In this document: positions 1 through 64,000 of the stretch, one piece after another
Layout of the letters: every line of letters begins with the position of its first letter
Position numbering within the stretch: position 1 is the first letter of the stretch
Virus record (IMG/VR): IMGVR_UViG_3300037512_000782
Coordinates: 188,732 to 252,731 of that record
Length of the DNA stretch: 64,000 nt
Source: a virus
Lineage: Duplodnaviria; Heunggongvirae; Uroviricota; Caudoviricetes
Strand: one strand, 5' to 3'
The notes under the pieces: generated by a model
Database searches by the model: none
Told to the model about the DNA's origin: nothing
What the model saw: the letters and a program-made list of their open reading frames with translations, nothing else
Translations under genes and position numbers: made by a program

Positions 1-90
1 CTCTGGCGGAATCTCCTCTGATGAAGAAGGGAGTTCCGTACGAGCCAGTAAGAAAGAAAAAGAAATCTAAAAAGAAAAAGGAAAAGAACA

Positions 91-483
91 ATGACTAAAG
101 CAGAAGAATTCAAGCAGAAGGCTGCTAACGCTCGCAGCAAGGCCCCGGCAGTCCTCAAGTACGAGGCTTTGCTGGAAGAGATCGATACGGCGGCCAAGGC
201 TGGTATGGTGGCTCTCCCGCAGACGAAGTTCACCGTCGAAGGTCTGAAGTACACCAGAGGCGGCTTCGGCTGCCTTGACTATCAAGCTCTCTACGACGAC
301 CAAGAAGCTGTCTATGACCTTCTCCGCAAGGACGGCTTTGACGTGCGTGAATCGGATCCGGACGTGCCGTCGACCCTCGACATCAATCTGACTCAGGAAG
401 CTCGCCAGAAGATCGAACTGACTAAGATGATGATCGAGAAGGAAGTTCTCATCATCTGGGACACCGAAGAGTTTGACAAGTAA
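91..483 (+). CDS. hypothetical protein
   Basis: Intact ATG ORF of 130 aa, followed by hairpin terminator 508-540. No recognisable motif. Confidence 0.55.
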   Translation: MTKAEEFKQKAANARSKAPAVLKYEALLEEIDTAAKAGMVALPQTKFTVEGLKYTRGGFGCLDYQALYDDQEAVYDLLRKDGFDVRESDPDVPSTLDINLTQEARQKIELTKMMIEKEVLIIWDTEEFDK

Positions 484-507
484 TTGTAAGTAAACTTTTA
501 CACAAAA

Positions 508-540
508 ATCCAGCAAAAACGCTGGATTTTCATGTTTTTG
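508..540 (+). terminator. intrinsic terminator
   Basis: Hairpin ATCCAGC-aaaaac-GCTGGAT, then TTTTCATGTTTTT. Confidence 0.6.
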
Positions 541-630
541 CTCCAACTGTCAGATTATGACATTCGATTTAAACTATATTTCTCTTTACAAAAACGAAGT
601 CAATTACTATAATTATCCTAGAGGTACATA

Positions 631-2853
631 ATGAATACTATCACATCTTCTTACAAGATCTCGCAGGGCTTCTGCGTAAACGAATACGAACTAAAGGACA
701 CCGACGTCAAGGACGAAGTCAAGGTTCGCGAACCCATCAACCACGTCTTCTGCTGCGACATTTCTGGCAGTATGTGGCGTAGTCTTCCCAAGATGCGTGA
801 ACAGTTGAAGAACCGTCTCTCGTCCATCGTCGAAGAAAACGATACAATTTCCATCATCGTCTTCGCAGACCCGGAAGACTGCGTGGTCGTCAAGGAACAT
901 GTACACTGCAACAACGCACGTGAACTTTCCGAACTCCACAAGGCTATCGACCGTTTCTTGGTCGATCAGGGCTGCACCGACTTCTATACGCCGCTTGAAC
1001 TTACTCGTAAGCTCATCCGTCCGAAGGAACGCTACAACTTCGTGTTCTTGTCCGACGGCTACCACAACTGCTGCAGCTACGACAAGGTCATCGACTCTCT
1101 CAACAAGCTTGCTCCGGAAATCGCCCAGTGTACAGTGATCGAATACGGCTACAACGCTGACAGTGACCGTCTTTCTCAGATGGCCGAAATCCTCGGCGGT
1201 TCCAAGATTCCGTCTGCCGACTTTGACGAATACGTGCCGATCATGGAAAACGTGTTCAAGGGCGGTGCGGTCGCACCCAAGGTCAAGGTGTTCGTCACTG
1301 CCGACGTCAAGAACTTGATCAAGCCGATCGTCATCTTCATGAACGAAGGTACGAGCCAGGTGACTTCTGTCGTTGTTGAAGACGACGGCTACGCACTTCT
1401 TCCGACTTCCGTCAAGAAGTTCTGGACGGTGACTCGCAAGAACAGTGCGGCAACTATCAGCCAGAAGCCGATCGACATTGACGGTTTCTACGCTGTCGCC
1501 TACATCCTTGCAGACAAGCTTGAATACGACCTCGTCGAAGACTTGCTCTACTACATCGGCGACAAGAAGTTCATCAGCCAGTATCAGTCTTCCTTCGGTA
1601 AGCAGAAGTTGTTCGTGTTCCAGAACGACATTGCCGCTGCCGTGTTCGACAAGACGCTTCGCGGTGAAATCGATCCGTCCTACAAGGCTTCCGACGACCG
1701 CTATTGCGTGATCGACTTCTTCAACGAATTGTCGACCAACGAAGACAACCTCGTCCGTGTCGCTTCCGAAGACTTCAACTATAACCGCATCGGCGCAAAG
1801 TCCGTCGACAAGGTTGTCCTCACCGACGAAGAAAAGAAGGCTCTCGCCGAAGCCAAGTCTACAGCGGCTGCCGAAGCCATCCTCAACAAGGCCAAGGAAC
1901 GTCAGGTCAAGATGACCAAGATCGACAAGGGCTATCCGCTCGATTCCTTCGTCTGGAACGAAGACCGTGCAAACCTCGGCGGCCTCTTCAACATCGAAGT
2001 GGAACTCGAATTGCCGGAAAACAAGTTCGGTCTCACCAAGGTCAACTCCACCATCTTCCGCAATTATACCATCATCAAGGATGGTATAGTTAACATTCCG
2101 GTGCTTCCGTTGATCATCACCAAGGACACCCTCAATGCTATCAAGAAGCATGACGGCGTCGTGGTGACTATCCAGAAGGAACTCGACAACGGCATGACTC
2201 AGTGCTTGGTCGATATCTCCGCACTTCCGGTCATCAACAAGAAGAAGATCAAGGGCGCTAAGAAGGCCGAAATGACCAAGCTCGCCTTGAACCTCACCGA
2301 CAGCAAGTTCTGCTTGAAGTACCTCAAGTCCCTCGTGACCAAGGCTGCTCCGGCACCTCTCAGCGACGGTTACACGCCGGAACAGGCCGACTACCTTGCT
2401 TCCCTCGGCATCACTTCCAAGGGCTACAATCCGCCGAAGGAAGCTGTCAAGGACGGCGACTTCTACATGGCACCGACCATCAACTCCGCATTCAAGGGCT
2501 TCTCGTCCGAACCGAAGATCTCCGACGTTCTCGACAAGGTCAAGGGTGGCAAGAAGCTTACTCCGTCCGTGGAATACATGGCCGCCGTCATCAAGCGCGT
2601 GGACGAATACCTCGCCAAGAACTCTACCGACGCTAACCGTGAAGAAGTCATCAGCCAGATGATCGCTGACATGGAAGCCGACAAGAAGAACTTCGCTCGT
2701 CAGCTCGCACAGATGAAGTTCGCAATGTTGGTCAGCCGCAAGTGGTTCGAAGGTTCCACCAACTTCGACGACAACACGGATACGATCCATTCCCAGTACG
2801 GTCTGGACATGTTGATCGAATACCGATTCGTCGACAAGAAACAGAATCTTTAA
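631..2853 (+). CDS. von Willebrand factor A (vWA) domain protein, large
   Basis: N-terminal MIDAS motif DISGSMW (DxSGS), with downstream T and D residues typical of vWA. 740 aa. Antisense ORF 691-2790 judged spurious. Confidence 0.75.
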   Translation: MNTITSSYKISQGFCVNEYELKDTDVKDEVKVREPINHVFCCDISGSMWRSLPKMREQLKNRLSSIVEENDTISIIVFADPEDCVVVKEHVHCNNARELSELHKAIDRFLVDQGCTDFYTPLELTRKLIRPKERYNFVFLSDGYHNCCSYDKVIDSLNKLAPEIAQCTVIEYGYNADSDRLSQMAEILGGSKIPSADFDEYVPIMENVFKGGAVAPKVKVFVTADVKNLIKPIVIFMNEGTSQVTSVVVEDDGYALLPTSVKKFWTVTRKNSAATISQKPIDIDGFYAVAYILADKLEYDLVEDLLYYIGDKKFISQYQSSFGKQKLFVFQNDIAAAVFDKTLRGEIDPSYKASDDRYCVIDFFNELSTNEDNLVRVASEDFNYNRIGAKSVDKVVLTDEEKKALAEAKSTAAAEAILNKAKERQVKMTKIDKGYPLDSFVWNEDRANLGGLFNIEVELELPENKFGLTKVNSTIFRNYTIIKDGIVNIPVLPLIITKDTLNAIKKHDGVVVTIQKELDNGMTQCLVDISALPVINKKKIKGAKKAEMTKLALNLTDSKFCLKYLKSLVTKAAPAPLSDGYTPEQADYLASLGITSKGYNPPKEAVKDGDFYMAPTINSAFKGFSSEPKISDVLDKVKGGKKLTPSVEYMAAVIKRVDEYLAKNSTDANREEVISQMIADMEADKKNFARQLAQMKFAMLVSRKWFEGSTNFDDNTDTIHSQYGLDMLIEYRFVDKKQNL

Positions 2854-2879
2854 TACAACATATTCGGTTCAATCACAAT

Positions 2880-2916
2880 CAAGGGGTTCGGCTATTGCCG
2901 AGCCCCTTTCTTTTTG
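2880..2916 (+). terminator. intrinsic terminator after vWA gene
   Basis: AAGGGGTTCGGC-tatt-GCCGAGCCCCTT hairpin with T-rich tail. Confidence 0.55.
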
Positions 2917-2926
2917 CTATATTTGT
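2912..2926 (+). promoter_or_regulatory. host-like promoter box TTTTGCTATATTTG (Bacteroidetes-type -7 element TAnnTTTG)
   Basis: Ends 5 nt before ATG 2931, suggesting a leaderless mRNA. Related boxes at 6803-6815, 8058-8070, 16347-16360, 19977-19990, 26262-26276, 28099-28117, 32896-32913, 36487-36500, and on the minus strand at 41878-41893. Confidence 0.5.
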
Positions 2927-2930
2927 TGGC

Positions 2931-3938
2931 ATGAATGAAGACATGACTATCAAAGGTGGCCAGTACATGCCGTTTCGTTCGTCCGTAATCATGGACATGA
3001 ATGGCAATGTATCTGAAGTCCACAACATGAACGACTGGATCAAGGACACGAAGACTCGCGTCCTCAATATCACCCACGATGACTTGGACGGAGCAGTAGC
3101 TGGTATCGTTGTGCGCAACGTGTATCCGGCTTGCATCACTGTCCGTACGAACTACAGCGGTCAAGTGTATCGTGACGCCGTCGACGCTATCTCGAAGCCT
3201 GAGACCTATGACGCTATCATATTCAGCGACTTCAGCCCGGACGACAATATGATCGACGCCGTACACGCTGTACGCAAGCCGTACTTGGTAATCGACCATC
3301 ACCAGACCGCCATCGTGCGACCAGATGATCCGTATGGCGAATATTTCGTCAAGGAAGGCCGCTGTGGCGCTTTGCTGTGCTATGACTACTTCAAGGGCAT
3401 GGCTGACTTGGAAAAGCTCTACCAGCTGTGCGTGGTGACGAATGACCACGATCTGTGGCTGAGAAAGATGATTCCGATTTCGGACGATCTGAACACGCTT
3501 CTGTACGAATACGGCTACGAAGAATTTATGACAAAGTTCATGAACGGTCTTGAACCAGATGGTAGCCTTCCGGGCGACGCTCGTTCTATCCTCGCCAACC
3601 ACGAGCATGAGGTGGAAGAATACATAGCTACGTGCGTCCAGCACGAGCTTCCGTACAACGGCCACTACATCGAGTGCAACAAGTTCAATTCCGACATCAA
3701 CATGCGCATGACGCCGAAGTATGACTGGCTAGTCATGGCCGGAACCGACGGCGTAGATCCAGGAATGACAAAGCTGTCCTTCCGCACGAGGCGAAAGGAC
3801 ATCAATCTCGGTCAAGCTATTAAGGAATTTGGTCGAGGCGGCGGTGGCCATCCAGCCGCAGCTGGTCAAGTAATTCCTACTGCGGAACGTGATGAATTTA
3901 TCCAGCAGTTGGGCGACAAGCTGTTTGGGGGAAAATAA
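2931..3938 (+). CDS. DHH/DHHA1 family phosphoesterase (NrnA/RecJ-like)
   Basis: Motifs ITHDDLDGAVAG (DHH motif I), VIDHHQT (DHH) and GGGHPAAAG (DHHA1 GGGH). Start ATG 2931 chosen because the track ORF from 2742 overlaps the upstream gene. Host-like promoter box TTGCTATATTTG ends 5 nt before the ATG. Confidence 0.8.
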   Translation: MNEDMTIKGGQYMPFRSSVIMDMNGNVSEVHNMNDWIKDTKTRVLNITHDDLDGAVAGIVVRNVYPACITVRTNYSGQVYRDAVDAISKPETYDAIIFSDFSPDDNMIDAVHAVRKPYLVIDHHQTAIVRPDDPYGEYFVKEGRCGALLCYDYFKGMADLEKLYQLCVVTNDHDLWLRKMIPISDDLNTLLYEYGYEEFMTKFMNGLEPDGSLPGDARSILANHEHEVEEYIATCVQHELPYNGHYIECNKFNSDINMRMTPKYDWLVMAGTDGVDPGMTKLSFRTRRKDINLGQAIKEFGRGGGGHPAAAGQVIPTAERDEFIQQLGDKLFGGK

Positions 3939-3942
3939 GAAA

Positions 3943-3971
3943 AGCGGCTCGATTGAGCCGCCTTTTCGTTT
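3943..3971. terminator. bidirectional intrinsic terminator
   Basis: GCGGCTC-gatt-GAGCCGC followed by TTTTCGTTT, between convergent genes. Confidence 0.6.
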
Positions 3972-4428
3972 AGAATATCTCGGTTAAGTCTTCCGGATCG
4001 TCGAACAGCATGTCATCCTTCGATACGGTAATGTCAGACCAGTCATCGAAGTTAATTTCGTCCGCAGTCGGCTGCTTCGGTTGCTTTGTGGGGTTCGGCA
4101 GCGAATTCCTGAGAGTTTCGGTCTCCACATTCGCGGCGATATCGTCGACGAGTCCAGCATCTTCTGGAGCGACATTGACTTCTGGGCGAGCCGTCATTTC
4201 AGTCATTTCCATCAAACCGAACACGCCACGGATCGAGTTGATTTCGTCGCGTTCAGCTTGGGTGGCCGCTTGCGCTTCAAGCTGGGCGAGCGTGTCAACG
4301 AACGTGTTGTCGGAACCGAACTTGGCGACATAACGGCCACGGACGTTGTTGATGATGTCACGTTCGGCTTGTGTTGCTGAGACGGACTCCAGCATTGCGA
4401 GAGATTTCATGAAAGTCTGGTTGACCAT
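3970..4428 (-). CDS. hypothetical protein with internal repeat ATQAERD(I/E)IN
   Basis: 152-aa ORF, convergent with the DHH gene and sharing bidirectional terminator 3943-3971. Two copies of an ~12-aa repeat. Confidence 0.55.
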   Translation of the reverse strand: MVNQTFMKSLAMLESVSATQAERDIINNVRGRYVAKFGSDNTFVDTLAQLEAQAATQAERDEINSIRGVFGLMEMTEMTARPEVNVAPEDAGLVDDIAANVETETLRNSLPNPTKQPKQPTADEINFDDWSDITVSKDDMLFDDPEDLTEIF

Positions 4429-4512
4429 AGTATATCCTATTGATTCTGATTGCAGTTTATATAAAAATGCGTCACCGATTCCGGCGACGCATTGTGTATA
4501 TGGTATTTTAGA

Positions 4513-6747
4513 CTAGCGCTTTCTAACCTTAACGGCTGGTTTTGCTGGTTCGATCGGCTTCACGCCAGGAACGGTCTTTCCGAGATCGTCGAATGTCTTG
4601 ACGATGACATCGTTGATGCTGCCTTCGTACAAGTCGATTACGGATACGTTGTTCGTGTCATTGAAGGAAGTGACCATTTCGACACGGCTGAACTCGTCGT
4701 TCGGAACGTACACGACCTTCCAGCGAGACTTGCCCTTGAGATTTTCAGCAAGTACGTAGGAGTCGCCTTCTGCACCGAAGGTATAGAAGCCATTTGCCAG
4801 TTCGTATGCGACCTGGATAGGAACGTTGACTTGAGCCTTGTCTACATGCAAGATGTACTGGAGCTCGCCAGCGGCGTTCTTGGTGAACTTCGCCGGATCC
4901 AACGATTCGCCGTTGAAGTAGTCTTCAAGACGAGTGTCTTCACCCTTTGCGTGACGGACGTGCTGGGTCTTGAGGGCGTTCATGACCTTGGCGATGTCGG
5001 CAGCGTTTGCCTTGATCGTTTCGATCGTTGCGTTGATGGTGGCGTTGAGACCGCTGGCCTCGTCACTCAACTTGGCGATTGACGACAATGCGGAGGCGTC
5101 CTGTCCGTCAGTGTTTATGCTGGCGGATGCGGCGCTTGTGATGCTGCCGAGGATGTCGAGCTTCGCCTTGCGAAGAACTGCAAGCTGGGAATCAAGATTG
5201 GCCTTCATCATTTCGTTGGTCGTTTCGGAACGCTGCGCTTCGAGACTGGACATCTTTTCGCCCATGTAGGTGTTCAAGCGTCCCTTCACGTCGTCTTCAA
5301 TTTTCTTGGCCTTTTCGGCGTTTCCGAACGACTTCATACGGGCGGCTTGTTTGATGGCGTCACCGATGGTGATGTTGCCGTCATAAGTCTGTCCCATGAA
5401 CTCGTTGATGATATTGCTCTTTACGCCGCCTCTATCCTTGCTGAAGTTTTCCATGTCACGGCGAGCGGTTTCGGCAGCATACTGCTGATTCAACACGTTG
5501 GCGGACTTGTTCTGGTAGTTGGCTTGGTTGATTGCGCGTTCGAGAGTACTCAGGGCATCCTTGACGCCAGTAATCGGCTTGGCCGAGTTGCGAAGCTCGT
5601 TAAGGTTGTCCGTAGTGGCCTTGTATTCTTCACGCAATGCCCTTGCTTTCTTCAATGCGCCCATGTCGTTGTTGCGACCGATCAACGGCTTGAACTCACG
5701 CTGAATCTCATCGAGTTTACGCTGGAGTTCGTCGATGTGACGAGTGAAATCCGGCAACGATGCGGCAAGCGCTTTGGCGGTGTCGATCTTGAGCGATGCG
5801 ACATCTGGGCTCTTTTGCATCAAGTCGATATCCGTGAGAATTTCATTTGCGCGACGTGCGGCACCTCTCGGAAGAATGTGTCTGAACTTGAGGCTTTGGT
5901 TAATCTTTGTGCAGTAGTCATTGAGGTTGAGACGATCAGCGACATCGTTCATGTCGGTCGGCTCGTGCTCGGTTTCGAATTCGATTGGCCCAGTCGGCTC
6001 GACTTCTGGTTCTGCGGCGACAACTGGCTCTGCTGCGGTAGGTTCTTCCGCAACTGGAGCTTCGCCTATGCCCTTCGCTTGTTCGACATTGGTCACGACC
6101 TTTTGCAGAGTCTTGGCAAGTGCCGGGAGATTGTTCTTCACTTCTTTTAGCACGGATACATTGCGACGAACAGTGTTCACTTCTTTCAATGCATCCTTGA
6201 TGTTCGTAGAAAGCTCGTTGAGTTCTGGGTCGTTCACGCGAGCCTTGGAATTGGCCAAGGCATCTTGACGGCTATGGAAGTTGGCTCGCATGCTGTCCAA
6301 CGAATCAGCAAGTTCAGACAAGGACTGTTCTTGTGTAGCGATAGAGCTATCGAGTGCAGCAGATGTAGTACTCGGAGTAGAAAGCTGGCGCAAGGCTTCC
6401 AGTGAATCGGAAAGGTCGATATCGCCGAAGTCTGGACTGGACTTCAGTCTAACCAGCAGTTCATCGGCGTCGGCGACGTATTCGTTGAACTCGTTAGAAA
6501 ATTCCTCGTACGATGTCTTGGGGAACTGGCCGTTAAGCAAATTTCCTAGCTGCTCAACTGTGTAGTTGAAGTCTTGAACGTCTTGCGCGGAGTTGCTTGT
6601 ATCGGGAGCTTCCGTCGGCGCGGCAACGCCAGTTTCGGCCTCAAAAACGCATCTTGCGATGGTTTTTAGTGGGCTTGTGAGCGTTTTCAGCTCCTTGATG
6701 GATTCGAGGTAGGTATCGAAGGTCTTAAACCGTTCCTTAATGTTCAT
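4513..6747 (-). CDS. large coiled-coil protein (structural or scaffold-like), function unknown
   Basis: 744 aa with long heptad-like, Ala/Glu/Lys/Gln-rich segments and a PTAAEPVVAAEPEVEP linker. No catalytic motif seen. Confidence 0.65.
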   Translation of the reverse strand: MNIKERFKTFDTYLESIKELKTLTSPLKTIARCVFEAETGVAAPTEAPDTSNSAQDVQDFNYTVEQLGNLLNGQFPKTSYEEFSNEFNEYVADADELLVRLKSSPDFGDIDLSDSLEALRQLSTPSTTSAALDSSIATQEQSLSELADSLDSMRANFHSRQDALANSKARVNDPELNELSTNIKDALKEVNTVRRNVSVLKEVKNNLPALAKTLQKVVTNVEQAKGIGEAPVAEEPTAAEPVVAAEPEVEPTGPIEFETEHEPTDMNDVADRLNLNDYCTKINQSLKFRHILPRGAARRANEILTDIDLMQKSPDVASLKIDTAKALAASLPDFTRHIDELQRKLDEIQREFKPLIGRNNDMGALKKARALREEYKATTDNLNELRNSAKPITGVKDALSTLERAINQANYQNKSANVLNQQYAAETARRDMENFSKDRGGVKSNIINEFMGQTYDGNITIGDAIKQAARMKSFGNAEKAKKIEDDVKGRLNTYMGEKMSSLEAQRSETTNEMMKANLDSQLAVLRKAKLDILGSITSAASASINTDGQDASALSSIAKLSDEASGLNATINATIETIKANAADIAKVMNALKTQHVRHAKGEDTRLEDYFNGESLDPAKFTKNAAGELQYILHVDKAQVNVPIQVAYELANGFYTFGAEGDSYVLAENLKGKSRWKVVYVPNDEFSRVEMVTSFNDTNNVSVIDLYEGSINDVIVKTFDDLGKTVPGVKPIEPAKPAVKVRKR

Positions 6748-6819
6748 AACAGTTACCGTGATTGTTTGAATTCAGTTTATCACTTGTCGAGTTAACGGTT
6801 ATTTACTATATTGGGCGGT

Positions 6820-7134
6820 ATGAATAATAAGCCGCTTGATAGATTGGATGCGATTACGCTGCATGGCCTCATGAGAGCCATCATGTCGGCGCATTTTGAG
6901 GATGCCATGGACGCCAAGGCCAGTGTCACTGAAGGGTTCGGCTGGTCGCCGGATGACTCCAGGGCCAAGGCGCTTGAACAGTCCCTTTGTACATTGTTCC
7001 AGTGCGTCGATAAGTCGATGGCGAACGGAACGCTTACGCCGTTCAAGGGCGACTATATCAAGTGGCTGGAAGACTTGGGATTGATCTCTCCCAATACGAA
7101 GCAAGGTGTAGGAAATGCACAGCAAAAGCAGTGA
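6820..7134 (+). CDS. hypothetical protein
   Basis: The track ORF starts at TTG 6811; the first ATG is 6820. Box TTACTATATTGGG ends ~5 nt upstream, suggesting a leaderless transcript. Confidence 0.5.
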   Translation: MNNKPLDRLDAITLHGLMRAIMSAHFEDAMDAKASVTEGFGWSPDDSRAKALEQSLCTLFQCVDKSMANGTLTPFKGDYIKWLEDLGLISPNTKQGVGNAQQKQ

Positions 7135-7447
7135 TTTGATGAAGCGCGAGCTTGCCGAAGCCGCTAAGTCGGTGACTGAAATGTCTGCGACTATGGCTCG
7201 TGTCAAGGCGTGTAAGGCGATGTATGTACTTGATTCTACCGTCCGTACAGTAGTGGACGGCCAGACGGTTGTTAAGCGCATGACGACGTACCATCCGACG
7301 AAGAAAGCGGCGTTCATCCGAATGTCAGAACAGTATCGAGAAGTTACCGGGAACGCGCTCACTGGGCGTGACGACTTTGTACGGTTCGAGACGGATGACC
7401 AGTCGGTGGTCGCAATGTTCGAGATTTACAAGCCAGCGGTAGGGTAA
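7115..7447 (+). CDS. hypothetical protein
   Basis: 110-aa ORF that overlaps its neighbours slightly (translational coupling). Confidence 0.5.
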   Translation: MHSKSSDLMKRELAEAAKSVTEMSATMARVKACKAMYVLDSTVRTVVDGQTVVKRMTTYHPTKKAAFIRMSEQYREVTGNALTGRDDFVRFETDDQSVVAMFEIYKPAVG

Positions 7448-7791
7448 TGGAAGAGCAACAGCAGCAGCCTCTGCCGAAGTTCACTGTGGACAACATGTTG
7501 TACCAGATGTGTGTCAGCAGTGCATGGAGAGAGGAATTCGACGTGAAGTCGGCCACATATACGGAATACTGGCCGAACGGCGAGATCCGTATGCGCCAAT
7601 TCGAGACTGTCGATATCCCTATGGATACCGAGCTTACCTTGATGGAAAAGTATTCCGCGCTCGAACTGATCCAGAAATATTTTGATAATGATGAAGTTGT
7701 CATATCCGCAATGAACAATCACAACATGTTTGCGACCCGTAAAGACGGCGATAAAGTGATTGTGCTCGGATGGAATGACCGAAGTAGGTAA
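7447..7791 (+). CDS. hypothetical protein
   Basis: 114 aa, start overlaps the previous stop (TAATG). Confidence 0.5.
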   Translation: MEEQQQQPLPKFTVDNMLYQMCVSSAWREEFDVKSATYTEYWPNGEIRMRQFETVDIPMDTELTLMEKYSALELIQKYFDNDEVVISAMNNHNMFATRKDGDKVIVLGWNDRSR

Positions 7792-7793
7792 TT

Positions 7794-8057
7794 ATGGCTA
7801 AGGCACCAGAAATTCGCAGTTCTATTGTTTTCGATGAAGTAAATGCTACGTTAAACCGTGTTCAGCTAGTGATGAACAATAGCGATGACCCAGTCGAAGT
7901 GTTTGTAGCTGCCCAAGTGAGTAATGTATTGAGCAATGTTATTGCCGACGTAGGAATGCTGTTGATGAATCCGTCGCTCGACGCGACTGCGGAACAGTTC
8001 GTGAAGGCGCTCAAAAAGCAGAATTCTGAAGAAAATCCCTTGCCAGAGGACAGGTGA
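7794..8057 (+). CDS. hypothetical protein
   Basis: 87-aa ORF, tightly packed with the upstream gene. Confidence 0.45.
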   Translation: MAKAPEIRSSIVFDEVNATLNRVQLVMNNSDDPVEVFVAAQVSNVLSNVIADVGMLLMNPSLDATAEQFVKALKKQNSEENPLPEDR

Positions 8058-8107
8058 TTTGCTATATTGCATAGCACATCAAAATGAACATCTAACAAGG
8101 AAATCTT

Positions 8108-8272
8108 ATGGCTGAAAAACTTTCTAAAATCGGTAAAAACTCTGTTGTCGCACTTGCTATCGTCGGCGCGATTTCTGTTGTGCTTACGATCGTCCGCGTG
8201 GTCGTGGCTCGCAAGAACGAACCGCAACTCAAGGCAGAACTTGATACGGCAAATGGCGACGCTCAGGAATAG
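8108..8272 (+). CDS. small single-pass membrane protein (54 aa)
   Basis: Not in the ORF track (<60 aa). ATG 8108 is preceded by AAGGAAATCTT and by promoter box TTTGCTATATTGC at 8058-8070. The product is MAEKLSKIGKNSVVALAIVGAISVVLTIVRVVVARKNEPQLK..., with a clear TM helix. Stem-loop terminator 8299-8330 lies downstream. Confidence 0.45.
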   Translation: MAEKLSKIGKNSVVALAIVGAISVVLTIVRVVVARKNEPQLKAELDTANGDAQE

Positions 8273-8298
8273 CCTAGTTGAATGTGTGTCCTGTGGGG

Positions 8299-8330
8299 CG
8301 GCGGTCTCTGACCGCCGTTCTTTTGTTTTG
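8299..8330 (+). terminator. intrinsic terminator
   Basis: CGGCGGTC-tct-GACCGCCG followed by TTCTTTTGTTTTG. Confidence 0.65.
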
Positions 8331-8383
8331 TCGGTTGTAAAATTTCATAAACGGTGTACAAATCACTAAATAATTGCTATATT

Positions 8384-8626
8384 ATGAGTGTGGCTGACGA
8401 AAGTATCATAAAAACGATAGATAATGAAGTTGAAAAACTTACAAAAAGCATCCAAGAGGGGCAACCCTTGCACATGCGCGACGAGCGCATGGCTCCGGAT
8501 GACGGCTACGGGAACTACATCACAATAGTCGAAGCTCAAGTTACCGACGCGATACAGTATGAAAAGAAGGCGGCGGTCGCTTCGCTCAATGCTTTAAAAC
8601 GAACCCTACTGGATAATGGAATATGA
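8384..8626 (+). CDS. hypothetical protein
   Basis: Track ORF starts at GTG 8354; the first ATG is 8384. The start is uncertain because a TATATT box overlaps it. Confidence 0.4.
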   Translation: MSVADESIIKTIDNEVEKLTKSIQEGQPLHMRDERMAPDDGYGNYITIVEAQVTDAIQYEKKAAVASLNALKRTLLDNGI

Positions 8627-8913
8627 CTGAAACTGAAGAAATACTTTCGTTTACGGACAAGCCGTTCAGCGGATTACTACGATATCTGCTGTCGCACGGC
8701 TACAAGTCTAACGGCGGCCAGACCGACCGCGCACACAATTTGAACAAAGTCGTGTTTCTAGCCCACAACAAGAGTAAGCACCTCAAGGTGACTGTATGGC
8801 ACATGTGGCTTACTCCAGATTCATTTGGAATCTCGTCACCGGGCTTAATAACGGATATCGACGTAAAGGATCTCGAACCAAAGGAAGATTTGACAAATGT
8901 TCGGACTAATTGA
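8623..8913 (+). CDS. hypothetical protein
   Basis: 96 aa, 4-nt overlap with the upstream gene. Confidence 0.5.
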   Translation: MTETEEILSFTDKPFSGLLRYLLSHGYKSNGGQTDRAHNLNKVVFLAHNKSKHLKVTVWHMWLTPDSFGISSPGLITDIDVKDLEPKEDLTNVRTN

Positions 8914-9157
8914 CGACTTGTGGGACAAGTATCGCGACGACGTCGCGTCAATCGCTGGAAATATTGGCATCGGAAGCGATACGCCTAACGACAAGCTTAC
9001 CATCTTGTTTATCGCATCGAAGTGCGGCATTATCGAGATCGACGGCGACGACGCCAAGTATGTCGATGACATGATGAAGAAGAACGCGACGACTGGCCAC
9101 ATCGAGGGCAGCGTGAAGTCCGTATTTGATGACCCCGATTTTAAGGCACTATTCTAA
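8897..9157 (+). CDS. hypothetical protein
   Basis: 86-aa acidic ORF. Confidence 0.45.
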   Translation: MFGLIDDLWDKYRDDVASIAGNIGIGSDTPNDKLTILFIASKCGIIEIDGDDAKYVDDMMKKNATTGHIEGSVKSVFDDPDFKALF

Positions 9158-9441
9158 TGCACGTGAAGTACGAACCGACAAAGGATGTTGTTCAAGCCGT
9201 CGAAGGCGTGACGCCGCAAGCGGAGCTTGAACTGCATGTATTTACCGACAACAAGGACGAAACATTCGACGAGGCCATGCTTCGTGCGTTGCGCTCTATG
9301 CAGCTGCAGCTGAAGGCGAGCGGAGTGTCCGATCAGATGATCGACAATACGGTGAAGGCTGCGGTTCCTATGTTGGCCGTGCTTATACGACAGATAAAGA
9401 AGAAAACAGCAAGCTACCGAGAAACTAATTTCCCACACTAA
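9157..9441 (+). CDS. hypothetical protein
   Basis: 94-aa ORF coupled to the upstream gene. Confidence 0.45.
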   Translation: MHVKYEPTKDVVQAVEGVTPQAELELHVFTDNKDETFDEAMLRALRSMQLQLKASGVSDQMIDNTVKAAVPMLAVLIRQIKKKTASYRETNFPH

Positions 9442-9465
9442 CAACAATCCCAGGACACCACACAC

Positions 9466-10206
9466 ATGACAGCAAAAGCGATTCGTGATCGGTTTCGTGA
9501 TGAATACCATCGTGCTAAACTCGCAATACCAACCCGTGACGTAGAAGCGGTCTACGTAGAGCAAGCCAAGAAGGGCAACAAGGCCGCACTGCGAATGCTT
9601 GTAAACAAGTACATTCCGTTCTTGTACAAGATGGCGAAGAAGCTCAGCGACGCCTCGTACAATCTGACCGAGGATGAAATGGTGAACGCTGCCGTGTTCG
9701 GTATGCAGAAGGCCGTGGATGCTTTTGATCCGACGCTGGGCATCGCCTTCTATACGTACTATGCGCCGAAGGCCATGAACGAAATGCGCAAGGCTGGCTT
9801 CGATAGCTTGCTGGTGCATCGACCGGAAAACCAGCTCAAGTCCAAGGACGTAAACAAGGTGTCCGTGGCGATGGTCGATATCGAGAAGCGCAACGACCAC
9901 GAGCTGTCCATCATGGATAGGCTGTCTAGCGGAATCGCCACCGATCAAGAGACCAAGGACAATGAGAACAAGGCCCTCGTTGACGAGTTCATGTCTCTGC
10001 TTCTCCCTACTGAACATGACGTAATGAGCCGTATCTACTTGTATGACGACGATGACGTGACTCTTCGCAGCGTAGGCACCGACCTCGGCGTGTCTCACGA
10101 ACGAGTACGCCAGCTCAAGGCGTCCGCTATCCGCCGCATCCATAATACTGCGAAGTACCATGACATGATGGCTGAACAAGCATATCTCCACAACGAGGCG
10201 ATATGA
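9466..10206 (+). CDS. phage-encoded RNA polymerase sigma factor, sigma-70 family
   Basis: Region-2-like segment LVNKYIPFLYKMAKKL ... GMQKAVDAFDPTLGIAFYTYYAPKAMNEM. Classic region 4.2 HTH at TLRSVGTDLGVSHERVRQLKASAIRRI. Confidence 0.8.
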   Translation: MTAKAIRDRFRDEYHRAKLAIPTRDVEAVYVEQAKKGNKAALRMLVNKYIPFLYKMAKKLSDASYNLTEDEMVNAAVFGMQKAVDAFDPTLGIAFYTYYAPKAMNEMRKAGFDSLLVHRPENQLKSKDVNKVSVAMVDIEKRNDHELSIMDRLSSGIATDQETKDNENKALVDEFMSLLLPTEHDVMSRIYLYDDDDVTLRSVGTDLGVSHERVRQLKASAIRRIHNTAKYHDMMAEQAYLHNEAI

Positions 10207-10691
10207 GAAACGACGACGAACTTCTGCAGTTGATCCGAGCCGACAAGCGCAAGAAAGTGGATCCGGTTCATATTGAGCTGAATATCTTTCCAGACAACAT
10301 GGGTGCCGACCATGAGGTATTCGCTGAAGAGCGAGTCGATCTCGATGTCGTTCGGTTCACGATGGATCAAGAGTCCATTGTCGCCCAGATCAAGATCGCT
10401 GCCAAGCTGGACGACTTTATCAGAAATCTGGAAAAGCTGCGCAGCAACTACGTCAAGCAGCTTGCGGTCGCCTATGGGCCGCTTATGAAGGAATTCTATA
10501 CCCAGTATAGCGCCGCATACCTCAAGAAGACTCCGGATCTGTTCGGAATGCGCCAAGTAATGGCGCATATCAGGACGTTTGCGAAGGAACTGGCCTTGCG
10601 TGAAGACAAAGATGAATCTATATTTGACGCTAGGCGTATTGAACGCGAACTTGCTAACTTGACGGAGGAACCCAATGGCAGTAATGATTAA
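10203..10691 (+). CDS. hypothetical protein
   Basis: 162 aa, ATGA overlap with the sigma gene stop. Confidence 0.5.
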   Translation: MRNDDELLQLIRADKRKKVDPVHIELNIFPDNMGADHEVFAEERVDLDVVRFTMDQESIVAQIKIAAKLDDFIRNLEKLRSNYVKQLAVAYGPLMKEFYTQYSAAYLKKTPDLFGMRQVMAHIRTFAKELALREDKDESIFDARRIERELANLTEEPNGSND

Positions 10692-11181
10692 TGGCGACAG
10701 CGTTGTGCGGCTGTTCGAGAACAACTTGTTCGACTACGACAAAGACCGCCAGTTGATGCTGTATAACGAGAATGGATTGAGCATGGAATTTTCAGTACCT
10801 TGGCTGAGCCTTGAGGTCGGTAAGACTTACGATTTAGCTAAGGTGCGATCCGTACTCGGCGAAATGATGCGCAATGTGCATCACACCGAGGCTATTCGGG
10901 ATAAGAAGAACGACCAGTCGTTTATGGAAACGCTGTCCAAGGAGATGACCGAGTTCGGTATGCAGCATATCGAAAATACAGAGTCATTCGCTTATGAAGA
11001 GGACGGAAAGTATTTATTCGGGTTCGACCTTGATTACATCCTCTCGTTGCTTGTGATAAACAAAGGGGAAACCGTCACGTCGTTGCTTACAGCTATGCGT
11101 GACTCCGAAAGAGATAAACGGAATAACACATTGGAAACGCGAGGTACAGACGATGGGAAGAAAACCGAAGAAGCAAATTAA
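10675..11181 (+). CDS. hypothetical protein
   Basis: 168-aa ORF. Confidence 0.5.
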   Translation: MAVMINGDSVVRLFENNLFDYDKDRQLMLYNENGLSMEFSVPWLSLEVGKTYDLAKVRSVLGEMMRNVHHTEAIRDKKNDQSFMETLSKEMTEFGMQHIENTESFAYEEDGKYLFGFDLDYILSLLVINKGETVTSLLTAMRDSERDKRNNTLETRGTDDGKKTEEAN

Positions 11182-11341
11182 CGAGGAGCTGCTGGACGAT
11201 AGTCTCGACCAGGGTGCAGAACCGATTGACGAAACACTAGACGAGGAACCGGAAGATGTCGAAGAAACACAAGAACTCTCGTTCGGAGACGACTCCTACA
11301 GACGACTTGGAGAAATCCCAGAACTCGACGAGTGGAACTAA
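11153..11341 (+). CDS. small acidic protein (start uncertain)
   Basis: In-frame ATG within track ORF 11099-11341. Strongly acidic (DEE-rich). Overlaps the next ORF out of frame. Confidence 0.3.
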   Translation: MGRKPKKQINEELLDDSLDQGAEPIDETLDEEPEDVEETQELSFGDDSYRRLGEIPELDEWN

Positions 11342-11717
11342 CTCAATCAGAAACCTTGGAGCCACGCTAACGCCGCACAAGTACACGGCGACGTACGTTC
11401 GAGCTGGCACCCTTGGAAAGACTAAGAACGCCTTGCTGGTCATGCTGCGCGACGAGCAAGACCACTTGCTGTGCGACCACATCTGGGTCAAGTACTGCAA
11501 TGCCTTCAAGCGTATGAACGCTGGCGACTTGATGTCATTCACGGCTACGCCGTACCGATACATCAAGGGGTACAGCGGCGATAACCATGCGATGTCTGAT
11601 TTCTCGGTAGATGTCAGTCTGACGGATTTCCGACAAGTTCGAGTGGTAGGGCACAACCCAGTAGTCGAACAGAAAGTAAATGACCTAAAACAAAGATTCG
11701 AAAACTCAGAAAAGTAA
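11256..11717 (+). CDS. hypothetical protein (start uncertain; alternative ATG 11442)
   Basis: 153-aa track ORF. Bidirectional terminator 11721-11752 follows. Confidence 0.45.
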   Translation: MSKKHKNSRSETTPTDDLEKSQNSTSGTNSIRNLGATLTPHKYTATYVRAGTLGKTKNALLVMLRDEQDHLLCDHIWVKYCNAFKRMNAGDLMSFTATPYRYIKGYSGDNHAMSDFSVDVSLTDFRQVRVVGHNPVVEQKVNDLKQRFENSEK

Positions 11718-11720
11718 TAA

Positions 11721-11752
11721 AAAAGCTGACCAGAAACTGGCCAGCTTTTTTG
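11721..11752. terminator. bidirectional intrinsic terminator
   Basis: AAAAGCTGACCAG-aaa-CTGGCCAGCTTTTTT, between convergent genes. Confidence 0.65.
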
Positions 11753-11770
11753 CTTAGGATGATAGAATGA

Positions 11771-13552
11771 CTAGATGTCGACTTCATCACTGTCTGTAAC
11801 GTCGATGTCGTCCGAACTTGGTGCTTCCGCATTGGAACCATCGTCGTCGTAGTCACCGAGCATCACGGTCTTGTTCTTGTTGGCCGCGTCTTGGTTACGC
11901 AACTGGTCGCGCTGCATCTGCTTGAAGCTTCTTGCAGACAAGATAGTCTGGACAAGGCGTCTTGCAGTTGCATTGTAATCGCCAGTGCCACTCGTGTTAG
12001 CGAGGCTTGCCTTGCGGTCAGCGATGTACTGATTGATCTTTTCGAACAAGTTGCTTTCAGTAAGGGTAGCCAAGTACGGATCTTCGTTCTCGGTTTCGTT
12101 TGCTTCGGAACCGAAGAAGTCGATGTCGTCCGGATCAGTGTCAGCGTCCTTGAGGGCTGCGCTGAGTGTCGTGTAGAAGCTGTCCTTGTTGGCAAGCATC
12201 TTGTCGTCAAGAACCAAGGAAATCTTCTGTGCAAGCTGGTCGTCACCGTTGTTGAGCATGCCCTTGATGTCGGCGCGAGTCGGCATGGAAACATTGAGTG
12301 CTTCGAGGTCGGCTGGGAAGAGCGAAATCAAGACTGGCGTACGCGGGTCGGACATGTCGTGCTTGACCGAGTTGGCGATGTTGAGACCGATGGTAGCCTT
12401 GCCAGCGCCGAAACGGTTCTGTGCATCGAGATAGACGGCATAAGCAACGATGTTGTGCTTGGTCATTAAGCTGCCAGTACCCTTGCTCTGCTTGTTGATG
12501 AGGTCGTTCTCGACCTTGAGGTTAACTACGTTGGTCGTAGAGCCGTCTTCGTTCTGAATCTGGCCCGGCGTCAAGGTAAAGTAGTTCGGATTGATCTTGC
12601 TACCGACGCGACCCTTCTGTGCGATAACCGTCAAGTTCTGCTTGATGCCGCCGATGATACGAGCGGTATCAGTATTGGCGTCGAACGGAATCTGGATCGT
12701 ATCCGGGTCGAGCTTGCCAGTTACATCTACCGTACCATCAAGATGACGATATTCGTTAGTTGCTGGAGCTTCTTCCTCAGTCGGAGCCGCCTCAGGAGCC
12801 TCCTCCGGCTTTTCTGGTTCAACCTTTGGAGATGCTTGGGTTTCGACGGCGTCTTCGCTGGTCAAGAAGTCGTGTCCGATGTAGACACCATTTTTCTTCT
12901 TGCCTCCCTTGGCGGTAAGTTCCTTCATCTTGGGATTTGCGTTGATCATCGGAATCCATGCGTCATGGAATGCGGCAATCGTCTTCATGATTGGAAGCAT
13001 GACATTGTTGTAAACGAAGCTGGCTGCGCCTGGGACTGGGTCGCTTGCTTTAGGAGATTCAAACTTGTCAAGCAAGGTTTTCTTGATGCGCTGCTTGGCC
13101 TCAAGGCTGTCAGGAATGGCTTCGGAATAAAGCTTCTTGACCGCAGCGACTACGCCAGTATAGGCTTGATTGTCAGTGATAGACTTTTCTTGAAGCTGCT
13201 TCAGAATGCGGTTGAGAGTAAGGATCGGACTGGTCGTATCCATACCACCGAAATATCCGCGCAAGTAGGAACGCTTGTCTTCCGTGTTGTCGATGATGTG
13301 CTGCTTGTTCGGCATTTCGAGTTCATGCATTCGCTCGATCTTGCCCAGCTGGCTCACCAACTTGGAAAGGAAAGTGACAAGTACGGTGTGCGGATCGGTG
13401 CTGTCGATAAACGCCTTCGGGTCGTTGTCCGCATTCGTGTGGGTCTCAATTTGTTCTTCGAACAAAATGTTGAAAATCTTTGCAACGGCTTCCAGATAGA
13501 TTTCGTTGCTCTTGGTCTTGAATTCCGAGATGGTAGACTCGAATAGATTCAT
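11771..13552 (-). CDS. hypothetical protein with acidic C-terminus
   Basis: 593-aa ORF, divergent from the 13645 gene. Confidence 0.65.
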   Translation of the reverse strand: MNLFESTISEFKTKSNEIYLEAVAKIFNILFEEQIETHTNADNDPKAFIDSTDPHTVLVTFLSKLVSQLGKIERMHELEMPNKQHIIDNTEDKRSYLRGYFGGMDTTSPILTLNRILKQLQEKSITDNQAYTGVVAAVKKLYSEAIPDSLEAKQRIKKTLLDKFESPKASDPVPGAASFVYNNVMLPIMKTIAAFHDAWIPMINANPKMKELTAKGGKKKNGVYIGHDFLTSEDAVETQASPKVEPEKPEEAPEAAPTEEEAPATNEYRHLDGTVDVTGKLDPDTIQIPFDANTDTARIIGGIKQNLTVIAQKGRVGSKINPNYFTLTPGQIQNEDGSTTNVVNLKVENDLINKQSKGTGSLMTKHNIVAYAVYLDAQNRFGAGKATIGLNIANSVKHDMSDPRTPVLISLFPADLEALNVSMPTRADIKGMLNNGDDQLAQKISLVLDDKMLANKDSFYTTLSAALKDADTDPDDIDFFGSEANETENEDPYLATLTESNLFEKINQYIADRKASLANTSGTGDYNATARRLVQTILSARSFKQMQRDQLRNQDAANKNKTVMLGDYDDDGSNAEAPSSDDIDVTDSDEVDI

Positions 13553-13644
13553 GGATTACTCCTAAGCAATTAGTACAACAAGTTTATAACATTTTCAATC
13601 CCACGATTATATAAACTGCGTACATACAACAACGGATATACGAT

Positions 13645-16083
13645 ATGAGCGTAGAAACTCAAAAAACAGCGTTAAAACAGGTTCTGGACACGATTTTCGA
13701 ACTGAAGCCTAGCCAGACCTACCAGCTGTCGCTGGATGACTACAATGTACTGAAGAATCGAGAAGCTGTCGTTGCCTACTTCGTGATCGGCGATGGCGAG
13801 CGTCTTAGCTGGTACATTATTGCGCAGAATAACGCCGTGTATCTTGTAGACAAGGAACGCCAAGTCAATACGCTATTGGCTCGTATGAATCCGGATACCG
13901 AAGAATTGACATTCGCCAACAACCTCGAAGAAGTCATGCAAGATATCTTGCTGCGCAGTACGTCGACGCTCGGCGCAGTCATCAACAATATCATTTCTAG
14001 CACTTTCTTCAATGCGCTGGAAATGTCAGATGAATATTACGAAGTGTATCCGAATGTATCCGACTATTTTGGTGAATTTTATGTAAAGTTTGGCGATAGC
14101 GAACCGACTCGAATTGACGATCCAGCAATTTCTCAAATCATGAATAAGTCGATTACCAATATTGACCGCATTGCGCTTGATATTTTCGGTAAGCAGCAGA
14201 AGTCGATGATTCCGCTATTTCATGTGACGATTGATGATGGCATCTTGGCGTTCGGACGATATACAAACCAGCAAGAACGCGGATATACAGCAAACTTCCC
14301 GTCTAAAGACGATGCTGATTCCGTCGTTACGCCGACGAAACAAGCAAACGCTTCGCTTATGAGTAATACGGTTCACCGCGAGCACATCGATAAGCTGATT
14401 AACAACTCGTCTGAATCGCATGACTATCTGCGTGAATGGATCGAGAAAAGCGTAAAGAGCTTTACCAAGGTGGACAAGATCAAGGGCATGAATTCATTCG
14501 AACCCGGCCATCGCGTCATTCTCGGTAAAATCGATACGATTAAGTGGCTTACACAGAATCCAGAAATTATTGAAAAGAATGGATTGAAGACGGCAACCAA
14601 GTTCGCTATTGATAAGTTCCCGACCATCTATACGCCGCATTCCGGAACGATCCATCTAGGCATTTCTGAATCGACGCTACGTACCGTCCAGCTTACTTAT
14701 AGCGTAGACGGTATTGGAACTATCATTGAAATCCACATTAAGCCAGACCCGAAATTTATTACGAACAAGCGTGACTTGAGCGATCCGAGGAACTTCTTTG
14801 TAATTTCCAACCAGAACGACGTCGTCATTCAGTACAACACCGGAAACAAGACGCTGGCTGCAGCTAAAGTTTCACAGAACGTCGCCTTCGTGGTTGCATG
14901 GCGAATGATCGTTATCGCATTGGGTATCAAGGACGTGTATGACGTGGCCCAGATGTGTACGACGAAGGCTCGCGGTAGTGCGGCGACGGAATTGGATACG
15001 TATGGCGCTACCGTCATGTACAATATGACGCTGCATGGCGAATACAAGGAAAATCCAGTTGCCAAGGTCACCGTGTCATCTCGTACAAACCAAAGCGACG
15101 CCAAGAACGACAATGTCGTTGATGCTCGCCGCATGATTATCGAAATGACGACGAACTTCGAAAAGAAGGTTCTTGAATGTAAGACGAATGTTATCCAGTA
15201 CGTACAGAATACTACCGAATCTGGTGAGACGGAAGTTACTCCGGAAACGGCTACAAAGCTTTATACGTACGGCAACGGCGAAAGTATCTATGAAGAAGCA
15301 AAGGAAGACTTGCTGCTTACGTCGAAGGCGAAGAAGCTGCGAGTGGCTGCACCGAATCCGAGTGACTGTCTCGGCGCTGTCATGCACCGTCAGATCGAAA
15401 CCCATATCAACAAGGGAGTTACTGAAATGGAGCGCCAGCTGAACTTGGGTAAGACGAATACACTTAGCCGCATAAATTCCGCAGTCCGTTTCCAGCCGGG
15501 ATCGCCGCTTGGTAAGGCATTGATTGGCGTACGAAATGCAATCATCAATACGTTCGCACCGCTTGTCGGAACGGACGCAAGACCGGGTATCTTCACAAAG
15601 TTCAACATCAAGGCTGACGACTACCATAACGTGTCGAAATTCATTACCGTCAACGGTTCGTCGACGCCAGTTCCAGTTATGGCCGAAATGCGAATTGACA
15701 ATGGCTATGCTGGTGTATTCTCCGTGGCAAGAGCTGCGGACGGAACTCCAGTAGTGTATGCGTCATTCCCTGGCGATGCGTACCGCGCCGTCGGAAAGTT
15801 TGCTGGAACTCCAGAAGCGCCAGAACTTAGTGATGAATTCTTGCAGTGGTATCTCGTCCAGTGCTTTGAGGACAATACTCTGGCCAAGGACATCGCGATG
15901 ACCCTTGACAACCCAGAAAACGAGGACGCCATCCGTATTCCTCCGCGCATTGCAAAGTTCTTCGAACGCGAAGAAGAACCGCAAGAAGTCGAAGAACAAG
16001 AAGTGCCGGAAGAGCTCAACTTCGACCATGCGCACGATCCAGCCGATAAATCGAGCTATGAGCCAGATGAAGAATTGACATAA
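13645..16083 (+). CDS. large hypothetical protein (812 aa)
   Basis: Long intact ORF with acidic C-terminal tail (EEPQEVEEQEVPEE). No recognisable catalytic motif. Confidence 0.65.
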   Translation: MSVETQKTALKQVLDTIFELKPSQTYQLSLDDYNVLKNREAVVAYFVIGDGERLSWYIIAQNNAVYLVDKERQVNTLLARMNPDTEELTFANNLEEVMQDILLRSTSTLGAVINNIISSTFFNALEMSDEYYEVYPNVSDYFGEFYVKFGDSEPTRIDDPAISQIMNKSITNIDRIALDIFGKQQKSMIPLFHVTIDDGILAFGRYTNQQERGYTANFPSKDDADSVVTPTKQANASLMSNTVHREHIDKLINNSSESHDYLREWIEKSVKSFTKVDKIKGMNSFEPGHRVILGKIDTIKWLTQNPEIIEKNGLKTATKFAIDKFPTIYTPHSGTIHLGISESTLRTVQLTYSVDGIGTIIEIHIKPDPKFITNKRDLSDPRNFFVISNQNDVVIQYNTGNKTLAAAKVSQNVAFVVAWRMIVIALGIKDVYDVAQMCTTKARGSAATELDTYGATVMYNMTLHGEYKENPVAKVTVSSRTNQSDAKNDNVVDARRMIIEMTTNFEKKVLECKTNVIQYVQNTTESGETEVTPETATKLYTYGNGESIYEEAKEDLLLTSKAKKLRVAAPNPSDCLGAVMHRQIETHINKGVTEMERQLNLGKTNTLSRINSAVRFQPGSPLGKALIGVRNAIINTFAPLVGTDARPGIFTKFNIKADDYHNVSKFITVNGSSTPVPVMAEMRIDNGYAGVFSVARAADGTPVVYASFPGDAYRAVGKFAGTPEAPELSDEFLQWYLVQCFEDNTLAKDIAMTLDNPENEDAIRIPPRIAKFFEREEEPQEVEEQEVPEELNFDHAHDPADKSSYEPDEELT

Positions 16084-16090
16084 TCGTGTA

Positions 16091-16155
16091 AAAACCTATA
16101 TTTGGGTCATTATGCGCAAAATAACCAGTTAAAAACCTATATTTGGTACATTATG
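16091..16155 (+). repeat. ~25-bp imperfect direct repeat x2 (AAAAACCTATATTTGG(G)TCATTATG / ...TACATTATG)
   Basis: Two copies separated by ~15 nt, upstream of the Thg1-like gene. Confidence 0.6.
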
Positions 16156-16363
16156 AGCAATATAGACAACATCAAGGAAACGAAGGCCCAGAGGGCCGCT
16201 AGGATTGCCGGGACTGGCAACGGTGCGACACTTCGCACCAGACTGGTTCTGGATAGGAAGAAATACTCACGGAAAATCAAGCATAAAGGACAATCCATCG
16301 CAAGCGCGATGGATTTCGCTTTTATAGTGGACAATTTTGTGGGTTATTGCTATATTGTCCATT

Positions 16364-17236
16364 ATGGAAAGAATAATATCAGATACAATGCCGTTAGGTG
16401 ATCGTATCAAGTCGTACGAACACCAGTTCACTGGCTACACTATTGACTCGTCACTACCATTTATAGCTCGTGTGGACGGTAAGGCGTTCCATACCTATAC
16501 AAAGCGTATGCGCAAGCCGTTCGACGAACGTTTCGTGAAGGCGATGCAAGAGACTGCAAAAAAGTTGACAGAAACGTTCGATCCGATTCTGTCCTATGTG
16601 CAGTCCGATGAAATCACGTTACTATTCAAGCCGACAGCGGAACCGTTCTTGAGTGGAAAGCTGTCGAAGATGAACAGCATCATCGCAGCGACGGCGACTT
16701 ACTGGTTCAATCAGTTAATAGACCCAGAGACGCCGACCGTTGGCATTCCTATTTTCGATTGCCGCGTGTTCAACGTCCCAGATGAATGGGAAGCCGTCAA
16801 CGCGCTTCGCTTCCGTTACCGTGACGCCGTGCGCAATGCGGTTAGCGCTGCCGCTCGATACAAGGTCGGCCACTCGAAGTGCAACGGACTGAATACCGAC
16901 GAAAAACTCAAGTTAATAGGCAGCGACTGGAAGGGCTATTCTGTAGCGGCTCGCTACGGTACTTTCTACCGTCGAGTCAATGTCGTGAAGCCAGTCGCAG
17001 TCGATCGCGCCGCGCTTCCACCAGAGGTGGCTGCGAAGATTCCAGAAACTTGCCTCCGCACGGAAATTCACGAATACTACGTGAACATTGAGCAAACGTG
17101 GAACACTAGCTTGCCATACAAGTCGGAACCAGTCCCAGCTCCGTTAAGCTGCCCAGTGAGCGGCATCGACCACATCAAAAATGCCACGGACGTTATCTTC
17201 CGTGGACAAAATGCGGTACTTGATTCAAACGTATAA
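16364..17236 (+). CDS. tRNA-His guanylyltransferase-like protein (Thg1/TLP family; 3'-5' nucleotide addition, tRNA 5'-end repair)
   Basis: IARVDGKAFHTYTKRMRKPFDERF matches the Thg1 VVRLDG+xFHxF core; SDEITLLFK matches the SDEYSFVF metal-binding motif. The start could be ATG 16364 or 16388. Promoter box TTGCTATATTGTCC at 16347-16360. Terminator 17240-17270. Confidence 0.8.
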   Translation: MERIISDTMPLGDRIKSYEHQFTGYTIDSSLPFIARVDGKAFHTYTKRMRKPFDERFVKAMQETAKKLTETFDPILSYVQSDEITLLFKPTAEPFLSGKLSKMNSIIAATATYWFNQLIDPETPTVGIPIFDCRVFNVPDEWEAVNALRFRYRDAVRNAVSAAARYKVGHSKCNGLNTDEKLKLIGSDWKGYSVAARYGTFYRRVNVVKPVAVDRAALPPEVAAKIPETCLRTEIHEYYVNIEQTWNTSLPYKSEPVPAPLSCPVSGIDHIKNATDVIFRGQNAVLDSNV

Positions 17237-17239
17237 TAA

Positions 17240-17270
17240 AAGAGGCGGAATATTCCGCCTCTTTATTATA
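17240..17270. terminator. bidirectional intrinsic terminator
   Basis: GAGGCGGAATATTCCGCCTC palindrome followed by TTTATTAT. Confidence 0.65.
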
Positions 17271-18915
17271 TAGTGTAGTGAGTATTGAACGTATTGTTTA
17301 AGATTTCTGGGTGGTGTGCTCTGAGGTATTTGTATAGTCCGCTGCAATGCGCCTTAAAGATGGATACCGTTTCATATTTTTTTGTTTCGTCGATCATTTG
17401 CGGTACTGTCCAATAGTAATACGTATGTCGAACTACTTTGTTGATTGGTAGATACTTATCGAGTAAATCTTTTCGATTTGCCCATACATACCTAAATAAC
17501 GCATGACAGTGTTTTTCTAAATCACTGCGATATTGAAATTTTGTAATCTCAGCAATGATTTTCGTGTCTGACCAACGACAGTATTTACTAGGTCGTTTCG
17601 GTAGATGGTTTTTATAATACGACTTCAATAAGTCATTACAATGTCGACGGGCGTAATAATATAGACTAGGTTCGTTTTTATGCAACAAGCTTTGTGTCTT
17701 ATATTTCTTAAAGTGCTTCAAGAATAATTCATTATCCCATGTTTCATATTTCAGGTGCTTGCCGCGTTGTGGCGAAGGCGGTAAATACTTATCAAAATAG
17801 TCCATGTGATATTTCAATAAATATTTGTGTAATCCGGCATGCCGCTTTTGAAATGCGTTACGTTTTGTATATTTGGTCAAAACGTCAGCAATTTGCTGCT
17901 CCGTCCATTTATCGAATTTTGAGTTGATCTTCGGTAAATATTGATCAAGTAATTCAGGGAATCGCCTTTTGATATTTATATAAAGTTTTCCATTTTTCCG
18001 ACAAAAGGTTGCACGTCGTTTATATTTTTTGAGCTCCTTTATGATACGGTCTTTTGACCATCCATTGTATCCACGATTTTTATATGGAAACTGGTTATTT
18101 AGAAGTTCTGGTTTTTCGTGTAGCACGTATTTATAAATACCGTTTTTATGACGAGCGAATTCCGCTCGTGTTTTATACTTGCTCATGATACCAACGATGT
18201 CGGCATCCGACAGTTTCGTTAGATCATGAATAATTTTCAGTGGAAATACTGTATTAAGGAGTTCTTGCTTATTTTCAAGTAAATATGTATAGTATCGAGA
18301 TCCAGTTTTTGCAAGTCGTTGACGAGTCTTATACTTTGTTTTTAATAGCTTGGTATGTTCCTCATCAGTCATATTCTCGTAGTCGGCGTGTGACGACGGG
18401 ATGATATCATCGAGTAAGTGCAGTCGATTGGCTTTGCATAAATGTCCATATAGCGAACTATGGTTGTCCGAAAATTCAGACCGAGAATCACATGGGATTT
18501 CTTTAAGCCGTTTTCTAATCAAACGTCGAATTTGCCCATCAGTTTTATTTTTATATATGAATTCAGCAAATCCTCCTAGTTCGCCGCCCTTGGTCTTGTT
18601 AAGACACACAACATTATCCATCGATCGATATCGGCTAATTTCTGATTTTTCATAAGCAGCAGCCTCATCGGCTAGATAATTTTCGTGAGTGATTGTAAAA
18701 TACGGCAATACCTCAATATTATGGGACATTGCAAATTTTTTAATCGGTGAATAATGCTTATACTGTGTATGTTCAGAATTATGGTCGGTGAATCGTCGAT
18801 TCACATCTACAGTAATACCTACATACACATAAAGTATGCCATCTACATCGGTATACTTCCATTCATACGTACTGTACCTACGAAGGTCTTTTAGTCTTTT
18901 AGAATATGCTCGCAT
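17266..18915 (-). CDS. free-standing GIY-YIG homing endonuclease with C-terminal tandem-repeat DNA-binding array
   Basis: N-terminal ILYVYVGITVDVNRRFTDHNSEH...N..GG is GIY-YIG-like. At least 7 tandem ~40-aa repeats follow, of form (D/E)xxIxxxxKYKTRxEFxKHxxGxYKYxLxxxPELLxxxLP. AT-rich relative to flanking genes. Confidence 0.7.
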   Translation of the reverse strand: MRAYSKRLKDLRRYSTYEWKYTDVDGILYVYVGITVDVNRRFTDHNSEHTQYKHYSPIKKFAMSHNIEVLPYFTITHENYLADEAAAYEKSEISRYRSMDNVVCLNKTKGGELGGFAEFIYKNKTDGQIRRLIRKRLKEIPCDSRSEFSDNHSSLYGHLCKANRLHLLDDIIPSSHADYENMTDEEHTKLLKTKYKTRQRLAKTGSRYYTYLLENKQELLNTVFPLKIIHDLTKLSDADIVGIMSKYKTRAEFARHKNGIYKYVLHEKPELLNNQFPYKNRGYNGWSKDRIIKELKKYKRRATFCRKNGKLYINIKRRFPELLDQYLPKINSKFDKWTEQQIADVLTKYTKRNAFQKRHAGLHKYLLKYHMDYFDKYLPPSPQRGKHLKYETWDNELFLKHFKKYKTQSLLHKNEPSLYYYARRHCNDLLKSYYKNHLPKRPSKYCRWSDTKIIAEITKFQYRSDLEKHCHALFRYVWANRKDLLDKYLPINKVVRHTYYYWTVPQMIDETKKYETVSIFKAHCSGLYKYLRAHHPEILNNTFNTHYTI

Positions 18916-18955
18916 GGCCCTAATTATAGTATTATTTTAGGGCGCTGTCAATTCC

Positions 18956-19942
18956 TTATTGTTTTCGACATAATATACGCTTGATACGTTCGATGAATTT
19001 ATCGAACCATGTCAGATGGACTTGTTCCTCGGCTGGTTCGCTGGATTCGACTTCGGCGACGTAAGGGTCGCCGTTTTCGTTTTCCTTGACGACAAATTCA
19101 CGATGGACGACGTCGGTCTCCGGCTGTGGATCTTTCACGGCTGGCTCTGGGTCTTCTGCTGGCTTCTCTGGTTCTGGCTCCGCAGCGACTGTCTCGACTA
19201 CCTTGTTCATATCGTCGAGCGTATCCTTTATCTGCAGAGTGAATTCCGGCGGTATGTCGTACTTGTCCTTGCGGACATTCGAGTGACAGAAGATTCCCTT
19301 GTACGCAACCGCTTCATCTGCAGTATCGAATACGTCTCCGATCATTTCCTTGAAGGTCAGCGGAATGCCGTGCTTCTCGGACAGATACTTGAGCAAGTGC
19401 GCGACAGCCTTCTTCTGGATTTCCGTCATCTTCGCATAGTAGCAATAGCCACGGTACGAAATGAAGTCGACGTTGGCCGGATCCTTCGTGTAGAGGTTGC
19501 CGTATGCGTCGATGTAGTTGCCGTTCTGTTCCTTGTCCTTGAGTGGGCCGTAGTTAGAGATCTCTATGCCGATTGACTGCTTGGACATGACGGCATTTCC
19601 GCCGATCGCCGTAGAACCGAGGTGATACGACCAGAAGGCGTCATCGAACAGTCTGTAGATGTGTCCGCTGCGGTCTACGACGTAGGGCACGGACATGTGG
19701 TTGTTCTCCTTGGTAAGTGACGCGACGTCGCCAGTAATCACGCCTACGGTGAAATGTAGGCATATCTGCGTCTTTACCGTGCGTGTCTGGTAGAAGTAGG
19801 TCTTGAAACCGGGAGAAATGGGGATGATGCTGAAACCGTCGCCGATATCGATCGGGTTTCCAGCGGTGAACTTCTTGCCGGACGAATCCGTCAAGGTATT
19901 GGCAAACTTGGCCTCACGGCTAGCGATTGTTTCTGGAGTCAT
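18956..19942 (-). CDS. N-acetylmuramoyl-L-alanine amidase (Amidase_2/PGRP, T7-lysozyme-like) endolysin
   Basis: ICLHFTVG...VPYVVDRSGHIYRL matches the Amidase_2 zinc-binding core. The C-terminal half has a Pro/Glu linker (PEPEKPAEDPEPAVKDPQPE) followed by an extra domain. Confidence 0.75.
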   Translation of the reverse strand: MTPETIASREAKFANTLTDSSGKKFTAGNPIDIGDGFSIIPISPGFKTYFYQTRTVKTQICLHFTVGVITGDVASLTKENNHMSVPYVVDRSGHIYRLFDDAFWSYHLGSTAIGGNAVMSKQSIGIEISNYGPLKDKEQNGNYIDAYGNLYTKDPANVDFISYRGYCYYAKMTEIQKKAVAHLLKYLSEKHGIPLTFKEMIGDVFDTADEAVAYKGIFCHSNVRKDKYDIPPEFTLQIKDTLDDMNKVVETVAAEPEPEKPAEDPEPAVKDPQPETDVVHREFVVKENENGDPYVAEVESSEPAEEQVHLTWFDKFIERIKRILCRKQ

Positions 19943-19994
19943 GTCGAGCCTCCTTTTATAGCCGTTTATAAAATCTTTTACTATATTGGTTGTT

Positions 19995-21185
19995 ATGAAA
20001 TACCTTAAAAATTACGACTTTATATTTGTCGGCGCTGGTCTCACCAACGCCACCATCGCAGAAACCATTGCAACATACCGTGGCAATTTTGACCGAAAGA
20101 TCAAGATGCTCGTCATCGACAAGCGTCCCCATATCGGCGGAAACTGTTACACCGAAACCAAGAACGGTATCGACGTACACAAGTACGGTGCGCATATCTT
20201 CCACACGTCTGACGACTTCGTACATGAATATATCAGCGATTTCGGCGAATGGGTTCCGTTCATCAACCAGCCGATTGCTGTATTCACGCAGCCGGACGGT
20301 ACGAAGCGCATGTACAACATGCCGTTCAACATGAATACCTTCGTGCAGCTGTTCCCCGGACTCACTACGCCAGCCGAAGTCAAGGCGGCCATCCAGAAGG
20401 AAATCGACGAGGCTGGTATCAAGGAACCGAAGAACCTTGCCGAACAAGCTATCTCCATGGTCGGTACGACAATCTTCAATACGCTCGTCAAGGGCTATAC
20501 GGAGAAGCAGTGGGGCCGTAAGTGCGAAGACCTTCCAGCCAGCATCATCAAGCGTCTCCCAGTGCGTTTCACGTTCGACAACAACTACTTCAATGACAAG
20601 TACCAGATGATGCCAGCGCATGGCTATACGAAAGTCATCGAGAACATGTTCAAGCATGCTGGCGAAATCGATGGTGCCCGTGTAGACATCATGCTCAACA
20701 CGTCCTACACGCAGTTGCAAGTTCTGGGTATCAAGGCCAAGCAAGTATTTTATTCTGGCGGCATCGACGAGTTCTATGACTACAAGCTCGGTGCGCTCAA
20801 GTACCGTTCCGTCAAGTTCAAGGAAAAGAAGTTCAAGACGGACAACGTGCAAGGATGCCCGGTCTGCAACTATACGTCGACAGACGTGCCGTACACTCGC
20901 TCTATCGAGCACAAGTGGTTCTGTCCGCACGACGACGCAAAGGGTTCTATCGTGAGCTACGAATACTCGTCCGAATGGAAGAAGGGCATGGAACCGTACT
21001 ATCCGGTCAATGACCAAGCAAACCACGACTTGTACGAGCGTTATAGGAAGTTGCACGAGGAAGAGCAAGCTACCGCGAAGACGAAGGTGACGTTCGTTGG
21101 ACGCCTCGGTCTGTATAGCTACATGGATATGGACGACTGTATCATGTCTGCACGGACTGCGGCCTTCTTGAGCATGCAAGAATAA
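19995..21185 (+). CDS. glf: UDP-galactopyranose mutase
   Basis: N-terminal FAD-binding YDFIFVGAG...KMLVIDKRPHIGGNCYTE and HKYGAHIFHT are diagnostic for UGM. Track ORF starts at TTG 19986; the ATG is 19995. Promoter box TTTTACTATATTGG lies just upstream. Confidence 0.9.
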   Translation: MKYLKNYDFIFVGAGLTNATIAETIATYRGNFDRKIKMLVIDKRPHIGGNCYTETKNGIDVHKYGAHIFHTSDDFVHEYISDFGEWVPFINQPIAVFTQPDGTKRMYNMPFNMNTFVQLFPGLTTPAEVKAAIQKEIDEAGIKEPKNLAEQAISMVGTTIFNTLVKGYTEKQWGRKCEDLPASIIKRLPVRFTFDNNYFNDKYQMMPAHGYTKVIENMFKHAGEIDGARVDIMLNTSYTQLQVLGIKAKQVFYSGGIDEFYDYKLGALKYRSVKFKEKKFKTDNVQGCPVCNYTSTDVPYTRSIEHKWFCPHDDAKGSIVSYEYSSEWKKGMEPYYPVNDQANHDLYERYRKLHEEEQATAKTKVTFVGRLGLYSYMDMDDCIMSARTAAFLSMQE

Positions 21186-21219
21186 TATATAAACTGCATA
21201 TACCAAACTGAGAGTGTAT

Positions 21220-22557
21220 ATGCAGTTTTTCGATTATGACAACGACTTGGTTGCGTTCAATACCTTGATGGAAGACATCGAGGATCCGACCCCGTTGGTA
21301 GAAGACGATGACGAAGTCGTTATCCGACTGGAAGCTGACGAAGGTGGCGACGCGAACCAATTCAGCGGCGCTATGGTCGCAAATGCGGTATCTAACGCCG
21401 TAATCAACAACGCAGAAATACGTACAAAGGTATTTATGTCGGCATACTGGCATACTAATGCCGAGCCGTTCGAATTCGCCGACATAGACGGTCGCAAAAT
21501 CATCAACGATCCGTCCCTCAATGCAATTATCGAAGAACGCGACGACGGTACGGTTGCCGTCAATTTCTCTCGTTTGGTCTACAAGAAGACTCCGGCTTCC
21601 TTTATCAACTATCTACAAGGCGTCGAGGACTGGTCTGACTTGCCGCACAAGCAAATCAGCCCATTTGCAAAGGCGCTCAATGCCGCTGTTACTTCGTTCT
21701 TGACAGTCGTCAAGAAATACTTCAAGGACAAGAACACCGCTGCCAATACGTTCGACAAGCCAGAGAAGGAAGAACCGAAGCAAGACGAGCATCAGAAGGC
21801 TCCGCCGACCGAGGAAGAAAAGAATGAACAGCCGCAGAATCAAGAGCAGCAAGAGCCGCAGAAGCAACAGCAGCAAGAACCTCAGAAGGAACCGCCGCCG
21901 CAAGACGAAGAAGCTAACACGCCCGACGATAACGGAGAAGTGGATCAGCGTCAGCTCTATTCTTCTATCTTGAAGGACTTCCGCGACAATTACCAGCAAG
22001 AACTTGAAGCCGATTGCGCCGATAACAAAGACAATATTGATAACGAAGGTCGTCAAGCGATTGCCGACCAGTATTACGACGCGCTGATGGAACCGTACAA
22101 CGACAAGGCCGACGACGACACGAAGGCTCGTGTGATGAAGGTCGTCAAGCACACCGTCGTAAAGAACACGACGGATCCGAACGCAGCAAACAACAATGCG
22201 AACACATCCGACAATCCGGATGACGACAACATGGATTGGAGCGGCGACACTGGCAATAAGGACGATGGCGACGACGATCTCGACGACGACGATGATGACG
22301 ATGACGAGAAGAAGAAAAAGACGTCGACCAAGGCTCCAGCGAAGGACAAGGGATACGGCAACTGGTTCAAGAACACCATGCAGAACTGGGGCGACGAAGG
22401 TGTGGTCAACAAGAAGCTATACCAGCACCCAGTATTGAAGGGCCCATCCGCAGCCAAGGAAGCGAGCCGTCAAGCTCGTGAAGCGAAGGACGCCGAGCTG
22501 AAAAAGAAATATCCGAACATGGGTCAATTCCGTAGGAATATGAATAACTGGAAATAG
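21220..22557 (+). CDS. highly acidic low-complexity protein (poly-D/E and Q/P/E repeats)
   Basis: Contains EEPKQDEHQKAPPTEEEKNEQPQNQEQQEPQKQQQQEPQKEPPPQDEE and DDDLDDDDDDDDEKKKK. Track ORF begins at GTG 21214; the ATG is 21220. Confidence 0.55.
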   Translation: MQFFDYDNDLVAFNTLMEDIEDPTPLVEDDDEVVIRLEADEGGDANQFSGAMVANAVSNAVINNAEIRTKVFMSAYWHTNAEPFEFADIDGRKIINDPSLNAIIEERDDGTVAVNFSRLVYKKTPASFINYLQGVEDWSDLPHKQISPFAKALNAAVTSFLTVVKKYFKDKNTAANTFDKPEKEEPKQDEHQKAPPTEEEKNEQPQNQEQQEPQKQQQQEPQKEPPPQDEEANTPDDNGEVDQRQLYSSILKDFRDNYQQELEADCADNKDNIDNEGRQAIADQYYDALMEPYNDKADDDTKARVMKVVKHTVVKNTTDPNAANNNANTSDNPDDDNMDWSGDTGNKDDGDDDLDDDDDDDDEKKKKTSTKAPAKDKGYGNWFKNTMQNWGDEGVVNKKLYQHPVLKGPSAAKEASRQAREAKDAELKKKYPNMGQFRRNMNNWK

Positions 22558-22565
22558 GGGATCTT

Positions 22566-22946
22566 ATGATTCAGAACTGGAAAATGAACGCTTTACATGA
22601 TGTCGCTACTAGCTTGACAGCCCACACTGGATTGAAGACCCAGCCGAAGGGCGACGACGCAGTCGATATCACCATCAACGATATGCGTCTAGGTACATTG
22701 ACGGCGGATAAAAGCGATCCGGCCTTGTTCATGTACACCTCAGCCGACGGCTATGACGTGACTGGAACCTACGACGACATCGAAGGTGCCATCAAAAAAG
22801 ACCTCGACAACCAAGTCGAGTTCGTGGAGGTCACACCGGATTTTTTTCCTCCGGGAACCACCTTTGAATCAGTAGTCAAGGACAAAGTAAAGACTCCGCA
22901 TCTGTTGGAAGCGATACTAAAATCCTACAAGAATTACAAGCAATAA
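22566..22946 (+). CDS. hypothetical protein
   Basis: 126-aa ORF, followed by bidirectional terminator 22948-22985. Confidence 0.5.
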   Translation: MIQNWKMNALHDVATSLTAHTGLKTQPKGDDAVDITINDMRLGTLTADKSDPALFMYTSADGYDVTGTYDDIEGAIKKDLDNQVEFVEVTPDFFPPGTTFESVVKDKVKTPHLLEAILKSYKNYKQ

Positions 22947-22947
22947 A

Positions 22948-22985
22948 AAGAAAGGCTGGTCAAACGACCAGCCTTCTTATTCTAT
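22948..22985. terminator. bidirectional intrinsic terminator
   Basis: GGCTGGTC-aaac-GACCAGCC followed by TTCTTATTC. Confidence 0.6.
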
Positions 22986-23001
22986 CTCAAACAATCAATG
23001 A

Positions 23002-23592
23002 CTAGGCAGCAGCCTTGCGGATGATCGTGAAGCCGCAGCGTTCCATGACGAGGATTGCAGCAGCCTGTGCGCCCGGTGTAGCGGCACAAGCGTATTCCAC
23101 GATTTCGATCGGCGTGTCCTTGAACATTGCACGGAGAATCATTGCGTTGGAAATGACGCAAATGTCGGTGCAAGTTCCGACAAGGCGAATGCGCTTGATG
23201 CGTTCCTTGCCGAGCTTTGCGAGCTCTTCCTGGCTCTTGAGGGAGCCGTCCGCATTGAAGGCATCGTCGCCGAGGAAGTACTTCGCCCAGCCGAGGTAGC
23301 CGAACGTCGGCTTCTCGATACGAGTAGCGTAAGCGTCGTCGAGCGCTTGCTGGATGGATTCTTCGAACTTCCAGCCTTCCGTGCCCTTGATGCAGTGTTC
23401 CGGAAGAACGCCTTCGAGGGTCTGCTTGAAGTCTGCGCCGTGGGTGTCCATCGTGTAGAACACGTAGCCCTTCCATTCACGGATTTCTACGATGACTGCA
23501 CCGATGATTGCCTTGGCGTCGTCGTTTGCAAGAGAACCGTCGATGAAGTCCTTCTGCATGTCGATAACGATGAGGTATTCTTTTGGATTCAT
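23002..23592 (-). CDS. pncA: isochorismatase-family cysteine hydrolase, probable nicotinamidase
   Basis: LIVIDMQKDF (catalytic Asp), a lysine region and VGTCTDICV (catalytic Cys) give the D-K-C triad of PncA/isochorismatase. Start trimmed to MNPKEYL at 23592; the track ORF extends to 23754. Confidence 0.7.
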   Translation of the reverse strand: MNPKEYLIVIDMQKDFIDGSLANDDAKAIIGAVIVEIREWKGYVFYTMDTHGADFKQTLEGVLPEHCIKGTEGWKFEESIQQALDDAYATRIEKPTFGYLGWAKYFLGDDAFNADGSLKSQEELAKLGKERIKRIRLVGTCTDICVISNAMILRAMFKDTPIEIVEYACAATPGAQAAAILVMERCGFTIIRKAAA

Positions 23593-23605
23593 GATTTTGT
23601 CCTTG

Positions 23606-24802
23606 TTAAAGAGTTTGACGGAGCTGGATCGCCTTGGCAATGAGCTCACGGTGATGGAAAGCGAGAGGAATTTCGTCGAGCTTGTCGATCGGATACCACA
23701 TGGCGTCCTTTGCGTCGTCTTGTGCTTCCGGATCGGCTGGCAAGATTCCTTCACGGTTGAAGTCGAACATCATGCCGATGTCGTAGCCCCAGTAGTCCTT
23801 GTGGACATCGCAGCGAGGATCCTTCGGCTTGAATACGCCGACTTGATGCACTTGCGACGTGCCGATGGTAAAGCCAGTTTCTTCCTTGACTTCACGGACA
23901 CCAGCTTCCTCGCAAGTTTCCTTCGGATTGGCGAAGCCTCCCGGCAAGCACCAGTAATCGTGGTACGGAGCCTTCAAGCGCTTCACCAAGAGGATACGGT
24001 CGTTGTGGAAGATGGCCGAAGTCACGGTGACGGAAGGACGAGGGAAGCGGAACGGATCGTAGTTGGCTACGAGTTCGTCCTCAACATCCTTGTATTCCTT
24101 CGGTTCGGACTGTCCGTACAACTTGTTGCGGCGGATATACGACATCACTACCGGAGACACTTGGTCACAGAAGCACAGCGGATCGAAATTCATCATAAGG
24201 CGAGCCTTGGTAGAACTCGTCTTCGGAATGATCCAGTCGACGTATTCCAAGCGTTCTTGGCTGCTGCGCATCTGCTTGTAAGTTTCATCCGAGATGGTGC
24301 CGAGTCCTTTGGCAGAGTCAAGTGTTTCGATGAAGGCGGTACGACGGACAATCAAGAAGTTGACGTTCTTGAGAATCCAGTCGCTGTTCACCCACTGCTT
24401 TGTAAGCAAAGAAATCCATTCGTCGGAACCGAGAACCAGCATGAAGGTCGCATCGGCCATGCTCGTCTCCTTGCGGAGATTCTGCAGAGCTTCAGCGGTG
24501 CGGCTGACTTCGTCGATGATCTTGACTCGGTGGAAGATTTCGGACGGTTCGCCTTGATTGTAGGCAGCCGGAGAATCCGAATTATCGGAGTACAGACTGT
24601 GAAGCGAATTGACCGTATGGACAATCATGGCCATGCGGTCTTCGCACTCAACCGAGTACTTCTTGGTATCGTTGTCGCTTACCAAGATGTACAAGAGGGC
24701 TTCTGGTTCCTTCTTGAGACGGTTGAGGAGTTCGGTAATAATGGCGGTGTGCGCAGTCGTTACCGGATCGAATGCGCCGCCGTAGATGTACACCTTCTTC
24801 AT
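23606..24802 (-). CDS. nadM: bifunctional nicotinamide/nicotinate mononucleotide adenylyltransferase + Nudix hydrolase (NadM-Nudix type)
   Basis: N-terminal GGAFDPVTTAH matches the (H/T)xGH nucleotidyltransferase motif; LVLGSDEW also present. C-terminal Nudix box GGFANPKETCEEAGVREVKEETG fits Gx5Ex7REUxEExGU. Confidence 0.85.
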   Translation of the reverse strand: MKKVYIYGGAFDPVTTAHTAIITELLNRLKKEPEALLYILVSDNDTKKYSVECEDRMAMIVHTVNSLHSLYSDNSDSPAAYNQGEPSEIFHRVKIIDEVSRTAEALQNLRKETSMADATFMLVLGSDEWISLLTKQWVNSDWILKNVNFLIVRRTAFIETLDSAKGLGTISDETYKQMRSSQERLEYVDWIIPKTSSTKARLMMNFDPLCFCDQVSPVVMSYIRRNKLYGQSEPKEYKDVEDELVANYDPFRFPRPSVTVTSAIFHNDRILLVKRLKAPYHDYWCLPGGFANPKETCEEAGVREVKEETGFTIGTSQVHQVGVFKPKDPRCDVHKDYWGYDIGMMFDFNREGILPADPEAQDDAKDAMWYPIDKLDEIPLAFHHRELIAKAIQLRQTL

Positions 24803-26151
24803 TAGTCGAGTGCGTCCTTGTTTTCTGGAATGGGTTCGTACTGGTACGCATCCTTCGCACGTTCGATCACCTTCGGATCGGGGCAGTTGACCTTGCCCGG
24901 AGAGTCGGAGAGCTTCACGGCGTACTTGCCGTTGGACATGACGAGCTTCATGATCATGCGAAGCGCGTCACGCTTGATGCCTCCCTTGAAGCGGAGCACC
25001 TTGCAAGCGAGGAAGCCGCCGATACCGAACGCAACATTGATACGAGTGTGGAAGCGTTCAGCGATATCGAGAGACTGGTCGCAGTTGAGGCTGTCAGACC
25101 AGCAGCCAACCTTGCTCTTGGAATTGATTGCGTTCTTGAGGTAGTGTGCGATAAGCATTTCGCCCCAGACATACGGGTCGCCGGAATCGTGGCGGCAGCC
25201 GTCGAACAGCTTTGCGTAATACTTGTCGAAGTCGCGCAAGAATGCGTTGAAGCCGAAGTTGTCGGAAAGCGCGATACCGAGGTCGCCACGGAATTCGTCA
25301 GACCAGTCTTCGAGAACGCGCTGCTGCACGAGTTCAAGCGGAATGTCCTTGATGCCCTGATACAAGGCATACATTTCGTGGGCGAAAGTACCGATGGCCT
25401 TGCAGCCGAGCTTGATTGCCAAGTATACGTTGGACGTGCCAACGAAGGCCGGGCAGAAGTCGAGCATGGTCTTGACCATGTATTCGTTCCATTCGTCAGA
25501 TACGGAACGACGGACGCCGAAGTCGGAAATGGTGAACTTGACACCACGGCGGAGTGCTGCGTTCCACTTGGCGATAGATTCGTTGAGGGCCTTCTTGGAT
25601 TCTTCCCAGTCGATTTCGAGGTCGTCGAAGAAGAGGTTCTGGATGATCTTCAAGACGTAGATTTCAAACCAAGTGACTTGGATGGCTGGGCCGTCAGCCC
25701 AGATGTGGAGACCGCCGTTGCGAGAAGGGTCGTAGTCGACGTGGATGTACTTGCGCTTGAGCTGGAAGTCGGCAAGCCATTCGATGAAGTCGTCTGACAG
25801 CCACGGCATGACACGGCGGATGCCTTCGAGTTCCCATTCAGTAAACTTGAGTGTGCAAAGGTGGTCGAGTTCGCGATTGATTTCGTCATAGAACGGAGTA
25901 AGGTCGACGCCTTCGGAACGGAGCTTGAATTCCCAGTAAGCTCGTTCGTTCGGATGCTTGTGGAACACGCACTGGCACATACCGAACTTGTACGTATCGG
26001 TCTGCGTTAGGTTGTTCACAAACCACTTGTCTTTGTTCTTGCGCTGATACTGCTTGTTTACAGTGACGCCGACTGCACGGCGCTTGCGAACAACGGTGCG
26101 ACAAGGCTGCTTCGCCCTCGCGATTGTTTTTTCTGTGACTTTAACTGCCAT
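24802..26151 (-). CDS. pncB: nicotinate phosphoribosyltransferase
   Basis: Collinear matches to PncB: TDTYKFGMCQCVFH, ISDFGVRRSVS, FVGTSNVYLAIKLGCKAIGTFAHE, RHDSGDPYVWGE, AFGIGGFLAC, KLSDSPGK. Has a basic ~45-aa N-terminal extension. 1-nt stop/start overlap with nadM. Confidence 0.9.
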   Translation of the reverse strand: MAVKVTEKTIARAKQPCRTVVRKRRAVGVTVNKQYQRKNKDKWFVNNLTQTDTYKFGMCQCVFHKHPNERAYWEFKLRSEGVDLTPFYDEINRELDHLCTLKFTEWELEGIRRVMPWLSDDFIEWLADFQLKRKYIHVDYDPSRNGGLHIWADGPAIQVTWFEIYVLKIIQNLFFDDLEIDWEESKKALNESIAKWNAALRRGVKFTISDFGVRRSVSDEWNEYMVKTMLDFCPAFVGTSNVYLAIKLGCKAIGTFAHEMYALYQGIKDIPLELVQQRVLEDWSDEFRGDLGIALSDNFGFNAFLRDFDKYYAKLFDGCRHDSGDPYVWGEMLIAHYLKNAINSKSKVGCWSDSLNCDQSLDIAERFHTRINVAFGIGGFLACKVLRFKGGIKRDALRMIMKLVMSNGKYAVKLSDSPGKVNCPDPKVIERAKDAYQYEPIPENKDALD

Positions 26152-26279
26152 CGGAATAGTCCTTGTTAAAGATGAATGTTTCGCGGAAATATAGCAAATG
26201 AGTGTGAGTCTGGCAAGCCCAAGCAGAAATAGTTAAAAAGTAAGCTATGTTGTTCGAAGGCTTTATTATATTTGGCGGC

Positions 26280-26477
26280 ATGTTGTGGAATGTATTGCTA
26301 ATATTGCTGATTTTGACGATAATATCGGTGTATGGGATTGCCATCGTCAAGCTGGTTTGCTATATTAAGACCCAGAAACGGGTCGACCGTCTGGAACACA
26401 CAGTCGGCGACCTATCACAAAAACTCACCGAAATTATGAAGGACACTAATGAGAGCAACGACGGAAACCTACAATAA
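26280..26477 (+). CDS. small membrane protein (alternative start 26247)
   Basis: Product is MLWNVLLILLILTIISVYGIAIVKLVCY..., a TM helix. A TATATTTG box ends 5 nt before ATG 26280. Confidence 0.4.
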   Translation: MLWNVLLILLILTIISVYGIAIVKLVCYIKTQKRVDRLEHTVGDLSQKLTEIMKDTNESNDGNLQ

Positions 26478-27231
26478 TGTGCATAGCATCTTGACCGCAC
26501 CAGATGTGGTGGATCGACTTGAGCGTGAACGGAGCAATCCTCTGTTCGGTTTCATCGACCAGTACTTGGCCGGATGTGAGCACGTCAACTATCACTACGA
26601 AGGTGATGTGTGGGTTCATACGAAGCTCGTCATTACGAATATCTTCAAGGGCGAACATGACTACTTGGATGTCGCTGCGGCGTTGCTTCACGACATCGGC
26701 AAGAAGGATGCGCTTGCGAAGAACAACGGCAAGAACATGGCCGGACATGAATTTATTGGTCGTCCGCTTGCCGAAGAAGTTTTGAACAAATTCGACTTCA
26801 GCCAGAACGAGAAGGATGTCGTTCTGTGGATGGTAGAGAACCATACGAAGGCGAACGGCTTGCCGAAGGCGAAGATGAAGTTCGCTTGCTGGACATTCGT
26901 GTCTCATCCGTTGTTTTATCGCGCAGTACGTCTTGCAGTAGCCGATTCCAACGGCACTATCGGCGCTGATGGTAAGCCAGTCATGGACTACATGGCGGCA
27001 ATCGAAGCGAACAAGATTGTCAATCTCTGCTTGCACAATCCGATGCCCGGCCATCTCGTGACATGGAATGACATGATTGCCTACCCAGGTGTCGAAGAAA
27101 TTACTGACGCGAACAAGAAGTTTGAGCTTTACGAACTCTGCCACAAGATCCAGATCAACGGTGGCGGTAACAAGAAGGATTCAATTCTCAGAGCTGCGCT
27201 TAGGTGCATGAAGGACAAAGGATCGATATGA
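26449..27231 (+). CDS. HD-domain phosphohydrolase
   Basis: WVHTKLV ... LLHDIGK ... D gives the H..HD..D signature of the HD superfamily. Confidence 0.7.
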   Translation: MRATTETYNNVHSILTAPDVVDRLERERSNPLFGFIDQYLAGCEHVNYHYEGDVWVHTKLVITNIFKGEHDYLDVAAALLHDIGKKDALAKNNGKNMAGHEFIGRPLAEEVLNKFDFSQNEKDVVLWMVENHTKANGLPKAKMKFACWTFVSHPLFYRAVRLAVADSNGTIGADGKPVMDYMAAIEANKIVNLCLHNPMPGHLVTWNDMIAYPGVEEITDANKKFELYELCHKIQINGGGNKKDSILRAALRCMKDKGSI

Positions 27232-27830
27232 AACAGAAACAAGTAATAGACTTGCCGCACATTGAATGCCCGGTGTACGGCATCGCACACAAATACACGC
27301 TGGATATCGCTGGCGAAAAGGGCTCCAAGGAACTGAAGTATCGTTTGTACGGAACATTCTATTCCTACAGCGAACCGACCGAGATTACTGTGGTTGGCAT
27401 CTATGTATCTTCCGAAAGTCCTAACAAGATTATGTTCGGTTACATCGATCCGAAGACGAACCAGCTCAAGGTCTCCATGGCTAACGGCATCCGTGAAATT
27501 CCGAAGGAAGACAAGTCGATTCTCTCCGAAGCGAGCGAAGAAGACTATCTTGTCGGCCTTCATCACGCGGCCTCGCTGTTCATCCGCTACCGCAACAAGA
27601 AGACCTTCATCGTCAAGGCGAACAAGCTGAACCGCACCATTCGTGGCAATGCGCACTACCGCATCTACGATGTCAAGAACAATGATGGCAAGTTCGAGTT
27701 TGTCGTCGCCAACGAAAACAAGCTTGACGCACGATTCACCGTCATTGCCGAAAGCATCACGCACGGAACTTGGCATAAAATCCCCGGTACGCTCTGTCCG
27801 GTTCCTGGGGTTGATCCAGACGAGCGATAA
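27228..27830 (+). CDS. hypothetical protein
   Basis: In-frame ATG 27228 overlaps the HD gene stop (ATGA). Track ORF starts at GTG 27204. Strong terminator 27838-27875 follows. Confidence 0.5.
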   Translation: MKQKQVIDLPHIECPVYGIAHKYTLDIAGEKGSKELKYRLYGTFYSYSEPTEITVVGIYVSSESPNKIMFGYIDPKTNQLKVSMANGIREIPKEDKSILSEASEEDYLVGLHHAASLFIRYRNKKTFIVKANKLNRTIRGNAHYRIYDVKNNDGKFEFVVANENKLDARFTVIAESITHGTWHKIPGTLCPVPGVDPDER

Positions 27831-27837
27831 GCCGAAA

Positions 27838-27875
27838 CAAAACGAGCTGGCCGATCGGCCAGCTTTTTTATTTCC
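27838..27875 (+). terminator. intrinsic terminator
   Basis: AGCTGGCCGATCGGCCAGCT, a perfect 20-nt palindrome, followed by TTTTTTATTT. Confidence 0.75.
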
Positions 27876-28098
27876 TTCTACTTAAACTGTGTAGAATCCA
27901 TCTATGTATGGCTTCGAGGACGTTGCCCATCAGTGGAGTCATGCCATGCATCATCCTCGTCTTGACGGCGATCCATCGTTTCTTCATGAGGCTATAAAAA
28001 TGGTGGCATGCGCCTATGGCAAACGCTATGTATATGGCCATAAAAATTTTTTCACGCATATTTCACAAATTATATCAAAAACCTCTTGACGCTGATGA

Positions 28099-28117
28099 GT
28101 GTTATTACTATATTTCG
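28099..28117 (+). promoter_or_regulatory. host-like promoter box GTTATTACTATATTTCGTG upstream of cca
   Basis: TATATTTC ends ~5 nt before ATG 28122. Confidence 0.5.
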
Positions 28118-28121
28118 TGGC

Positions 28122-29378
28122 ATGAAGATTGATTTGAGCAAATACCACGAATTGGAGCTGAGTGACGGCCTCGCATTGGCGAAGGCGATCACCGAGCTCG
28201 GAGACGGCAAGGCGGAAGCTTATGTCGTCGGCGGATGCGTACGTGACCTTGTTCGTCATCAGCTAGGGCAGACTAGCACGGTAGATATCCATGATGTCGA
28301 TATCGCCACGTCGCTGTCTCTCGAAGAACTGAAGGCTAACTTCCAAACGGTCAGCAACAACGGCGAAAAACACGGAACGCTGCTGGTATTCTGGAACACA
28401 CAATACTTTGAAGTGACGCACTTCCGCGTCGACGGCGACTATAGCGACGGTCGTCATCCGGACGACGTATCCTTCACGAGTTCTTTCGAAGAAGATACGG
28501 CTCGCCGTGACTTTACTATCAACGCGCTCGGCATGAACTGGGACGGCGAAATCATCGACTTCCATGGCGGCGTTGAAGATATCAAGAAGAGAACCATCCG
28601 CGCTGTCGGTAATCCTGACGAGCGTTTCAAGGAAGATGCTCTCCGCATGATTCGTGCGGTGCGCTTCGCGGTAAACTTCGATTACATTATCGATAATAAC
28701 ACGTCTAGCGCAATCAGCAAGAACGCCGAGTTGGTTGAACATGTATCGAACGAACGTATTCGTTCCGAGTTCTTGAAGCTGTCCTCTTACGACAACATGC
28801 CCGATTTTATCGACCGTTTGATCTGGGTCGGCTTGATTAAGCATATCAGAGCGTTCGTCGGCATGGACTGGTACGAAGTCAAGTGCAACCTTATTGAGTG
28901 CGATGACTTGCTGACTGCAGACAACCTATTCCCCGCTATCTGCTACACGGCTAATGACGAAAGCAACTTGGAAGCATTCGTTCCTACTCGTGAGGAACGC
29001 AAGATGTGGAACTGGCTCCGTTCTTACAAGAATGTGTACGCATGGGATCCGGATTCCAAGCTGTATTGGACTTCGCTGGTGGATTTCGTGTCTGGTCAGT
29101 TCGAGCTGCTGCTTGCGCTCAATGCTGATCTGTATTGTGATCGTGCGTGGTTGCCCAAGCTTCCAGCAGCAAGCTATCTGTTGCAGAATCCGCCCGACAT
29201 GAAGGCGATTTCTAAGAGGGTCGCCGATATGGGCATTCCTCAAGGCAAGGCTTTTGGTGAAAAGGTGAAAGAACTCACTGAAGCCGAATACGCCAAGATG
29301 GCGGCTGTATTCCCAAACACAGTCTCGCTGACGATGGGCAACAGTACGCTTGTCTATAAAATTGAATCTGTCAAATAA
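28122..29378 (+). CDS. cca: tRNA nucleotidyltransferase (CCA-adding enzyme), class II
   Basis: AYVVGGCVRDLV (GGxVRD), DVDIATS (DxD catalytic motif) and RRDFTINAL (RRD motif). Track start 28086 is TTG. ATG 28122 sits 5 nt after a TATATTTC box. Confidence 0.85.
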   Translation: MKIDLSKYHELELSDGLALAKAITELGDGKAEAYVVGGCVRDLVRHQLGQTSTVDIHDVDIATSLSLEELKANFQTVSNNGEKHGTLLVFWNTQYFEVTHFRVDGDYSDGRHPDDVSFTSSFEEDTARRDFTINALGMNWDGEIIDFHGGVEDIKKRTIRAVGNPDERFKEDALRMIRAVRFAVNFDYIIDNNTSSAISKNAELVEHVSNERIRSEFLKLSSYDNMPDFIDRLIWVGLIKHIRAFVGMDWYEVKCNLIECDDLLTADNLFPAICYTANDESNLEAFVPTREERKMWNWLRSYKNVYAWDPDSKLYWTSLVDFVSGQFELLLALNADLYCDRAWLPKLPAASYLLQNPPDMKAISKRVADMGIPQGKAFGEKVKELTEAEYAKMAAVFPNTVSLTMGNSTLVYKIESVK

Positions 29379-29399
29379 CCAACAAAAAGGAACAACACA

Positions 29400-29972
29400 A
29401 TGGGTAAAACAATCATTCTCGGCGCGGTCGGCTTTATCGTCGTCGCAATCCTCACAGTAATCGCATCCATCTTCATGGTTCAGAACTATCAGAACCGTGC
29501 AATCCAGATGGAACAGCTGGTGGAAAAGTCGCAGTCCAACCTCAACGCGGAATACAACCGCCGCGCTGGCCTTCTCGTCAACTTGGCGGAAGCCGTGATG
29601 AGCTATGACGAACACGAAGCCAAGGTTCTCGTGGAACTCTCGAAGGCTCGTACTCCAGACGGCGGCAAGGGAAACGTGAACGCTTCCGCTTACATCCAAG
29701 GTGTCGTGGAACGCTATCCGCAGCTCAGATCGATCGAGAATTACGATAGGTATATGACGGAACTTGCGATGACTGAAAATCGCATTGCGTCACATCGTAA
29801 TGATTACAATACCATGGTTGGGAACTATATCGCCTATGTGCGCGGATTCCCGGCTCGTTTCTTGCTCTCTATTCTCGGATATCAGCCGAAGAATTACGAA
29901 TACTTGCAGTTCGAAAAGGCTCCGGTAGACGCACCGACTGGCCTCTTGAAGAAGAAGGCTGATAAGGAATAG
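29400..29972 (+). CDS. LemA family membrane protein
   Basis: N-terminal TM helix, then QNYQNRAIQMEQ and EYNRRAGLLVNLAEAV, matching the LemA signature QxxRRADLIPNLV. Confidence 0.75.
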   Translation: MGKTIILGAVGFIVVAILTVIASIFMVQNYQNRAIQMEQLVEKSQSNLNAEYNRRAGLLVNLAEAVMSYDEHEAKVLVELSKARTPDGGKGNVNASAYIQGVVERYPQLRSIENYDRYMTELAMTENRIASHRNDYNTMVGNYIAYVRGFPARFLLSILGYQPKNYEYLQFEKAPVDAPTGLLKKKADKE

Positions 29973-29973
29973 C

Positions 29974-30765
29974 ATGAGCTCTCGCACACTGATCGACGGT
30001 GGCACGTGGGATCTCACTGTCCGTGAGCTGTTCTTGTCGATCGTTGGCTTACTGCTTGCCATAATCATTGGCTGCATTATCGCCAACAGCATCGCGCAAG
30101 CCGAAGACGAGTATAACGTGAAGTTCTATCACGCTATACAAGTGTCCGACTCCACCCAGTTCAATTATGCCTTCAAGACCAACGCTGGCCACATGCTGGC
30201 GTACGGCACTGTCAGCGCTGTTGGGTTCGTTACCGACAACGGTATCGGAAACTACATGTCGTTGACTAGGGACTTGGAGGAATACCGTAAGCACCATCGC
30301 ACAGTCTGTTCTGGCGAAGGGAAGCACCGTCATTGCCATACGGAAACCTACTGGACATGGGATGTCATCAAGACTGAACGGTTCCATGTCGATCAAGTGG
30401 ACTTCCTCGGCAAGCGGTTCTACTACTCTCAGTTTCCTCAGCTTCCGTCTGAACGCTATGTCGGCACAGTACCGATTCCGTCCGGCGGATTCATTGAAGG
30501 ATTGTTTAAGAACAGACAGCGGTATGTGTATCACGGCAGACGTTTAACGTACACTGGTACGATGTACACGAATGCGGTCAACCACACGATCAACGACTCC
30601 AAGTGGGCTGACGGCATTACGCTTGACAGAGCTATCGACTTCTACATCCATGAACATGGAGTATTGATTTTCTGGATTATCTTCGGTGTCATTATCGTCG
30701 TGGCCATCATCTTCTTTGTGGCGGCTCCGAACGAATGGCTTAACGGTTCAGTAAGGGACTGGTAA
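29974..30765 (+). CDS. two-pass membrane protein with ~180-aa extracytoplasmic domain
   Basis: TM helix at the N-terminus (LFLSIVGLLLAIIIGCIIA) and at the C-terminus (VLIFWIIFGVIIVVAIIFFV). 2-nt gap from the LemA gene. Confidence 0.6.
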   Translation: MSSRTLIDGGTWDLTVRELFLSIVGLLLAIIIGCIIANSIAQAEDEYNVKFYHAIQVSDSTQFNYAFKTNAGHMLAYGTVSAVGFVTDNGIGNYMSLTRDLEEYRKHHRTVCSGEGKHRHCHTETYWTWDVIKTERFHVDQVDFLGKRFYYSQFPQLPSERYVGTVPIPSGGFIEGLFKNRQRYVYHGRRLTYTGTMYTNAVNHTINDSKWADGITLDRAIDFYIHEHGVLIFWIIFGVIIVVAIIFFVAAPNEWLNGSVRDW

Positions 30766-30766
30766 T

Positions 30767-31177
30767 ATGAACGTAAAAATTGTAAATGGACTTGACGGAA
30801 ACGGATCCGTCACAATTACGGACAGCAATGGCGATGTCATGGTGTCCTTGAAGGACTGCCCGGAATTTCCGGTGTCTGGCGACATCACGATGGAATCCGA
30901 CAATGTTCTTATCGTCGGTGGCCGCCGCATCGAATGCGGTAAGCGTATCGCCGGGATCAACATCTGCGGTAACATTAAGTCCGTCCAAAATCTTCCAAAC
31001 ATTGTCGTGAACGGAAATGTCAGCAACGTCAGTACGACGTCTGGTGACGTGACTGTCCACGGCGACGTAAATGGCTCGGTGTCCGCCGTTTCTGGCGATG
31101 TCGAAGTCAGAGGTAGCGTCGCTGGCTCGGTCAGTACCGTGTCTGGCGATGTAGACGTCAGAAACAATCAACAATAA
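30767..31177 (+). CDS. beta-helical repeat protein (bactofilin/polymer-forming-like)
   Basis: Repeated (V/I)xGDVxVxGxV units: VSGDITM, VHGDVNGSVSAVSGDVEVRGSVAGSVSTVSGDVDV. Confidence 0.55.
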   Translation: MNVKIVNGLDGNGSVTITDSNGDVMVSLKDCPEFPVSGDITMESDNVLIVGGRRIECGKRIAGINICGNIKSVQNLPNIVVNGNVSNVSTTSGDVTVHGDVNGSVSAVSGDVEVRGSVAGSVSTVSGDVDVRNNQQ

Positions 31178-31189
31178 AGGAAAGTAAAC

Positions 31190-32827
31190 ATGGATATGTC
31201 CAATGTTCTTCTTTACGGCGGAATAGCAGTCGTCGTGCTGTTCCTCCTCGTACTCTTCTGTGTGTCCTACATCAAGGCCGCACCCGACGAAATCATCATC
31301 ATTTCTGGCTTCCGCAAGCGCCGTACCATCATTGGCCATGCCGGATTCAAGATTCCGTTCTTGGAACGAGCCGACAAGCTCAGCTTGAAGCTCTTCTCCA
31401 TCGACGTGAAGACCAAGGACATTCCGACCAGCGACTACATCAATGTGGGTGTGGATGCCGTCGTGAGTGTGAAGGTGTCTGATGAACCGACCCGCATCGA
31501 ATCTGCTGCACAGAACTTCTTGAACAAGAAACCTGAAGACATCGCCGAAATGATCACGGATATCCTCGAAGGTAATATGAGGGAGATCGTGGGCCAGATG
31601 GAACTCGTGAAGTTGGTCAACGACCGCAAGGGTGTGTCCGAACTTGTCCAGAAGAACGCTGACCCAGACCTCCAGCGCCTCGGCTTGGAAATCCAGACGT
31701 TCAACATCCAGAACTTCAGTGACGATAAGGGCGTAATCGACAACCTCGGCGTGGATAAGACCTCCGCTATCCGCAAGGCTGCAGCAATCTCCAAGGCCAA
31801 TGCAGAACGCGACATCAGCGTTGCTGAATCTCAGGCCAAGAAGGAAGCCAACGACGCCGCCGTGGCTGCAAACCTCGAAATCGCCCAGAAGCAGAACGAA
31901 CTCGAAGTGAAGAAAGCTGACCTCAAACGCATCGCCGACACGAAGAAGGCTGAAGCTGACGCTGCTTACGAAATCCAGAAGCAAGAACAGCAGAAGGTCA
32001 TCAACATCAAGGCCGCTGACGCCGAATGTGCTCGCCAAGAAAAGGAAGCAGAAATCCGCGAACGCATGGTCAACGTGAAGAAGAAAGAACTCGAAGCCGA
32101 ACTCGAAAAGACTGCAGAAGCAAAGCGCAACGCTCAGATCCAGAACTCCGAAGCTGACCTCTACCGTCAGAACAAGGACGCAGAAGCAAAGCTCTTTGCA
32201 AAGACTCAAGAAGCAGAAGCCATCAAGCAGATCGCTGAAGCTGAAAAGGCTCGCGCCTTCAACGAAGCTGAAGCCATCCGCGCAAGAGGTCAGGCAGAAG
32301 CTGACGCCATCAAGGCAAAGGGTCTTGCAGAAGCCGCTGCCCTCGATCAGAAGGCAGAAGCCATGCAGAAGTATGGTGAAGCCGCTCGTCAGGAAATGCA
32401 GTTGAAGGCCCTTGAAAAGTACTTCGACCAGTTGCCGAGTGTCGCAGCCGCCATCGCAAAGCCGATGGAAAGAATCGGCGGCATCACCATGTACGGCAAC
32501 GGCAACACCGCTGCTCTCACTGGCGACATCATCAAGACTTTGACCCAAGTATCCAATGGTCTCACCGAATCGCTCGGTATCAGCCTCCCCAATGTGCTTA
32601 GCTCCATGTTCGGCGCAAAGCTTGCTGGCGTAGGCAACAACAAGGCCGAAAAGGTTCCTTGCGACGTCGTGAACGAAGCACCGAAGGTTGATACAGAAAC
32701 TCCGAAGGCCGCCCCGGCTCCGAAGGCTGAAGCTCCCAAGATGACCGCTGAACAGGTCTCCAAGATCGCAGCGACCGTCAAGAAGACTCAGCAGAAGCCG
32801 TCCGAACGCAAGCTTCCGTGGGAATAA
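31190..32827 (+). CDS. flotillin-like SPFH/band-7 protein with long EA-rich coiled coil
   Basis: N-terminal TM helix, then an SPFH core (IIIISGFRKRRTIIGHAGFKIPFLERADKLSLKLFSIDV...). Followed by ~250 aa of AEAxxKAxAEA flotillin-type coiled coil. Terminator 32853-32884. Confidence 0.85.
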   Translation: MDMSNVLLYGGIAVVVLFLLVLFCVSYIKAAPDEIIIISGFRKRRTIIGHAGFKIPFLERADKLSLKLFSIDVKTKDIPTSDYINVGVDAVVSVKVSDEPTRIESAAQNFLNKKPEDIAEMITDILEGNMREIVGQMELVKLVNDRKGVSELVQKNADPDLQRLGLEIQTFNIQNFSDDKGVIDNLGVDKTSAIRKAAAISKANAERDISVAESQAKKEANDAAVAANLEIAQKQNELEVKKADLKRIADTKKAEADAAYEIQKQEQQKVINIKAADAECARQEKEAEIRERMVNVKKKELEAELEKTAEAKRNAQIQNSEADLYRQNKDAEAKLFAKTQEAEAIKQIAEAEKARAFNEAEAIRARGQAEADAIKAKGLAEAAALDQKAEAMQKYGEAARQEMQLKALEKYFDQLPSVAAAIAKPMERIGGITMYGNGNTAALTGDIIKTLTQVSNGLTESLGISLPNVLSSMFGAKLAGVGNNKAEKVPCDVVNEAPKVDTETPKAAPAPKAEAPKMTAEQVSKIAATVKKTQQKPSERKLPWE

Positions 32828-32852
32828 TATTGCTCAATTACCTCTGTTGTTC

Positions 32853-32884
32853 CAAGGCCAGCCGAAAGGCTGGCCTTTCTGTTG
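32853..32884 (+). terminator. intrinsic terminator after flotillin operon
   Basis: AGGCCAGCC-gaaa-GGCTGGCCT followed by TTCTGTTG. Confidence 0.65.
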
Positions 32885-32917
32885 ACAGCAGTGAGTGTAT
32901 TTACTATATTTTGGCCG

Positions 32918-33796
32918 ATGACTTACCCTTTACACAACGAAACCCCTATCATCAATACGGCACCGAGAAAGCTCAAGAAGGAAGCCGATATTGAGATCTA
33001 TGTCGATATCGAAGGAACCCTTATCGACAACTTATTCGATGCGAATTTTCTGAACCACAACTGCGACAATATCCGTGACTACATCCGCAAGCATGATGGC
33101 CATCACTACAAGGTTCATATCTTTACGTGGGGATGGGTTCACCGTTCCGAGATCGAGCTTGGCCTTGTCGATAACTTGTACAAGCGTCTGGAAGTCGCCA
33201 AGGAACACCGTGGCTCAATCTATGTCAAGGAAGACGCAGTCAACGCTTTGATCGACTTTTGCCCAGACATGCCGTTCGACCGCAATACCCTCATGAACCC
33301 AGGCGGATTCGGTCACTACGGTTTCTCGAAGCCTTCTATATGGAGCTTGATGATTACGTCCGAAAACAAGTTCAATGTGTTGATCGATGACACGGTGGAC
33401 TGCGAAATCGATAGTGAAAAGATAAAGTACATCAATCCGGCAAGAATGAAGGTCGTCATCCGCAACTACCTTGACAAGCCAGCATTGCTGTACAATCCAG
33501 ACGGCTGCATTGTCGGCGAAATCAAGAACGACACCGCATTCGAGGATGTGCGCAGCCAGATCGGTCTGCAGAGGCTATCCGGATATTACTTCATGTTCGA
33601 AGGACAGCGCATCAATATTGACCGTTATGGTGGTGTTGAAGACTATCCAAAAGGATTCTTTGATACTGTTATTTCAGCAGCTGGTGACTTGTTGTCGAAT
33701 GACCAAGAAGCACAAACAATTTTCAATGAAAAACTCGCCGGAATTTATCCGCAACCAATCAATCCAGAGGTGACTGATGACGAAGACGACGCATGA
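32918..33796 (+). CDS. hypothetical protein; C-terminal domain paralogous to 34289-35362
   Basis: Track start 32882 is TTG; the ATG is 32918, 5 nt after a TATATTTT box. C-terminal GxIKN...I...GYYxxxxGxRINxDxxGxxxxYPxGFxD is shared with the 34289 gene. Confidence 0.55.
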   Translation: MTYPLHNETPIINTAPRKLKKEADIEIYVDIEGTLIDNLFDANFLNHNCDNIRDYIRKHDGHHYKVHIFTWGWVHRSEIELGLVDNLYKRLEVAKEHRGSIYVKEDAVNALIDFCPDMPFDRNTLMNPGGFGHYGFSKPSIWSLMITSENKFNVLIDDTVDCEIDSEKIKYINPARMKVVIRNYLDKPALLYNPDGCIVGEIKNDTAFEDVRSQIGLQRLSGYYFMFEGQRINIDRYGGVEDYPKGFFDTVISAAGDLLSNDQEAQTIFNEKLAGIYPQPINPEVTDDEDDA

Positions 33797-34292
33797 AGAA
33801 GACGTGAACCGTCTCAAGGAAATCGAGACGACAATCGACAAGTTGTACGACGAGCAGAATCAAATCCGTGACCGCTTGTTGCTGGACGATATCAACGGAA
33901 AGCTTGGTCGTATCATGGACAAGTGGGTCGTGATTCCTGGTTGGGATCCGTGCGACGAAGCCGACGGAGATAACTATTTCCGTCTCGGAAAAGTCGTCGG
34001 TTTCAAGAAATGGGACGGCAACGACAGATACTTTCTGCAGTTCTCTAGGCTGGTCTATATGGGTCATGCAAAGAAAAATGACCAGTATGACAAGAACGCC
34101 CAGACGATCAGGTTCACAAGCAAGAAGGACATGGATAATCATTGCGTGGGCGACATCAAACGCGCCAAGGTGATTACCGCAAGGAAGGCGAGCAAGATGA
34201 TTGACGACGCTCTGGCTTCTATCACTCGCCGTCTGAAGAATGTCCAGAACGAAGCCCTCAAGGACTACGCCGACAAGGAAATGACAAAATGA
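33777..34292 (+). CDS. hypothetical protein
   Basis: 171-aa ORF overlapping its neighbours by 20 and 4 nt. Confidence 0.5.
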   Translation: MTKTTHEEDVNRLKEIETTIDKLYDEQNQIRDRLLLDDINGKLGRIMDKWVVIPGWDPCDEADGDNYFRLGKVVGFKKWDGNDRYFLQFSRLVYMGHAKKNDQYDKNAQTIRFTSKKDMDNHCVGDIKRAKVITARKASKMIDDALASITRRLKNVQNEALKDYADKEMTK

Positions 34293-35362
34293 ACACGACC
34301 GTAGCTCACTTGTTCCGTCAGTTGCGCCAGATCGCCGCAGAGCGACCGGATTGCATCAATGCGGAACTCATCGACGAAGCAGAAAAGAAAGCATTGGAGA
34401 AGTCCGTAGGCGCTCGCATCGAGGGCCCGGCACTCATGGAAGTGTGGAAGCTCGTGAAGCTCCGCATCAAGCCGCCGAAGAAGCTCATGCCGAGGATAAT
34501 GGCCGAACTGAAACATTGGAAGTGCAAGGATATCAAGGTCACGGTATCCAACCACTACTCGACCGATTACGCCGCCAAGGAAACCGACGACTATCCTCCG
34601 TACTGCTTTGCGTACAACATCGAATGCACTCGCCATGTGGGCGGAAAGTGCTTCTTCCGCGTAATGGTCATCGGCGTGTTCTCCGATATCTTGGAAGTTC
34701 TGAACAACGACCGTTACGACGTAGTCGACTACCGTCTTATCTATGGCAAAATGGAAGTGAACGGAACCGACGTTCCGGAAAACCAGTACAACTGCTATAT
34801 CAGCGACCAGTCTCGTGTCCGCGACGATATCTGTGACGCTCTGTGGAAATATCACGAAGGCATCTTGTGCTGCGCCAACGCAAACGATGAACACGCGATC
34901 ATCCGCGACTTTATTCGTAGCGAGTATAGCCACAAGACGATCGAAGAATTGAACGAGTACGATATCGTCGTACAAGTTCAAGAATATGTCAAGTCACACA
35001 CGCTGCTCGACGGATATAAGCCTACGCCAGCCGCGATCTTCAAGGTAGTCTATGACATGCGTCGCAGCAAGACCGAAAAGTCCGTGAAGAAATGGCAATT
35101 GCTTGAACAGCCATCGGTCATCATACACAACGACCTCGATCCGGAAGTACAGGCGTTCGACCCTAAAGGAAACTTCGTCGGAGTCATCAAGAACATTGCC
35201 GCCTTGTATGATTTCAAGCTGCAGATCAAGACGCTGGGTGTCCGTGGATACTACATGTACTACGGAGACAAACGAATCAACGTAGACCAGAATGGCGAAT
35301 TCGACGAATATCCACCGGGATTTTACGACTTGTTTGCCGACTGCGCCGCAAGAATTATCTAG
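34289..35362 (+). CDS. hypothetical protein; C-terminal domain paralogous to 32918-33796
   Basis: 357-aa ORF. Its C-terminal ~70 aa align with the C-terminus of the 32918 gene. Confidence 0.6.
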   Translation: MNTTVAHLFRQLRQIAAERPDCINAELIDEAEKKALEKSVGARIEGPALMEVWKLVKLRIKPPKKLMPRIMAELKHWKCKDIKVTVSNHYSTDYAAKETDDYPPYCFAYNIECTRHVGGKCFFRVMVIGVFSDILEVLNNDRYDVVDYRLIYGKMEVNGTDVPENQYNCYISDQSRVRDDICDALWKYHEGILCCANANDEHAIIRDFIRSEYSHKTIEELNEYDIVVQVQEYVKSHTLLDGYKPTPAAIFKVVYDMRRSKTEKSVKKWQLLEQPSVIIHNDLDPEVQAFDPKGNFVGVIKNIAALYDFKLQIKTLGVRGYYMYYGDKRINVDQNGEFDEYPPGFYDLFADCAARII

Positions 35363-35371
35363 GAGAATACA

Positions 35372-36439
35372 ATGTCATTACCAGCACCAATCCCACCAAC
35401 GTACGACCCTCATACATCCGACTCGGTTGTATTCACTGAATGGCATACCGAGACCAGACAGTACAAGTACATCGTCCACTATCTGAAGACGGTTCCTCAA
35501 GCCATCAAAGGCGTCCGCCGCAAGTTCCATGTCCAGCCGTATCAGGATTTCTTTATCCGTGACGAACGATTTGAATGCGATATAGCATGCGCATACATCA
35601 TCGAGGATAACGACAAGGAATTGTACCTCGCAGCCCTCATTGAGAAAGCTATCCTTCACTACGAAGGTACTGAAGAAGTGCTCCTCTCCAACTGGAATAC
35701 AAATTCCGAAGAATTGGGAGAGTACATGCGGTTTGCGCCGAATTCCATCTTCAAGCCTATGCAAGACAGCTATCCCAAGGCGAGCGCGATGCCGTTGGTG
35801 TACTTTATGCATATCGACCGCCGAATGCCGTGGTTCCATAAGGTCGATACCTTGAGCCAGTACATCCGTAACGGCATGAACATCCTCAGAAACGCGATCA
35901 CGATTAACTTGGGATACTACCATGACTTCGCAGTATCGGAGTCCTATTCGGCCCAGTTCGGCGACTACTACAACGGCTATGACCAGCATAGCGTCCCCGT
36001 CATCAACCCTTGCTGCGTCGAACATTCCAAGTTCGATCTGTTCCCTTGGCTGATCACGCTGAACCCGGCCCAGTTTGTCCTCTATACCGACATACTCGGC
36101 GACCGACCGATGATGCTCAAGTACAAGCAGTACGTACGCTACATGTTTGCGCATAACAAGTCGCAGTCGTATATCAATCTGCCTGTCTGCGTCGTTCCGA
36201 GGTTCGATATGCCGGATTATACGCCGACCAAGCCGACGTCTATCAGCAAGTACGCGCCGTACATCAAGGTTCTGTCATACGAGGCATTCGAGAAGGTCGC
36301 CACGAACGTCGAGCTCAACTCAAAGGACATGGACGAGAAGGAAATCAAGTCCGTCCTTGAGAAGATTGCCAACGACTCCAGCACGGTATTTGGCGAACCA
36401 GTCGAAATCAACAAGTTCCCAGAACACTGCCAGCTCTAA
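35372..36439 (+). CDS. hypothetical protein
   Basis: 355-aa ORF, followed by strong terminator 36450-36490. Confidence 0.6.
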   Translation: MSLPAPIPPTYDPHTSDSVVFTEWHTETRQYKYIVHYLKTVPQAIKGVRRKFHVQPYQDFFIRDERFECDIACAYIIEDNDKELYLAALIEKAILHYEGTEEVLLSNWNTNSEELGEYMRFAPNSIFKPMQDSYPKASAMPLVYFMHIDRRMPWFHKVDTLSQYIRNGMNILRNAITINLGYYHDFAVSESYSAQFGDYYNGYDQHSVPVINPCCVEHSKFDLFPWLITLNPAQFVLYTDILGDRPMMLKYKQYVRYMFAHNKSQSYINLPVCVVPRFDMPDYTPTKPTSISKYAPYIKVLSYEAFEKVATNVELNSKDMDEKEIKSVLEKIANDSSTVFGEPVEINKFPEHCQL

Positions 36440-36449
36440 AAAATCTAAC

Positions 36450-36490
36450 AAAACGTGTCAACTATGGTTGACACGTTTTTACTTTTTTGC
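36450..36490 (+). terminator. intrinsic terminator
   Basis: AACGTGTCAAC-tatg-GTTGACACGTT followed by TTTTACTTTTTTG. Confidence 0.75.
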
Positions 36491-36534
36491 TATATTTTTC
36501 AATAACTTCACATTAAACACAAAGGAAATCCACT

Positions 36535-37398
36535 ATGAAAGAACAAATTCCCGACGAACTTCTCACTCAATTCAAGGACAAGGCTAACTTGCCGAAAACT
36601 GACAACGTAATTATTACTCCGAAAAAGGCTACCGCATGGCTCAATATCACGAAGGCAAGTGGCTTCAAGAACCGCGCAATCCTTCCGCATCTGCTTGAAA
36701 AACTTTGCTCTGACTTGAAGGCTGGCAAGTGGATTCACAATGGCGAATCAATCAAGCTGGACAAGGAAGGTGTCGTTATTGACGGTCAGCATCGATTGTT
36801 GGCATGTATCAAGACTGGCATTCCGTTTATTGCGTCAGTGGCAAAGAACGTTGACCGTGACTCTTTCCCCACAATCGACTGCGGATGTTCTCGTAATTCA
36901 GCCCAAGTTCTCCGTATGGAAGGCGTGAAGTATCCGAAGACCGTCGCCGCCGTCATCAATACCATCGACCAGATCCGTACAAAGACTATATTGTCGAGAT
37001 CCAACGTTATGACGAACACCGACTCGCTTGAATTCCAGAGAGCTCACGCTGAACTTCTCGACAAGGTCATCATGACTGTCTATCCGCTTGCCAACAAGAA
37101 CAGACACCTGACTCCGCGCATGGCTGGTGCTGCATTGTACGTCCTTGTGACCGACTATGGCTATTCTTGGGACAAGGCGACCGACTTCATCTTGGGTTGC
37201 CTCTCGTCTGAGACGCATCCGAATGACATCGTCAACAAGTTCCGCAACGAACTTTACCAGAGAGCCCACACGAAAACGTCTGAAGGCATCAAGTTCTGCA
37301 ACCTTGTGCGCGTATGGAACGCTATCCAGAATGGCAGACGCTGCTGCCCGGCCTTCCGTACCGAATTCGACGAAATTCCGGAATTCGTACACGCCTAA
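36535..37398 (+). CDS. ParB/Srx-fold DGQHR-motif protein (DndB/ParB-like nuclease domain)
   Basis: VVIDGQHRLLACIKTGIPF carries the DGQHR motif. Promoter box TTGCTATATTTTTC 36487-36500 and SD-like AAAGGAAAT lie upstream. Bidirectional terminator 37422-37452. Confidence 0.55.
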   Translation: MKEQIPDELLTQFKDKANLPKTDNVIITPKKATAWLNITKASGFKNRAILPHLLEKLCSDLKAGKWIHNGESIKLDKEGVVIDGQHRLLACIKTGIPFIASVAKNVDRDSFPTIDCGCSRNSAQVLRMEGVKYPKTVAAVINTIDQIRTKTILSRSNVMTNTDSLEFQRAHAELLDKVIMTVYPLANKNRHLTPRMAGAALYVLVTDYGYSWDKATDFILGCLSSETHPNDIVNKFRNELYQRAHTKTSEGIKFCNLVRVWNAIQNGRRCCPAFRTEFDEIPEFVHA

Positions 37399-37421
37399 TA
37401 GTTTTTCTTTGCCTGAATACC

Positions 37422-37452
37422 AAAAGGAGCCGAGAAATCGGCTCCTTTTCCT
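37422..37452. terminator. bidirectional terminator at island boundary
   Basis: GGAGCCGA-gaaa-TCGGCTCC followed by TTTTCC. Ends both the ParB-like gene (+) and the island operon (-). Confidence 0.65.
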
Positions 37453-38014
37453 ATACGCTGGAAATCCTTATCGGTTCCGCAAGAGTCTCGCTCTCGAACC
37501 ACCGTATGTATTCCTCGACCGGAGCCTTCAAGTCCGGATACTTGGCGTACAGCTTGTACTTGTCTAGGTGCATGAACTTCAGCGTCGTCGCTATCATGCG
37601 GCTATCGTCGTCGGCGGAAGACGTATAGGTTGATATGCAGCAGCTGCACTTTCCGTAGCCGAAATGCGTCTGGAACAAGCGCACAAACCTTGCCTCGACG
37701 AAGTTCTTCGCATTTAACCGTTCATTTTCGCCAATGACGACCTTGTGTCCCGGTATCTTGGGTACGATATGTATGTAGATGCTGCGCTCCGACAGAAGGT
37801 ACGCCTCGCCGCCACCGATGACGAGCATGCGGATAAATACCTTCACTGCGGCAGTGCTGCTGGCCCTTCTCCGTATGTAGTCGGTTCGGCCCTTCGTAAT
37901 CTTGTTTACGACGTGCCTCAGGGCCATTACGACCGCAGCCGAGTAAAGTACCGCTGTAATCTTCTTGAGCACGTTATACCTCGTCCATGAGCAAATGAGT
38001 GAGGAACCCGACAA
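37451..38014 (-). CDS. island gene, hypothetical (start uncertain, alternative 37927)
   Basis: First ORF of the higher-GC minus-strand island; hydrophobic N-terminal segment. Confidence 0.45.
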   Translation of the reverse strand: MSGSSLICSWTRYNVLKKITAVLYSAAVVMALRHVVNKITKGRTDYIRRRASSTAAVKVFIRMLVIGGGEAYLLSERSIYIHIVPKIPGHKVVIGENERLNAKNFVEARFVRLFQTHFGYGKCSCCISTYTSSADDDSRMIATTLKFMHLDKYKLYAKYPDLKAPVEEYIRWFESETLAEPIRISSV

Positions 38015-38414
38015 GGAACGATCCGCCGATCGCCCAAGACTCCGTCGATCCGAAGTCGAGCATCATCCTCAGCAAGAACACGAGGAACAGCGAGGTTATC
38101 GCTCCGTAAAGCAAGGTATGCCCGGCTCCTCGGTGAGTGAACAGCTGCGGAAGCATCGAGTACGCCATCACGAGGAATCCCAGCAGTACGTTCCCGGTAC
38201 AGAGAAGCGCGATGGAGCCGATCAGTACCAAGGCGTAGCAGATGCGCGACGAGTGCGACTTTACGTCCATGTCGGGCGAAAGCGCCCCAAGGAACGACGC
38301 GACTCCGCACATGAGCGAAGTCTCCCAAGAAAGATCGGTGAGCATTGCGCCGAGTCCGGCGATCGAAAGCCCGGTGACCGCCCCTACGGCGGCATGAGGT
38401 GCGAAGTCTGACAT
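37974..38414 (-). CDS. YdjM/DUF457-like membrane-bound metal-dependent hydrolase
   Basis: Polytopic membrane protein of 146 aa ending ...FLTHLLMDEV, resembling the YdjM-type H..D motifs. Similarity-based call. Confidence 0.5.
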   Translation of the reverse strand: MSDFAPHAAVGAVTGLSIAGLGAMLTDLSWETSLMCGVASFLGALSPDMDVKSHSSRICYALVLIGSIALLCTGNVLLGFLVMAYSMLPQLFTHRGAGHTLLYGAITSLFLVFLLRMMLDFGSTESWAIGGSFLVGFLTHLLMDEV

Positions 38415-38417
38415 GTA

Positions 38418-38900
38418 CTATCTCCTTCTGAAAAGCGTGAATTTTATCGGTATGTCGATATGGGACGGAAGCTCGTCGAACGCCTTGCAAAGTTCCATGA
38501 CGAATTTCTTCTCGGTCGGACTGATCGAAGCGAGGAAATCCTTTCCGTCACCGTAGGACTCGATCATTTCGTCGATCTCGTCTTGGTTCAGCGTGACCTC
38601 CGTGACGCTGACGAGTATGCCGCTGTGGTTGAATGCGGTGAGCATGTGCTTGGGCATCATGTCGCGGATATAGTATCCGAAGCTGCTTACCGAAGTCGCG
38701 TGGGTCACGGTGAACTCCTTTATGCTGTACACCCAGCCATGCATGCTGTTAGAGAACAGCAGAGCCGCCTTCTTCTTCTCTACGCCGCCGTGCCATTGTC
38801 CGGCGTAGTCGCCAACGAACTTCCGCATGCTCATCTTCGACAGACGCCACACGGCGAGCACGGCGGACACGCCGTACAGTATGCCCTTCCAGTACCTCAT
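38418..38900 (-). CDS. N-terminally membrane-anchored island paralog P1
   Basis: MRYWKGILYGVSAVLAVWRLSKM signal-anchor. 4-nt overlap with the upstream paralog. Confidence 0.55.
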   Translation of the reverse strand: MRYWKGILYGVSAVLAVWRLSKMSMRKFVGDYAGQWHGGVEKKKAALLFSNSMHGWVYSIKEFTVTHATSVSSFGYYIRDMMPKHMLTAFNHSGILVSVTEVTLNQDEIDEMIESYGDGKDFLASISPTEKKFVMELCKAFDELPSHIDIPIKFTLFRRR

Positions 38901-39361
38901 TTGATCGTCCTCGGCAATCTCATGAATATCTTCTCTATGCGGTCGACCTCGGCTATCACGTCCTTCGGTATGTCCGACTCGTCGTGGTGTAGGAAAAGGT
39001 GTACGGTGTTGATGTTCACCAAGACGACCTCGTACGAAATTATCTTGTCGCGGTCTACGCGAGTCCGAAGGTGCATCTCGTTCGATACCAGCTGGATAAG
39101 GCTGCTGCCAGGCATGTCGCCCTTGTAGCGGAACTCGCGTACCCGGTGACGCGCTATCTGGGCGATGCTATGCACCATCATGTTGTTCCGCATGTGGCTG
39201 TATGTCACGGTGAACGCCAGCGCCGCCCTTACGGTGCTGTATCCGTTGCCGTACGACTCGATAAACCAGCGGAACAGCATGCGGTCGTGCGAGTCCTTGA
39301 GGAACCGTCGTAGCCCAGCCGCCAGAAACCCGATGTATATTGTCCACAGCGCTATTCTCAT
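38897..39361 (-). CDS. N-terminally membrane-anchored island paralog P2
   Basis: Start set to MRIALWTIYIGFLAAGLRRF by analogy with the 4-nt overlaps of the other paralogs. The track ORF extends to 39457. Confidence 0.5.
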   Translation of the reverse strand: MRIALWTIYIGFLAAGLRRFLKDSHDRMLFRWFIESYGNGYSTVRAALAFTVTYSHMRNNMMVHSIAQIARHRVREFRYKGDMPGSSLIQLVSNEMHLRTRVDRDKIISYEVVLVNINTVHLFLHHDESDIPKDVIAEVDRIEKIFMRLPRTIK

Positions 39362-39828
39362 AGGTTCCTCGGTATGTTCATGAAGGATTCGTATATGGGA
39401 TGGTACTGTTCCCATGTGACGTCGTCCATGAAAGACGTCTTGCCCGACAGCATGCACCGAGACGGTGTGTACTGATAGAGTTCATACGGTAGGTCGAATC
39501 TTGGGTAGTACTTGGCGAGGTACTTGTCCATCGCGCCTCGTATCCTTGGTATCGCTTCCAAATAGCCGTGCGCACCTCTGCAGCGGAAGGTCTTGACAAT
39601 ACACGTAGGTATGGACACCCTCAGTCTGACCGCTTCGCCGTCGACGGTCATCCCCAAGTCCTTGGTCTTCACGTACACCAGCACAACCCTGTAGGCGTCA
39701 AGGCCGAACATCTGCAATGCCAGCGTCTGCTGGACACGGAAGCTGCGATAGCTCTTGAGCGTCTCCCATGCGTTCCTTGCAGCGCCGACGGCAAAGAAAC
39801 CGTATATTGTCCACAATACCTTGTTCAT
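39358..39828 (-). CDS. N-terminally membrane-anchored island paralog P3
   Basis: MNKVLWTIYGFFAVGAARNAWETLK anchor. C-terminus ends ...FMNIPRNL, homologous to P4. Confidence 0.55.
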   Translation of the reverse strand: MNKVLWTIYGFFAVGAARNAWETLKSYRSFRVQQTLALQMFGLDAYRVVLVYVKTKDLGMTVDGEAVRLRVSIPTCIVKTFRCRGAHGYLEAIPRIRGAMDKYLAKYYPRFDLPYELYQYTPSRCMLSGKTSFMDDVTWEQYHPIYESFMNIPRNL

Positions 39829-40283
39829 AGTTCCCTCGGCATGGCCTCGAACGCCTTGTTGATGCAGCGTACGTCGTAGCTGTCAAGGTGCTGTATGAGC
39901 TTCCACTCCCAGCCTTCCGTGTCCGGGCTGGACGTGTAGTCGCTCTCCAAGGTGAATTCGAGGTCGAGGCTGCCGTAGTGCCGACTGATGTACCTCTTCA
40001 TCCGTGCCTTCAGTATGATCGTCACGTCGAAGAACCCTTCGGCCCTCTTGCAGACGAACGTCCTCGTGATTCCGCTGGCGACCGAGACGTACATCGGCTG
40101 CTTGCCGCCGTCCGGAATGTCGATCCACAGAACCTTCCTGTACGATAGCGAGACATCGTACTTCCCCGGCGGAAGGTACGTGTCCCTCAGCCGCATGCCT
40201 ACGCCCATCTTCACCAGCTTCGAGAACCGCCGTGCGGCTCCGACGAGGAATCCTAGATACACAATGTAAAGAAACTTTTTCAT
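39825..40283 (-). CDS. N-terminally membrane-anchored island paralog P4
   Basis: MKKFLYIVYLGFLVGAARRF anchor. TFVCKRAEGFF...FEAMPREL is homologous to P3. Confidence 0.55.
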   Translation of the reverse strand: MKKFLYIVYLGFLVGAARRFSKLVKMGVGMRLRDTYLPPGKYDVSLSYRKVLWIDIPDGGKQPMYVSVASGITRTFVCKRAEGFFDVTIILKARMKRYISRHYGSLDLEFTLESDYTSSPDTEGWEWKLIQHLDSYDVRCINKAFEAMPREL

Positions 40284-40786
40284 AATAGCTCGTCCTCACG
40301 CATCTCCCCGCAGTTGACCAGCCGACGGTAGAACTCCCTTCGGTACTCGTTCATCACCCAGAGAAGCCTAGACATCCTGACGCCGTGCTTCTTGCAGAAC
40401 GTGTCGAACTGGTACTCCTCCTTCACCATGCGGTATCCGTCGTCGCTTGGGCAGTCCTCGGTACACCTGTAGGGGACGTAGTCGTCGATCGTGATGAAGA
40501 ATCCGTCGAGGTCGCCACGGTACTTCTCGCCGAGACGGCACCTCACGTCGTCGAACACCGAGTCGCGAACCTTGAACGGTATGTACATCGACGAGTACGT
40601 GAAGTACATCTCGCCCAGCTTCCTTATCACGAAGTAGCAGACGTACACGTCGCTTCCCCTGAACTTCTTCGGGTTCAGCCAGCCCTTGTATCGGTAGTTC
40701 TGCACGAAACGCGCCTTCCGCAACACCGACTTCCAGATGCCGACCACGGCAAGCAGTATGCCTATCCACGGAACCATCTTCCTCAT
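40280..40786 (-). CDS. N-terminally membrane-anchored island paralog P5
   Basis: MRKMVPWIGILLAVVGIWKSV anchor. C-terminal EEYQFDTFCKKHGVRMSRLLWVMNEYRREFYRRLV is shared with P6 and P7. Confidence 0.55.
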   Translation of the reverse strand: MRKMVPWIGILLAVVGIWKSVLRKARFVQNYRYKGWLNPKKFRGSDVYVCYFVIRKLGEMYFTYSSMYIPFKVRDSVFDDVRCRLGEKYRGDLDGFFITIDDYVPYRCTEDCPSDDGYRMVKEEYQFDTFCKKHGVRMSRLLWVMNEYRREFYRRLVNCGEMREDELL

Positions 40787-41334
40787 AGCAGCATGTCCTC
40801 GCTCATCTTTCCGTCGAGAACCAGCCGTCTGTACAGCTCCCTACGGTAGTCCACCATCGCCATCTCCACTCTCCTCATCGGTACTCCGTGCCTACTGCAG
40901 AACGTAGAGAAGCGGTACTCCTCCTTGATAGTCCCCGTGCCGTTTCCGTTGTCGTCCATGTACTGCGGCGGAACGTTGGGCTCTATCGTCATGAGGAACC
41001 CGTCCATACGACCGAACGAACCGCCTCCGCCAACGTCGTAGAGGCCGAGTGTAAGGTCGAACTGGTATCGGTAGTCGTCCACTACGTCCTTCGGCAAGTA
41101 GATCGGAGAACAGTTGTAGTAGAACTCGGACACCAGCTTCCGCTTGCCGTGGACGCTCTTCAGCTTCACGTCGTACAGACAGAAGCACATCTGCCTCCAC
41201 GACCAAGGACGGAACTTCCTACCGTCCAGAAGACCCAAGTGACGCCTCTCAAGGAACGCCACGCGACGCCGCATCGACTTCCATACGCCGATCCCCAGTA
41301 TGCCGAACGCTATCATGGGCATGCCGATCCTCAC
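40783..41334 (-). CDS. N-terminally membrane-anchored island paralog P6
   Basis: MRIGMPMIAFGILGIGVWKSM anchor. EEYRFSTFCSRHGVPMRRVEMAMVDYRRELYRRLV is homologous to P5. Confidence 0.55.
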   Translation of the reverse strand: MRIGMPMIAFGILGIGVWKSMRRRVAFLERRHLGLLDGRKFRPWSWRQMCFCLYDVKLKSVHGKRKLVSEFYYNCSPIYLPKDVVDDYRYQFDLTLGLYDVGGGGSFGRMDGFLMTIEPNVPPQYMDDNGNGTGTIKEEYRFSTFCSRHGVPMRRVEMAMVDYRRELYRRLVLDGKMSEDMLL

Positions 41335-41870
41335 CGTACGTCCTCCTCCTTGATGTACCCGTCCTCGATCAGCTTCACGTACAGCTGGCCACGCAAGTCG
41401 TCCATCGCTCCCTTCAGCTTGCTGTAAGGAACCCTATACACCTCGCAGTACGCCTTGAACGTGTACTCCGGCTTCACTTTCCATACGGCGTCGCCCTTGA
41501 ACGTCCTTCCAGACAGATACCGTGCAAACCCAGGGATGTTCACGCACAGAAGCAGCTCCCAGCCGCCAAGCATCTCCTTGTACGGAGCAGTTATCTCCAC
41601 GGCGAGACTCGCCGCGTATACCGTAGGGACGGCAGTAGGCAACAGCACCTCGCACATGTCGTAGTACCGCAGCACCGAGCCGTCCTTCACCCGGCACAGC
41701 ATGTAGTGGTAGCTTCGGCATGGGTAGTTGAACAGCATGTGGCTGTACGACGTCCTAGCACGGCCTCCCAGTCTCCTAACGAACTTGAAACGGCCTACCA
41801 GCGCACGGTATCCGCCGTACGCTGCAAGACATACCGCAAGAAGCGGATATATGACCGTGCCTATCCTCAT
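41331..41870 (-). CDS. N-terminally membrane-anchored island paralog P7 (first gene of island operon)
   Basis: MRIGTVIYPLLAVCLAAYGGYRAL anchor. KPEYTFKAYCEVYRVPYSKLKGAMDDLRGQLY relates it to P5 and P6. On the minus strand, a TTTGCTATATTTCGG box ends ~8 nt upstream of the ATG. Confidence 0.55.
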   Translation of the reverse strand: MRIGTVIYPLLAVCLAAYGGYRALVGRFKFVRRLGGRARTSYSHMLFNYPCRSYHYMLCRVKDGSVLRYYDMCEVLLPTAVPTVYAASLAVEITAPYKEMLGGWELLLCVNIPGFARYLSGRTFKGDAVWKVKPEYTFKAYCEVYRVPYSKLKGAMDDLRGQLYVKLIEDGYIKEEDVR

Positions 41871-41875
41871 TTCTT

Positions 41876-41910
41876 GCCGAAATATAGCAAAATTCCCTAT
41901 ATGCGACTAC
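41876..41910 (-). promoter_or_regulatory. host-like promoter of the island operon (minus strand TTTTGCTATATTTCGG)
   Basis: Reverse complement of 41880-41895 gives TTTGCTATATTTCGG, ending ~8 nt before the P7 start codon at 41870. Confidence 0.5.
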
Positions 41911-41973
41911 GGGGCCCCCAGGGCAATTTTTCGAAAATCGGGGCATCCGCTTCCGTAGGAAACCCCAGTGGGG

Positions 41974-43125
41974 TCATTTACTCGGTGATTTACGACAACG
42001 GCCAGTTTGTTTTGGAATTAACTTAATTATGTCTTGGTATATACCAGATCGATACGCTTGCCCGTAAGCGACCCTATGATTTGTCTTGAATTCTGTGCGA
42101 GTTGTACATGACCTCGCGATTTCACATAATTCGTCATACGTATATGTGTGGTATATGTTGACTCGTAAGGGAGGAACCTCGGCAGTGAGTCGGCCAATGA
42201 GTCCTCGATGAACGATTTCGTTATATATGCTTGGGTGTTTTTTGCGGCACTTAGACATACTCCCTGATTGTTGGACAGTCAAAAGTAGTTCGTCGTCGGC
42301 TAGTTGGCTTGGCGTGGTTCGCGGCTTAAATAAGTCGCTGATCATATTTCGCCGAACGGCTTCGCTGTATTCTGAATAATATTGTGATTTGAATTTACGC
42401 TTGCTTGAGCATAACGATGCTTTAGTGCGGATGTCCTCATCGGTAATATTACATAATGCCGCTGATGATGTATGTGTGGATTGATTCCAATGGGAGATTT
42501 CAGATTCGAATTTACTGTATATCCCTCGTCTAAGCGATTCTTTGTAATCGGCGGCATGATAATTCATGAATTCGCTTCTGTTTCGGCAGCTGAATGCGAT
42601 ATCGTATAGCTGTTGATCACTTAATGATTGTATATATCGGTTGGCTCGGCGATGCACTGGGGTATAATCAGGTAGTCGGCGGAGCAGATGTGTCCAACCG
42701 TGGTATTGAAGAGAACTGTATTCTCTTGGAAATTGGGTTCTAAATTCCTTGCATGTCTGACATCGGTCTATAAGGACTGCAATTTTATCTTCGGTCAGGC
42801 CGCTATATCGGCCAAGTGCCCCGCCATTATTCTTGTTAAGCACGGTGTAACCGTTTCGCTTATGCCGCGCAATTTCGTCGCGTTCTAGCGCAGACGCCTC
42901 ATTCCCGGTTAGACGGTTATGCAGCAGTGACACCGTAAACGTGCATCCAGTGGTGTCTAAGTAGTCCTTGACTAGACTGGCCTTGCGATAGTGGTATTCT
43001 TGATAAATTCGCCGTTCATAGCAACTAGTTAACCCTATGTATACCGCATTAGTTTCGATAAAATGCCAGCGGTATACGACCCAAATGGGCAGCTGCCGTA
43101 TAATTGCACTATAGTCAGATTGCAT
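41974..43125 (-). CDS. free-standing GIY-YIG homing endonuclease with C-terminal ~33-aa repeats
   Basis: VYRWHFIETNAVYIGLTSCYERRIYQEYHY...E...N..GG is GIY-YIG-like. C-terminal repeats of form xCxxRxEFKxxHxxAYxxAYRxGIYxxI. AT-rich. Confidence 0.7.
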   Translation of the reverse strand: MQSDYSAIIRQLPIWVVYRWHFIETNAVYIGLTSCYERRIYQEYHYRKASLVKDYLDTTGCTFTVSLLHNRLTGNEASALERDEIARHKRNGYTVLNKNNGGALGRYSGLTEDKIAVLIDRCQTCKEFRTQFPREYSSLQYHGWTHLLRRLPDYTPVHRRANRYIQSLSDQQLYDIAFSCRNRSEFMNYHAADYKESLRRGIYSKFESEISHWNQSTHTSSAALCNITDEDIRTKASLCSSKRKFKSQYYSEYSEAVRRNMISDLFKPRTTPSQLADDELLLTVQQSGSMSKCRKKHPSIYNEIVHRGLIGRLTAEVPPLRVNIYHTYTYDELCEIARSCTTRTEFKTNHRVAYGQAYRSGIYQDIIKLIPKQTGRCRKSPSK

Positions 43126-43593
43126 GATATGTACACTATGGATATTTTTCTTAATATTACTAATCTATGATTAGAATGTCAAATGAGATGAGCCCCCATA
43201 CCCCCAGCCCACCTAAATTTTTGAAGAATATAGTAGGGGTATAATATGTAAATTTATTTTTATTTTTATGTACCCTGAAAAATAATCATGAAATGGACAG
43301 ACCATTTGCTGCTGGTGATACGAGCGGTGCTTGTCGTGCGAAGTCACTCATGGAACCCCAGGTTAACAAGAACAAGATTGCACTGCTCAGATGTGCCTTA
43401 CGGCGATTTAGCCTAGACTAACTTAGCCCTGGCTAACCTTGTGATCCTCGGCTAACATCGGACAGACTGCTCGCCTACAGATCCCCTTACGGCGTTTTGG
43501 ACTGGCACGAGTTCGGCGGGACTGCTTCCCAAGTGTATGCAAGCTTTGTCAAGCAACGACGCTTGATACGATACACCACTAACCAAAAGGGTT

Positions 43594-44388
43594 ATGACTA
43601 TGAAAAAGCTCAATCTCACCGTTCTCTCCAAGCTCTCCAACACGTTCGCTAGCCTCCGCTACTTCGGCGAGGTCAAGATGAACAAAAAGGCACGTGTCGC
43701 CAACGAAGTTCTCACCAAAGCTATCGCTGAACACGGTGGCAAGGTCGCCGAAGTCGGCTCGCCGTGTCCGTTCAAGACGGTCAAGAAAGCCAACACCTAC
43801 ACGGTGTCTATCGGTGCCAAGCTTCAGTATAAGCGCAAGGTCGAAGCCATGACTAAGCGCAACGGCGTTGAAACCGAATACCACCCAGAAGTGAGGAACT
43901 TGGGAATGTTCCCCATCTTCGGCGAACTCGTTTGGCTGAAGAATGACCTCAGTGAGGTCTACATTCGTGCCTATCAAGTTTCAAAGCCCAAGGCTGCTAC
44001 CTACTACGGTGACGGCGTTGTGGTTGCCAAGGAAAACATTGGGCAGTGGCTTCCGATTAAGGACTACAACACGGTCAGCGGTCTTGAAAATAATGTTTCT
44101 GTGGTCGCCACCGCAAGCGGTGAGGTAATTTATTGCCAAGACGAAAGCGGAAATATTATTAAGGATGAAAACGGCGAGCCGATGACTATGGCTCTTCCGG
44201 AAGTCCGCAGCTTGAAGCTCTCCAACATCGAACTCTATCGCAAGGGTGAAAAAATTGAATTTTTCACTGACGAAGAGTGGGATGACGCCGAACTCATCAA
44301 GATTCGCGACGAGTACCACGCAAGAATGGCGAAAGCGGCTGAAGCCTACGAAAAGGCGATGGCTGAAGCCCAAGCCAAGCAGAACTAA
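43594..44388 (+). CDS. hypothetical protein (alternative start 43600)
   Basis: First gene of the hyperplastic region; 264 aa, Ala/Lys/Glu-rich C-terminus. Confidence 0.55.
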   Translation: MTMKKLNLTVLSKLSNTFASLRYFGEVKMNKKARVANEVLTKAIAEHGGKVAEVGSPCPFKTVKKANTYTVSIGAKLQYKRKVEAMTKRNGVETEYHPEVRNLGMFPIFGELVWLKNDLSEVYIRAYQVSKPKAATYYGDGVVVAKENIGQWLPIKDYNTVSGLENNVSVVATASGEVIYCQDESGNIIKDENGEPMTMALPEVRSLKLSNIELYRKGEKIEFFTDEEWDDAELIKIRDEYHARMAKAAEAYEKAMAEAQAKQN

Positions 44389-44527
44389 CAACAACCGCCC
44401 CCAATATGGGGGCACTTTTATTTTTCATTTGTGTGGAAAATAAAAGTGTTTCCGTAGTGGTGTACGGTCGGACGGTAGCCCTTACTCCCAGGGTTGCCGT
44501 CTTTTTTATTTTGTACTCACACCCATC

Positions 44528-44581
44528 GGACTGGCACGGTTCCGACGGGGCTGCCGACGGCGGATATTCTGACTATGTAAA
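44528..44581 (+). promoter_or_regulatory. phage-specific promoter/stem-loop cassette (PeSL-like), copy b
   Basis: GACTGGCAC, then N8 CGGGGCTGCCGACG, then N14 TATGTAAAC, then CCAAAGGAGA and ATG 44599. Confidence 0.6.
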
Positions 44582-44598
44582 CCAAAGGAGATTTCAAA

Positions 44599-44796
44599 AT
44601 GTCCAAAGAAACCAAACAATTTGATATTGCAATTATGGACTACTCGGATGCTAGCATCCGCATTTTTACTCGCACCCTTCCGAAGGATATTCAAAGCGAG
44701 GAATTAGAGGAAATTCTGACCGCTGAAGGAATTTACAAGCAGTCCGAATGTTATTTCATGTACGCTGAAAAAATCAACATTATCAACGAGGTATAA
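44599..44796 (+). CDS. hypothetical small protein
   Basis: Preceded by cassette b and SD AAAGGAGA. Confidence 0.5.
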   Translation: MSKETKQFDIAIMDYSDASIRIFTRTLPKDIQSEELEEILTAEGIYKQSECYFMYAEKINIINEV

Positions 44797-44797
44797 A

Positions 44798-45124
44798 ATG
44801 CGTAAAATGTTGTTTACAATTCTTACTTTGTGTGCGCTCGCTTGCGCCACCGAACTACCTATTTGTGAAGAGTTCGAGGGCGAAAAGAATGTTTCGTGCG
44901 TAGCTGGCGACCGCCAAGCGGTCATTATCACCTATCACGCCGATGGGTCGCGGTCTTACGAGTATTTCAAGGACAACCGCAAAATTTATTTGGAATATGG
45001 CGAAAACTATGTTTATGCGTCCGATGGCAAGCGTAAAATAGATGTTAGCCCTATACCGAACGATGACCATATAGCGTATATAGACGAGCTATTTTATGGT
45101 CTAATAGATACTTTGGACTTCTAA
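44798..45124 (+). CDS. putative secreted protein or lipoprotein
   Basis: MRKMLFTILTLCALACATELP signal peptide with a lipobox-like LxxC. Coupled to the upstream gene (TAAAATG). Confidence 0.5.
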   Translation: MRKMLFTILTLCALACATELPICEEFEGEKNVSCVAGDRQAVIITYHADGSRSYEYFKDNRKIYLEYGENYVYASDGKRKIDVSPIPNDDHIAYIDELFYGLIDTLDF

Positions 45125-45126
45125 CC

Positions 45127-45150
45127 AAAGGGGCGCAAGCCCCTTTATTT
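45127..45150 (+). terminator. intrinsic terminator (GGGGCGCAAGCCCC family)
   Basis: AGGGGCGCAAGCCCCT hairpin with GCAA tetraloop, followed by TTATTTGG. Near-identical copies at 49515-49545, 50269-50292, 55662-55690 and 59163-59190, with variants at 46259-46292 and 46975-47000. Confidence 0.7.
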
Positions 45151-45267
45151 GGTCGCTATACGGTGTCAGACTGGCACGGCGATGGCGGGACTGCTACGCA
45201 GTCCTATTTTTATTTTGTAAGCCGATGGGGCTTACGAAAACGCCATTCTCAAAAGGAGATACGAATT

Positions 45268-46257
45268 ATGGCTTACAAAAAGACCGGAAAAACGGCTTCC
45301 CAAGTTGGGGAAGAAATCAAGTCCACCATTACATCCAAGTTCCTTGAATGCCTCGACAAGGGCTGTATCCCTTGGAGAGAACAGTGGAACCGCAGCGAAA
45401 GCGGCTTTCTGAAGAGTGACGGCAAGTCCTACTCGTTCTTGAACACTCTGTTGCTCGTCATTGACGGCTGCACGGAAGGCGAGTTCGTGACCTTGAACGG
45501 TATCGCTGAACGCTTGGGCATTGAACCCAAGGAAGCTTGGAACCACATCAAAAAGGGCGACAACGGCAAGGCTGTCCATGGTCACCATGTCTACTTCTAC
45601 ACCATGGTTCCTATCTACCTCAAGGAAGACGGCAAGGTAGTATACGAAAGGGACGCTCGTGGTCAGTTTGTCTTGGACTCCAAGGGCAAGAAGATACCGA
45701 AGATTAGCGGTCATTATCCTATGCTCAAGAGTTCGGTTGTTTGGCAAGTCGGCACTGAAGCTTTTTGTCCGACGAAGTTCGAGAAAAAGAAAAAAGTAGT
45801 CCACAACAATCCGATTGCGGTCGCTGAACAAATTATTGTTGACTATCAAGCTCGCGAGGGTGTCAAGATTGAATTCCGCAACGCCACGCCAGGATATTCG
45901 GATAAGCTTGACAAAATCTATATTCCGTCCATCAATGACTATCCGAACGCAAATATTTATTATTCGGATTTGTTCCATGAAATTGCTCACTCTAGCGGTC
46001 ATCCGAAAAGATTAAATCGTGACCTCGACAACCGCATGAAACGTGGTTCTTACTCTTTTGAAGAGTTGGTCGCTGAAATCTGTTCGTGTGCGATAATGCA
46101 CGACAACGGATTTGACACTCCGCAGTGCGACGAATTAAGTCAATCCTATGTAAAGGATTGGGCGAAAACTCTCAGAAGTGACCCCACAATGATTGAAAAA
46201 GCTTGTCGCGTGGCGGTCAAGGCTGCAAACTTTATCTACAACGGAGAAAAGAAGTAA
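45268..46257 (+). CDS. ArdC-like antirestriction protein (DUF1738 ssDNA-binding N-domain + zincin HExxH metallopeptidase domain)
   Basis: N-terminal ITSKFLECLDKGCIPWREQWN matches the DUF1738 core IxxxIxxLEKGxxPWxxPW. C-terminal FHEIAHSSGH has HExxH. ATG 45268 follows AAAAGGAGA; the track ORF starts at 45163. Confidence 0.7.
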   Translation: MAYKKTGKTASQVGEEIKSTITSKFLECLDKGCIPWREQWNRSESGFLKSDGKSYSFLNTLLLVIDGCTEGEFVTLNGIAERLGIEPKEAWNHIKKGDNGKAVHGHHVYFYTMVPIYLKEDGKVVYERDARGQFVLDSKGKKIPKISGHYPMLKSSVVWQVGTEAFCPTKFEKKKKVVHNNPIAVAEQIIVDYQAREGVKIEFRNATPGYSDKLDKIYIPSINDYPNANIYYSDLFHEIAHSSGHPKRLNRDLDNRMKRGSYSFEELVAEICSCAIMHDNGFDTPQCDELSQSYVKDWAKTLRSDPTMIEKACRVAVKAANFIYNGEKK

Positions 46258-46307
46258 GAAAAGGGGCTTCGCCCCTTTTCTTTTTATTTTGTGCTGATCG
46301 ATCCAGT

Positions 46308-46361
46308 GACTGGCACGGCGACGGCGGGACTGCCTCGACTGGATATTTTTTCTATGTAAAC
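46308..46361 (+). promoter_or_regulatory. PeSL-like cassette, copy d (upstream of radC-like gene)
   Basis: GACTGGCAC GGCGACGG CGGGACTGCCTCG ACTGGATATTTTTTC TATGTAAAC, then AAAGGAG and ATG 46376. Core to TATGTAAAC spacing is exactly 15 nt. Confidence 0.65.
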
Positions 46362-46375
46362 GAAAGGAGTTTAAT

Positions 46376-46972
46376 ATGAAAGACGCATTTGTTCTTATGA
46401 GCACTATTCTTGGCGATGAAAATGTTGCATACGATGTATGCAGATATTTAGAGGGACGTCAGACACCGCCCACGGTAGAAGAGCTTACTCATATTCACGG
46501 TGTCGGCGAGGCGACCGCCAATAAGGTTCTCGCTTGTATGGAATTGTCGGCGACCTATATGGTCGGCACGAATACAAAGGTGTTCAGCGACCCAGACGAT
46601 ATCGCTCGCCGCTTCTGTAACCTCAAGTATGAGAATCAAGAACACTTGTATGTTCTCACGCTCGACTCGGCTAACCACGAGGTCGGCTGTCACGAGGTCA
46701 CTTGTGGGCTGGTTAACCAGACACCGTTCCATCCTCGTGAGGTGTTGCGTTACGCCCTTATGGATAACGCTGTAAGCGTTGTTCTGTGCCACAACCATCC
46801 CAGCGGCTCGACTGACCCATCGCAGCAAGATTTGGGCATTACGAGGGTGCTGGCGGCGGCTTGCAAGATAATGCAAATTGCTTTCCTCGACCACGTGATA
46901 GTATCACGCAGCGGATTTTATTCAATTTGCAGAACTAATCCGGAAATTTTTGAAGCAACACTCAAGACCTAA
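46376..46972 (+). CDS. radC: RadC-like JAB-domain protein (UPF0758/DUF2466)
   Basis: Diagnostic HNHPSGSTDPSQQDLGITRVL (HNHPSG...PS..D JAMM-like motif). N-terminal helix-hairpin-helix THIHGVGEATANKVLA. Confidence 0.85.
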   Translation: MKDAFVLMSTILGDENVAYDVCRYLEGRQTPPTVEELTHIHGVGEATANKVLACMELSATYMVGTNTKVFSDPDDIARRFCNLKYENQEHLYVLTLDSANHEVGCHEVTCGLVNQTPFHPREVLRYALMDNAVSVVLCHNHPSGSTDPSQQDLGITRVLAAACKIMQIAFLDHVIVSRSGFYSICRTNPEIFEATLKT

Positions 46973-47015
46973 TCCAAAGGGCGAACGCCCTTTTTTAATT
47001 CATTATACGTCAGAC

Positions 47016-47069
47016 GACTGGCACGACGGCGACGGGACTGCCTCGACTGGATATTTATTATATGTAAAC
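47016..47069 (+). promoter_or_regulatory. PeSL-like cassette, copy e
   Basis: GACTGGCAC ... CGGGACTGCCTCG, N15 with TATT, TATGTAAAC, AAAGGAG. Confidence 0.65.
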
Positions 47070-47082
47070 GAAAGGAGCTTAT

Positions 47083-47238
47083 ATGGACATCAAGTTCATC
47101 ATTCTTGCTATTCTCTCGCTGTTCATCACGGTCAAGGTCTTCGCGTCCGCCAAGGCTCTCCCAGCCGTCGTCGGATTCTGTGGCGTGTTCGCCATGCTCT
47201 TGATTGCGTGGAATACTATTGCAGACAAAATTCACTGA
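47083..47238 (+). CDS. small two-helix membrane protein (51 aa)
   Basis: Not in the track. Cassette e and SD AAAGGAGC lie 6 nt upstream. The product MDIKFIILAILSLFITVKVFASAKALPAVVGFCGVFAMLLIAWNTIADKIH is hydrophobic. Confidence 0.4.
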   Translation: MDIKFIILAILSLFITVKVFASAKALPAVVGFCGVFAMLLIAWNTIADKIH

Positions 47239-47270
47239 ACACAAACAACCTAACCAAGGAGTAAAAACAA

Positions 47271-47552
47271 ATGAAACTCATTGCATTTTTTGCCGCGCTC
47301 GTGCTCGCTGCTTTCATCTTCTTTGGCTGTGACGCCAAGACAAAAGAAGCTGGTGACAAGATGGCCGAGGCCACAAAAGAATTAGTTAAGACGGCGCTCA
47401 CCGAAGCCGCCGACACCGCCAAGGCCAAGGCCGCCGAGGCTGCCGATGTCGCCAAGGATAAAGCAGCAGAAGCCGCCGAAAAGGCCAAGGTAAAAGCCAA
47501 GGCCAAGGCTGCCGAAGCTGCCGAAGCCGCCGCAGAAGCTCTTAGAAAATAA
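47271..47552 (+). CDS. Ala/Lys-rich secreted protein or lipoprotein
   Basis: Signal peptide ending FFGC, then KAKAAEAA repeats. Terminator 47568-47600. Confidence 0.55.
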   Translation: MKLIAFFAALVLAAFIFFGCDAKTKEAGDKMAEATKELVKTALTEAADTAKAKAAEAADVAKDKAAEAAEKAKVKAKAKAAEAAEAAAEALRK

Positions 47553-47833
47553 AATAACACGGCATGGGCTACGCCGAGGAGTAGCCCACCTTTTTATTTG
47601 GGACTCTATAACATGGCTAAATCAAGCAAAATTATCACGGTGCGCACCACTAAGCGCGTGGGCGGTCGATAATGAAAGTCGATATCGTATACATCAAGTT
47701 GACCCCAGTCGAGGGCGCGTGGTGGCGCAAGATCGCTAGCAAGAAGAAGTAGACTGGCAAGAGCTTGGCGGGACTGCTCCCCAAGCTTATTACATCTATG
47801 TAAGCAGTTGAACCCCTAACCAAGGAGATTGAT

Positions 47834-48352
47834 ATGGGTTTTGCAAATCCTAAAGGTCGCTACCATGTAGGGCCTAAGAAGAAGACACGCTCTCGCAAGT
47901 TCCACAAGCCTATCTGTGACGAAGTCAAGCAGACAAGTGGTCTCAATCCGATGGACGAAGCCACCGTCAAGGTGCTTAGTCAGATGGACGATACTGCCAT
48001 GGGCGAGTTCGTCATGGCGACCGCACATCCGAATCCGAAGGATGTGGTCATCATCAAGGAGAATGGCCGTGTCAAGCCTCTCGTGCTTGATGACAACGAT
48101 GAGCGTCAGACCAACCGTGGGCGTGTCTATGTCGGTCTCGGTGGTGTCGGTGTCGGTCTCGGTGTCGGTCTCGGCTCTCGTCCGACCGAACGCCACGATG
48201 ACGATGACCGCGAACCCGTGGTGGTCATTCCGACACGCACCGCAAGGGTCGCTACTCCGACTCCGAAGGTCACGGCTCCGCAGACCGAAGGCGAGATTGT
48301 GGGCTACATTATCAAGAAGCCGAATGGCGAATTGGTTTTGAAGCTCAAATAA
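47834..48352 (+). CDS. hypothetical protein
   Basis: Cassette f plus SD AAGGAGA. Contains VGLGGVGVGLGVGLG low-complexity. Terminator 48366-48400. Confidence 0.55.
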   Translation: MGFANPKGRYHVGPKKKTRSRKFHKPICDEVKQTSGLNPMDEATVKVLSQMDDTAMGEFVMATAHPNPKDVVIIKENGRVKPLVLDDNDERQTNRGRVYVGLGGVGVGLGVGLGSRPTERHDDDDREPVVVIPTRTARVATPTPKVTAPQTEGEIVGYIIKKPNGELVLKLK

Positions 48353-48432
48353 ACTTCGGTCGCAAATGGCTAGGGTTGCTCCCTAGCCATTTATTTTCTA
48401 TCTTTCACCCTCAATTAAAGGAGAAATAAAAA

Positions 48433-48804
48433 ATGAAAAAGACAATCCTAGCAATTCTTTTGTTTGCAGTGCTCGCCCTCGCTGAAAACTTTAATACCGA
48501 CAAGGGTCTCGTCACCGTATCTAAGAACAAGTACGGCACGGAATATGTTTTGCATCCCTCGGCTCCGCTCGCTGGTCTCGGTGATGTCAAGCGCATTGAA
48601 ATGAACGAGTGCAGCGACTTCAAAAACATTATTATTACCTACAATGACGGTACGGTACAGCAGTACAGCGCAGACGGCGACAAGACGCCCACGATGACTA
48701 TACAGCGCGACGACCGCTTTATATCGTGGGAAAATATAAGTGCGAACAAGTTTGCTAAAGCGTGGCGAACCTACAGCAAGATATTCCAGGGCTACACCGC
48801 ATAG
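48433..48804 (+). CDS. secreted hypothetical protein
   Basis: Signal peptide MKKTILAILLFAVLALA. SD AAAGGAGA. Confidence 0.55.
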   Translation: MKKTILAILLFAVLALAENFNTDKGLVTVSKNKYGTEYVLHPSAPLAGLGDVKRIEMNECSDFKNIIITYNDGTVQQYSADGDKTPTMTIQRDDRFISWENISANKFAKAWRTYSKIFQGYTA

Positions 48805-48931
48805 GGTAGCCCCCTTTTTTGTAGGGATCGATCCGGACGACTGGCACGACGGCGACGGGACTGCTCCGCTGGTGTATTATATTCATGTAAGCAAGAGAGC
48901 TTACGGCTACACCACTCACAAGGAGTTTTAT

Positions 48932-49513
48932 ATGTCAAGAAGACAATCGACTAGCGAAACCGAATCTCTGAACTATGTATGGACTGATTCCGTGGACTTG
49001 ACCAAGAGCAAGTCCTACGAGACCGAACGCAACGACGACGGCAACGAGGTGTTCATCTTCTGTGGCAAGGAGGTCTACGAGAAGCTGGAGTGCGGCAACT
49101 CCAGCGCCACCAAGGACATCGTGGCTGGGCTGCTGGGCTGGCTCGCTCAAGGCGACAGAGGCGACGCTGGTAGCGTCGAGGTCAACGGCTGGTACGAACC
49201 GCCTACCTACTGCTGGAGCGACCCCAGCTGCTCCGACCCAGGCGACGGCGACATCACGAGCGCCATCGTATCGCTGGCTACTGGACTGGAGGACAGCTTC
49301 AGAGAGGACATCGACCTCTACTTCAAGGACATCAGCGAACTGGACGCTGAAGCTCTCAAGACTATGGACATCGACGCCATAATCGAGAAGTGCCGAGAAG
49401 TCAAGGGCGAAAACAAGAACTGGAACGCCAGTGCCAAGAAAGTTTACAATAGGTTCCCCAAGCTTCTCGCGGAAGAACTTTATTCTGAACTTGATGGTAA
49501 GGACATTCTTTAA
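48932..49513 (+). CDS. hypothetical protein
   Basis: Start moved to ATG 48932, which follows cassette g and SD AAGGAG. Track ORF starts at 48740. Confidence 0.55.
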   Translation: MSRRQSTSETESLNYVWTDSVDLTKSKSYETERNDDGNEVFIFCGKEVYEKLECGNSSATKDIVAGLLGWLAQGDRGDAGSVEVNGWYEPPTYCWSDPSCSDPGDGDITSAIVSLATGLEDSFREDIDLYFKDISELDAEALKTMDIDAIIEKCREVKGENKNWNASAKKVYNRFPKLLAEELYSELDGKDIL

Positions 49514-49514
49514 T

Positions 49515-49545
49515 CAAGGGGCGCAAGCCCCTTTTTATTTTATTT
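49515..49545 (+). terminator. intrinsic terminator (GGGGCGCAAGCCCC family)
   Basis: AAGGGGCGCAAGCCCCTTTTTATTTT. Confidence 0.7.
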
Positions 49546-49637
49546 GTGATCGATCCGGACGACTGGCAGTCCAGCGACGGGGCTGCCTCTACTGGATATT
49601 TTATTTATGTAAACAAGTTCAACCAAGGAGTTATCCA

Positions 49638-49940
49638 ATGTACAAAATTCAAGTTATGCCGTTCCGTGGCGCGATGTACGCCATCAATGTACTCAACACT
49701 GACACCAACAAGCAGTGCAAATTTATGGTAGGCGTCGATACTACCGTGGGCTACGCCAATGGTCAGAGCAAGACGCTCGACGCTGGCGGACATACGCTGA
49801 ACATTGATAGCCGCTCTCCTACTCCAGGCTTCGCACCCAAGAACGAGATGACCAAGGACGAAGTCAAGGCGGAGTTCGACGCCATGTGTACGGCTATCGC
49901 CGAAGATTTTACCAAGAGCTTAACCACAACCAAGGAGTAA
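49638..49940 (+). CDS. hypothetical protein
   Basis: ATG 49638 after cassette h and SD AAGGAG. Confidence 0.5.
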   Translation: MYKIQVMPFRGAMYAINVLNTDTNKQCKFMVGVDTTVGYANGQSKTLDAGGHTLNIDSRSPTPGFAPKNEMTKDEVKAEFDAMCTAIAEDFTKSLTTTKE

Positions 49941-49943
49941 ACT

Positions 49944-50120
49944 ATGCTGAAAGTATGGCGTGAAGTGAAACAAGTCTGTGCCCTCGCTGGGTTCAAGTAT
50001 CTAGGCCGTGACGACTTTGCATTTGCAAAGAAGCTGCTGGCCGCTGGCAAGAAGCCGAGAGAGATAGCCAATAGGGTTCTCGACTCTATCTATGGCCTTG
50101 AAAAATGTTACGACTGCTAG
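49944..50120 (+). CDS. small protein (58 aa)
   Basis: Not in the track. SD AAGGAG overlaps the previous stop. Product is MLKVWREVKQVCALAGFKYLGRDDFAFAKKLLAAGKKPREIANRVLDSIYGLEKCYDC. Confidence 0.35.
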   Translation: MLKVWREVKQVCALAGFKYLGRDDFAFAKKLLAAGKKPREIANRVLDSIYGLEKCYDC

Positions 50121-50420
50121 GGGCTGCCATGATGACCAAGATAATTAAAGTCAAGGTGAACGGACGGATAGAAGATATTACCGTGACCGTGGGCATGAGA
50201 AAGGTGGAACCGCAACCGCAACGGTCTCGCTTCCGTCTGCCCAAGTTAGGAATGTTGTTTCACTGGTAAGGGGCGCAAGCCCCTTTTTTTCGTATAGGCG
50301 CTTTACAATTCGCACGGATCGATCGATAATAACTGTAGAGACTGGCACCGCGACGGCGGGACTGCTCTCGACATGTATTATATTTATGTAAACGATACAC
50401 CACTTAACAAGGAGTTCAAC

Positions 50421-50840
50421 ATGGAAGTATCTGTTGTTTCTCGCACCGATTCTGAACACCGCATCCTTGAGAGTGTCCACTTGGACAAGCACGAGGCTGA
50501 AGAAGCTCGCCTCGCCATCGTCAAGCGCTACAAGAATGCGCCTCACCTCTGCACCGACACGGAGACGGACAGCTTCACCGTCGATGTGTGGGTGGCTACC
50601 AAGGTCAAGGCGACCAAGGACGGCCAAGCTCCGGAGACGACGGTGCTCGCCGTCGGCAGCCAGCGCAAGTGCGAAGGCGCAGCAGCCCTCGAAGTGGCGT
50701 CGCTGGAGCGCTTCGTCAACGGCGAGGTCGAGGGCGACGCTGACCACGGCTGGACGGCGACGGACGACGACACTGGAGCCACCTACACGGTGCAGCTGCA
50801 CCACGGCTCCGCTAACCCTTTAATCACCATTGGAGGCTAA
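50421..50840 (+). CDS. hypothetical protein
   Basis: ATG 50421 after cassette i and SD AAGGAG. Confidence 0.5.
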   Translation: MEVSVVSRTDSEHRILESVHLDKHEAEEARLAIVKRYKNAPHLCTDTETDSFTVDVWVATKVKATKDGQAPETTVLAVGSQRKCEGAAALEVASLERFVNGEVEGDADHGWTATDDDTGATYTVQLHHGSANPLITIGG

Positions 50841-50841
50841 T

Positions 50842-50991
50842 ATGGCTAACTTCGAACAGTATCTGAAAGAACAGCATAACATGACCATCAGCGAATATCA
50901 AGCGCTGGACAACGACACGAGACTCGGTTTTCTCCGTGGTCATCAGATGTTCAATATGCTTGAGCTTCTTGATAAGGTCAGAAGCCGTTAA
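50842..50991 (+). CDS. small protein (49 aa)
   Basis: Not in the track. SD GGAGG lies 8 nt upstream. Terminator 51001-51034 follows. Confidence 0.35.
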   Translation: MANFEQYLKEQHNMTISEYQALDNDTRLGFLRGHQMFNMLELLDKVRSR

Positions 50992-51000
50992 TAAAATTTT

Positions 51001-51034
51001 GGTGAGTATCAACATGATACTCACCATTTTATTA
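51001..51034 (+). terminator. intrinsic terminator
   Basis: GGTGAGTATC-aacat-GATACTCACC followed by ATTTTATT. Confidence 0.65.
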
Positions 51035-51101
51035 ACACTTTATCAACAAGATCTCAACAAAATATTAAACATTATTCACCATCTATCAACAAGGAGGCCG
51101 T

Positions 51102-51374
51102 ATGGCCAAGCTCTATTATCTCGAAAACTCGGTTCCTACATACAACGACCAAGCTAAATATTTTGTTAGTGGTAGCGATGCTAGTGGCGAACACTACAAC
51201 GGTGCGAGCGATTTGCTGAACGCTCGATTCTTCTTTGACGAGGAAGAAGCGAAGCGCTGTATTCACACGGCAAATAATTGGTGGCAGAAGTACGACTTCA
51301 AAGTCAAGTCCATTGAAATCACCGAGCTTCAAAGCTTGATGGCGAAGAAGAAAGATTCATTCATACTTATCTAA
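51102..51374 (+). CDS. hypothetical protein
   Basis: SD AAGGAGG; 90 aa. Confidence 0.5.
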   Translation: MAKLYYLENSVPTYNDQAKYFVSGSDASGEHYNGASDLLNARFFFDEEEAKRCIHTANNWWQKYDFKVKSIEITELQSLMAKKKDSFILI

Positions 51375-51379
51375 CTGGA

Positions 51380-51426
51380 TGGACGACGACGGGGCTGCCT
51401 CGCCGTCGTATTTTTGTTGTACGAAC
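51380..51426 (+). promoter_or_regulatory. PeSL-like cassette, copy j
   Basis: GACGACGAC-GGGGCTGCCT-CGCCGTCGT: covarying stem around the conserved loop. N15 then TGTACGAACC, then AAGGAG. Confidence 0.6.
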
Positions 51427-51443
51427 CTAACAAGGAGTTGACT

Positions 51444-51734
51444 ATGGTTGATATGAATACACCGCTTGCACCGGAAATTGAAGCTGCTCTCGCCAAACTG
51501 GACGACGGCGAGGTCATTGAGTGTGACATCAAGTATAAGGATAACGGCGAACTGCGCACTGGCGTATCGATAGCGTTGCACGGCGACGACTGCCAAGACG
51601 GTAGCGACGACGATATCTTCTTCTACTGTGACAGCTTGAACGACTTCAGAGCGCTGCTCAAAGAGGACAACGGCGAGGACTTTGTGGTCGTCGGCTTTGA
51701 CAACGGCAAGGAAGGAGGAAGCTGGCATAGCTAG
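51444..51734 (+). CDS. hypothetical acidic protein
   Basis: Cassette j plus SD AAGGAG. Confidence 0.5.
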   Translation: MVDMNTPLAPEIEAALAKLDDGEVIECDIKYKDNGELRTGVSIALHGDDCQDGSDDDIFFYCDSLNDFRALLKEDNGEDFVVVGFDNGKEGGSWHS

Positions 51735-51744
51735 CAGACTGACA

Positions 51745-51791
51745 TCCGGACGGCGAGGCTGCCTCGTCGTCCTATTCCTTCTATACAACCT
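51745..51791 (+). promoter_or_regulatory. PeSL-like cassette, copy k
   Basis: GGACGGCGA-GGCTGCCT-CGTCGTCC, then TATTCCTTC TATACAACC, then AAGGAG. Confidence 0.6.
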
Positions 51792-51806
51792 CAACAAGGA
51801 GCTGCT

Positions 51807-52280
51807 ATGAAACTGGAATATAAGGTGGACAAGGTATCGTTGACCATCGTGAAAGTGCCGTCTGATTATCGTGAATGTTCTGTTTGTGGACACTGGAAAC
51901 CGTTTAGCGAGTTCTGTAACCAGCAAGGAGTAATGACACGCACGAACTGTTCAGACTGCTACAATATGCCGTTGGAAGATATGCGAGCGCTGTCCAAGCA
52001 GACAAGCGATTTTATACGCGCCCATCGTGTGGACATTTACAACATTTCTGAACGTGTCACTACTGGTAGCCAGTTGATGACCAAGAGAGCTTTCTTGGAA
52101 CAGATAACCGAACAGCTAAAGGATATCGGCGACAACGAGCTTGTGCATGCGGTATATGATACCTATGACCCAGACGGCTATTCATGTAAGGAACCATTGA
52201 ATAACTTGTCGGTAAACACAAAGCGCACCAAGATAGAACTGGATGTTCCGACAGACATCGTCCAGGTCACTCTCTGCTAA
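51807..52280 (+). CDS. hypothetical protein with Cys4 zinc-ribbon-like motif
   Basis: CSVCGHW ... CSDCYN. Cassette k. Confidence 0.5.
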   Translation: MKLEYKVDKVSLTIVKVPSDYRECSVCGHWKPFSEFCNQQGVMTRTNCSDCYNMPLEDMRALSKQTSDFIRAHRVDIYNISERVTTGSQLMTKRAFLEQITEQLKDIGDNELVHAVYDTYDPDGYSCKEPLNNLSVNTKRTKIELDVPTDIVQVTLC

Positions 52281-52285
52281 CTGGC

Positions 52286-52332
52286 TACTGGACGACGGGG
52301 CTGCCTCGTCGTCCTATTATTTCTATACAACC
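52286..52332 (+). promoter_or_regulatory. PeSL-like cassette, copy l
   Basis: GGACGACG-GGGCTGCCT-CGTCGTCC, then TATTATTTC TATACAACC. Confidence 0.6.
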
Positions 52333-52350
52333 TAATCAAGGAGCTTGAAA

Positions 52351-52908
52351 ATGAAACGAGTAAATGTAGAAGTCAAGGGCGTTATCTCTCTTATGATTGA
52401 TGACGATGCAAATGTGGAAGATGTTCTCACCCATGCGACACTGGTGGATGTGAAGCAGTCAACTGTGATTGAATCCCACGAGGTCAGTGAAGAGGCACTG
52501 GACTGGGCCGTCTACTACAACGAGAAGTACGGCGTACTGCTCCAGATGGTGCTGGGTTCCGGCTCCAACATCTCCGACGAGGACGGCCAGTACATCAACG
52601 GCGTGTTCGTGACCTACGACCAGGACATCGTCGGCTCTACCTACAGTATCAGCGCCGAGCTTGCCAAGGAGCTTCTGGAAGGTAAGCACGAGGTAGACGG
52701 CTCTTGCGACGGCGTTCTGACCATTGACGGCAATGACCTTAATGTCGAGGATTCTGGCGACGACGACCAGGACTACGAGGCACAGTGGGTAGGCTATCAG
52801 AAACAGATGGGCAACATCGGACACCGTGAATGTTTGGTTGGCTACCTTGACCTCATCGGCTACAACAGCAATGAGGCGGACGACTGGAAACTGGTTGCGA
52901 AGGGCTAA
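52351..52908 (+). CDS. hypothetical acidic protein
   Basis: Track start 52345 is TTG; the ATG is 52351. Cassette l. Confidence 0.5.
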   Translation: MKRVNVEVKGVISLMIDDDANVEDVLTHATLVDVKQSTVIESHEVSEEALDWAVYYNEKYGVLLQMVLGSGSNISDEDGQYINGVFVTYDQDIVGSTYSISAELAKELLEGKHEVDGSCDGVLTIDGNDLNVEDSGDDDQDYEAQWVGYQKQMGNIGHRECLVGYLDLIGYNSNEADDWKLVAKG

Positions 52909-53027
52909 AGAATGGGGCGAGTGCCCCATTTTTTATTTGTTCGCCGATCGATCCGGACGACTGGCACAGCAGCGACGGGGCTGCCTCGACTGGATATTTT
53001 ATCTATGAAACCAACAAGGAGATTACC

Positions 53028-53432
53028 ATGGCTAAGAAAATCATTAACAAAGAAATTGAATTCGTTCAGAAAGCAAAGGCTATTGTGTTCGAGTCTAACC
53101 AAGATTCGCTGGCGAGCGCTAAGGCTGGCGATACGCTGGTCGTCGATGACCAGTACGGTATCGAACACGGTAAGTGGCTCTCGATACGGTCTGGCGACGA
53201 GTTCAGAGTGAAGTTCGTGGACACGCATAACCCCTTGATGAAGCCAGTCTACATCGTGGTCGTGACTAAGGCTCCGTCTGACGGTGGCTATTCTCCACGC
53301 CACAAGGTAGGCGACGAGCTTGAAATCAGCGAGCACATGCCGTTGTACGCCCACATCCACAAGAAGAACGACCCCACATTGGCGACAAGGCTCCGCAAGC
53401 TCTGCCGAGACTACCTCGACGGACTGCTGTAG
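53028..53432 (+). CDS. hypothetical protein
   Basis: Cassette m plus SD AAGGAG. Confidence 0.5.
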   Translation: MAKKIINKEIEFVQKAKAIVFESNQDSLASAKAGDTLVVDDQYGIEHGKWLSIRSGDEFRVKFVDTHNPLMKPVYIVVVTKAPSDGGYSPRHKVGDELEISEHMPLYAHIHKKNDPTLATRLRKLCRDYLDGLL

Positions 53433-53489
53433 CGACGACGGGGCTGCCCAGCAGCCCTATTCCTTTATTGTAACCAACAAGGAGCTACT

Positions 53490-53936
53490 ATGATGAAAAT
53501 CGTAACCAAGTCTATCAAGATACCGCAGAGCCGTGAGGATTTCCATGGGATGATGGAATTTATCCGTGAACACGCCCAGTTTAAGGAAGAGCACAATGTT
53601 AAAGCCGTCCAAGGTCGCATTAGGGATAACTATTGCTGCAATTATGGGGCAAAAGACAAGCCTAAAGCTTACAAGGTGCTTGACTTCTTTGTGGAATGTG
53701 GGGCAATGCTCCGCACTCTCAAGCGACTTCCGCTTGACACGTTCGGTGTCCGTATGGACGATGTAATTAAGGGGATAGAACAGCCCTACGGCGAATATGT
53801 TGCCAAGATGTGGGATTTCTTGCGACACTATCCTAGAGATTGGCAACTTAGAGATACACAGATGTTCCCCTTTGAAGTTAACGAGTCATTGGGCAAGGTC
53901 AGACAGCTCTCCAAACAGCTGGGAGACTGGATATAA
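53490..53936 (+). CDS. hypothetical protein
   Basis: Cassette n plus SD AAGGAG. Confidence 0.5.
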   Translation: MMKIVTKSIKIPQSREDFHGMMEFIREHAQFKEEHNVKAVQGRIRDNYCCNYGAKDKPKAYKVLDFFVECGAMLRTLKRLPLDTFGVRMDDVIKGIEQPYGEYVAKMWDFLRHYPRDWQLRDTQMFPFEVNESLGKVRQLSKQLGDWI

Positions 53937-53978
53937 GATGACGGGGCTGCCTCGCAGCCCTATTCATTTATTGTAACC
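53932..53978 (+). promoter_or_regulatory. PeSL-like cassette, copy o
   Basis: GACGGGGCTGCCTCGCAGCCC (the core pairs with GCAGCCC), then TATTCATTT ATTGTAACC, then AAGGAG. Close copies n (53430-53476), p (54610-54656) and q (55138-55184). Confidence 0.6.
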
Positions 53979-53993
53979 AACAAGGAGTTCAAT

Positions 53994-54608
53994 ATGCAAA
54001 GACTTTATAAGTTCTACATCGCCCACGCACACGGCTGCTTTATGGATCCAAGCGAACGCTATCTTGCTCGCTCTATGTTCTCGTGTGAAGATACTGCTGA
54101 CACCCAGCTGCATCACAGTGCGCAAGAGTTTCTGCGCAGCCATGTGGGCTGTATCCATTTCAGCGAGCCACAGACCATTCTCGAATCTAAGGCCGACGAC
54201 GAGTGCAAGGTGCTTTGGAAGAAGCACGAGGACGACATCGAGGCTATCCAAGTCAAGTACACGGAGCTGCTTCGCAAGGCTTCAGAGAAGCTTCCTCGCA
54301 GTGCGCTGATGTTCGAGAGCGATGAGTGCAACAAGCTCATTAACGAGCGAGCCAACGAGTACCGCAAGGTTGACGACGAGTACAGCACCGCTCGCGACGC
54401 CGTCTATGCCAAGTGCGAAGAGGCCAAGAAAGAATGGCGTATCTACAAGGCCGAGGATGTGGACGCATTTATTAAGAAGTGCCAGGCCTACAATAAAGAA
54501 AAGAAAAAGTCTGGGCTGCAATTCTATTGCACCATCGACCGAAAGAAAGATAACAGTGGCTTCCCCTATGTGGACATGGGCTACTGCAAGATGCAGGTCG
54601 AAGACTGA
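53994..54608 (+). CDS. hypothetical protein
   Basis: Cassette o plus SD AAGGAG. Confidence 0.5.
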   Translation: MQRLYKFYIAHAHGCFMDPSERYLARSMFSCEDTADTQLHHSAQEFLRSHVGCIHFSEPQTILESKADDECKVLWKKHEDDIEAIQVKYTELLRKASEKLPRSALMFESDECNKLINERANEYRKVDDEYSTARDAVYAKCEEAKKEWRIYKAEDVDAFIKKCQAYNKEKKKSGLQFYCTIDRKKDNSGFPYVDMGYCKMQVED

Positions 54609-54672
54609 CCGATCGACGACGGGGCTGCCTCGCAGCCCTATTTTATTTTTGTAACATCAACAAGGAGCTTTT

Positions 54673-55131
54673 ATGAATACGAAATATAGCATTGCCAGTG
54701 CGGATGGATTCCAGACCACCAGCGGACAAATTGTCGAATTCAAGTTGGGCAGCTCGCCGACAATCGAGGCACTGCGAGCCGACCTCGAAACTTTGTCTAA
54801 AGAAGCGCCCATCAAGGTCTGCTTGCTGGATTTGACGGCTGCGGTGCTGCGAGCCGAACAGCTCTACACCGACAAGACGGTCACTGGGCTGGTGATTGAC
54901 CCAACACAGAAGGTATCAAGCTCGTGGGACTTGTTCAGCGACGGCACTCATCGAGAAATCTGGGAAGTGTGGACACGCATCCGCAAGGACGGCAAGTGGG
55001 TCTTTGGTACTAGCTACTTGTTCGAGTGCGAACGGCTGCCGACCGACTATAGCAAGTCTATGCTACACGCTGACTACCTCGTGTGGGGAATTCATGAGTC
55101 TGACGACATGTGGGGCAAGGTCGCTGGCTAG
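54673..55131 (+). CDS. hypothetical protein
   Basis: Cassette p plus SD AAGGAG. Confidence 0.5.
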   Translation: MNTKYSIASADGFQTTSGQIVEFKLGSSPTIEALRADLETLSKEAPIKVCLLDLTAAVLRAEQLYTDKTVTGLVIDPTQKVSSSWDLFSDGTHREIWEVWTRIRKDGKWVFGTSYLFECERLPTDYSKSMLHADYLVWGIHESDDMWGKVAG

Positions 55132-55211
55132 ACTGAAACAAGATCGACGGGGCTGCCACGCAGCCCTATTTCTTTTATACAAACCCAATCACAATCAACC
55201 AAGGAGTTATT

Positions 55212-55658
55212 ATGGGTCACTATATCAGCGGTAAAGAAGTTTACAAGGTTAAGTTCCGTCCAGGCTACGAAAAGACTGACTTCGAAAAGTGGTGGATGAA
55301 TCAGACGCCTTACACTCGTGACCATAGCGGGTGCCAGGGAATCTCCGTCAAGGTGGACTCTACGGACAACCTCACCAAGCTCCGCAAGGACAGGTTCTAC
55401 AAGACGGTCGACAAGAAGTACGGCGACTTCTTGAGCTATCCGAATAGCTACTGTTGCAACGCCGTGCTCGTGGGCATTGTCGGTTGGCGTTCTGAACGCA
55501 AGGTGCGCAAGGTGGTCGACCACCACATCAAGGAAGTCACCGAGAGCCGTACCTACAAGACCAAGCCCACCAAGGGGCTGAAGGGATCGACTATCTACGC
55601 TATCGGTGAGTTCGTGATCTGCTACGATGGGCGCGACTACGATCCGATGGAACACTAG
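55212..55658 (+). CDS. hypothetical protein
   Basis: Cassette q plus SD AAGGAG. Terminator 55662-55690. Confidence 0.5.
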   Translation: MGHYISGKEVYKVKFRPGYEKTDFEKWWMNQTPYTRDHSGCQGISVKVDSTDNLTKLRKDRFYKTVDKKYGDFLSYPNSYCCNAVLVGIVGWRSERKVRKVVDHHIKEVTESRTYKTKPTKGLKGSTIYAIGEFVICYDGRDYDPMEH

Positions 55659-55706
55659 AACCAAGGGGCGCAAGCCCCTTCTTTTGTTTGTAAAATATAA
55701 CAAAAC

Positions 55707-55761
55707 TGACTGGCACACTTGACACGGGACTGCCATTTAGTTATATTTAATATATACAAAC
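55707..55761 (+). promoter_or_regulatory. variant cassette r carrying sigma70-like TTGACA-N17-TATATT
   Basis: GACTGGCAC ACTTGACA CGGGACTGCCATT TAGTTATATTTAATA TATACAAACC AAGGAGA. Near-duplicate cassette w at 59207-59260. Confidence 0.55.
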
Positions 55762-55776
55762 CAAGGAGAATTACTT

Positions 55777-56031
55777 ATGGCTCGCAAGAAAAAATATGCA
55801 ATCACTTTCAGACTGAGCGCCACCGTGGAACTCACAGAAAAGGAACTTTTGATGGTCATCAACGGCGACAGCTCGCCTATCAAGACCAAGCTCAAGCGTG
55901 GCGATATTGCTTTGGGCGGTGGTGACTCTTACTGGCCTGGCTGCTGGCTCACCGACGACGACAAGCTCCCACAAACGGTCAAGGACGCTTACAAGGCGGC
56001 TGACTGCGACGACGTGGAAATCATGGTGTAA
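55777..56031 (+). CDS. hypothetical protein
   Basis: Variant cassette r (with TTGACA-N17-TATATT) plus SD AAGGAGA. Confidence 0.5.
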   Translation: MARKKKYAITFRLSATVELTEKELLMVINGDSSPIKTKLKRGDIALGGGDSYWPGCWLTDDDKLPQTVKDAYKAADCDDVEIMV

Positions 56032-56040
56032 GGGGTGCTT

Positions 56041-56280
56041 ATGAACGGTGTTCTTATTACTGCCATTATCGTTGTCGGTATCGTCGCCATCGTCGTCGCT
56101 TCGCTCGTGTATGCGAGCAAGTTCAAGTGTAAGCACGAATGGGGCGAAGGTCAAGCGGTCACTCGTGAGCTCGAAGATGTTTACGGCCACACGAAGAAGC
56201 TGCTCTTTATGATGTGCCGTTGCAAGAAGTGCGGCTGCTACCGTTCGTTCGACACGAGGCCGACGGATCAACAATACTAG
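56041..56280 (+). CDS. small membrane protein with zinc-ribbon cysteines
   Basis: TM helix ITAIIVVGIVAIVVASLVYA, then CKHEW...CRCKKCGC. Track start 56035 is GTG. Confidence 0.45.
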   Translation: MNGVLITAIIVVGIVAIVVASLVYASKFKCKHEWGEGQAVTRELEDVYGHTKKLLFMMCRCKKCGCYRSFDTRPTDQQY

Positions 56281-56333
56281 ACTGGCTCCAGATCGGCGGG
56301 GCTGCCTCGCCGATCTATTCCTTTTATACAAAC
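56280..56333 (+). promoter_or_regulatory. PeSL-like cassette, copy s
   Basis: GACTGGCTC CAGATCGGCG-GGGCTGCCT-CGCCGATC (perfect 8-bp stem), then TATTCCTTT TATACAAACC, then AAGGAG. Near-identical stems in copies z (60491-60544), aa (61504-61556) and cc (63232-63284). Confidence 0.65.
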
Positions 56334-56353
56334 CAATAACCAAGGAGTTACCT

Positions 56354-56995
56354 ATGATGGATGTTGCATCTTTCCTCGAAACCAAGCCCACGTTCGAACA
56401 GATGATGAACCTTCGCCAGACGATGGCCGTCGCCGAAAAGCGTATCAAGAAGGCTGTTCTGAAGCTCAACGACCAGAACCCTACCGACGAAGAGCTCAAG
56501 AAGATGGACTTGCGCTGCGACGACGATGAGATCGTTGTCGGTACGTGGACGAAGAACGTCAGAGCGACGAAGGAAGCCGTCGAAGCCTACATCAAGGAGA
56601 ATCCAGGCTACGCCGTCGTCACCCACACGCCCACGAGCGCCGACGACATCAAGGTAGGCGACATCTACTACAGCAGCTGGGGCGCTACCATGGCCATGAT
56701 CACGTTCTTCAAGGTCGTCAACCGTACCAAGCAGTTCGTGACTCTCCGCATACTGGAACAGATCGAGACTCACGACAACATGTTCTCTGGCACCACCATG
56801 CCGCTGGACGAGTTCGAGAACCGCAGCAACGTATATGACGACGAGCGCTTCGAGGACGAAAACGGTTTTGTTTACGGACAGCGCACGGTCAAGGTCAACC
56901 CAGACGGCAACGGCTCCGCAGTGCTCCGCTACAAAAAATTCATGTGGTGCTATCCGTGGGACGGCAAAAGCAAGTCCTTCGACCACTGTGACTAA
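56354..56995 (+). CDS. hypothetical protein
   Basis: Cassette s plus SD AAGGAG. Terminator 57003-57040. Confidence 0.5.
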   Translation: MMDVASFLETKPTFEQMMNLRQTMAVAEKRIKKAVLKLNDQNPTDEELKKMDLRCDDDEIVVGTWTKNVRATKEAVEAYIKENPGYAVVTHTPTSADDIKVGDIYYSSWGATMAMITFFKVVNRTKQFVTLRILEQIETHDNMFSGTTMPLDEFENRSNVYDDERFEDENGFVYGQRTVKVNPDGNGSAVLRYKKFMWCYPWDGKSKSFDHCD

Positions 56996-57002
56996 TTCAG
57001 AA

Positions 57003-57040
57003 ATGGGCGGCGTCGCCGTCGCCCATTTTTTTTCTATTTT
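57003..57040 (+). terminator. intrinsic terminator
   Basis: ATGGGCGGCG-tcgccg-TCGCCCAT followed by TTTTTTTTC. Confidence 0.65.
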
Positions 57041-57147
57041 TTGTTTGACAAATCGACAGCAGCAACCGATATATAAGAAGGAGGCCCAAATGGCAAAGAA
57101 TCAGAACAGAATCGTCAAACCGTCCAAGAAGCGCGTAGGAGGCTAAT

Positions 57148-57417
57148 ATGCAAGAATCGGACATCGGAACATTTAACATCTACTTTCGCGAGGAGAAGGG
57201 CCAGTTCGTGTGCCACAAGCCCATACCGTCCAAGAAGGCCCTCGACAATCGAGAGATTAGGACGACGCTCACGAAAGATAAGACCAAGTACCGCATCCAC
57301 CTCGTCGATCTGACGGCGAACCGTCGCAAGCTGCTGGCTACTGGCAGCGTGAAGACCATCGGCGAGCTCGTGTGCGCGGCGAACGCCTTCCTCGACATCT
57401 ACCAGCAGCTGGGCTGA
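57148..57417 (+). CDS. hypothetical protein
   Basis: Preceded by an 18-codon uORF (57090-57146) and a sigma70-like TTGACA/TATATA promoter instead of the usual cassette. Confidence 0.5.
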   Translation: MQESDIGTFNIYFREEKGQFVCHKPIPSKKALDNREIRTTLTKDKTKYRIHLVDLTANRRKLLATGSVKTIGELVCAANAFLDIYQQLG

Positions 57418-57511
57418 TCCGGAGACTGGCATAGCTCCAGCGGGACTGCCTCGCTGGAGTATTTATATGGTGTAGGGCAATGAAGCTCTACGGTACTAGG
57501 GAGTAACCATT

Positions 57512-58288
57512 ATGGCTCAAGTTTTCGACGACATCAACAACATTGTGAGACCTACGAAGGGTATCAAGGCGTTCAAGTTCAATCCCAACACCGTCAAGTA
57601 CAAGTTCGAGACCAAGGGTAACTCGAAGATCGGCAAGATCGCCGTCTGGTCTACCTTGATGGGCGACTACACCTACAAGGGCATGCGTGGCAAGCTCAAG
57701 GACATCAAGGGCACGTGCAAGAACTGCAAGTCGTGCAAGCCGTCTTGCTACTGCCGTCACGGCTACTGCATCCATCCGTCCGAGGTGTTCAACCACGCCA
57801 AGAACACATGGGGACTGCGCAACGACCGCGACTACGTGCTCGCTTGCCTCACCCAGCAGCTCTCCCACGGCAACATCCACACGGTACGCATCAACGCTTC
57901 CGGCGAAGTCGAGGACGACAACCAGATGATTCTGTGGGTCACGCTCGCCATGTGCTTCTCGAAAGTGAAGTTCTACCTTTACACAAAGAACTACGAGCTC
58001 GCCGAACAGTTCTTGCTCAAGGGTCTCGTGCCGGAAAATTTTGTGATTCTCTACTCGGTCTGGGGCGAGAACGGCGTGAAAGAATTTGAACGTGTAAAGC
58101 ACTTACCGAACGTAAAAGCTTTTGTTTTCGACGACGGCGATATGAAAATCGAACCTAACAAGTATTGCCCAGCATACGTCGAAAAGTTCAAGAACTCGAA
58201 CAAGTACAAGCGCAAAAACATTCATTGCGACCAGTGCAAAATGTGTTTCGCTGGCAAAACAAAAGTTATCGCTTGTCACGACCATTAA
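57512..58288 (+). CDS. cysteine-rich hypothetical protein
   Basis: Cluster CKNCKSCKPSCYCRHGYC and a C-terminal CDQCKMC. Degenerate cassette t. Confidence 0.5.
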   Translation: MAQVFDDINNIVRPTKGIKAFKFNPNTVKYKFETKGNSKIGKIAVWSTLMGDYTYKGMRGKLKDIKGTCKNCKSCKPSCYCRHGYCIHPSEVFNHAKNTWGLRNDRDYVLACLTQQLSHGNIHTVRINASGEVEDDNQMILWVTLAMCFSKVKFYLYTKNYELAEQFLLKGLVPENFVILYSVWGENGVKEFERVKHLPNVKAFVFDDGDMKIEPNKYCPAYVEKFKNSNKYKRKNIHCDQCKMCFAGKTKVIACHDH

Positions 58289-58426
58289 TTTGACCATAGG
58301 TAAGCTCCAGGCTCCGCTCGAAAGGGCGGAGCCTTCTTTTATGCGTGATCGATCCGGATGACTGGCTGGAGATCGACGGGGCTGCCACCGGAAGATATTT
58401 ATTTTATGTAAAACAGAGGAGTTATT

Positions 58427-58690
58427 ATGACCGACGAACAAATCGCACAGTATAAAAAGCGCACAGAGAACTATCGCAAGTTCGCTATCACCGCACAAGA
58501 GCTTTATGACAAGCTCGGAGAATTTATTAAGCAAGGGCACGGCGACGCCATGTTCGATGTCTCGGACAACTGTGGTGGCTCGTATGTATTGGGCCGAAAC
58601 GATATTTACCTCGTCGAACCCAATAAAGAAGTCGAGAACAGTATCGAAGTGTTCGGCAAGTGGATATCCCTCGGCGAAGAATGTCCGTAA
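58427..58690 (+). CDS. hypothetical protein
   Basis: Cassette u plus SD AGAGGAG. Confidence 0.5.
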   Translation: MTDEQIAQYKKRTENYRKFAITAQELYDKLGEFIKQGHGDAMFDVSDNCGGSYVLGRNDIYLVEPNKEVENSIEVFGKWISLGEECP

Positions 58691-58751
58691 GACGGCGGGG
58701 CTGCCTCGCCGTCCTATTCTTTCTATACAACCTCAACAAGGAGAATTACTT

Positions 58752-59159
58752 ATGGCAACTAAAACAGTTTACGAACAGCTCGACTACGATTCCAAGTGTG
58801 CTATTCACACTCTGAAGTGTACGCTCGACTCCATGTATGCGAACTATGTCACCGCTGGACAGAAGACGAACAAGAACGCCGTCATTTCAGCGCTCACCGA
58901 AATCGAACAAGTCAGCAAGGGTATAGCGGAACACGCTCGCTTGCTCATTGACAAGCTCGAAGACGGCACTGGCGACCCTACTCCCAAGGGCAAGGGCAAG
59001 ACCGCAGCGGTGAAAGATGAATCTTTCGAGGACAAGATCCGCCGTATGGTGGCCGAAGAGGTCAAGAAGCACCTCAAGATCGACGGTTGCTACTATGACG
59101 GCGGTGGCAGCGTGACCTTGCTCTGGGACAAGAAAGAGTTCGCGAGCGACAGTCTTTAA
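58752..59159 (+). CDS. hypothetical protein
   Basis: ATG 58752 after cassette v and SD AAGGAGA. Track ORF starts at 58506. Confidence 0.5.
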   Translation: MATKTVYEQLDYDSKCAIHTLKCTLDSMYANYVTAGQKTNKNAVISALTEIEQVSKGIAEHARLLIDKLEDGTGDPTPKGKGKTAAVKDESFEDKIRRMVAEEVKKHLKIDGCYYDGGGSVTLLWDKKEFASDSL

Positions 59160-59270
59160 CCAAAGGGGCGCAAGCCCCTTTTGTTATTTGTAGATATAAC
59201 TTTACAGACTGGCACTATTGACACGGGATTGCCTAAAAGTTATATTATATATGAGAACCAAGGAGACATT

Positions 59271-59669
59271 ATGAATTGGCCTTTTGAATCCAAGAATGTA
59301 AAGAAAATGAACGAAACCGCCTATAACAAGGTGGCGAACTATATGCAGTGCCACGCAGCGGAATTTATGAATGGCGATGAGGCTACCCACAAAAGGGCGC
59401 AGTCTATCGCTGACGCTATCAACGCGAAAGATAATTCCAAGTGCATCGTGGACACCGACAAGGCTCTCGTGGACGATGTGCTTCAGTGCTTGGCCTCTAT
59501 GGGCGAGCATATCAGCAACGGCTACCCTAACGCATTGGTGGCGTGTGGCTATGACCCATCCATCGTGTTCATGGTAGGCGATACCGCAGAAGACGGCCAG
59601 TCCAAGTGCGTCTATCTCCGTCTCACCATCCTCGACTGGCCCAAGAAGGGCGGGGCTGCCTCGGCCTAG
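59271..59669 (+). CDS. hypothetical protein
   Basis: ATG 59271 after variant cassette w and SD AAGGAGA. Confidence 0.5.
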   Translation: MNWPFESKNVKKMNETAYNKVANYMQCHAAEFMNGDEATHKRAQSIADAINAKDNSKCIVDTDKALVDDVLQCLASMGEHISNGYPNALVACGYDPSIVFMVGDTAEDGQSKCVYLRLTILDWPKKGGAASA

Positions 59670-59701
59670 TATTGGTTCTATACAACCAAGGAGAAACACT
59701 T

Positions 59702-60109
59702 ATGGCAGACAGACTTATTTTCAGACTGAAGCACGACGGCGAAACGCTGGCCTACCTCTACCAGCGCTGGGGCCGTGGTGACGGCGCGGAAATTGAACGC
59801 CTCGTGCGTGAATCCGCCGAAAAGTACAAGCTCGACCTCACGAAGCGAGCCGACGCTATCCAGGCCGTCCGTATCGCTGGCGAGGAACAGTATGGACACG
59901 CTCTGTGGAACTTCATTCCTACTGGCGACAACGACAAGAAGTTCGTCGAGTCTCTGAAGCGTGACTTGGACTACCTCGCAGCCCATCGAGACGAGCTTAT
60001 CGCCGACAACCAGGACGAGAAGGGTATCGTGTTCTTCTACGGAACCTTCGAGGACTATCCGGCCTACATCGACGAATGGTGCGAAGATGAATACACGATG
60101 ACCGTGTAG
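59702..60109 (+). CDS. hypothetical protein
   Basis: ATG 59702 after cassette x and SD AAGGAGA. Confidence 0.5.
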   Translation: MADRLIFRLKHDGETLAYLYQRWGRGDGAEIERLVRESAEKYKLDLTKRADAIQAVRIAGEEQYGHALWNFIPTGDNDKKFVESLKRDLDYLAAHRDELIADNQDEKGIVFFYGTFEDYPAYIDEWCEDEYTMTV

Positions 60110-60175
60110 GACTGGAACCGGAGCGGCGGGGCTGCCTCGCCGTTCTATTCACTTTATACAAACAAAGGAGCTTTT

Positions 60176-60490
60176 ATGAAAGATTACTACAAGAACGAAC
60201 TCACTACGCTCACGCCGCGACGTGCAGCCGCCGTCCACACTATCGCTAACAAGCTTTGCGCCGTCAGAGACCGTCTCAAGTCCACCGACTGGGTGAAAAC
60301 TGTTCTGTACAAGTGGAACGGTAATAAATCGTGCTGGGTGGAACTCCGAGAAATCTGGGTAGGCCGTTTAAAGTCTAACAGCATTCTCGCCGAGGCCGTC
60401 CACGAAGCCATGCCTCGCCAGTTCAAGAACTGCACGTTCCAGCTGGTCGTCCACGGTAAACGGTCGCTTGGGTATCGTTACACCGTCTAG
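60176..60490 (+). CDS. hypothetical protein
   Basis: Cassette y plus SD AAAGGAG. Confidence 0.5.
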   Translation: MKDYYKNELTTLTPRRAAAVHTIANKLCAVRDRLKSTDWVKTVLYKWNGNKSCWVELREIWVGRLKSNSILAEAVHEAMPRQFKNCTFQLVVHGKRSLGYRYTV

Positions 60491-60557
60491 GACTGGAACT
60501 GGATCGGCGGGGCTGCCTCGCCGATCTATTCACTGTATACAACCAAGGAGATTTAAG

Positions 60558-61106
60558 ATGAATACAACGCATGAATTTAACAACGCCGACGAACTGCTCG
60601 AACACCTCGACAGCGAATACGAGTTCGGCGAAGTGCTGGACGTAATCAAGAAGCACTACGACGTCAAGCTTTACGACGGCTGCGGTAAGACGATCGACGA
60701 CCGAGACGAAGACGACAAGGCCGACGAGGAAAAGGTCGAATACAGCGACATCGAGACCTTGACCTACAAGGGCAGCAAGGACGATCCAGAGTTCGTCATC
60801 TCTGTAGACAACAGCGACGAGCGCAGCGACTACTACTCCGAAGATCGCTACACTATCCAGTTGCCGAACCGTGCGGCTGCCGACGAGCTGGCTCGCGCTA
60901 TCGACTACAATGCCAAGGTGGTCGTGGACAACTCCAAGCCGACTGGCTCCAAGGAGTTCCGTATCACCTACCGCATGGAAGTGTATGTCAAGGCCGACAG
61001 CGAGGACGAGGCCAAGACGACCTTTGAAAACATGGCCGACGACCAGTTGAACCGCGACGCAAAATTTGTTGAAATGGTCTCTTGCGAGGACGCTTCGACA
61101 CTGTAA
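60558..61106 (+). CDS. acidic hypothetical protein
   Basis: ATG 60558 after cassette z. D/E-rich sequence. Terminator 61110-61142. Confidence 0.5.
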   Translation: MNTTHEFNNADELLEHLDSEYEFGEVLDVIKKHYDVKLYDGCGKTIDDRDEDDKADEEKVEYSDIETLTYKGSKDDPEFVISVDNSDERSDYYSEDRYTIQLPNRAAADELARAIDYNAKVVVDNSKPTGSKEFRITYRMEVYVKADSEDEAKTTFENMADDQLNRDAKFVEMVSCEDASTL

Positions 61107-61109
61107 AAA

Positions 61110-61142
61110 CACGGTGCCCATGTGGGCACTATTTTTTATTTA
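61110..61142 (+). terminator. intrinsic terminator
   Basis: GTGCCCA-tgt-GGGCAC followed by TATTTTTTATTT. Confidence 0.65.
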
Positions 61143-61163
61143 TTCGAAAAGGAGGTTCAGAAC

Positions 61164-61505
61164 ATGGACGGTAAATGGGTATTGATAGTAATCGGCGTAT
61201 TATTTTTAGCGGTCATTATCGCTATCGTCGTTGACTGCTTGCGTAATACAAAAGAAAGTGAACCAGAGCCAGAGCCGTATGTGCAGCCACGCGCTGGAGA
61301 GGTGTCGCCGAGTAACTGGGCCACGTCGTCGTTCTCGCCGTCGGTGTTTGTCGGTATGTCTCCGACCATTTATTTTGTGTGCGGTGCTTGCGGTGGCGAG
61401 ACCCAGTTAAAGGTGCCTATGGCTACGGTTCCGTATGACGGCGGCCTACGCCTACGGTGCCAGTGTTGCGGCAAGCCGAACAGACTGCCGATCCGGCGGC
61501 TCTGA
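61164..61505 (+). CDS. membrane-anchored zinc-ribbon protein
   Basis: TM helix VLIVIGVLFLAVIIAIVV, then CGACGG...CQCCGKPN. SD AAGGAGG. Confidence 0.5.
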   Translation: MDGKWVLIVIGVLFLAVIIAIVVDCLRNTKESEPEPEPYVQPRAGEVSPSNWATSSFSPSVFVGMSPTIYFVCGACGGETQLKVPMATVPYDGGLRLRCQCCGKPNRLPIRRL

Positions 61506-61574
61506 CTGGCACTGGATCGGCGGGACTGCCTCGCCGATCTATTCTCTTTATACAACCTCAACAAGGAGACACCA

Positions 61575-62177
61575 ATGTCTACACGCTCTATTCTCGCTCT
61601 TCAAAAGGGCAACAAGGTACGCTACTGCTTCCTTCATTGGGACGGCGACAATCACGGCCAGACGCTCAAGCACATGCTCGACTCTGAAATCGAGGAACTG
61701 TTCGAGGGCATGGGCGCGGTCGAGAACGGCAACTACATCATGCTCGACCATCTCCATTCGAAGTCCTACTGGGACGGCTACATCGAAGCCCAGCGTATCG
61801 ACTGGAAGAACTCTTACCCTGGACGTTCCATGACGGAGTTCGAGAGGATCTACATCGGCTCCCAGAAGTCCGGCTACATGCCGATCGTCGTCGAGCCGAA
61901 GAAGGACTCGGAAGGCAACGTGATCGAGCCGATCGAGCTGGATCCGGAAGAAACTGGGTTCTACGAGACCAAGACGAAAGCTCCCAAGACGGTCAGAGAT
62001 GCTTTGTACGGTCACAGTCCGTTCATGTGCTGCGAATACGTCTGGTTCTACAATCTTGACACTCACGTCATCACGTGGTTCCACGACGACGAAAACTGGA
62101 AACAGCGGCAGATGAACCGTCGCAAGCGCTTGACTCCGAAAAAATATGATTTCTCGTGGGTCTACACGCGAAAGTAA
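61575..62177 (+). CDS. hypothetical protein
   Basis: Cassette aa plus SD AAGGAGA. Terminator 62190-62230. Confidence 0.5.
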   Translation: MSTRSILALQKGNKVRYCFLHWDGDNHGQTLKHMLDSEIEELFEGMGAVENGNYIMLDHLHSKSYWDGYIEAQRIDWKNSYPGRSMTEFERIYIGSQKSGYMPIVVEPKKDSEGNVIEPIELDPEETGFYETKTKAPKTVRDALYGHSPFMCCEYVWFYNLDTHVITWFHDDENWKQRQMNRRKRLTPKKYDFSWVYTRK

Positions 62178-62189
62178 AAATAACTTTAC

Positions 62190-62230
62190 GATTAGGTAGG
62201 TATTGACAACCTACCTAATTTTATTATATT
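62190..62230 (+). terminator. intrinsic terminator
   Basis: TTAGGTAGGT-attgacaa-CCTACCTAA followed by TTTTATTATATTTCTTTTT. Confidence 0.65.
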
Positions 62231-62252
62231 TCTTTTTAACCAAGGAGTTTTT

Positions 62253-62453
62253 ATGAAGAAACCAGTCAAAATGTTACGAAAGTTTTTCTATGTCGAAATG
62301 GGCATAGTGTTTCTCGTGTTGGTCTATTTGACCTACACAAACGCCCAAGAGAGCATCGAAAAGGCTATTGTCGTGTTGCCGTTCTATATCTTATGGGGCT
62401 TAATGGTCGTTGTCGGCATTACCGATAAGGACTTATCCGACAGCAAATTTTAA
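62253..62453 (+). CDS. small two-TM membrane protein
   Basis: SD AAGGAG; hydrophobic 66-aa product. Confidence 0.45.
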   Translation: MKKPVKMLRKFFYVEMGIVFLVLVYLTYTNAQESIEKAIVVLPFYILWGLMVVVGITDKDLSDSKF

Positions 62454-62466
62454 CCAAGGAGAATTT

Positions 62467-62718
62467 ATGGCCAGCAAGCAAGTCGAATCTATGAAAAAGA
62501 CAATCGCCGAGGCGGTTGAAAAATTTAACTCCAGCCACGACAAGAAGCTCGAATATGTAGGCGAGGAACCGCCGAGCGGCGTGGTAAAGTACGCGGCAAA
62601 ATACAAGTTCGGTGAAAAGCTTGTCTACTTGATGGGCTGCCAGGATAGGCCGTTCTTCGGTTGCACTGGCAAGGACGACCTCGAATTCATGGACGAGTTC
62701 CTTGAGACACTGACATAG
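62467..62718 (+). CDS. hypothetical protein
   Basis: ATG 62467 after SD AAGGAGA. Confidence 0.45.
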   Translation: MASKQVESMKKTIAEAVEKFNSSHDKKLEYVGEEPPSGVVKYAAKYKFGEKLVYLMGCQDRPFFGCTGKDDLEFMDEFLETLT

Positions 62719-62784
62719 CGACGGCGGGACTGCTCCGCAGTCCTATTGTTTCTATACAACCAACAACCAAAAGGAGATTAAACC

Positions 62785-63228
62785 ATGAGAAAGCATAGCA
62801 GAGACCCACGTCGTTGTTTCATCGTATATCTTACGACAACAGACAGCGAAGACGGTACGACCGTATCGAACGACGGCTTCAACGTATTACTTACCAAAGA
62901 CGAGGCTGCCATCGTAGATAAAGCAGCCGACGCACAGCGCGGCGACTTGGTGCTGAAGTATTTCAATCAGAAGATCAAGAACGCCGTCATCCAGTGGTTC
63001 AATGAATCGCCTCACACCTTGCGTAAAACGCTCGATGAATATTGCTTTGGTTACGACTACGAAAACGAAGCCGACAAAGGCCAGAGCGAACTCGATTACG
63101 CTTTGTCCAAGTTTACCGCAAGGTGTGTCGTGTTGATTTCGGATGGTATCGCTAGTCAGAATGGGTTCAATACATTGGATGTTAACGTCACAGCTACATC
63201 CGATTACGCCGATAGCTTGTTCGACTAG
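62785..63228 (+). CDS. hypothetical protein
   Basis: Cassette bb plus SD AAAGGAGA. Confidence 0.5.
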   Translation: MRKHSRDPRRCFIVYLTTTDSEDGTTVSNDGFNVLLTKDEAAIVDKAADAQRGDLVLKYFNQKIKNAVIQWFNESPHTLRKTLDEYCFGYDYENEADKGQSELDYALSKFTARCVVLISDGIASQNGFNTLDVNVTATSDYADSLFD

Positions 63229-63306
63229 CGACTGGTGGATCCTCGGCGGGGCTGCCTCGCCGATCTATTCCCTTTATACAACCAACAACCAAAAGGAGAA
63301 ACAACA

Positions 63307-63537
63307 ATGTTCAAATTTCTTTGCGCTCTCTTTCTCGCTGGCGTTCTTGCTGGCCTCTACATGTTCTCTTCGGATTCTGCGAAGGCTTCTGTCAAGAAAG
63401 CTGGAACGGAACTTGTGCGTGACGCCGCCGACAACGCGACGGAAGCCGCGCTCGACCAGACCGAAAAGGCTGGCAAGAAGATGATCTCTCGTGTGAAGGA
63501 CATCAGAAAGGCCAACAACGACAAGTTCAAGAAGTAG
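63307..63537 (+). CDS. small membrane or secreted protein
   Basis: ATG 63307 after cassette cc. Signal-anchor MFKFLCALFLAGVLAGLYMF. Confidence 0.45.
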   Translation: MFKFLCALFLAGVLAGLYMFSSDSAKASVKKAGTELVRDAADNATEAALDQTEKAGKKMISRVKDIRKANNDKFKK

Positions 63538-63589
63538 ACTGGATCCGGCCCGGCGGGGCTGCCCTGCCGGGTTATTCTTTCTACACAAC
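63537..63589 (+). promoter_or_regulatory. PeSL-like cassette, copy dd
   Basis: GACTGGATC CGGCCCGGCG-GGGCTGCCC-TGCCGGG, then TTATTCTTTC TACACAAC. Confidence 0.55.
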
Positions 63590-63590
63590 A

Positions 63591-63618
63591 AACAATCAAC
63601 AATCAACAATCAACAATC
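63591..63618 (+). repeat. (AACAATC)x4 heptanucleotide tandem repeat in 5' leader
   Basis: Four perfect AACAATC units lie between the cassette -10-like element and the AAAAGGA RBS of the last gene. Confidence 0.8.
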
Positions 63619-63634
63619 AAAAGGACACAATCCA

Positions 63635-64000
63635 ATGAAAAAAACAACAATCATCGCAACCCTCATCGCAGCCCTTGCCCTCATCACGTTCTTCGGCATG
63701 GAGAATAACGCCAAAACGGTCTATGATCCGACTATGCAAGGACAGATCTCGTCGGTACTAAGTCCTACTGGAGAACAGCAAGTCGCCAGAACGTATGTTC
63801 GAGGGTATACCAAGAAGAATGGTACTTATGTAGCACCGCATTATCGCAGTACGCCGTCTGAATCGTATGACAAGTATGGTAACTATAAGTGGCGTACGCT
63901 GTCTTATTACGGTCAGTATAACACTTACAACAATTCGTTCCGTACGAACTACGTAAGACCGTACATCAGAAGTAACGGTTCCTATGTGGGTGGCTATTAT
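63635..64000 (+). CDS. secreted Tyr/Asn-rich protein, 3'-truncated by the window end
   Basis: ATG 63635 after cassette dd, the (AACAATC)x4 repeat and AAAAGGA. Signal peptide MKKTTIIATLIAALALITFFG. Open frame runs to position 64000. Confidence 0.45.
   Translation, partial: MKKTTIIATLIAALALITFFGMENNAKTVYDPTMQGQISSVLSPTGEQQVARTYVRGYTKKNGTYVAPHYRSTPSESYDKYGNYKWRTLSYYGQYNTYNNSFRTNYVRPYIRSNGSYVGGYY

Follow-up and report, generated by a model that had tools for sequence, protein, structure and literature searches.

A 64,000-nucleotide stretch of viral DNA (hereafter, the window) carries a phage-borne operon of four genes, which encode a LemA-family protein, a two-pass membrane protein (TM2), a small beta-solenoid protein, and a flotillin. 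The operon is real and mildly novel, and it is a mix-and-match assembly instead of one fixed "microdomain machine": a LemA-TM2 pair is combined with a clade-specific beta-solenoid and a host-like flotillin, and these parts are separable. Envelope maintenance or counter-defence would be the best reading of its function, with superinfection exclusion as the main rival.

The phage origin of this element, assumed in the initial annotation, is supported by PHROG matches on the flanking genes. Syntenic relatives were located on two contigs, of 254 kb and 69 kb. Flotillin relatives lie on IMG/VR contigs (411-415 kb) and unclassified contigs (460-470 kb), and close relatives come from phage-like contigs of 410-470 kb in gut and rumen samples. 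A bacterial origin of the window is ruled out by the PHROG content, the IMG/VR relatives, and these phage-like contigs. Compared by megablast with GenBank phages, the module returned no match. The carrier is a very large rumen phage of roughly 470 kb. Its host is probably Fibrobacter, an assignment based on flotillin similarity and one MAG bin, and a near-identical contig was binned as Prevotella; the MAG labels "Prevotella" and "Fibrobacter", which fall on contigs 97% identical, are either binning artefacts or host hints.

Table 1. Genes and candidate signals in and around the operon (positions in the window).
Feature	Position	Strand	Details
Terminator-like hairpin, upstream	27844-27865		upstream of the 28086 promoter-like site
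Promoter-like site TTGACG-N17-TATATT	28086-28114	+	one of five motif copies in the window
tRNA nucleotidyltransferase (CCA-adding enzyme)	28122-29378	+	PolyA_pol 110.7 bits, PolyA_pol_RNAbd; phrog_2244 E 4e-52
LemA	29400-29972	+	190 aa
TM2 (two-pass membrane protein)	29974-30765	+	263 aa
Beta-solenoid (beta-helix protein)	30767-31177	+	136 aa, soluble, small
Flotillin	31190-32827	+	545 aa
Terminator-like hairpin	32854-32877	+	10-bp GC-rich stem, GAAA loop, then UUUCUGUU
Promoter motif TTGACA-N17-TATATT	32882-32910	+	opens the downstream unit
Amidase/endolysin	18956-19942	-	sole lysis-like gene found in the window

All four reading frames were recovered where the initial annotation had placed them (Table 1), with stop-to-start gaps of 1 nt between LemA and TM2, 1 nt between TM2 and the beta-solenoid gene, and 12 nt between the latter and the flotillin gene; the junctions of "2 nt and 13 nt" given earlier are the same gaps counted differently. 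The strong terminator proposed after the flotillin gene likewise holds up as a terminator-like hairpin, with the fold of 32840-32895 reaching -29.1 kcal/mol (z = -4.68), a stability equalled in 0 of 200 shuffles. A consensus terminator scan missed this hairpin because its U-tract is weak. The window contains five exact matches to the phage promoter motif TTGAC-N18-TATATT, against 0.01 expected by chance, and the two copies that bracket the operon, at 28086 and 32882, have GTGAGTGT...TTACTATATT in common. No strong internal signals between the operon genes were found in a promoter and terminator scan. The tight packing, bracketing promoters, and terminal hairpin are consistent with the co-transcription suggested by the initial annotation, but the unit is probably larger than the four genes counted there. 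The listed reading frame of the CCA-adding enzyme starts with a TTG at 28086, whereas the ATG that follows the promoter is its likely start, and 21 nt separate this gene from LemA. The CCA-adding enzyme gene is probably the first gene of the unit, and we infer that it and the four module genes form one transcript. The order of the TM2, beta-helix, and flotillin genes is not due to chance: relatives whose identity has fallen to 59% for TM2, 48% for the beta-helix, and 47% for flotillin still keep it.

The assignment of the first protein to the LemA family is borne out by a PF04011 match of 80 bits (gathering cut-off 26.2; E 2e-22), by similarity to the solved LemA helical bundle (PDB 2ETD; E 5.5e-19), and by a match to phrog_1383 (E 7e-30), and the peptide EYNRRAGLLVNL cited in its support is present. 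One hydrophobic segment, within residues 1-31, constitutes a single N-terminal transmembrane helix (signal anchor) that leads into the helical bundle. A bias of lysine and arginine toward the N side of this helix in 50 of 52 homologues indicates an N-in/C-out orientation, which would probably place the bundle outside the cytoplasm. phrog_1383 is labelled "virion structural protein", as are several Enterococcus phage records, and on the strength of this label LemA could be taken for a component of the particle. We consider this highly implausible: the label is an unverified annotation, a tailed-phage particle is unlikely to contain a signal-anchored membrane protein whose obligate partner spans the membrane twice, and in the Enterococcus phage EfV12-phi1 LemA is encoded in a stretch of metabolic genes, outside the structural module. 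The searchable literature yielded no functional work on phage LemA, and one paper mixes up the family with the LemA/GacS kinase of Pseudomonas.

The second protein, TM2, has hydrophobic segments at residues 12-44 and 223-258, in keeping with the transmembrane helices described earlier at both of its ends, and matches phrog_3886 (E 5e-44). No Pfam family was matched consistently across 36 members, and a GIDE/MUL1-like identity, initially suspected, was dropped on the same grounds. Its beta-rich ectodomain of ~170-190 aa bears an invariant T-x-x-Y-W-x-W-D motif and is part of a structure model with a pLDDT of 79.5, for which no fold relative of the ectodomain was recognised among solved structures. 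The charge bias among homologues (N-in in 36 versus 3) predicts a topology with both termini inside and the ectodomain outside the membrane.

LemA and TM2 form an obligate, phage-specific pair, and this pair is the conserved unit of the module and not a flotillin accessory. The TM2 family comprises at least 764 clusters at 50% identity, found in prophages, lytic Herelleviridae, and megaphages, and LemA lies directly upstream of TM2 in 47 of the 47 genome-scan loci that keep upstream sequence, the only loci included in this count. Here as in those 47 loci, the two genes (phrog_1383 and phrog_3886) are adjacent, on the same strand, and ordered with LemA first. Their carriers are Firmicutes prophages, lytic Enterococcus Schiekvirus phages, and megaphages, mostly with no flotillin; examples are Lysinibacillus phage LC76P1, the Schiekvirus EfV12-phi1, and a Lactococcus garvieae prophage (PMC5431838). 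A LemA-TM2 fusion was considered and rejected, as the sole long TM2 homologue has no LemA domain. In all three loci checked of the 47, the neighbours of the pair are phage replication genes. In a moron test, scans for an independent promoter and terminator around the pair in two prophages gave nothing above shuffled background.

This outward-facing arrangement bears directly on superinfection exclusion, in which LemA-TM2 would block the entry of competing phages' DNA at the outer face of the cytoplasmic membrane, while flotillin and the beta-solenoid would only help to localise it. Exclusion proteins that block DNA entry include T4 Imm/Sp and lactococcal Sie/Ltp. The large domains of LemA and TM2 are both predicted to be extracytoplasmic. 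The pair occurs often in temperate prophages, has the patchy distribution seen in exclusion genes, and is located outside the virion and lysis modules. In prophages, however, it shares region and strand with the lytic replication genes instead of neighbouring the repressor or integrase, and has no flanking promoter or terminator of its own; strictly lytic Herelleviridae retain it too; it does not resemble known exclusion proteins in sequence; and a host-like flotillin would have no obvious role. On balance, we regard superinfection exclusion as unlikely, although it deserves to be weighed.

Control of lysis timing, also raised in the initial annotation, would make these proteins holin/antiholin regulators or membrane stabilisers until lysis. 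They are membrane-embedded, and flotillin could delay membrane collapse, but the only candidate lysis gene (Table 1) belongs to another unit 10 kb away, the prophage pairs lie upstream of the packaging genes and outside the lysis cassette, and the large ectodomain of TM2 is unlike known holins. Such a role seems very unlikely.

The third protein is built of SGDV repeats of ~17 residues each and yields an all-beta solenoid model (pLDDT 80). Of the earlier description as a bactofilin-like beta-helix, the solenoid fold is supported by this model, whereas membership of the bactofilin family is not supported, with PF04519 scoring 13.4 bits against a cut-off of 27.9 (E 0.093). Among its 37 relatives, eight match PF04519 (best E 8e-4) and nine match the Toastrack family PF13349 (DUF4097; best E 3e-20), to which the window protein itself has no match at E up to 10; several relatives carry the JGI name "YvlB". 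The protein would be Toastrack/bactofilin-like at fold level only, is limited to one clade, and is probably cytoplasmic.

Flotillin identity is firmly supported for the fourth protein, as had been proposed, by the Band_7/SPFH domain PF01145 (85.3 bits, gathering score 23.6) and the Flot domain PF15975 (33.6 bits, cut-off 27). From the N terminus, it consists of a membrane anchor (a hydrophobic segment within residues 1-38), the SPFH domain, an A/E/K-rich coiled coil, the Flot domain, and a C-terminal tail; there are weak indications that it is cytoplasmic. It resembles human flotillin-1 (E ~1e-49 to 7e-50) and flotillin-2 (E 3e-49), which are present as chains in the solved complexes 9BQ2 and 9L3G, with one flotillin-2 chain aligning to residues 47-467. 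The score against the FloT equivalog model NF058507 is 240 bits, below its cut-off of 700, and by these profiles the protein is a member of the flotillin family and not a FloT orthologue. An NfeD, YuaF, or YqiJ partner is absent from the module genes, as noted previously, and from the tested neighbours of related loci, although this criterion defines the usual operon and not the flotillin family. A chromosomal Fibrobacter flotillin shares 72% identity over 473 aa, leaving ~60 C-terminal residues of the phage protein unaligned, and the phage and Fibrobacter groups are sisters in a neighbour-joining tree; the Fibrobacter gene's own neighbourhood is free of LemA, TM2, and beta-solenoid genes. Full-length flotillins recur in very large gut and rumen phages, with the window copy close to that of the presumed host. 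We found no functional work on phage flotillin in the searchable literature.

The separability of these components does not agree with the "complete flotillin scaffold module" of the initial annotation. A sibling phage locus has LemA, TM2, and the beta-helix without flotillin, other megaphages carry LemA, TM2, and flotillin without the beta-helix, which is absent from six loci, and most LemA-TM2 pairs occur without flotillin. Of the 21 viral flotillin loci identified, 15, some of them in megaphages, have flotillin on its own, and every other component likewise occurs apart from its partners here. These observations could indicate that the operon has no joint function, being four independent accessory genes in a hypervariable region with flotillin as a stand-alone host capture, and the flotillin neighbourhood in the host, which lacks these partners, would fit. 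Against this stand the 1-12 nt gaps, the gene order kept at 47-59% identity, the adjacency of LemA-TM2 and flotillin in a second megaphage clade, and their proximity within 2.5 kb in a third, Firmicutes-type phage lineage. We judge the absence of any joint function to be improbable.

The neighbourhood of the operon suggests a different role. A pair of NARP2-like genes, for NAMPT and NMNAT/Nudix, is located 3 kb upstream, and LemA-TM2 occurs among NAD-salvage genes in two phage lineages beyond that of the window: at one locus with NAMPT, a PRPS-like gene, HAD_SAK_2, flotillin, and NadE, and in EfV12-phi1 between PnuC and NadR. In the window itself, a downstream 304-aa protein was tried as a HAD_SAK_2 phosphatase and showed no similarity. 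PADLOC defence models gave only a chance-level match (E 0.009), with no stretch passing alone. Among the functions put forward in the initial annotation, disruption of membrane-associated defence appears to fit this setting best.

We tentatively favour an accessory operon that would keep the host membrane intact, organised, and energised during infection. LemA-TM2, an ancient phage-specific pair, would present both of its large domains to the periplasm, with the beta-solenoid in the cytoplasm and the SPFH domain and coiled coil of flotillin beneath the membrane. The four proteins may associate as a membrane-spanning assembly that buffers damage inflicted by the phage itself or by membrane-attacking abortive-infection effectors, and the operon would then form the membrane arm of a "keep the host alive" block, alongside NAD+ rebuilding and repair of tRNA 3' ends. 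Several observations count against a joint membrane function: neither a PspA-like protein nor another known effector of membrane repair is encoded by the module (none of the unit's five genes has a Pfam match to PspA/IM30 or PspC/LiaF), neither the PADLOC models nor fold comparison of the TM2 ectodomain gave a lead, the parts occur independently and may not act together, and the NAD-salvage clustering could merely reflect a general accessory-gene region. A more specific proposal, which we find doubtful, is a three-part "damage-repair" counter-defence island, in which NARP2-like enzymes would rebuild NAD+ after NADase effectors, the CCA-adding enzyme would restore tRNA 3' ends after tRNA-targeting effectors, and LemA-TM2, the beta-solenoid, and flotillin would protect the membrane, sealing or stabilising it against pore-forming or depolarising abortive-infection effectors. 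If so, LemA-TM2 would represent a class of anti-defence or membrane-protection genes that is widespread among phages but had gone unrecognised. The Enterococcus (Schiekvirus) phages that carry the pair make its function directly testable.

The initial annotation regarded the gene combination as undescribed, and we found no description of it in the searchable literature, yet each part has known counterparts. Flotillins and other SPFH proteins organise membrane microdomains. The window protein shares the full flotillin architecture with bacterial flotillin operons (FloT/YuaG-YuaF, FloA-NfeD) and SPFH cages (HflK/C, flotillin-1/2), but it is phage-encoded and partnered by LemA, TM2, and the beta-solenoid instead of NfeD/YuaF. 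SPFH/Band-7 reading frames have already been annotated in the T4-like phages 44RR, Aeh1, and RB43 (PMC1524935), and a record of the crAss-like phage csAssE-Sib lists a "flotillin family protein"; those genes are listed without LemA-TM2 or beta-solenoid partners, and no functional study of them was found in the literature. With respect to NARP1/NARP2 and phage tRNA repair, the module adjoins the NARP2-like pair and shares a unit with the CCA-adding enzyme, a link of neighbourhood only. To our knowledge, no membrane-repair counter-defence has been described, and protection or remodelling of the host membrane by LemA-TM2 would add a membrane arm to the NAD+-rebuilding and tRNA-repair strategies.

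In cellular LemA-TPM operons (LemA then YgcG/DUF477), of which a LemA-YgcG-DUF477 arrangement is one example, LemA has the same domain and N-terminal anchor and is directly followed by a membrane-anchored partner, and these TPM partners face outward. Phage TM2, in contrast, is a separate family (phrog_3886) with no TPM match and no Pfam model. Toastrack and Band-7 proteins recur as partners in PSP envelope-stress systems (Ravi et al. 2024, PMC11237479), and the operon likewise places a beta-solenoid of putative Toastrack/bactofilin type beside a Band-7/flotillin protein and membrane proteins, elements which that survey describes for sub-membrane stress complexes; it differs in being phage-encoded, in lacking PspA, PspC, and LiaF, and in a beta-solenoid with no DUF4097 score, and LemA is absent from that survey. 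Within the LemA family, MamQ alone has been tied to a process, magnetosome membrane formation (PMC4902198), and it links the family to membrane remodelling. Magnetosome genes are absent here, and if LemA-TM2 protects or remodels the host membrane, it would provide only the second functional context for the LemA family.

The initial annotation had described a "microdomain module", and four open reading frames, all on the + strand, do lie where it placed them, with stop-to-start gaps of 1, 1, and 12 nt in gene order. LemA scores 80 bits against PF04011 (cut-off 26.2) and hits the solved LemA structure of T. maritima (E 5.5e-19). The flotillin is above cut-off for both Band_7 and Flot and aligns with flotillin chains of the solved complexes 9BQ2 and 9L3G (human flotillin-1, E about 1e-49 to 7e-50; flotillin-2, E 3e-49). 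Between them lie a two-pass membrane protein (TM2), which has a hydrophobic segment at each end, matches phrog_3886 (E 5e-44), and hits no family in a Pfam search, and a beta-solenoid protein matching phrog_3163.

Features of the window, in window coordinates
Feature	Position	Strand	Remarks
Amidase/endolysin-like gene	18956-19942	-	phrog_1794, phrog_1493
Cytidylyltransferase-NUDIX gene	23606-24802	-	adjoins NAPRTase/NAMPT-family gene
NAPRTase/NAMPT-family gene	24802-26151	-	3 kb upstream of module
Terminator-like hairpin	27844-27865		
Promoter-motif copy	28086-28114	+	downstream of hairpin 27844-27865, ahead of tRNA CCA-adding enzyme gene
LemA	29400-29972	+	190 aa
TM2, two-pass membrane protein	29974-30765	+	263 aa
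Beta-solenoid (beta-repeat protein)	30767-31177	+	136 aa
Flotillin	31190-32827	+	545 aa
Hairpin at module end	32854-32877		
Promoter-motif copy	32882-32910	+	directly after hairpin 32854-32877
Two genes 3' of module	32882-33796, 34289-35362	+	common C-terminal domain
Further motif copies	36468, 55719, 59218	+	motif scan
Paralogue run	39358-41870	-	five consecutive genes, 150-185 aa
ArdC-type gene	45163-46257	+	

Five copies of the motif TTGAC-N18-TATATT are present on the window's + strand, where chance would give 0.01; the motif probably represents a phage promoter class for a sigma-70-type polymerase. A terminator-like hairpin precedes or overlaps the copies at 28086, 32882, and 36468. The hairpin closing the module (fold of 32840-32895, -29.1 kcal/mol, z = -4.7) is missing from the consensus terminator scan because its U-tract is weak. 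Ahead of LemA lies a tRNA CCA-adding enzyme gene (PolyA_pol, 110.7 bits), whose start is likely ATG 28122 and whose end is 21 nt from LemA. Together, the motif copies, hairpins, and gene spacing suggest a single unit, most likely in the order promoter, CCA-adding enzyme, LemA, TM2, beta-solenoid, flotillin, terminator. A C-terminal domain of ~80 aa is common to the two genes 3' of the module (37% identity, E 1e-13); the first of them also has a weak DUF3696 match, and related loci show the same duplication.

The conserved core of the module is the LemA-TM2 pair. In 185,579 species genomes, a scan picked up 49 loci encoding TM2 relatives, most of them in Lachnospiraceae and other Clostridia; wherever upstream sequence is retained (47 loci), LemA lies immediately 5' of TM2. 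In three of these loci checked against PHROG (L045, L036, and L058), the neighbors are phage replication genes, including those for helicases, primase, exonuclease, and a Sak4-like protein. The pair is also present in Lysinibacillus phage LC76P1, as ORF23/ORF24 of the Lactococcus garvieae prophage PLg-TB25 (PMC5431838), and in the strictly lytic Enterococcus Schiekvirus EfV12-phi1. In the last (L089, MH880817.1), the "hypothetical protein" after LemA at 4049-4783 is a TM2 homolog, whose annotated start appears too short, cutting off the N-terminal transmembrane helix. An exhaustive profile search places TM2 in a family of 764 clusters at 50% identity; among the best 150, nearly all members are 226-294 aa long, the exceptions being a few truncated entries and one 387-aa protein, and no Pfam family was matched consistently by the 36 members tested. 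Cellular LemA genes are followed by genes for TPM-domain proteins, whereas in phages TM2 takes that place. An example of the cellular arrangement is a LemA-YgcG-DUF477 operon in one stretch of a 240 kb record labeled "Acinetobacter phage MD-2021a" (L090, CAKLQH020000003.1); the stretch also contains gltB, gltD, a pilin gene, and an O-antigen ligase, and looks like bacterial chromosome mislabeled as phage.

Around this core the module is a composite, with parts that vary between loci, and the earlier description of it as complete was therefore too strong. The order TM2, beta-helix, flotillin is retained down to identities of 59, 48, and 47%, respectively, and partial arrangements occur in relatives.

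Arrangements of module genes in the window and related loci
Arrangement	Loci
TM2, beta-helix, flotillin, with LemA upstream where the contig allows	window, L026, L027, L028, L029, L087
LemA-TM2-beta-helix without flotillin, synteny otherwise kept	L025
One-pass protein (seen in L008), LemA, TM2, flotillin, without beta-helix	L003, L004, L007-L010
One-pass protein and flotillin only	L005, L006, L011
LemA-TM2 only	L024
Flotillin alone (more distant phage flotillins)	L012-L023, L077-L079

Such variation would fit the less likely alternative that the four genes have no joint function. In three IMG/VR megaphage contigs (L005, L008, and L011), the gene just 5' of LemA or flotillin encodes a one-pass membrane protein that is conserved, 163-170 aa long, and without a match in a Pfam search; in L005 and L011 this gene overlaps the flotillin start. 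Its product is a possible additional partner of flotillin in this related megaphage clade.

The predicted TM2 model (pLDDT 79.5) consists of a helix (16-52), a beta-rich domain (about 55-213), and a second helix (229-250), with T123, Y126, W127, W129, and D130 invariant, and has no significant relative among solved structures. Positive-inside counts in LemA homologs give a K+R of 3.4 ahead of the helix vs 1.1 behind, the N side being greater in 50 of 52, and TM2 homologs are predicted N-in by 36 to 3. By this charge bias, both the LemA bundle and the ectodomain of TM2 are probably periplasmic. No hydrophobic segment is present in the beta-solenoid, and flotillin homologs are weakly C-in, which suggests that the beta-solenoid and the bulk of flotillin are probably cytoplasmic. 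The label "bactofilin-like" for the beta-solenoid holds as a statement on fold only, given a Pfam Bactofilin score of 13.4 bits, below the cut-off of 27.9, and mixed matches among 37 relatives (DUF4097/Toastrack in 9, Bactofilin in 8).

We infer envelope maintenance during infection as the likeliest function of the module. LemA and TM2 would form a periplasm-facing complex, which the two cytoplasmic ends of TM2 would couple to a sub-membrane beta-solenoid adaptor and flotillin scaffold. Some support comes from the literature, since MamQ, the sole LemA-family member tied to a process, acts in membrane-compartment formation (PMC4902198), and Toastrack and Band-7 proteins are recurrent partners in envelope-stress systems (PMC11237479). 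The module contains no PspA-like gene by Pfam search and no PADLOC match. Superinfection exclusion would also fit the outward-facing LemA and TM2 domains, as well as prophage carriage of the pair, but sits poorly with its position in the lytic replication region and its presence in strictly lytic phages. A role in lysis timing is disfavored by the 10 kb between the module and the amidase/endolysin-like gene, the sole lysis-type gene found in the window. A virion role for LemA derives solely from an annotation label.

The recurrence of similar gene neighborhoods tentatively suggests a setting of host maintenance or repair. Upstream of the module, the gene pair at 23606-26151 has the composition of the NARP2 pathway, which PMC13464706 describes as an NAD+-reconstitution counter-defense running from nicotinamide via NMN to NAD+; its original description is in bioRxiv 10.1101/2024.02.11.579819. 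The stretch from this pair to LemA contains an HD-domain gene and the gene for the CCA-adding enzyme. LemA-TM2, flotillin, and NAD-rebuilding genes cluster a second time, independently, in L041, an unrelated Firmicutes-type large phage on a MAG contig labeled Congzhengia sp. Here LemA-TM2 sits between NAMPT and a HAD_SAK_2 RNA-repair-type phosphatase, with a PRPS-like gene, a flotillin (47% identity), and NadE no more than 5 kb away; the run at 1300-10537 places PRPS-like, NAMPT, LemA, TM2, HAD_SAK_2, flotillin, and NAD synthase genes within 9 kb. In EfV12-phi1, the NAD-salvage genes PnuC and NadR flank LemA-TM2, and a pig-gut phage encodes flotillin 3 kb from NAMPT.

Several observations mark the module as phage-borne. 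Genes flanking it match PHROG families, and its syntenic relatives lie on contigs of 254 and 69 kb; flotillin relatives are found on IMG/VR viral contigs of 411-415 kb and unclassified contigs of 460-470 kb. Rumen MAGs labeled both Prevotella and Fibrobacter include contigs with 97% identity to the window, so these bins are an unreliable guide to the host. The whole module recurs at 96-99% protein identity in L028 and L029, inside rumen MAGs of Prevotella sp. and Fibrobacter sp., and at least one of the two is phage sequence in the wrong bin. The flotillin shares 72% identity over 473 aa with the chromosomal Fibrobacter flotillin WP_088629361, whose gene sits among housekeeping genes (panD ... 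rsfS, argS) and lacks LemA or TM2 neighbors, and a neighbor-joining tree places megaphage and Fibrobacter flotillins as sister groups. We read this identity and placement as a sign that phage and host exchanged the gene recently and that the host is probably Fibrobacter. Elsewhere in the window, one gene joins an ArdC N-terminal domain to a zincin-like metallopeptidase (MPTase-PolyVal), an anti-restriction-type architecture, and five mutual paralogs (24-36% identity) lie within the G+C peak of 0.56.

Phage SPFH genes have appeared in published lists since 2006 (PMC1524935), and a crAss-like phage record is annotated "flotillin family protein". Our literature search found no functional study of a phage flotillin or phage LemA-TM2 pair, and no description of the four-gene arrangement, which bears out the initial annotation on this point. 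We rate the LemA-TM2 pair, rather than the whole module, as the broader lead.

Follow-up and report, generated by a model that had tools for sequence, protein, structure and literature searches.

Parts of the operon described here have counterparts in several known systems. Proteins of the YdjM/DUF457 family (PF04307) are LexA-regulated inner-membrane putative metal-dependent hydrolases, and we know of no enzymatic activity established for them. Phage morons, for example those of lambdoid phages, are variably present units of one or two genes with their own promoter and terminator, atypical composition and membrane-associated products; T4 Imm and Sp are membrane-anchored proteins that block superinfection. 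The p16.7 protein of phage phi29 is a membrane-anchored DNA-binding protein encoded by one gene rather than by an array that includes a hydrolase. Type IV pilin-like proteins or pseudopilins can be encoded in tandem arrays: consecutive genes for proteins of 150-185 aa, each with a hydrophobic N-terminal helix plus an alpha/beta domain, beside a gene for a polytopic membrane protein. SPFH/Band 7 and FliL proteins combine an N-terminal single-pass anchor, an alpha/beta domain and C-terminal helices, and form membrane-associated oligomers. Tandem paralogous immunity genes, in turn, are common beside toxins.

Our locus lies in a 64,000-nucleotide stretch of DNA (the window) from an uncultivated gut or rumen jumbo-phage-like lineage with very large genomes. 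Phage identity is based on PHROG matches, a sigma factor, NAD-salvage genes and the large size of the contigs; the window shows neither a capsid nor a terminase gene. Nine closely packed minus-strand genes, G1 to G9, occupy positions 37451-41870, in agreement with the initial annotation. With a promoter-like motif at one end and a strong hairpin terminator at the other, they form one operon, a self-contained transcription unit. Its G8 is polytopic, scores above the gathering threshold of the YdjM/DUF457 family and carries invariant His/Asp residues including the HRGxxHT motif. It differs from described members in being short (146 aa, covering profile positions 5-106 of 176) and in coming from a phage-like genome, where it shares its operon with eight anchored proteins, a setting not described for YdjM. 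With morons the operon shares a promoter-like motif and terminator of its own, atypical composition and membrane-associated products, but it is syntenic and conserved across its lineage instead of variably present, comprises nine coupled genes and has a promoter of the genome's common type. Gene sizes, the layout of anchor plus alpha/beta domain and the polytopic neighbour recall the pilin-like arrays; membership there was rejected, as the combination of class III signal peptide and pilin fold was not found. SPFH/Band 7 membership was likewise rejected, a Band_7 domain being detectable neither by profile nor by fold. One of the two protein families defined below, family A, resembles p16.7-type proteins in its anchor, predicted cytoplasmic C-terminal domain and helix-turn-helix-like C-terminus; it differs by having no sequence or significant structural similarity to them, and its DNA binding is putative.

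Architecture and composition of the operon

All six junctions from G1 to G7 are 4-nt overlaps (ATGA or GTGA, the latter at G1/G2), an arrangement present in 2 of the 48 same-strand junctions elsewhere in the window. The annotated overlap of consecutive genes holds for these junctions but not for the last two, where gaps of 3 nt (G7/G8) and 1 nt (G8/G9) are found. A single frameshifted gene broken into pieces can be ruled out: every paralogue has a start and an anchor of its own, relatives conserve it as a distinct gene, and its dN/dS is below 1.

The promoter-like motif TTTGCTATATTT stands on the minus strand at 41880-41891, 9 nt upstream of the ATG of G1, and is invariant 5´ of the array in L005, L006, L009, L012, L014 and L021. 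A promoter belonging to the island itself had been proposed; the motif is there, but it is not special to the island. Exact copies occur elsewhere in the window at 2913 (plus strand), 26187 (minus) and 36486 (plus), and allowing up to two mismatches the window holds 25 matches against 4.2 expected. The motif is a common, recurrent promoter-type element of this genome. It is part of a non-coding block of about 105 nt upstream of G1 (41871-41975, minus strand), conserved at about 90% in close relatives: when the window is aligned to L005, L006 and L009, mean column identity is 90% in the block and identity about 73% in the adjoining G1 region. The block probably holds regulatory DNA. Its RNA fold is not unusual (z = -0.55), and Rfam gave no match for it.

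At the other end, the annotated bidirectional terminator proved to be a hairpin at 37422-37449 (stem AAAAGGAGCCG / CGGCTCCTTTT) with a strong fold on both strands, -21.7 kcal/mol on the minus strand (z = -4.4) and -20.2 kcal/mol on the plus strand (z = -6.1). It separates two convergent genes, G9 and a gene for a 287-aa protein. With a T-run of just four bases, it escaped a simple terminator scan. The hairpin is kept in L014 with compensatory changes, and a different hairpin occupies the same place in L021.

The higher GC content and distinct codon usage noticed initially are both real. The island has a GC of 0.56 and its flanks 0.49-0.50; the transition is abrupt near 41.9 kb and more gradual around 37.5-37.8 kb, and GC3 z-scores of all nine genes range from +1.3 to +3.4. 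Compared with the 64 other genes called in the window, enrichment of AGG (34% versus 7% of Arg codons), CGG (19% versus 5%) and GTG (36% versus 25% of Val codons) was found as annotated, and GAG makes up 78% of Glu codons versus 28%. By leave-one-out codon log-likelihood ratio, the island genes take the top nine places among 73 (Mann-Whitney p = 7e-7). The GC excess is equal in L001, L005, L006 and L009; L005, L009 and L014 retain the preference for G-ending codons, and L021 does so in weaker form. Because the compositional difference is also present in relatives at 22-55% protein identity, it is unlikely to be recent. The operon, an old and conserved part of the lineage, has a codon usage of its own.

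Two families of anchored proteins and a YdjM-type protein

An N-terminal anchor, defined as an uncharged run of 13-19 residues whose octanol transfer energy is favourable, is encoded by eight of the nine island genes and by 4 of the other 63 (Fisher p = 3.5e-7). Seven anchored proteins had been annotated; their anchors were confirmed, but G9 is anchored too. The runs are short, G3 being the single case above the classical 19-residue Kyte-Doolittle threshold, so membrane spanning is predicted and not certain. The 15 residues that follow the anchor carry a net charge of +3 to +5 and the part preceding it one of +1 to +2; this holds for each of the eight proteins and for their orthologues, and such a distribution predicts domains that face the cytoplasm. 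We infer that G1-G7 and G9 are inserted in the membrane with this orientation, in a predicted layout of short anchor, basic juxtamembrane stretch and compact alpha/beta domain. The anchors are Gly/Ala-rich and weakly hydrophobic and resemble in this the signal-anchor-release segments. At the level of sequence, they conserve specific residues beyond mere hydrophobicity: Tyr9/10 is invariant in G4-G6, G7 and G9, and family A has a nearly invariant Pro6.

Seven of the eight small anchored proteins make up two undescribed families, A (G1-G3) and B (G4/G5, G6 and G7), as delimited by hhalign and profile comparisons. The annotation of a single family with three subfamilies was not upheld, since homology across all seven proteins is not detectable. 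Family A comprises G1 (41331-41870, minus strand like all others, 179 aa), G2 (40783-41334, 183 aa, GTG start) and G3 (40280-40786, 168 aa). Probability for G1 against G2 and G3 is 98.7-99.2% by hhalign; G2 and G3 are 36% identical (BLASTP E = 2.6e-30; hhalign probability 99.9%). In G1 the hydrophobic anchor is followed by an alpha/beta domain and a helix-turn-helix-like motif at the C-terminus. The family pattern there is F..FC+xxGV...(L/V)...M....Y..LV..G, its most conserved Cys, Gly and Val fit the classical helix-turn-helix positions 5, 9 and 10, and the model of the family (G3) places two helices in this part. No helix-turn-helix family of Pfam matches it, and the Cys is not conserved among distant members.

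Family B comprises G4 (39825-40283, 152 aa), G5 (39358-39828, 156 aa), the divergent G6 (38897-39361, 154 aa) and the remote member G7 (38418-38900, 160 aa), which has a C-terminal extension. In G4, the member modelled, an N-terminal anchor and an alpha/beta domain are combined with the motif F..(M/L)PRxL at the C-terminus. G4 matches G5 with hhalign probability 98.8% and G6 with 92.8% (E = 3.8e-7); the invariant residues Y9, F12, F76, M95, F145, P149 and R150 are present in G6 too. G7 is included on the comparison of profile A8 with profile A4 (probability 94%, E = 1.4e-7, 138 columns). The G5 slot is filled in L009 by a paralogue 52% identical to G4, and in L005 by just a 54-aa remnant. For G9 (37451-37972, 173 aa, GTG start) no homology to either family is detectable beyond the anchor, its match to the family B profile being confined to residues 2-29. 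Relatives carry two divergent allele types of G9, 80-86% identical to the window copy in L014 and L006 and 43-46% in L005, L009 and L018.

As annotated, the anchored proteins fit no known domain or virion family: Pfam, PHROG, PADLOC, NCBIfam and PDB gave no match for any of G1-G7 and G9, and the two confident AlphaFold models (G3, G4) have no significant fold neighbour. Ten proteins searched against PADLOC had no match at E <= 0.1. A virion or other annotated phage family was rejected as well, with only non-significant PHROG matches (E >= 0.002), no PHROG family of known function and nothing in BFVD at E <= 0.001.

The annotation of G8 (37974-38414, 146 aa) as a DUF457/YdjM-like polytopic protein stands. 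Judged by its match to PF04307 (38.6 bits, cut-off 29, E = 9.8e-10, residues 6-144), G8 belongs to this family, which is also precomputed for its orthologues, and several Kyte-Doolittle windows exceed 1.6. Across nine sequences, with identities as low as 50%, H7, D48, D50, H94, R95, H99, H140 and D144 do not vary. This full set of His/Asp residues makes G8 a putative metal-dependent hydrolase, and its activity might be phospholipase C-like. YdjM has been related to alpha-toxin/phospholipase C and P1 nuclease, with profile comparisons leading to zinc phospholipase C, it has been proposed to be a membrane-disrupting phospholipase, and YdjM domains are C-terminal toxin modules in RHS-type toxins (PMC8557891). 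The link to phospholipase comes from the literature; our PDB sequence search found nothing for it. No gene of the operon is better conserved than G8, which is 82-97% identical in relatives. In L018 a TnpB-like gene stands where G7 and G8 would be; G8 may be dispensable, or the L018 genome may be defective.

An old operon with variable content

Distinct relatives carrying the operon are L001, L005, L006/7, L009/10, L014, L018, L021 and L023. In every relative recovered (contigs of 28-440 kb) it is found at the matching syntenic position, including lineages whose family A proteins are only about 22-30% identical. It is flanked by an ArdC-like gene and a gene for 245-264 aa on one side, and by a gene for 278-287 aa and, further, flotillin on the other. 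Synteny is kept in L005, with island proteins 26-82% identical, and in L014, where G8 is about 64% identical (by nearest cluster); in L021 (G8 51%) it is kept on the flotillin and PolyA_pol side only. The vicinity contains genes for LemA and flotillin/SPFH, whose arrangement is conserved, and a variable, low-GC endonuclease-like gene adjoins the operon. Since the operon is present in all relatives, deeply diverged ones included, there is no presence/absence polymorphism. It is an old, vertically inherited, conserved part of the lineage and not a recent foreign insert. The recently acquired moron assumed in the initial annotation is hence not supported: position and composition are shared by the relatives, the promoter is of the genome's common type and variation is confined to internal copy number.

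Members of families A and B and YdjM accompany each other in all lineages found, with order and copy number differing in L014 and L021. Each paralogue has a one-to-one orthologue across lineages; among relatives the number of copies inside the operon is variable and slots have been swapped. Divergence is faster in the island proteins than in the flanks, and gene-wide dN/dS of the island genes is 0.25-0.77. The island is under purifying selection, relaxed and weaker than in the flanks, and not under positive selection. The description of the family as diversifying is therefore weakly supported by faster divergence and by changes of copy number and slots, but not by positive selection.

Possible role at the host membrane

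We suggest, with low confidence (probability about 0.4), that the operon encodes a membrane-tethered multi-subunit assembly around the YdjM-like G8, which modifies the host inner membrane during infection. The nine proteins (three of family A, four of family B, G9 and G8) would act together at the host cytoplasmic membrane. Tight translational coupling would ensure that subunits are produced together, the conserved anchors would dock in the membrane, possibly on G8, and the assembly might then alter the inner membrane by lipid hydrolysis or by affecting membrane organisation. Several features speak for such an assembly. These are the anatomy of the operon (4-nt overlaps, shared promoter, terminator), the enriched, charge-asymmetric and conserved anchors, and the G8 protein, which passes the YdjM cut-off, has invariant His/Asp residues, is the most conserved and is connected to phospholipase C in the literature. 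Further, families A and B and YdjM are persistently associated, dN/dS is 0.25-0.77 and LemA and flotillin are neighbours. The distinct codon usage of the operon is left unaccounted for by a membrane assembly.

Alternatively, as in the initial annotation, the operon might be an accessory moron-type cassette whose membrane proteins block superinfection or counter host defence. A promoter and terminator of its own, atypical composition, predicted membrane association of all products, evolution faster than in the flanks with variable copy number and swapped slots, and the adjoining endonuclease-like gene all speak for it. Such a cassette is nevertheless unlikely: the operon is in the same place in all relatives, its promoter is of the standard type, the anchored domains are predicted to be cytoplasmic and not periplasmic, PADLOC and PHROG gave no functional match, and nine conserved, translationally coupled genes are many for exclusion. 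Another imaginable function is lysis or its timing, with the YdjM-like protein as a membrane-damaging phospholipase-type enzyme, as its proposed membrane-disrupting activity (PMC8557891) would allow, and the anchored proteins as holin-, antiholin- or spanin-like regulators. The small size and membrane association of all products agree with this, as do anchors resembling signal-anchor-release segments. Eight regulators would however be unprecedented, the domains are predicted to lie in the cytoplasm, none of the PHROG lysis families matches and no muralytic enzyme lies in or next to the operon (the Amidase_2 protein of the window is outside 23-47 kb), which makes a lysis module rather improbable.

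It is similarly doubtful that the proteins are tethers of phage nucleic acid or of replication or transcription machinery, with the family A motif binding DNA in the manner of p16.7. The Cys/Gly/Val pattern, the two modelled C-terminal helices and the basic stretch after the anchor in its predicted cytoplasmic orientation would suit this role; the missing Pfam match and the loss of the Cys in distant members argue against it, and family B, G9 and G8 would not be accounted for. Finally, G8 could act as a toxin of the YdjM type, against which the tandem paralogues would form an immunity array. Paralogous immunity genes do often adjoin toxins in tandem. YdjM is also known as a C-terminal module of RHS-type toxins (PMC8557891). 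We regard this as very improbable: PADLOC gave no match, G8 is small, integral to the membrane and lacks a delivery domain, and the paralogues, one-to-one orthologous across lineages, are all translationally coupled upstream of G8.

Operon architecture and its signals

Nine minus-strand genes arranged head to tail from 41870 to 37451 make up a membrane module that is conserved and specific to its lineage. Its products are members of two protein families not described before, one more anchored protein and a protein of YdjM type. In order of transcription, the genes are G1 (41331-41870, 179 aa), G2 (40783-41334, 183 aa, GTG start), G3 (40280-40786, 168 aa), G4 (39825-40283, 152 aa), G5 (39358-39828, 156 aa), G6 (38897-39361, 154 aa), G7 (38418-38900, 160 aa), G8 (37974-38414, 146 aa) and G9 (37451-37972, 173 aa, GTG start). 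Consecutive genes had been described in the initial annotation as overlapping by 4 nt. This holds for all six junctions from G1 to G7, which are ATGA or GTGA overlaps, but G7 and G8 are separated by 3 nt and G8 and G9 by 1 nt. Elsewhere in the window, a 4-nt overlap occurs at just 2 of 48 same-strand junctions. A single frameshifted gene was considered and rejected, given that every gene begins with a start and an anchor of its own, is a distinct call in relatives and shows dN/dS below 1.

The motif TTTGCTATATTT is found at 41880-41891 (minus), 9 nt ahead of the G1 start. A promoter at this place had been counted among the island's own signals; the motif is indeed there, but its type recurs throughout the genome, with 25 copies at two or fewer mismatches in the window against 4.2 expected. 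Further exact copies are located at 2913-2924 (plus), 26187-26198 (minus) and 36486-36497 (plus), each upstream of a gene. Ahead of the array the motif is invariant in all related loci recovered on metagenome contigs (designated L and a number), including L012, L014 and L021; in the last of these, two copies form a divergent pair facing outward. Because it recurs in the window and is invariant in relatives, TTTGCTATATTT is a promoter type native to the genome. Ahead of G1, transcription is expected to begin a few bases past the motif, which would leave G1 nearly leaderless. The motif may be recognized by the sigma-70-family protein encoded at 9466-10206 (plus), with domains Sigma70_r2 and r4. 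There is no enrichment of the canonical Bacteroides -7 element TAnnTTTG (15 matches in the window, 28 expected).

Some 105 nt preceding G1 (41871-41975, minus) are approximately 90% conserved in L005, L006 and L009, while adjacent coding DNA is about 73% identical. This block may be a region bound by a regulator. It contains the GC-rich palindromes CCCCACTGGGG and GGGGGCCCC. The folding of this leader is not unusual (z-score -0.55) and it has no Rfam match. At the other end, the proposed terminator is borne out by a strong hairpin after G9, kept in L014 with compensatory changes; L021 has a different hairpin there.

Anchored proteins and the YdjM-type protein

The N-terminal hydrophobic anchor previously attributed to each of G1-G7 is present in all of them, and G9 carries one as well. 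The proteins begin with one or two basic residues, after which come 13-19 residues without charge; in the best 19-residue window the Wimley-White octanol energy is favourable (-1.6 to -7.6 kcal/mol). Segments of this kind are found at the N-terminus in 8 of the 9 island genes and in 4 of 63 other window genes (Fisher p = 3.5e-7), LemA and flotillin being two of these four. The classical Kyte-Doolittle 19-residue threshold is passed by G3 alone among the anchored proteins. In all eight proteins and their orthologues, net charge is +3 to +5 in the 15 residues past the segment and +1 to +2 before it. Under the positive-inside rule, this asymmetry predicts a short anchor segment with a very short N-terminus outside and the domain in the cytoplasm. 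Within the anchor, G4-G6, G7 and G9 keep Tyr9/10 without exception, and the family composed of G1-G3 almost always has Pro6. Conservation of anchors in sequence, beyond hydrophobicity, suggests that they might engage in specific helix-helix contacts.

Families were assigned by BLASTP and profile-profile comparison. G1, G2 and G3 (family A) are linked at probabilities of 98.7-99.9%. The core of family B is formed by G4 and G5 (98.8%), to which G6 is added at 92.8% (E = 3.8e-7) and, after inclusion of distant members, G7 at 94% (E = 1.4e-7, 138 columns); the family has the terminal motif F..(M/L)P(R/K)x(L/I) in common. Profile comparison reveals no sequence relationship between the two families (probability 0.6%), and G9 has only its anchor in common with the other anchored proteins. 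The initial annotation regarded the seven proteins as paralogs in three subfamilies; they are better described as two families of three and four members, accompanied by an unrelated anchored G9. It also left them without a known domain, and we obtained the same result: neither G1-G7 nor G9 matches Pfam, PHROGs, PADLOC or NCBIfam.

The globular parts of AlphaFold2 models are confident for both G3 (pLDDT 81.9, pTM 0.71) and G4 (pLDDT 77.0, pTM 0.62). In both, the chain runs from a long N-terminal helix through a beta-hairpin and a further helix to one to three strands and a C-terminal pair of helices. Their common weak fold neighbours are the aIF2-alpha C-terminal domain, YebC-family HP0162 and SAM-AMP lyase. 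The models are consistent with one common small alpha/beta fold. A fold search of BFVD gave no match. A type IV pilin-like array was rejected, as the class III signal is missing and there is no pilin fold match.

G8 scores 38.6 bits against Pfam YdjM (PF04307), over the curated cut-off of 29, which substantiates its earlier naming as a YdjM-like gene. Residues H7, D48, D50, H94, R95, H99, H140 and D144 are invariant down to 50% identity, and G8 is therefore best described as a putative membrane enzyme with an intact set of candidate catalytic residues. By profile analysis, YdjM has been related to zinc phospholipase C (alpha-toxin), Het-C and P1 nuclease (PMC8557891). PDB sequence searches with G8 and the alignment A12 gave no match and did not reproduce the link to phospholipase C; those with the alignments A3 and A4 were also without match.

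Composition and age of the operon

The distinct composition of the island reported earlier is fully confirmed. GC is 0.56, compared with 0.49-0.50 in the flanks, and changes abruptly at the upstream edge, at about 41.9 kb. In a leave-one-out log-likelihood ratio of codon usage, all nine island genes rank above the 64 others (p = 7e-7). The difference resides mainly in G-ending codons, those favoured being GAG, AGG, CGG, GCG, CTG and TCG. GAG accounts for 78% of Glu codons in the island and 28% in the rest of the window; the corresponding values are 34% and 7% for AGG and 19% and 5% for CGG among Arg codons, 45% and 18% for GCG among Ala codons, and 36% and 18% for CTG among Leu codons. Among amino acids, Arg, Met and Tyr are increased and Asn, Gln and Lys decreased. 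A strand effect was rejected, since ten other minus-strand genes resemble plus-strand genes. Long plus-strand antisense ORFs of 148-222 aa (37965-38411, 38460-39128, 40385-40849 and 40888-41427) crowd the island as a consequence of composition, as had been supposed: TTA, CTA and TCA codons are nearly absent from the sense strand. The ORFs are not kept open in L014 or L018, and we do not regard them as genes.

Such composition, together with a private promoter and terminator, had led to the proposal of a foreign, recently acquired moron. Relatives contradict it. An equal GC excess is found in L001, L005, L006 and L009, and L005, L009 and L014 retain the codon preference (GAG 72-79% versus 17-23%; AGG plus CGG 52-56% versus 14-17%). 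In L021, the whole neighbourhood is at the module's GC (0.53) and the codon preference is weaker. Preference for G-ending codons thus persists where proteins are 22-55% identical. Synonymous sites are saturated at these divergences; therefore, either the deviation has been maintained or the rest of the genome has drifted off. Compared with L009, dS is 0.14-0.52 in the island, often lower than in the flanks (up to 1.38). On the evidence of these sequences, the deviation is not a fresh import.

The position of the operon is conserved as well. It occupies the same place in every recovered locus, with an ArdC-like gene, a gene of 245-264 aa and a variable endonuclease-like gene on one side, and on the other a gene of 278-287 aa followed by other conserved genes toward flotillin, LemA and the CCA-adding enzyme. 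This synteny extends to L005, where island proteins are 26-82% identical, and to L014, where family A proteins are approximately 22-30% identical. L021 is rearranged (B, B, A, YdjM, B, X), adjoins flotillin and PolyA_pol, and has a G8 that is 51% identical. The same locus and the same deviation in diverged relatives, and a promoter that is the genome's own, speak against recent acquisition. For genome scanning this is a caution: atypical GC and codons with private signals mimicked recent horizontal transfer, and relatives show that the deviation is ancient.

Among 5.8 billion proteins searched with family A and family B profiles and G8, only 28, 63 and 8 clusters were retrieved, every one of them on related contigs of metagenomes, of which the longest measure 184-469 kb. 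The exact G3 protein is encoded on a contig of 342,771 bp, k141_3706846 in ENA ERZ27256849, and one relative measures 439,500 bp. About 20 distant family A members were added when 1.84 billion representatives were searched exhaustively with HMMER, and a scan of JGI metagenomes yielded six loci only. No DNA similar to the window was found in INPHARED phage records, no match to G3 or the 287-aa flank gene in IMG/VR scans, and no family A relatives in GTDB species genomes.

Possible function, turnover and genomic surroundings

Hardly any jumbo phages infecting Bacteroidota-type hosts of the gut and rumen have been cultivated, and functions are assigned to a minority of their genes. We tentatively suggest, as the most economical reading of the sequences, that the proteins would form a membrane-tethered assembly around a putative membrane hydrolase, acting on the inner membrane during infection. 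We favor it because the genes are tightly coupled in translation, family A, family B and YdjM keep occurring together, the anchors are conserved in sequence and the orientation is predicted to be cytoplasmic. An exclusion or anti-defence module is not very likely in our opinion, and we consider unlikely both a module for lysis control and a tethering of DNA through the helix-turn-helix-like end of family A. A toxin-immunity cassette is highly improbable. None of the four accounts for the private codon usage.

This long-maintained, operon-specific codon usage is the most unusual feature of the operon. It can be imagined that the operon is a new multi-subunit membrane machine of one jumbo-phage lineage, with two new folds around a YdjM-type enzyme, whose long-held preference for GAG, AGG, CGG and GCG is functional, controlling timing or amount of translation at the codon level, for example through phage tRNAs or changes of the host tRNA pool. 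As a whole, this picture is quite unlikely. Should the deviation be under selection, it would be a case of codon usage specific to one operon of a phage. The operon itself is a module conserved across the lineage and offers concrete starting points for experiments: two new families with confident models, the C-terminal motif F..LPRxL and a membrane enzyme with putative catalytic residues.

The island genes are real and under purifying but relaxed selection (dN/dS against L006 and L009 is 0.25-0.77, flank genes 0.09-0.49). G8 is the most and G9 the least conserved of them. L009 contains a fourth family A gene of 180 aa and, in the G5 slot, a G4-like paralogue (9462-10004 and 10959-11420, respectively), and in L005 this slot is reduced to a 54-aa remnant (10950-11114). 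There are two divergent forms of G9: the copies of L014 and L006 are 80-86% identical to that of the window, those of L005, L009 and L018 43-46%. This distribution is at odds with the relatedness of other genes and suggests recombination within the operon. In L018, G7 and the YdjM-type G8 are replaced by a 428-aa protein (8751-10037) that looks TnpB-like by eye, with a Cys-rich zinc-ribbon-like end, a transposon-associated replacement within the operon. Repeats at the DNA level in the island are short and old.

The window encodes Thg1 tRNA-His guanylyltransferase (16337-17236, plus), a NUDIX-domain protein (23606-24802, minus), a nicotinamide phosphoribosyltransferase-like protein (NAMPT; 24802-26151, minus), an HD-domain protein (26449-27231, plus) and an enzyme of the CCA-adding or poly(A) polymerase family (28086-29378, plus). 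It further includes GP88, amidase, ArdC and RadC, and the PHROG families phrog_2426 (E = 2.9e-130), phrog_5931 and phrog_9677. Neither tRNA genes nor capsid or terminase genes were seen in it. Its NAD-salvage and tRNA-repair functions are typical of jumbo phages, and the genome likely belongs to one. NAD-salvage genes and Bacteroidota hosts have been described for gastrointestinal jumbo phages (PMC11662467). In our reading, several names of source samples suggest ruminant datasets.

The neighbourhood of the operon is unusually rich in membrane-associated genes. A block of a LemA-family gene (29400-29972), a 136-aa gene (30767-31177) and a flotillin/SPFH gene of 545 aa (31190-32827) lies a few kb away and is conserved in all relatives. 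On the other side, the gene at 41974-43125 (minus, GC 0.44) belongs to phrog_20046 together with that at 17266-18915 (minus, GC 0.36), both being low in GC. Its N-terminus is GIY-YIG-like by eye, with no confirmation from Pfam. The copy next to the operon measures 383, 464, 591-592, 263 or 611 aa in relatives and is missing from L005; it has the look of a mobile gene of endonuclease type. Finally, the gene at 44798-45124 (plus) encodes a 108-aa protein with the signal-peptide or lipoprotein-like N-terminus MRKMLFTILTLCALACATE. It has the lowest codon fit among called window genes and is conserved beside the ArdC-like gene in relatives.

Follow-up and report, generated by a model that had tools for sequence, protein, structure and literature searches.

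What does the repeated sequence found ahead of small genes in a 343-kb rumen phage do? We analysed a window of 64 kb (its positions are used throughout) with about 10 kb of flank, where the first-pass annotation had described about 30 copies of a composite cassette. A position weight matrix (PWM) built on element positions −18 to +37, with the core C as index 0, gave 30 ungapped copies of at least 31 bits, all on the + strand at 43.5–63.6 kb, and no matches between 12 and 31 bits, on the − strand or elsewhere in the window. The copy at 50357, missed by the annotation's core pattern, was recovered at 52.9 bits though absent from the training set. With up to one mismatch, CGGGRCTGCCTCG gave 18 matches against 0.16 expected from shuffles, every one on the + strand and confined to 46.3–63.3 kb. 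The earlier statement that no copies lie outside 43.5–63.6 kb holds within the window, but 63.6 kb is merely the window edge: on the same contig, the next 9.5 kb hold 15 further copies, to window-equivalent 73.3 kb, which brings the array to at least 45 copies over 30 kb. The element was absent from bacterial genomes and so is not a host (REP-like) repeat. All copies sit on the coding strand of the downstream gene, and in 28 window copies AAGGAG and a start codon follow 47–82 nt 3′ of the core start. Beside the array, gene 41974–43125 matches only an uncharacterised phage family. The elements and associated parts are:

43500..43553 (+): element copy 1, first of the array (core 43517); degenerate, TATG replaces TATT; 45 bits (PWM); weak hairpin, −7.9
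44529..44582 (+): element after canonical terminator 44470–44502; gene start 44599; hairpin −9.7
45169..45222 (+): element, class II hairpin GGGACTGC/GCAGTCC; would drive ArdC-like anti-restriction gene 45268–46257
46308..46361 (+): element after terminator 46256–46282; no significant hairpin (z −1.6); would drive RadC-like gene 46376–46972
47016..47069 (+): element after terminator 46976–46993; right-hand L004 swap junction at about index +22 to +26
47752..47805 (+): element; upstream stop TAG fused to box (TAGACTGG); stem AGCTTGG/CCAAGCT
48839..48892 (+): element after terminator; upstream box GATCGATCCGGAC
49561..49614 (+): element after AAGGGGCGCAAGCCCCTT terminator 49516–49533
50340..50393 (+): element missed by the first-pass core pattern (core 50357); gene 50421
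51373..51426 (+): element, class I hairpin; stop TAA fused to box (TAACTGG)
51737..51790 (+): element, class I hairpin −20.5; terminator-like in independent scan (51748–51772)
52279..52332 (+): element, class I hairpin −20.0; terminator-like (52290–52314)
52959..53012 (+): element after terminator 52906–52935; no hairpin (z −0.6)
53422..53475 (+): element, class II hairpin GGGGCTGC/GCAGCCC
53925..53978 (+): element, class II hairpin (z −4.2)
54603..54656 (+): element, class II hairpin; GACTGA contains the upstream stop, TGA
55131..55184 (+): element, class II hairpin; stop TAG fused (TAGACTGA)
55708..55761 (+): hybrid element after terminator 55663–55680 (core 55725); perfect TTGACA (55719)-N17-TATATT (ends 55747), both in register with the core and GACTG; lacks a hairpin
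56280..56333 (+): element, class I hairpin −21.3 (z −4.2); stop TAG fused; gene 56354–56995
57424..57477 (+): element, class I hairpin −20.2; gene 57512–58288 (GP88 family)
58360..58413 (+): element after terminator 58309–58334; weak hairpin
58679..58732 (+): element, degenerate left box (GAATG); class I hairpin −19.2
59207..59260 (+): hybrid element after terminator 59162–59181; core CGGGATTGC (59224); TTGACA (59218)-N17-TATATT (ends 59246)
59634..59687 (+): element; SD begins 1 nt past TATACAACC box
60110..60163 (+): element, class I hairpin −20.9; box directly follows stop TAG
60491..60544 (+): element, class I hairpin (z −6.5); SD begins 1 nt past box
61504..61557 (+): element, class I hairpin −20.2; stop TGA fused (TGACTGG)
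62708..62761 (+): element, class II hairpin GGGACTGC/GCAGTCC, A:T covariation
63230..63283 (+): element, hairpin −17.7; gene 63307–63537
63537..63590 (+): element, class I hairpin −23.7, then CAA-repeat leader; last window copy, array continues
62203..62230 (+): canonical TTGACA-N16-TATATT promoter without element, within the array; gene 62253
9466..10206 (+): phage factor of the sigma-70 family (regions 2 and 4) that may read the cassette promoters

Aligned over 54 bp with no indels, the window copies consist of a left box GACTG (index −17 to −13), a core box CGR-CGGGRCTGC (−3 to +8), TATT (+19 to 22) and a TATRYAA box (+28 to 34), followed in order by a C/A-rich leader (80% C+A), AAGGAG and ATG. 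The first-pass description was accurate on the left-box variants, on the 15 nt with TATT inside that separate core and TWTRYAAMC, on the SD, and on the placement of cassettes immediately 3′ of GGGGCGCAAGCCCC-type terminators (about 11 copies). ACTG occurs twice, exactly 20 bp apart and hence on the same helix face, and the core is a near-palindrome, CGgGG-CTG-CCtCG. The same rigid, indel-free spacing was seen across 427 unique copies from related metagenome contigs. Drawn from related strains, these copies are not independent, and conservation of GACTG, CGGGRCTGC and TATT among them is partly built in, since the retrieval pattern required all three. Index 31 is a purine in 426/427 of these copies, and index 30 a pyrimidine in 420/427.

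The register in which the element would be read is suggested by a minority of hybrid copies. Perfect TTGACA lies at −6 to −1 in 21 of the 427, and all 21 carry TATATT at 17–22 (TA at index 17–18 occurs in 29/427 overall). TTGACA-N17-TATATT is also the phage's own canonical promoter form, found at 16075, 28086, 32882 and 36468 (and at 62203, spacing N16–N17), and leaderless-looking CTATATT-N7-ATG starts calibrate the transcription start as the 8th nucleotide past the hexamer. With the hybrid motifs in register, TATT would be the −10-type element of a phage-specific promoter, and we infer, on sequence grounds, start sites at index 29–31 within the TATRYAA box (pyrimidine at 30, purine at 31). 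The mRNA leader would be short, unstructured and C/A-rich, carrying a strong SD. TATT could be −10 to −7 of a hexamer at 17–22, as in the hybrids, or −12 to −9 of one at 19–24, in which case the invariant A20 would be the −11 A. The earlier remark that the element matches no sigma70 promoter is correct for most copies (321/427 have 5–6 mismatches to TTGACA at −6 to −1) but not for the window hybrids with cores at 55725 and 59224.

The first-pass annotation had instead placed the start 5–10 nt past TWTRYAAMC. TATACA and TATGTA do look like a −10, CTGCCT (index 5–10) is 17 bp from TATACA (28–33) and a sigma factor is encoded in the window, so this box could be the −10 of a phage-sigma promoter with the CTGCC half of the core, 17–18 bp upstream, as −35. 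However, GGAG begins at index 38–42, only 2–6 nt past the box, in about a third of copies (129/395), so the start cannot be downstream of the box, where it would remove the strongly conserved SD. The hybrids, moreover, have their perfect −35/−10 pair 11 bp upstream of the one proposed, the −10 being TATT, and the invariant TATT would be unaccounted for. We regard this arrangement as unlikely.

Since the sigma70 −35 hexamer would be replaced by two fixed boxes, CGGGRCTGC at about −29 to −21 and GACTG at about −46 to −42, the class would need a phage-encoded specificity factor, either the sigma factor at 9466–10206 or a MotA-like activator. The core is too near the −10 for normal sigma region-4 contact. 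Hybrids, with their added TTGACA and TATATT, could also be read by unmodified host RNA polymerase. In the insulated unit 46256–46993 (terminator, element, RadC-like gene 46376–46972, terminator 46976–46993), a sigma70 scan found no other promoter. As the near-palindromic core falls between the −35 and −10 set by the hybrids, a typical operator position, the boxes might be operators for a phage repressor or shut-off factor acting on weak host-type promoters. We give this a small chance: 95% of copies have neither any −35 nor the consensus −11A/−12T in the hybrid register, a repressor alone would leave genes promoterless even between two terminators, and the palindrome-extending flanks vary and covary only where a terminator is lacking, as RNA structure and not an operator would. 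A sigma-54 promoter, with the −24 element TGGCAC held in GACTGGCAC and index −1 to 0 as the −12 GC, has a fitting GG-to-GC offset of 12 if position −1 is G. It is contradicted, and its probability is negligible: TGGCAC occurs in only 49/427 copies, G at −12 in only 70% and TTGC at the −12 position in 4/427, G−12 and G−1 are not associated, and the core, TATT and start box are left unexplained.

The GC hairpin at the core, described earlier as general and selected for its structure, proved conditional. Strong stems (−14 to −24 kcal/mol) were found in about 19 of 30 window copies; about a third of copies, those behind a canonical terminator, have no hairpin above shuffle level, and GACTG, core and TATT are kept with or without the terminator. 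Mean hairpin dG was −15.1 without an upstream terminator and −7.9 with one (shuffled, −7.8; p=2e-31); for the window copies alone the values were −16.5 and −7.8 (p=7e-4). Shuffle z-scores were −3 to −6.5 in hairpin copies and about 0 in terminator-preceded ones. The covariation is real (97 perfect 6-bp stems versus 17 in permutations, with 26 different arm sequences; class II R4:Y16 pairs, 11 A:T, 9 G:C and 1 mismatch), but that at pairs −4:16, −5:17 and −6:18 (for example, 150 Watson–Crick pairs versus 74 expected, all four types present) is confined to copies without an upstream terminator. Folding favours the + strand over the − strand (p=3e-37), and 14 element hairpins passed an independent terminator-consensus scan. 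Since selection on the structure is confined to copies that lack another terminator, the hairpin does not belong to the promoter proper; it behaves as the terminator of the upstream gene. Where that gene has none, the variable core flanks would have evolved to pair, or the core would pair with a downstream GCAGYCC, and the GC hairpin followed by the T-rich −10/start region would form an intrinsic terminator; the gene's stop codon often appears fused to the GACTG box. Because other bases break up the U-tract (UAUUyyUUyUAU), termination may be incomplete.

G·U wobbles and the strand asymmetry in folding indicate RNA structure, and GACTG, spacer and a hairpin with conserved tip superficially resemble boxA/boxB. 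An RNA element in long polycistronic transcripts, either an antitermination signal of the nut/put type or a site where processing leaves monocistronic mRNAs, each protected by a 3′ hairpin, is nevertheless improbable: the boxes are kept without the hairpin in the third of copies behind a canonical terminator, stems of 8–13 bp are too short for RNase III, Rfam gives no matching family, and with canonical promoters so few, a series of at least 45 terminators would keep most genes from being transcribed.

Modular swapping of cassettes, proposed from the sequence, was borne out by related phages, which differ by cassette swaps, insertions and deletions with junctions inside the element. In one strain (L004), otherwise 99% identical, the RadC gene is replaced by an unrelated 115-aa gene, with both junctions inside the flanking elements; many related contigs have mosaic cassette orders, and of 40 synteny breakpoints, 36 fall at element index −18 to +45. 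The repeats would thus offer portable homology for exchange between related huge phages, a cassette (ORF and its 3′ signal) being swapped, inserted or deleted with neighbouring genes undisturbed. Single-gene cassettes in an array, separated by imperfect inverted repeats and seen to be gained, lost and swapped, also recall an integron-like system with attC-like recombination sites. This is very doubtful, as breakpoints scatter over index −18 to +45 with no single crossover point, a third of sites have no hairpin, every site has an SD-linked expression signal and no integrase was seen beside the array.

Each 54-bp element is thus probably a self-contained expression and insulation cassette in which promoter, terminator and portable homology overlap: most likely a phage-specific promoter, often the terminator of the preceding gene, and a splice point for gene swaps. 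The conditional hairpin, hybrid copies and in-element swap junctions support the PeSL-like architecture of promoter plus stem-loop in a hyperplastic region that was first proposed.

PeSLs of T4-like phages are composite terminator/promoter cassettes mediating modular shuffling (Arbiol et al. 2010, PMC2839356; Comeau et al. 2014, PMC4122927). The present elements share with them small size, a terminal SD and start codon, dense repetition between small ORFan genes, transcriptional insulation of each gene, and insertion, deletion and replacement junctions between close relatives that fall in the cassettes. PeSL promoters, however, are early promoters of the sigma70 type, close to consensus (TTGACA-N17-TATAAT) and preceded by an AT-rich region, and their stem-loop lies upstream of the −35, whereas here 95% of copies have two conserved GC-rich boxes instead of a −35, and the hairpin, present only without a separate terminator, is superimposed on the promoter, its U-tract being the −10/start region. 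Density is also higher here, and the carrier is a 343-kb rumen phage; the one protein compared, a 740-aa vWA protein, has its best phage-collection matches in Alishewanella phages and Ackermannviridae, at about 30% identity. As in T4 middle (MotA/AsiA-dependent) promoters, a −10-type element is paired with a phage-specific box, which stands in for the −35 and would be read with a phage-encoded factor, but the box is CGGGRCTGC at about −25 rather than TGCTT at −30, a second box lies at about −44, and the −10 is TATT only. Middle promoters combined with stem-loops in shuffling cassettes occur as the PmSLs of Vibrio phage nt-1 (PMC4122927). Bacterial intrinsic (Rho-independent) terminators likewise have a GC-rich stem of 8–13 bp, a 3–5 nt loop and a T-rich run, but here the T-run is interrupted (TATTyyTTyTAT) and the loop or 5′ arm, serving also as a promoter box, is fixed in sequence. 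Phage N4 virion-RNAP promoters also contain a short hairpin with a 3-nt loop, which in N4 is obligatory and recognised as extruded DNA, whereas here it is absent from a third of copies, and from the hybrids altogether. PeSL cassettes are thus already known from T4-like phages, and what is new here is a variant with phage-specific boxes and a conditional hairpin.

The repeated signal that precedes the small genes (the element) is genuine, a regulatory repeat that is highly significant and clearly delimited, and its architecture was read correctly in the first-pass annotation. Its core, CGGGRCTGCCTCG, was matched 18 times with at most one mismatch in the 64-kb window (0.16 matches expected), every time on the plus strand. 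Loosening the search to 3 mismatches and inspecting the flanks gave 29 copies, which align without gaps from GACTG through the Shine-Dalgarno (SD) sequence. A position weight matrix (PWM), the check suggested in the first-pass annotation, was built from these copies over positions −18 to +37, with the core C as 0. It regained all 29 and, in addition, a copy absent from the training set (50357, 52.9 bits; copies are named by core position), and found no further site above 12 bits on either strand of the 64 kb. In 28 of the 30 window copies AAGGAG and a start codon lie 47–82 nt past the core start. The parts of the element, on the plus strand, are:

−17 to −13, GACTG block
−3 to +9, CGR-CGGGRCTGC(C) block
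+19 to +22, TATT block
+26, conserved T
+28 to +36, TATRYAA(m)C block
3′ part, C/A-rich leader followed by the SD and the ATG

The end of the array at 63.6 kb, as annotated at first, turned out to be only the edge of the window: the contig that holds the identical sequence (ENA ERZ27256849:k141_3706846, 342,771 bp) carries 15 more copies in the next 9.5 kb. Its close relatives include one contig of 439.5 kb. A metagenome-wide pattern scan found more than 115 loci among the matches listed, many of them rumen-derived and many with 3–10 copies, and a PWM scan of these loci yielded 427 unique copies, on one strand only per locus. Conservation of GACTG, CGGGRCTGC and TATT among these copies is partly built in by the pattern. 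Scans of IMG/VR with the motif gave chance single matches only, the region had no match among INPHARED phages by megablast, Rfam returned no family and a tRNA scan returned none. One large protein of the window is 30% identical to Ackermannviridae proteins.

A host-derived REP-like repeat would be expected in many chromosomal copies. Across the genomes of 185,579 bacterial and archaeal species, however, we found single chance matches only, besides short contigs of one ruminal MAG, which bear the same phage cassettes (families 22, 9, 0, 5, 6 and 2). The element is thus phage-specific and not a host repeat. Public MAG contigs with cassettes were found in Prevotella sp. ruminal_MAG_415 (L123, L132, L133, L136 and L140) and Fibrobacter sp. 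ruminal_MAG_346 (L131, a 116-kb contig); the gene order of L133 is that of the close strain L004. We judged these contigs to be mis-binned and rejected them as evidence for the host: their DNA is probably that of phages, wrongly assigned to bacterial MAGs, and not a reliable guide to the host.

Several features of the sequence suggest that the element is a promoter. These are its strict orientation and distance to start codons, the rigid spacing among its four blocks, as expected of protein–DNA recognition, and the retention of every block even behind strong terminators. In addition, some units are flanked on both sides by canonical terminators, which leaves the element as the sole upstream signal, as in the following unit:

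46256-46282, canonical terminator
46308-46361, plus strand, element, followed by the RadC gene
46976-46993, canonical terminator

The putative start site could be placed with the help of two kinds of sequence. At other places in the window the phage's own canonical promoters take the form TTGACA-N17-TATATT. A perfect TTGACA at −6 to −1 is present in 21 of the 427 copies (2 of the 30 in the window, 55725 and 59224), and all 21 of these hybrids also have TATATT at 17–22; TA at 17–18 occurs in 29 of the 427. Secondly, CTATATT-N7-ATG occurs at 7 sites of the window, versus 0.06 expected:

2917, plus strand, CTATATT-N7-ATG
6806, plus strand, CTATATT-N7-ATG
16149, minus strand, CTATATT-N7-ATG
16350, plus strand, CTATATT-N7-ATG
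19981, plus strand, CTATATT-N7-ATG
28108, plus strand, CTATATT-N7-ATG
32904, plus strand, CTATATT-N7-ATG

Several of these have TTGACA or TTGACG 17 bp upstream and an ATG in frame with a long ORF (for example 28122-29378 and 19995-21185), and they look like leaderless genes under canonical TTGACA-N17-TATATT promoters, with the start at the 8th nt past the hexamer. Together, the hybrids and this calibration suggest that TATT makes up the −10 or the 3′ part of it, and that transcription would start at position 29–31. A pyrimidine occupies position 30 in 420 of the 427 copies, and a purine position 31 in 426. In this register the core lies at about −29 to −21 and GACTG at about −46 to −42, and ACTG is repeated with a spacing of exactly 20 bp, at offset −16 in 399 copies and at +4 in 279. 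The earlier proposal, in which TWTRYAAMC was the −10 and transcripts started 5–10 nt downstream of it, is unlikely, because GGAG begins 2–6 nt past that box in 129 of 395 copies and such transcripts would drop the conserved SD. A sigma-54 promoter (GACTGGCAC; GG at −24, GC at −12, TGGCAC-N5-TTGC) was also rejected, with GG found in 70% of copies, TGGCAC in 49 of 427 and TTGC in 4 of 427.

The leaders are overall 80% C+A, with G and T scarce, which suggests selection for unstructured 5′ UTRs; that of the last cassette (63591-63640) is a CAA-repeat tract, caacaaacaatcaacaatcaacaatcaacaatcaaaagga. At 16080-16161 a 41-nt unit with a promoter-like segment (AAAAACCTATATTTGG..ATTATG) is duplicated in tandem at 80% identity, resulting in two successive −10/leaderless-start motifs. 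An extra, optional box, GATCGATCCGGAC, made of two overlapping palindromes (GATCGATC and TCCGGA), stands immediately 5′ of GACTG in 43 of the 427 copies, chiefly terminator-preceded ones. Its sites in the window are:

46293-46305, GATCGATCCGGAC box
48824-48836, GATCGATCCGGAC box
49546-49558, GATCGATCCGGAC box
52944-52956, GATCGATCCGGAC box
58345-58357, GATCGATCCGGAC box

We analysed the hairpin by folding each copy. The core itself is near-palindromic (CGgGG-CTG-CCtCG), with a G.T wobble on the plus strand that is an A.C mismatch on the minus strand, and folding is better on the plus strand. Stems form in two registers: in class I the variable flanks −8 to −1 and +13 to +20 pair about the core, and in class II a downstream GCAGYCC pairs with GGGRCTGC. 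About 19 of the 30 window copies have a hairpin. RNAalifold on 29 window copies, another check proposed earlier, gave a consensus of just 3 bp, because a third of the copies have no stem and the others form it in either of two registers; we therefore relied on per-copy folding and register-specific pair counts, which did reveal covariation. Perfect 6-bp class I stems number 97 versus 17 in permutations, with 26 distinct arm sequences, and in class II R4 covaries with Y16 (A:T 11, G:C 9, mismatch 1).

The presence of the hairpin depends on what lies upstream. Strong stems are confined to copies where the upstream ORF runs directly into the element, and behind a canonical terminator the copies fold only as well as shuffled sequence does. 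In the window the hairpin energy is −16.5 kcal/mol without and −7.8 kcal/mol with an upstream terminator (p=7e-4; shuffle z-scores −3 to −6.5 and about 0, respectively), and among the 427 copies −15.1 and −7.9, with shuffles at −7.8 (p=2e-31). Likewise, at the pair −5:17 the copies without a terminator have 150 Watson–Crick pairs versus 74 expected, of all four pair types, as against 24 versus 35 expected in terminator-preceded copies. Thus, of the claim that covarying stems mark a structure under selection, the covariation is real, but the hairpin is neither intrinsic to the element nor always selected, only where an upstream terminator is lacking. The element hairpins have the form of an intrinsic terminator, a GC-rich hairpin followed at once by a U-rich tract, and 14 of them pass an independent terminator-consensus scan (61 sites in total versus 20 expected in the region), because TATTyyTTyTAT comes after the stem. 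In about half of the locatable cases the upstream stop codon is fused with the GACTG box or directly adjoins it (TAGACTG, TAACTG, GACTGA). We infer that the hairpin is the upstream gene's intrinsic terminator, superimposed on the variable positions of the next promoter, and that it would be dispensable where a separate terminator is present; like the start site, termination at the element is predicted from sequence. An N4-type promoter, in which a hairpin is obligatory, does not agree with the terminator-preceded copies, which have no hairpin above the shuffled level. Readings of the element as an RNase III site or a nut-like antiterminator were also rejected.

The array holds about 40 small plus-strand genes, with family matches only for ArdC-like, RadC and GP88 proteins, and by Pfam and PHROGs the cassette proteins are mostly ORFans. 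Clustering the first ORF past each of 548 elements gave 136 families, and the recognisable few include an ArdC-like anti-restriction protein, RadC and a C5 methylase. Two genes outside the array have auxiliary functions:

24802-26151, minus strand, nicotinate phosphoribosyltransferase-family protein
31190-32827, plus strand, SPFH/flotillin-like protein

Modular swapping between relatives, which the first-pass annotation had proposed to look for, is clear from the comparison. L004 is 99% identical to the window across 13.6 kb, except that an unrelated 115-aa gene, with a TAACTGA box and strong class I hairpin at its 3′ end, takes the place of the RadC-like gene and its terminator. The left junction lies immediately past the SD of element 46325 and the right one at about +22 to +26 of element 47033. 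As the gene was replaced together with its 3′ signal, the terminator or hairpin travels with its ORF. Family orders along contigs are mosaic (7-1-37-29-13-14-8-16-10 in the window versus 25-1-13-73-14-8-10 in the related locus L077), and in another, L035, RadC family 68 sits between families 0 and 5. Of 40 non-redundant junctions with one neighbour common and the other different, 36 end at −18 to +45 of the element, dispersed over about 60 bp rather than at a single nucleotide. Such dispersal fits homologous recombination between the repeated elements and not site-specific recombination. An integron attC array was rejected for the same spread, and since each cassette has its own expression signal; the flanking genes scanned gave no match to any integrase family.

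The canonical terminators are themselves near-identical repeats, AAGGGGCGCAAGCCCCTT (GCAA tetraloop), and may add to the homology for recombination:

45140, AAGGGGCGCAAGCCCCTT terminator
49516-49533, AAGGGGCGCAAGCCCCTT terminator
50268-50285, AAGGGGCGCAAGCCCCTT terminator
55663-55680, AAGGGGCGCAAGCCCCTT terminator
59162-59181, AAGGGGCGCAAGCCCCTT terminator

Two paralogous proteins, both PHROG 20046, may be homing-endonuclease-like, and strong canonical promoters precede their genes (18951 and 43182, minus strand):

17266-18915, minus strand, PHROG 20046, also a weak GIY-YIG nuclease match
41974-43125, minus strand, PHROG 20046, adjoining the array start

At the −35 position 321 of the 427 copies have 5–6 mismatches to TTGACA, and 95% lack a −35 hexamer; this promoter class should therefore depend on a phage-encoded factor. 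The sigma factor encoded at 9466-10206 (plus strand), the reader proposed at first, is a candidate. It is a generic sigma70-family protein with regions 2 and 4, and typing by PDB and NCBIfam gave generic matches only, nearest RpoS/SigBFG/FliA. The core is closer to the −10 than would be normal for a region-4 site, and a MotA-like activator is equally possible. The sigma gene has no AAGGAG-type SD (9420-9468, …CCCAGGACACCACACACATG), in contrast to the cassette genes. Canonical-type promoter sequences lie 5′ of it (8040-8068 and about 8355-8383) and would suggest early expression.

Taken together, the element might represent a class of promoters in huge rumen phages that has not been described before, a reading that we regard as possible but somewhat doubtful. 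A phage factor would bind the two ACTG boxes (about −44 and −25) in place of a −35 and, with the minimal TATT −10 and the conserved start box, would steer the RNA polymerase of the host to no fewer than 45, probably more than 100, single-gene units; the same 54 bp would also hold a facultative RNA terminator and, in many cases, the upstream gene's stop codon. If so, one signal would serve as terminator, promoter and recombination linker, by which a 343-440-kb phage can keep and exchange a very large arsenal of accessory genes. The regulatory signal is resolved to single bases along its 54 bp, comes with 427 natural variants and has a predicted start site, which makes the transcription programme and its specificity factor directly testable in vitro. 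The arrays also catalogue more than 130 families of small genes, each individually insulated, and the conditional hairpin is a clean natural experiment in which a regulatory sequence gains a second, RNA-level function only where needed. The repeat is an unusually well-defined point from which to approach how an uncultured huge phage programmes its transcription and exchanges accessory genes.

The element is not categorically new in kind. The promoter-early stem-loops (PeSLs) of T4-like phages, to which it had been likened at first, are small composite terminator/promoter cassettes with SD and ATG, concentrated in hyperplastic regions at indel and replacement junctions; their promoter activity, terminator activity and mini-circle formation were shown by experiment (PMC2839356, PMC4122927). 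The likeness holds for the combination of promoter, stem-loop terminator and SD/ATG in one short intergenic cassette (here as predicted functions), for clustering in a hyperplastic region of small, mostly ORFan genes, and for indel/replacement junctions between close relatives inside the cassettes. It does not extend to the promoter, since the near-consensus sigma70 early promoter of PeSLs (TTGACA-N17-TATAAT-like) is found here only in the 5% of hybrids, nor to the stem-loop, which in PeSLs lies 5′ of the −35, whereas here the hairpin (centred on +6 or +10, roughly −23 to −19 when counted from the putative start) overlaps the promoter boxes. In T4 middle promoters a TGCTT Mot box has its centre at −30, and a sigma70 −10 (TAnnnT) follows 11–13 bp downstream; the element departs from this, with CGGGRCTGC centred at about −25, TATT as the −10 and a T at the −7 equivalent that depends on the register. 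In its logic it comes nearer to the PmSLs of phage nt-1, which carry Mot boxes, but the boxes differ. The principle of portable promoter–terminator linkers thus reaches past T4-like coliphages and vibriophages to uncultured huge rumen phages, with a different linker consensus that is not sigma70. The element is a phage-specific, non-sigma70 PeSL analogue of uncultured 343-440-kb rumen phages, with a conditional terminator superimposed on it.
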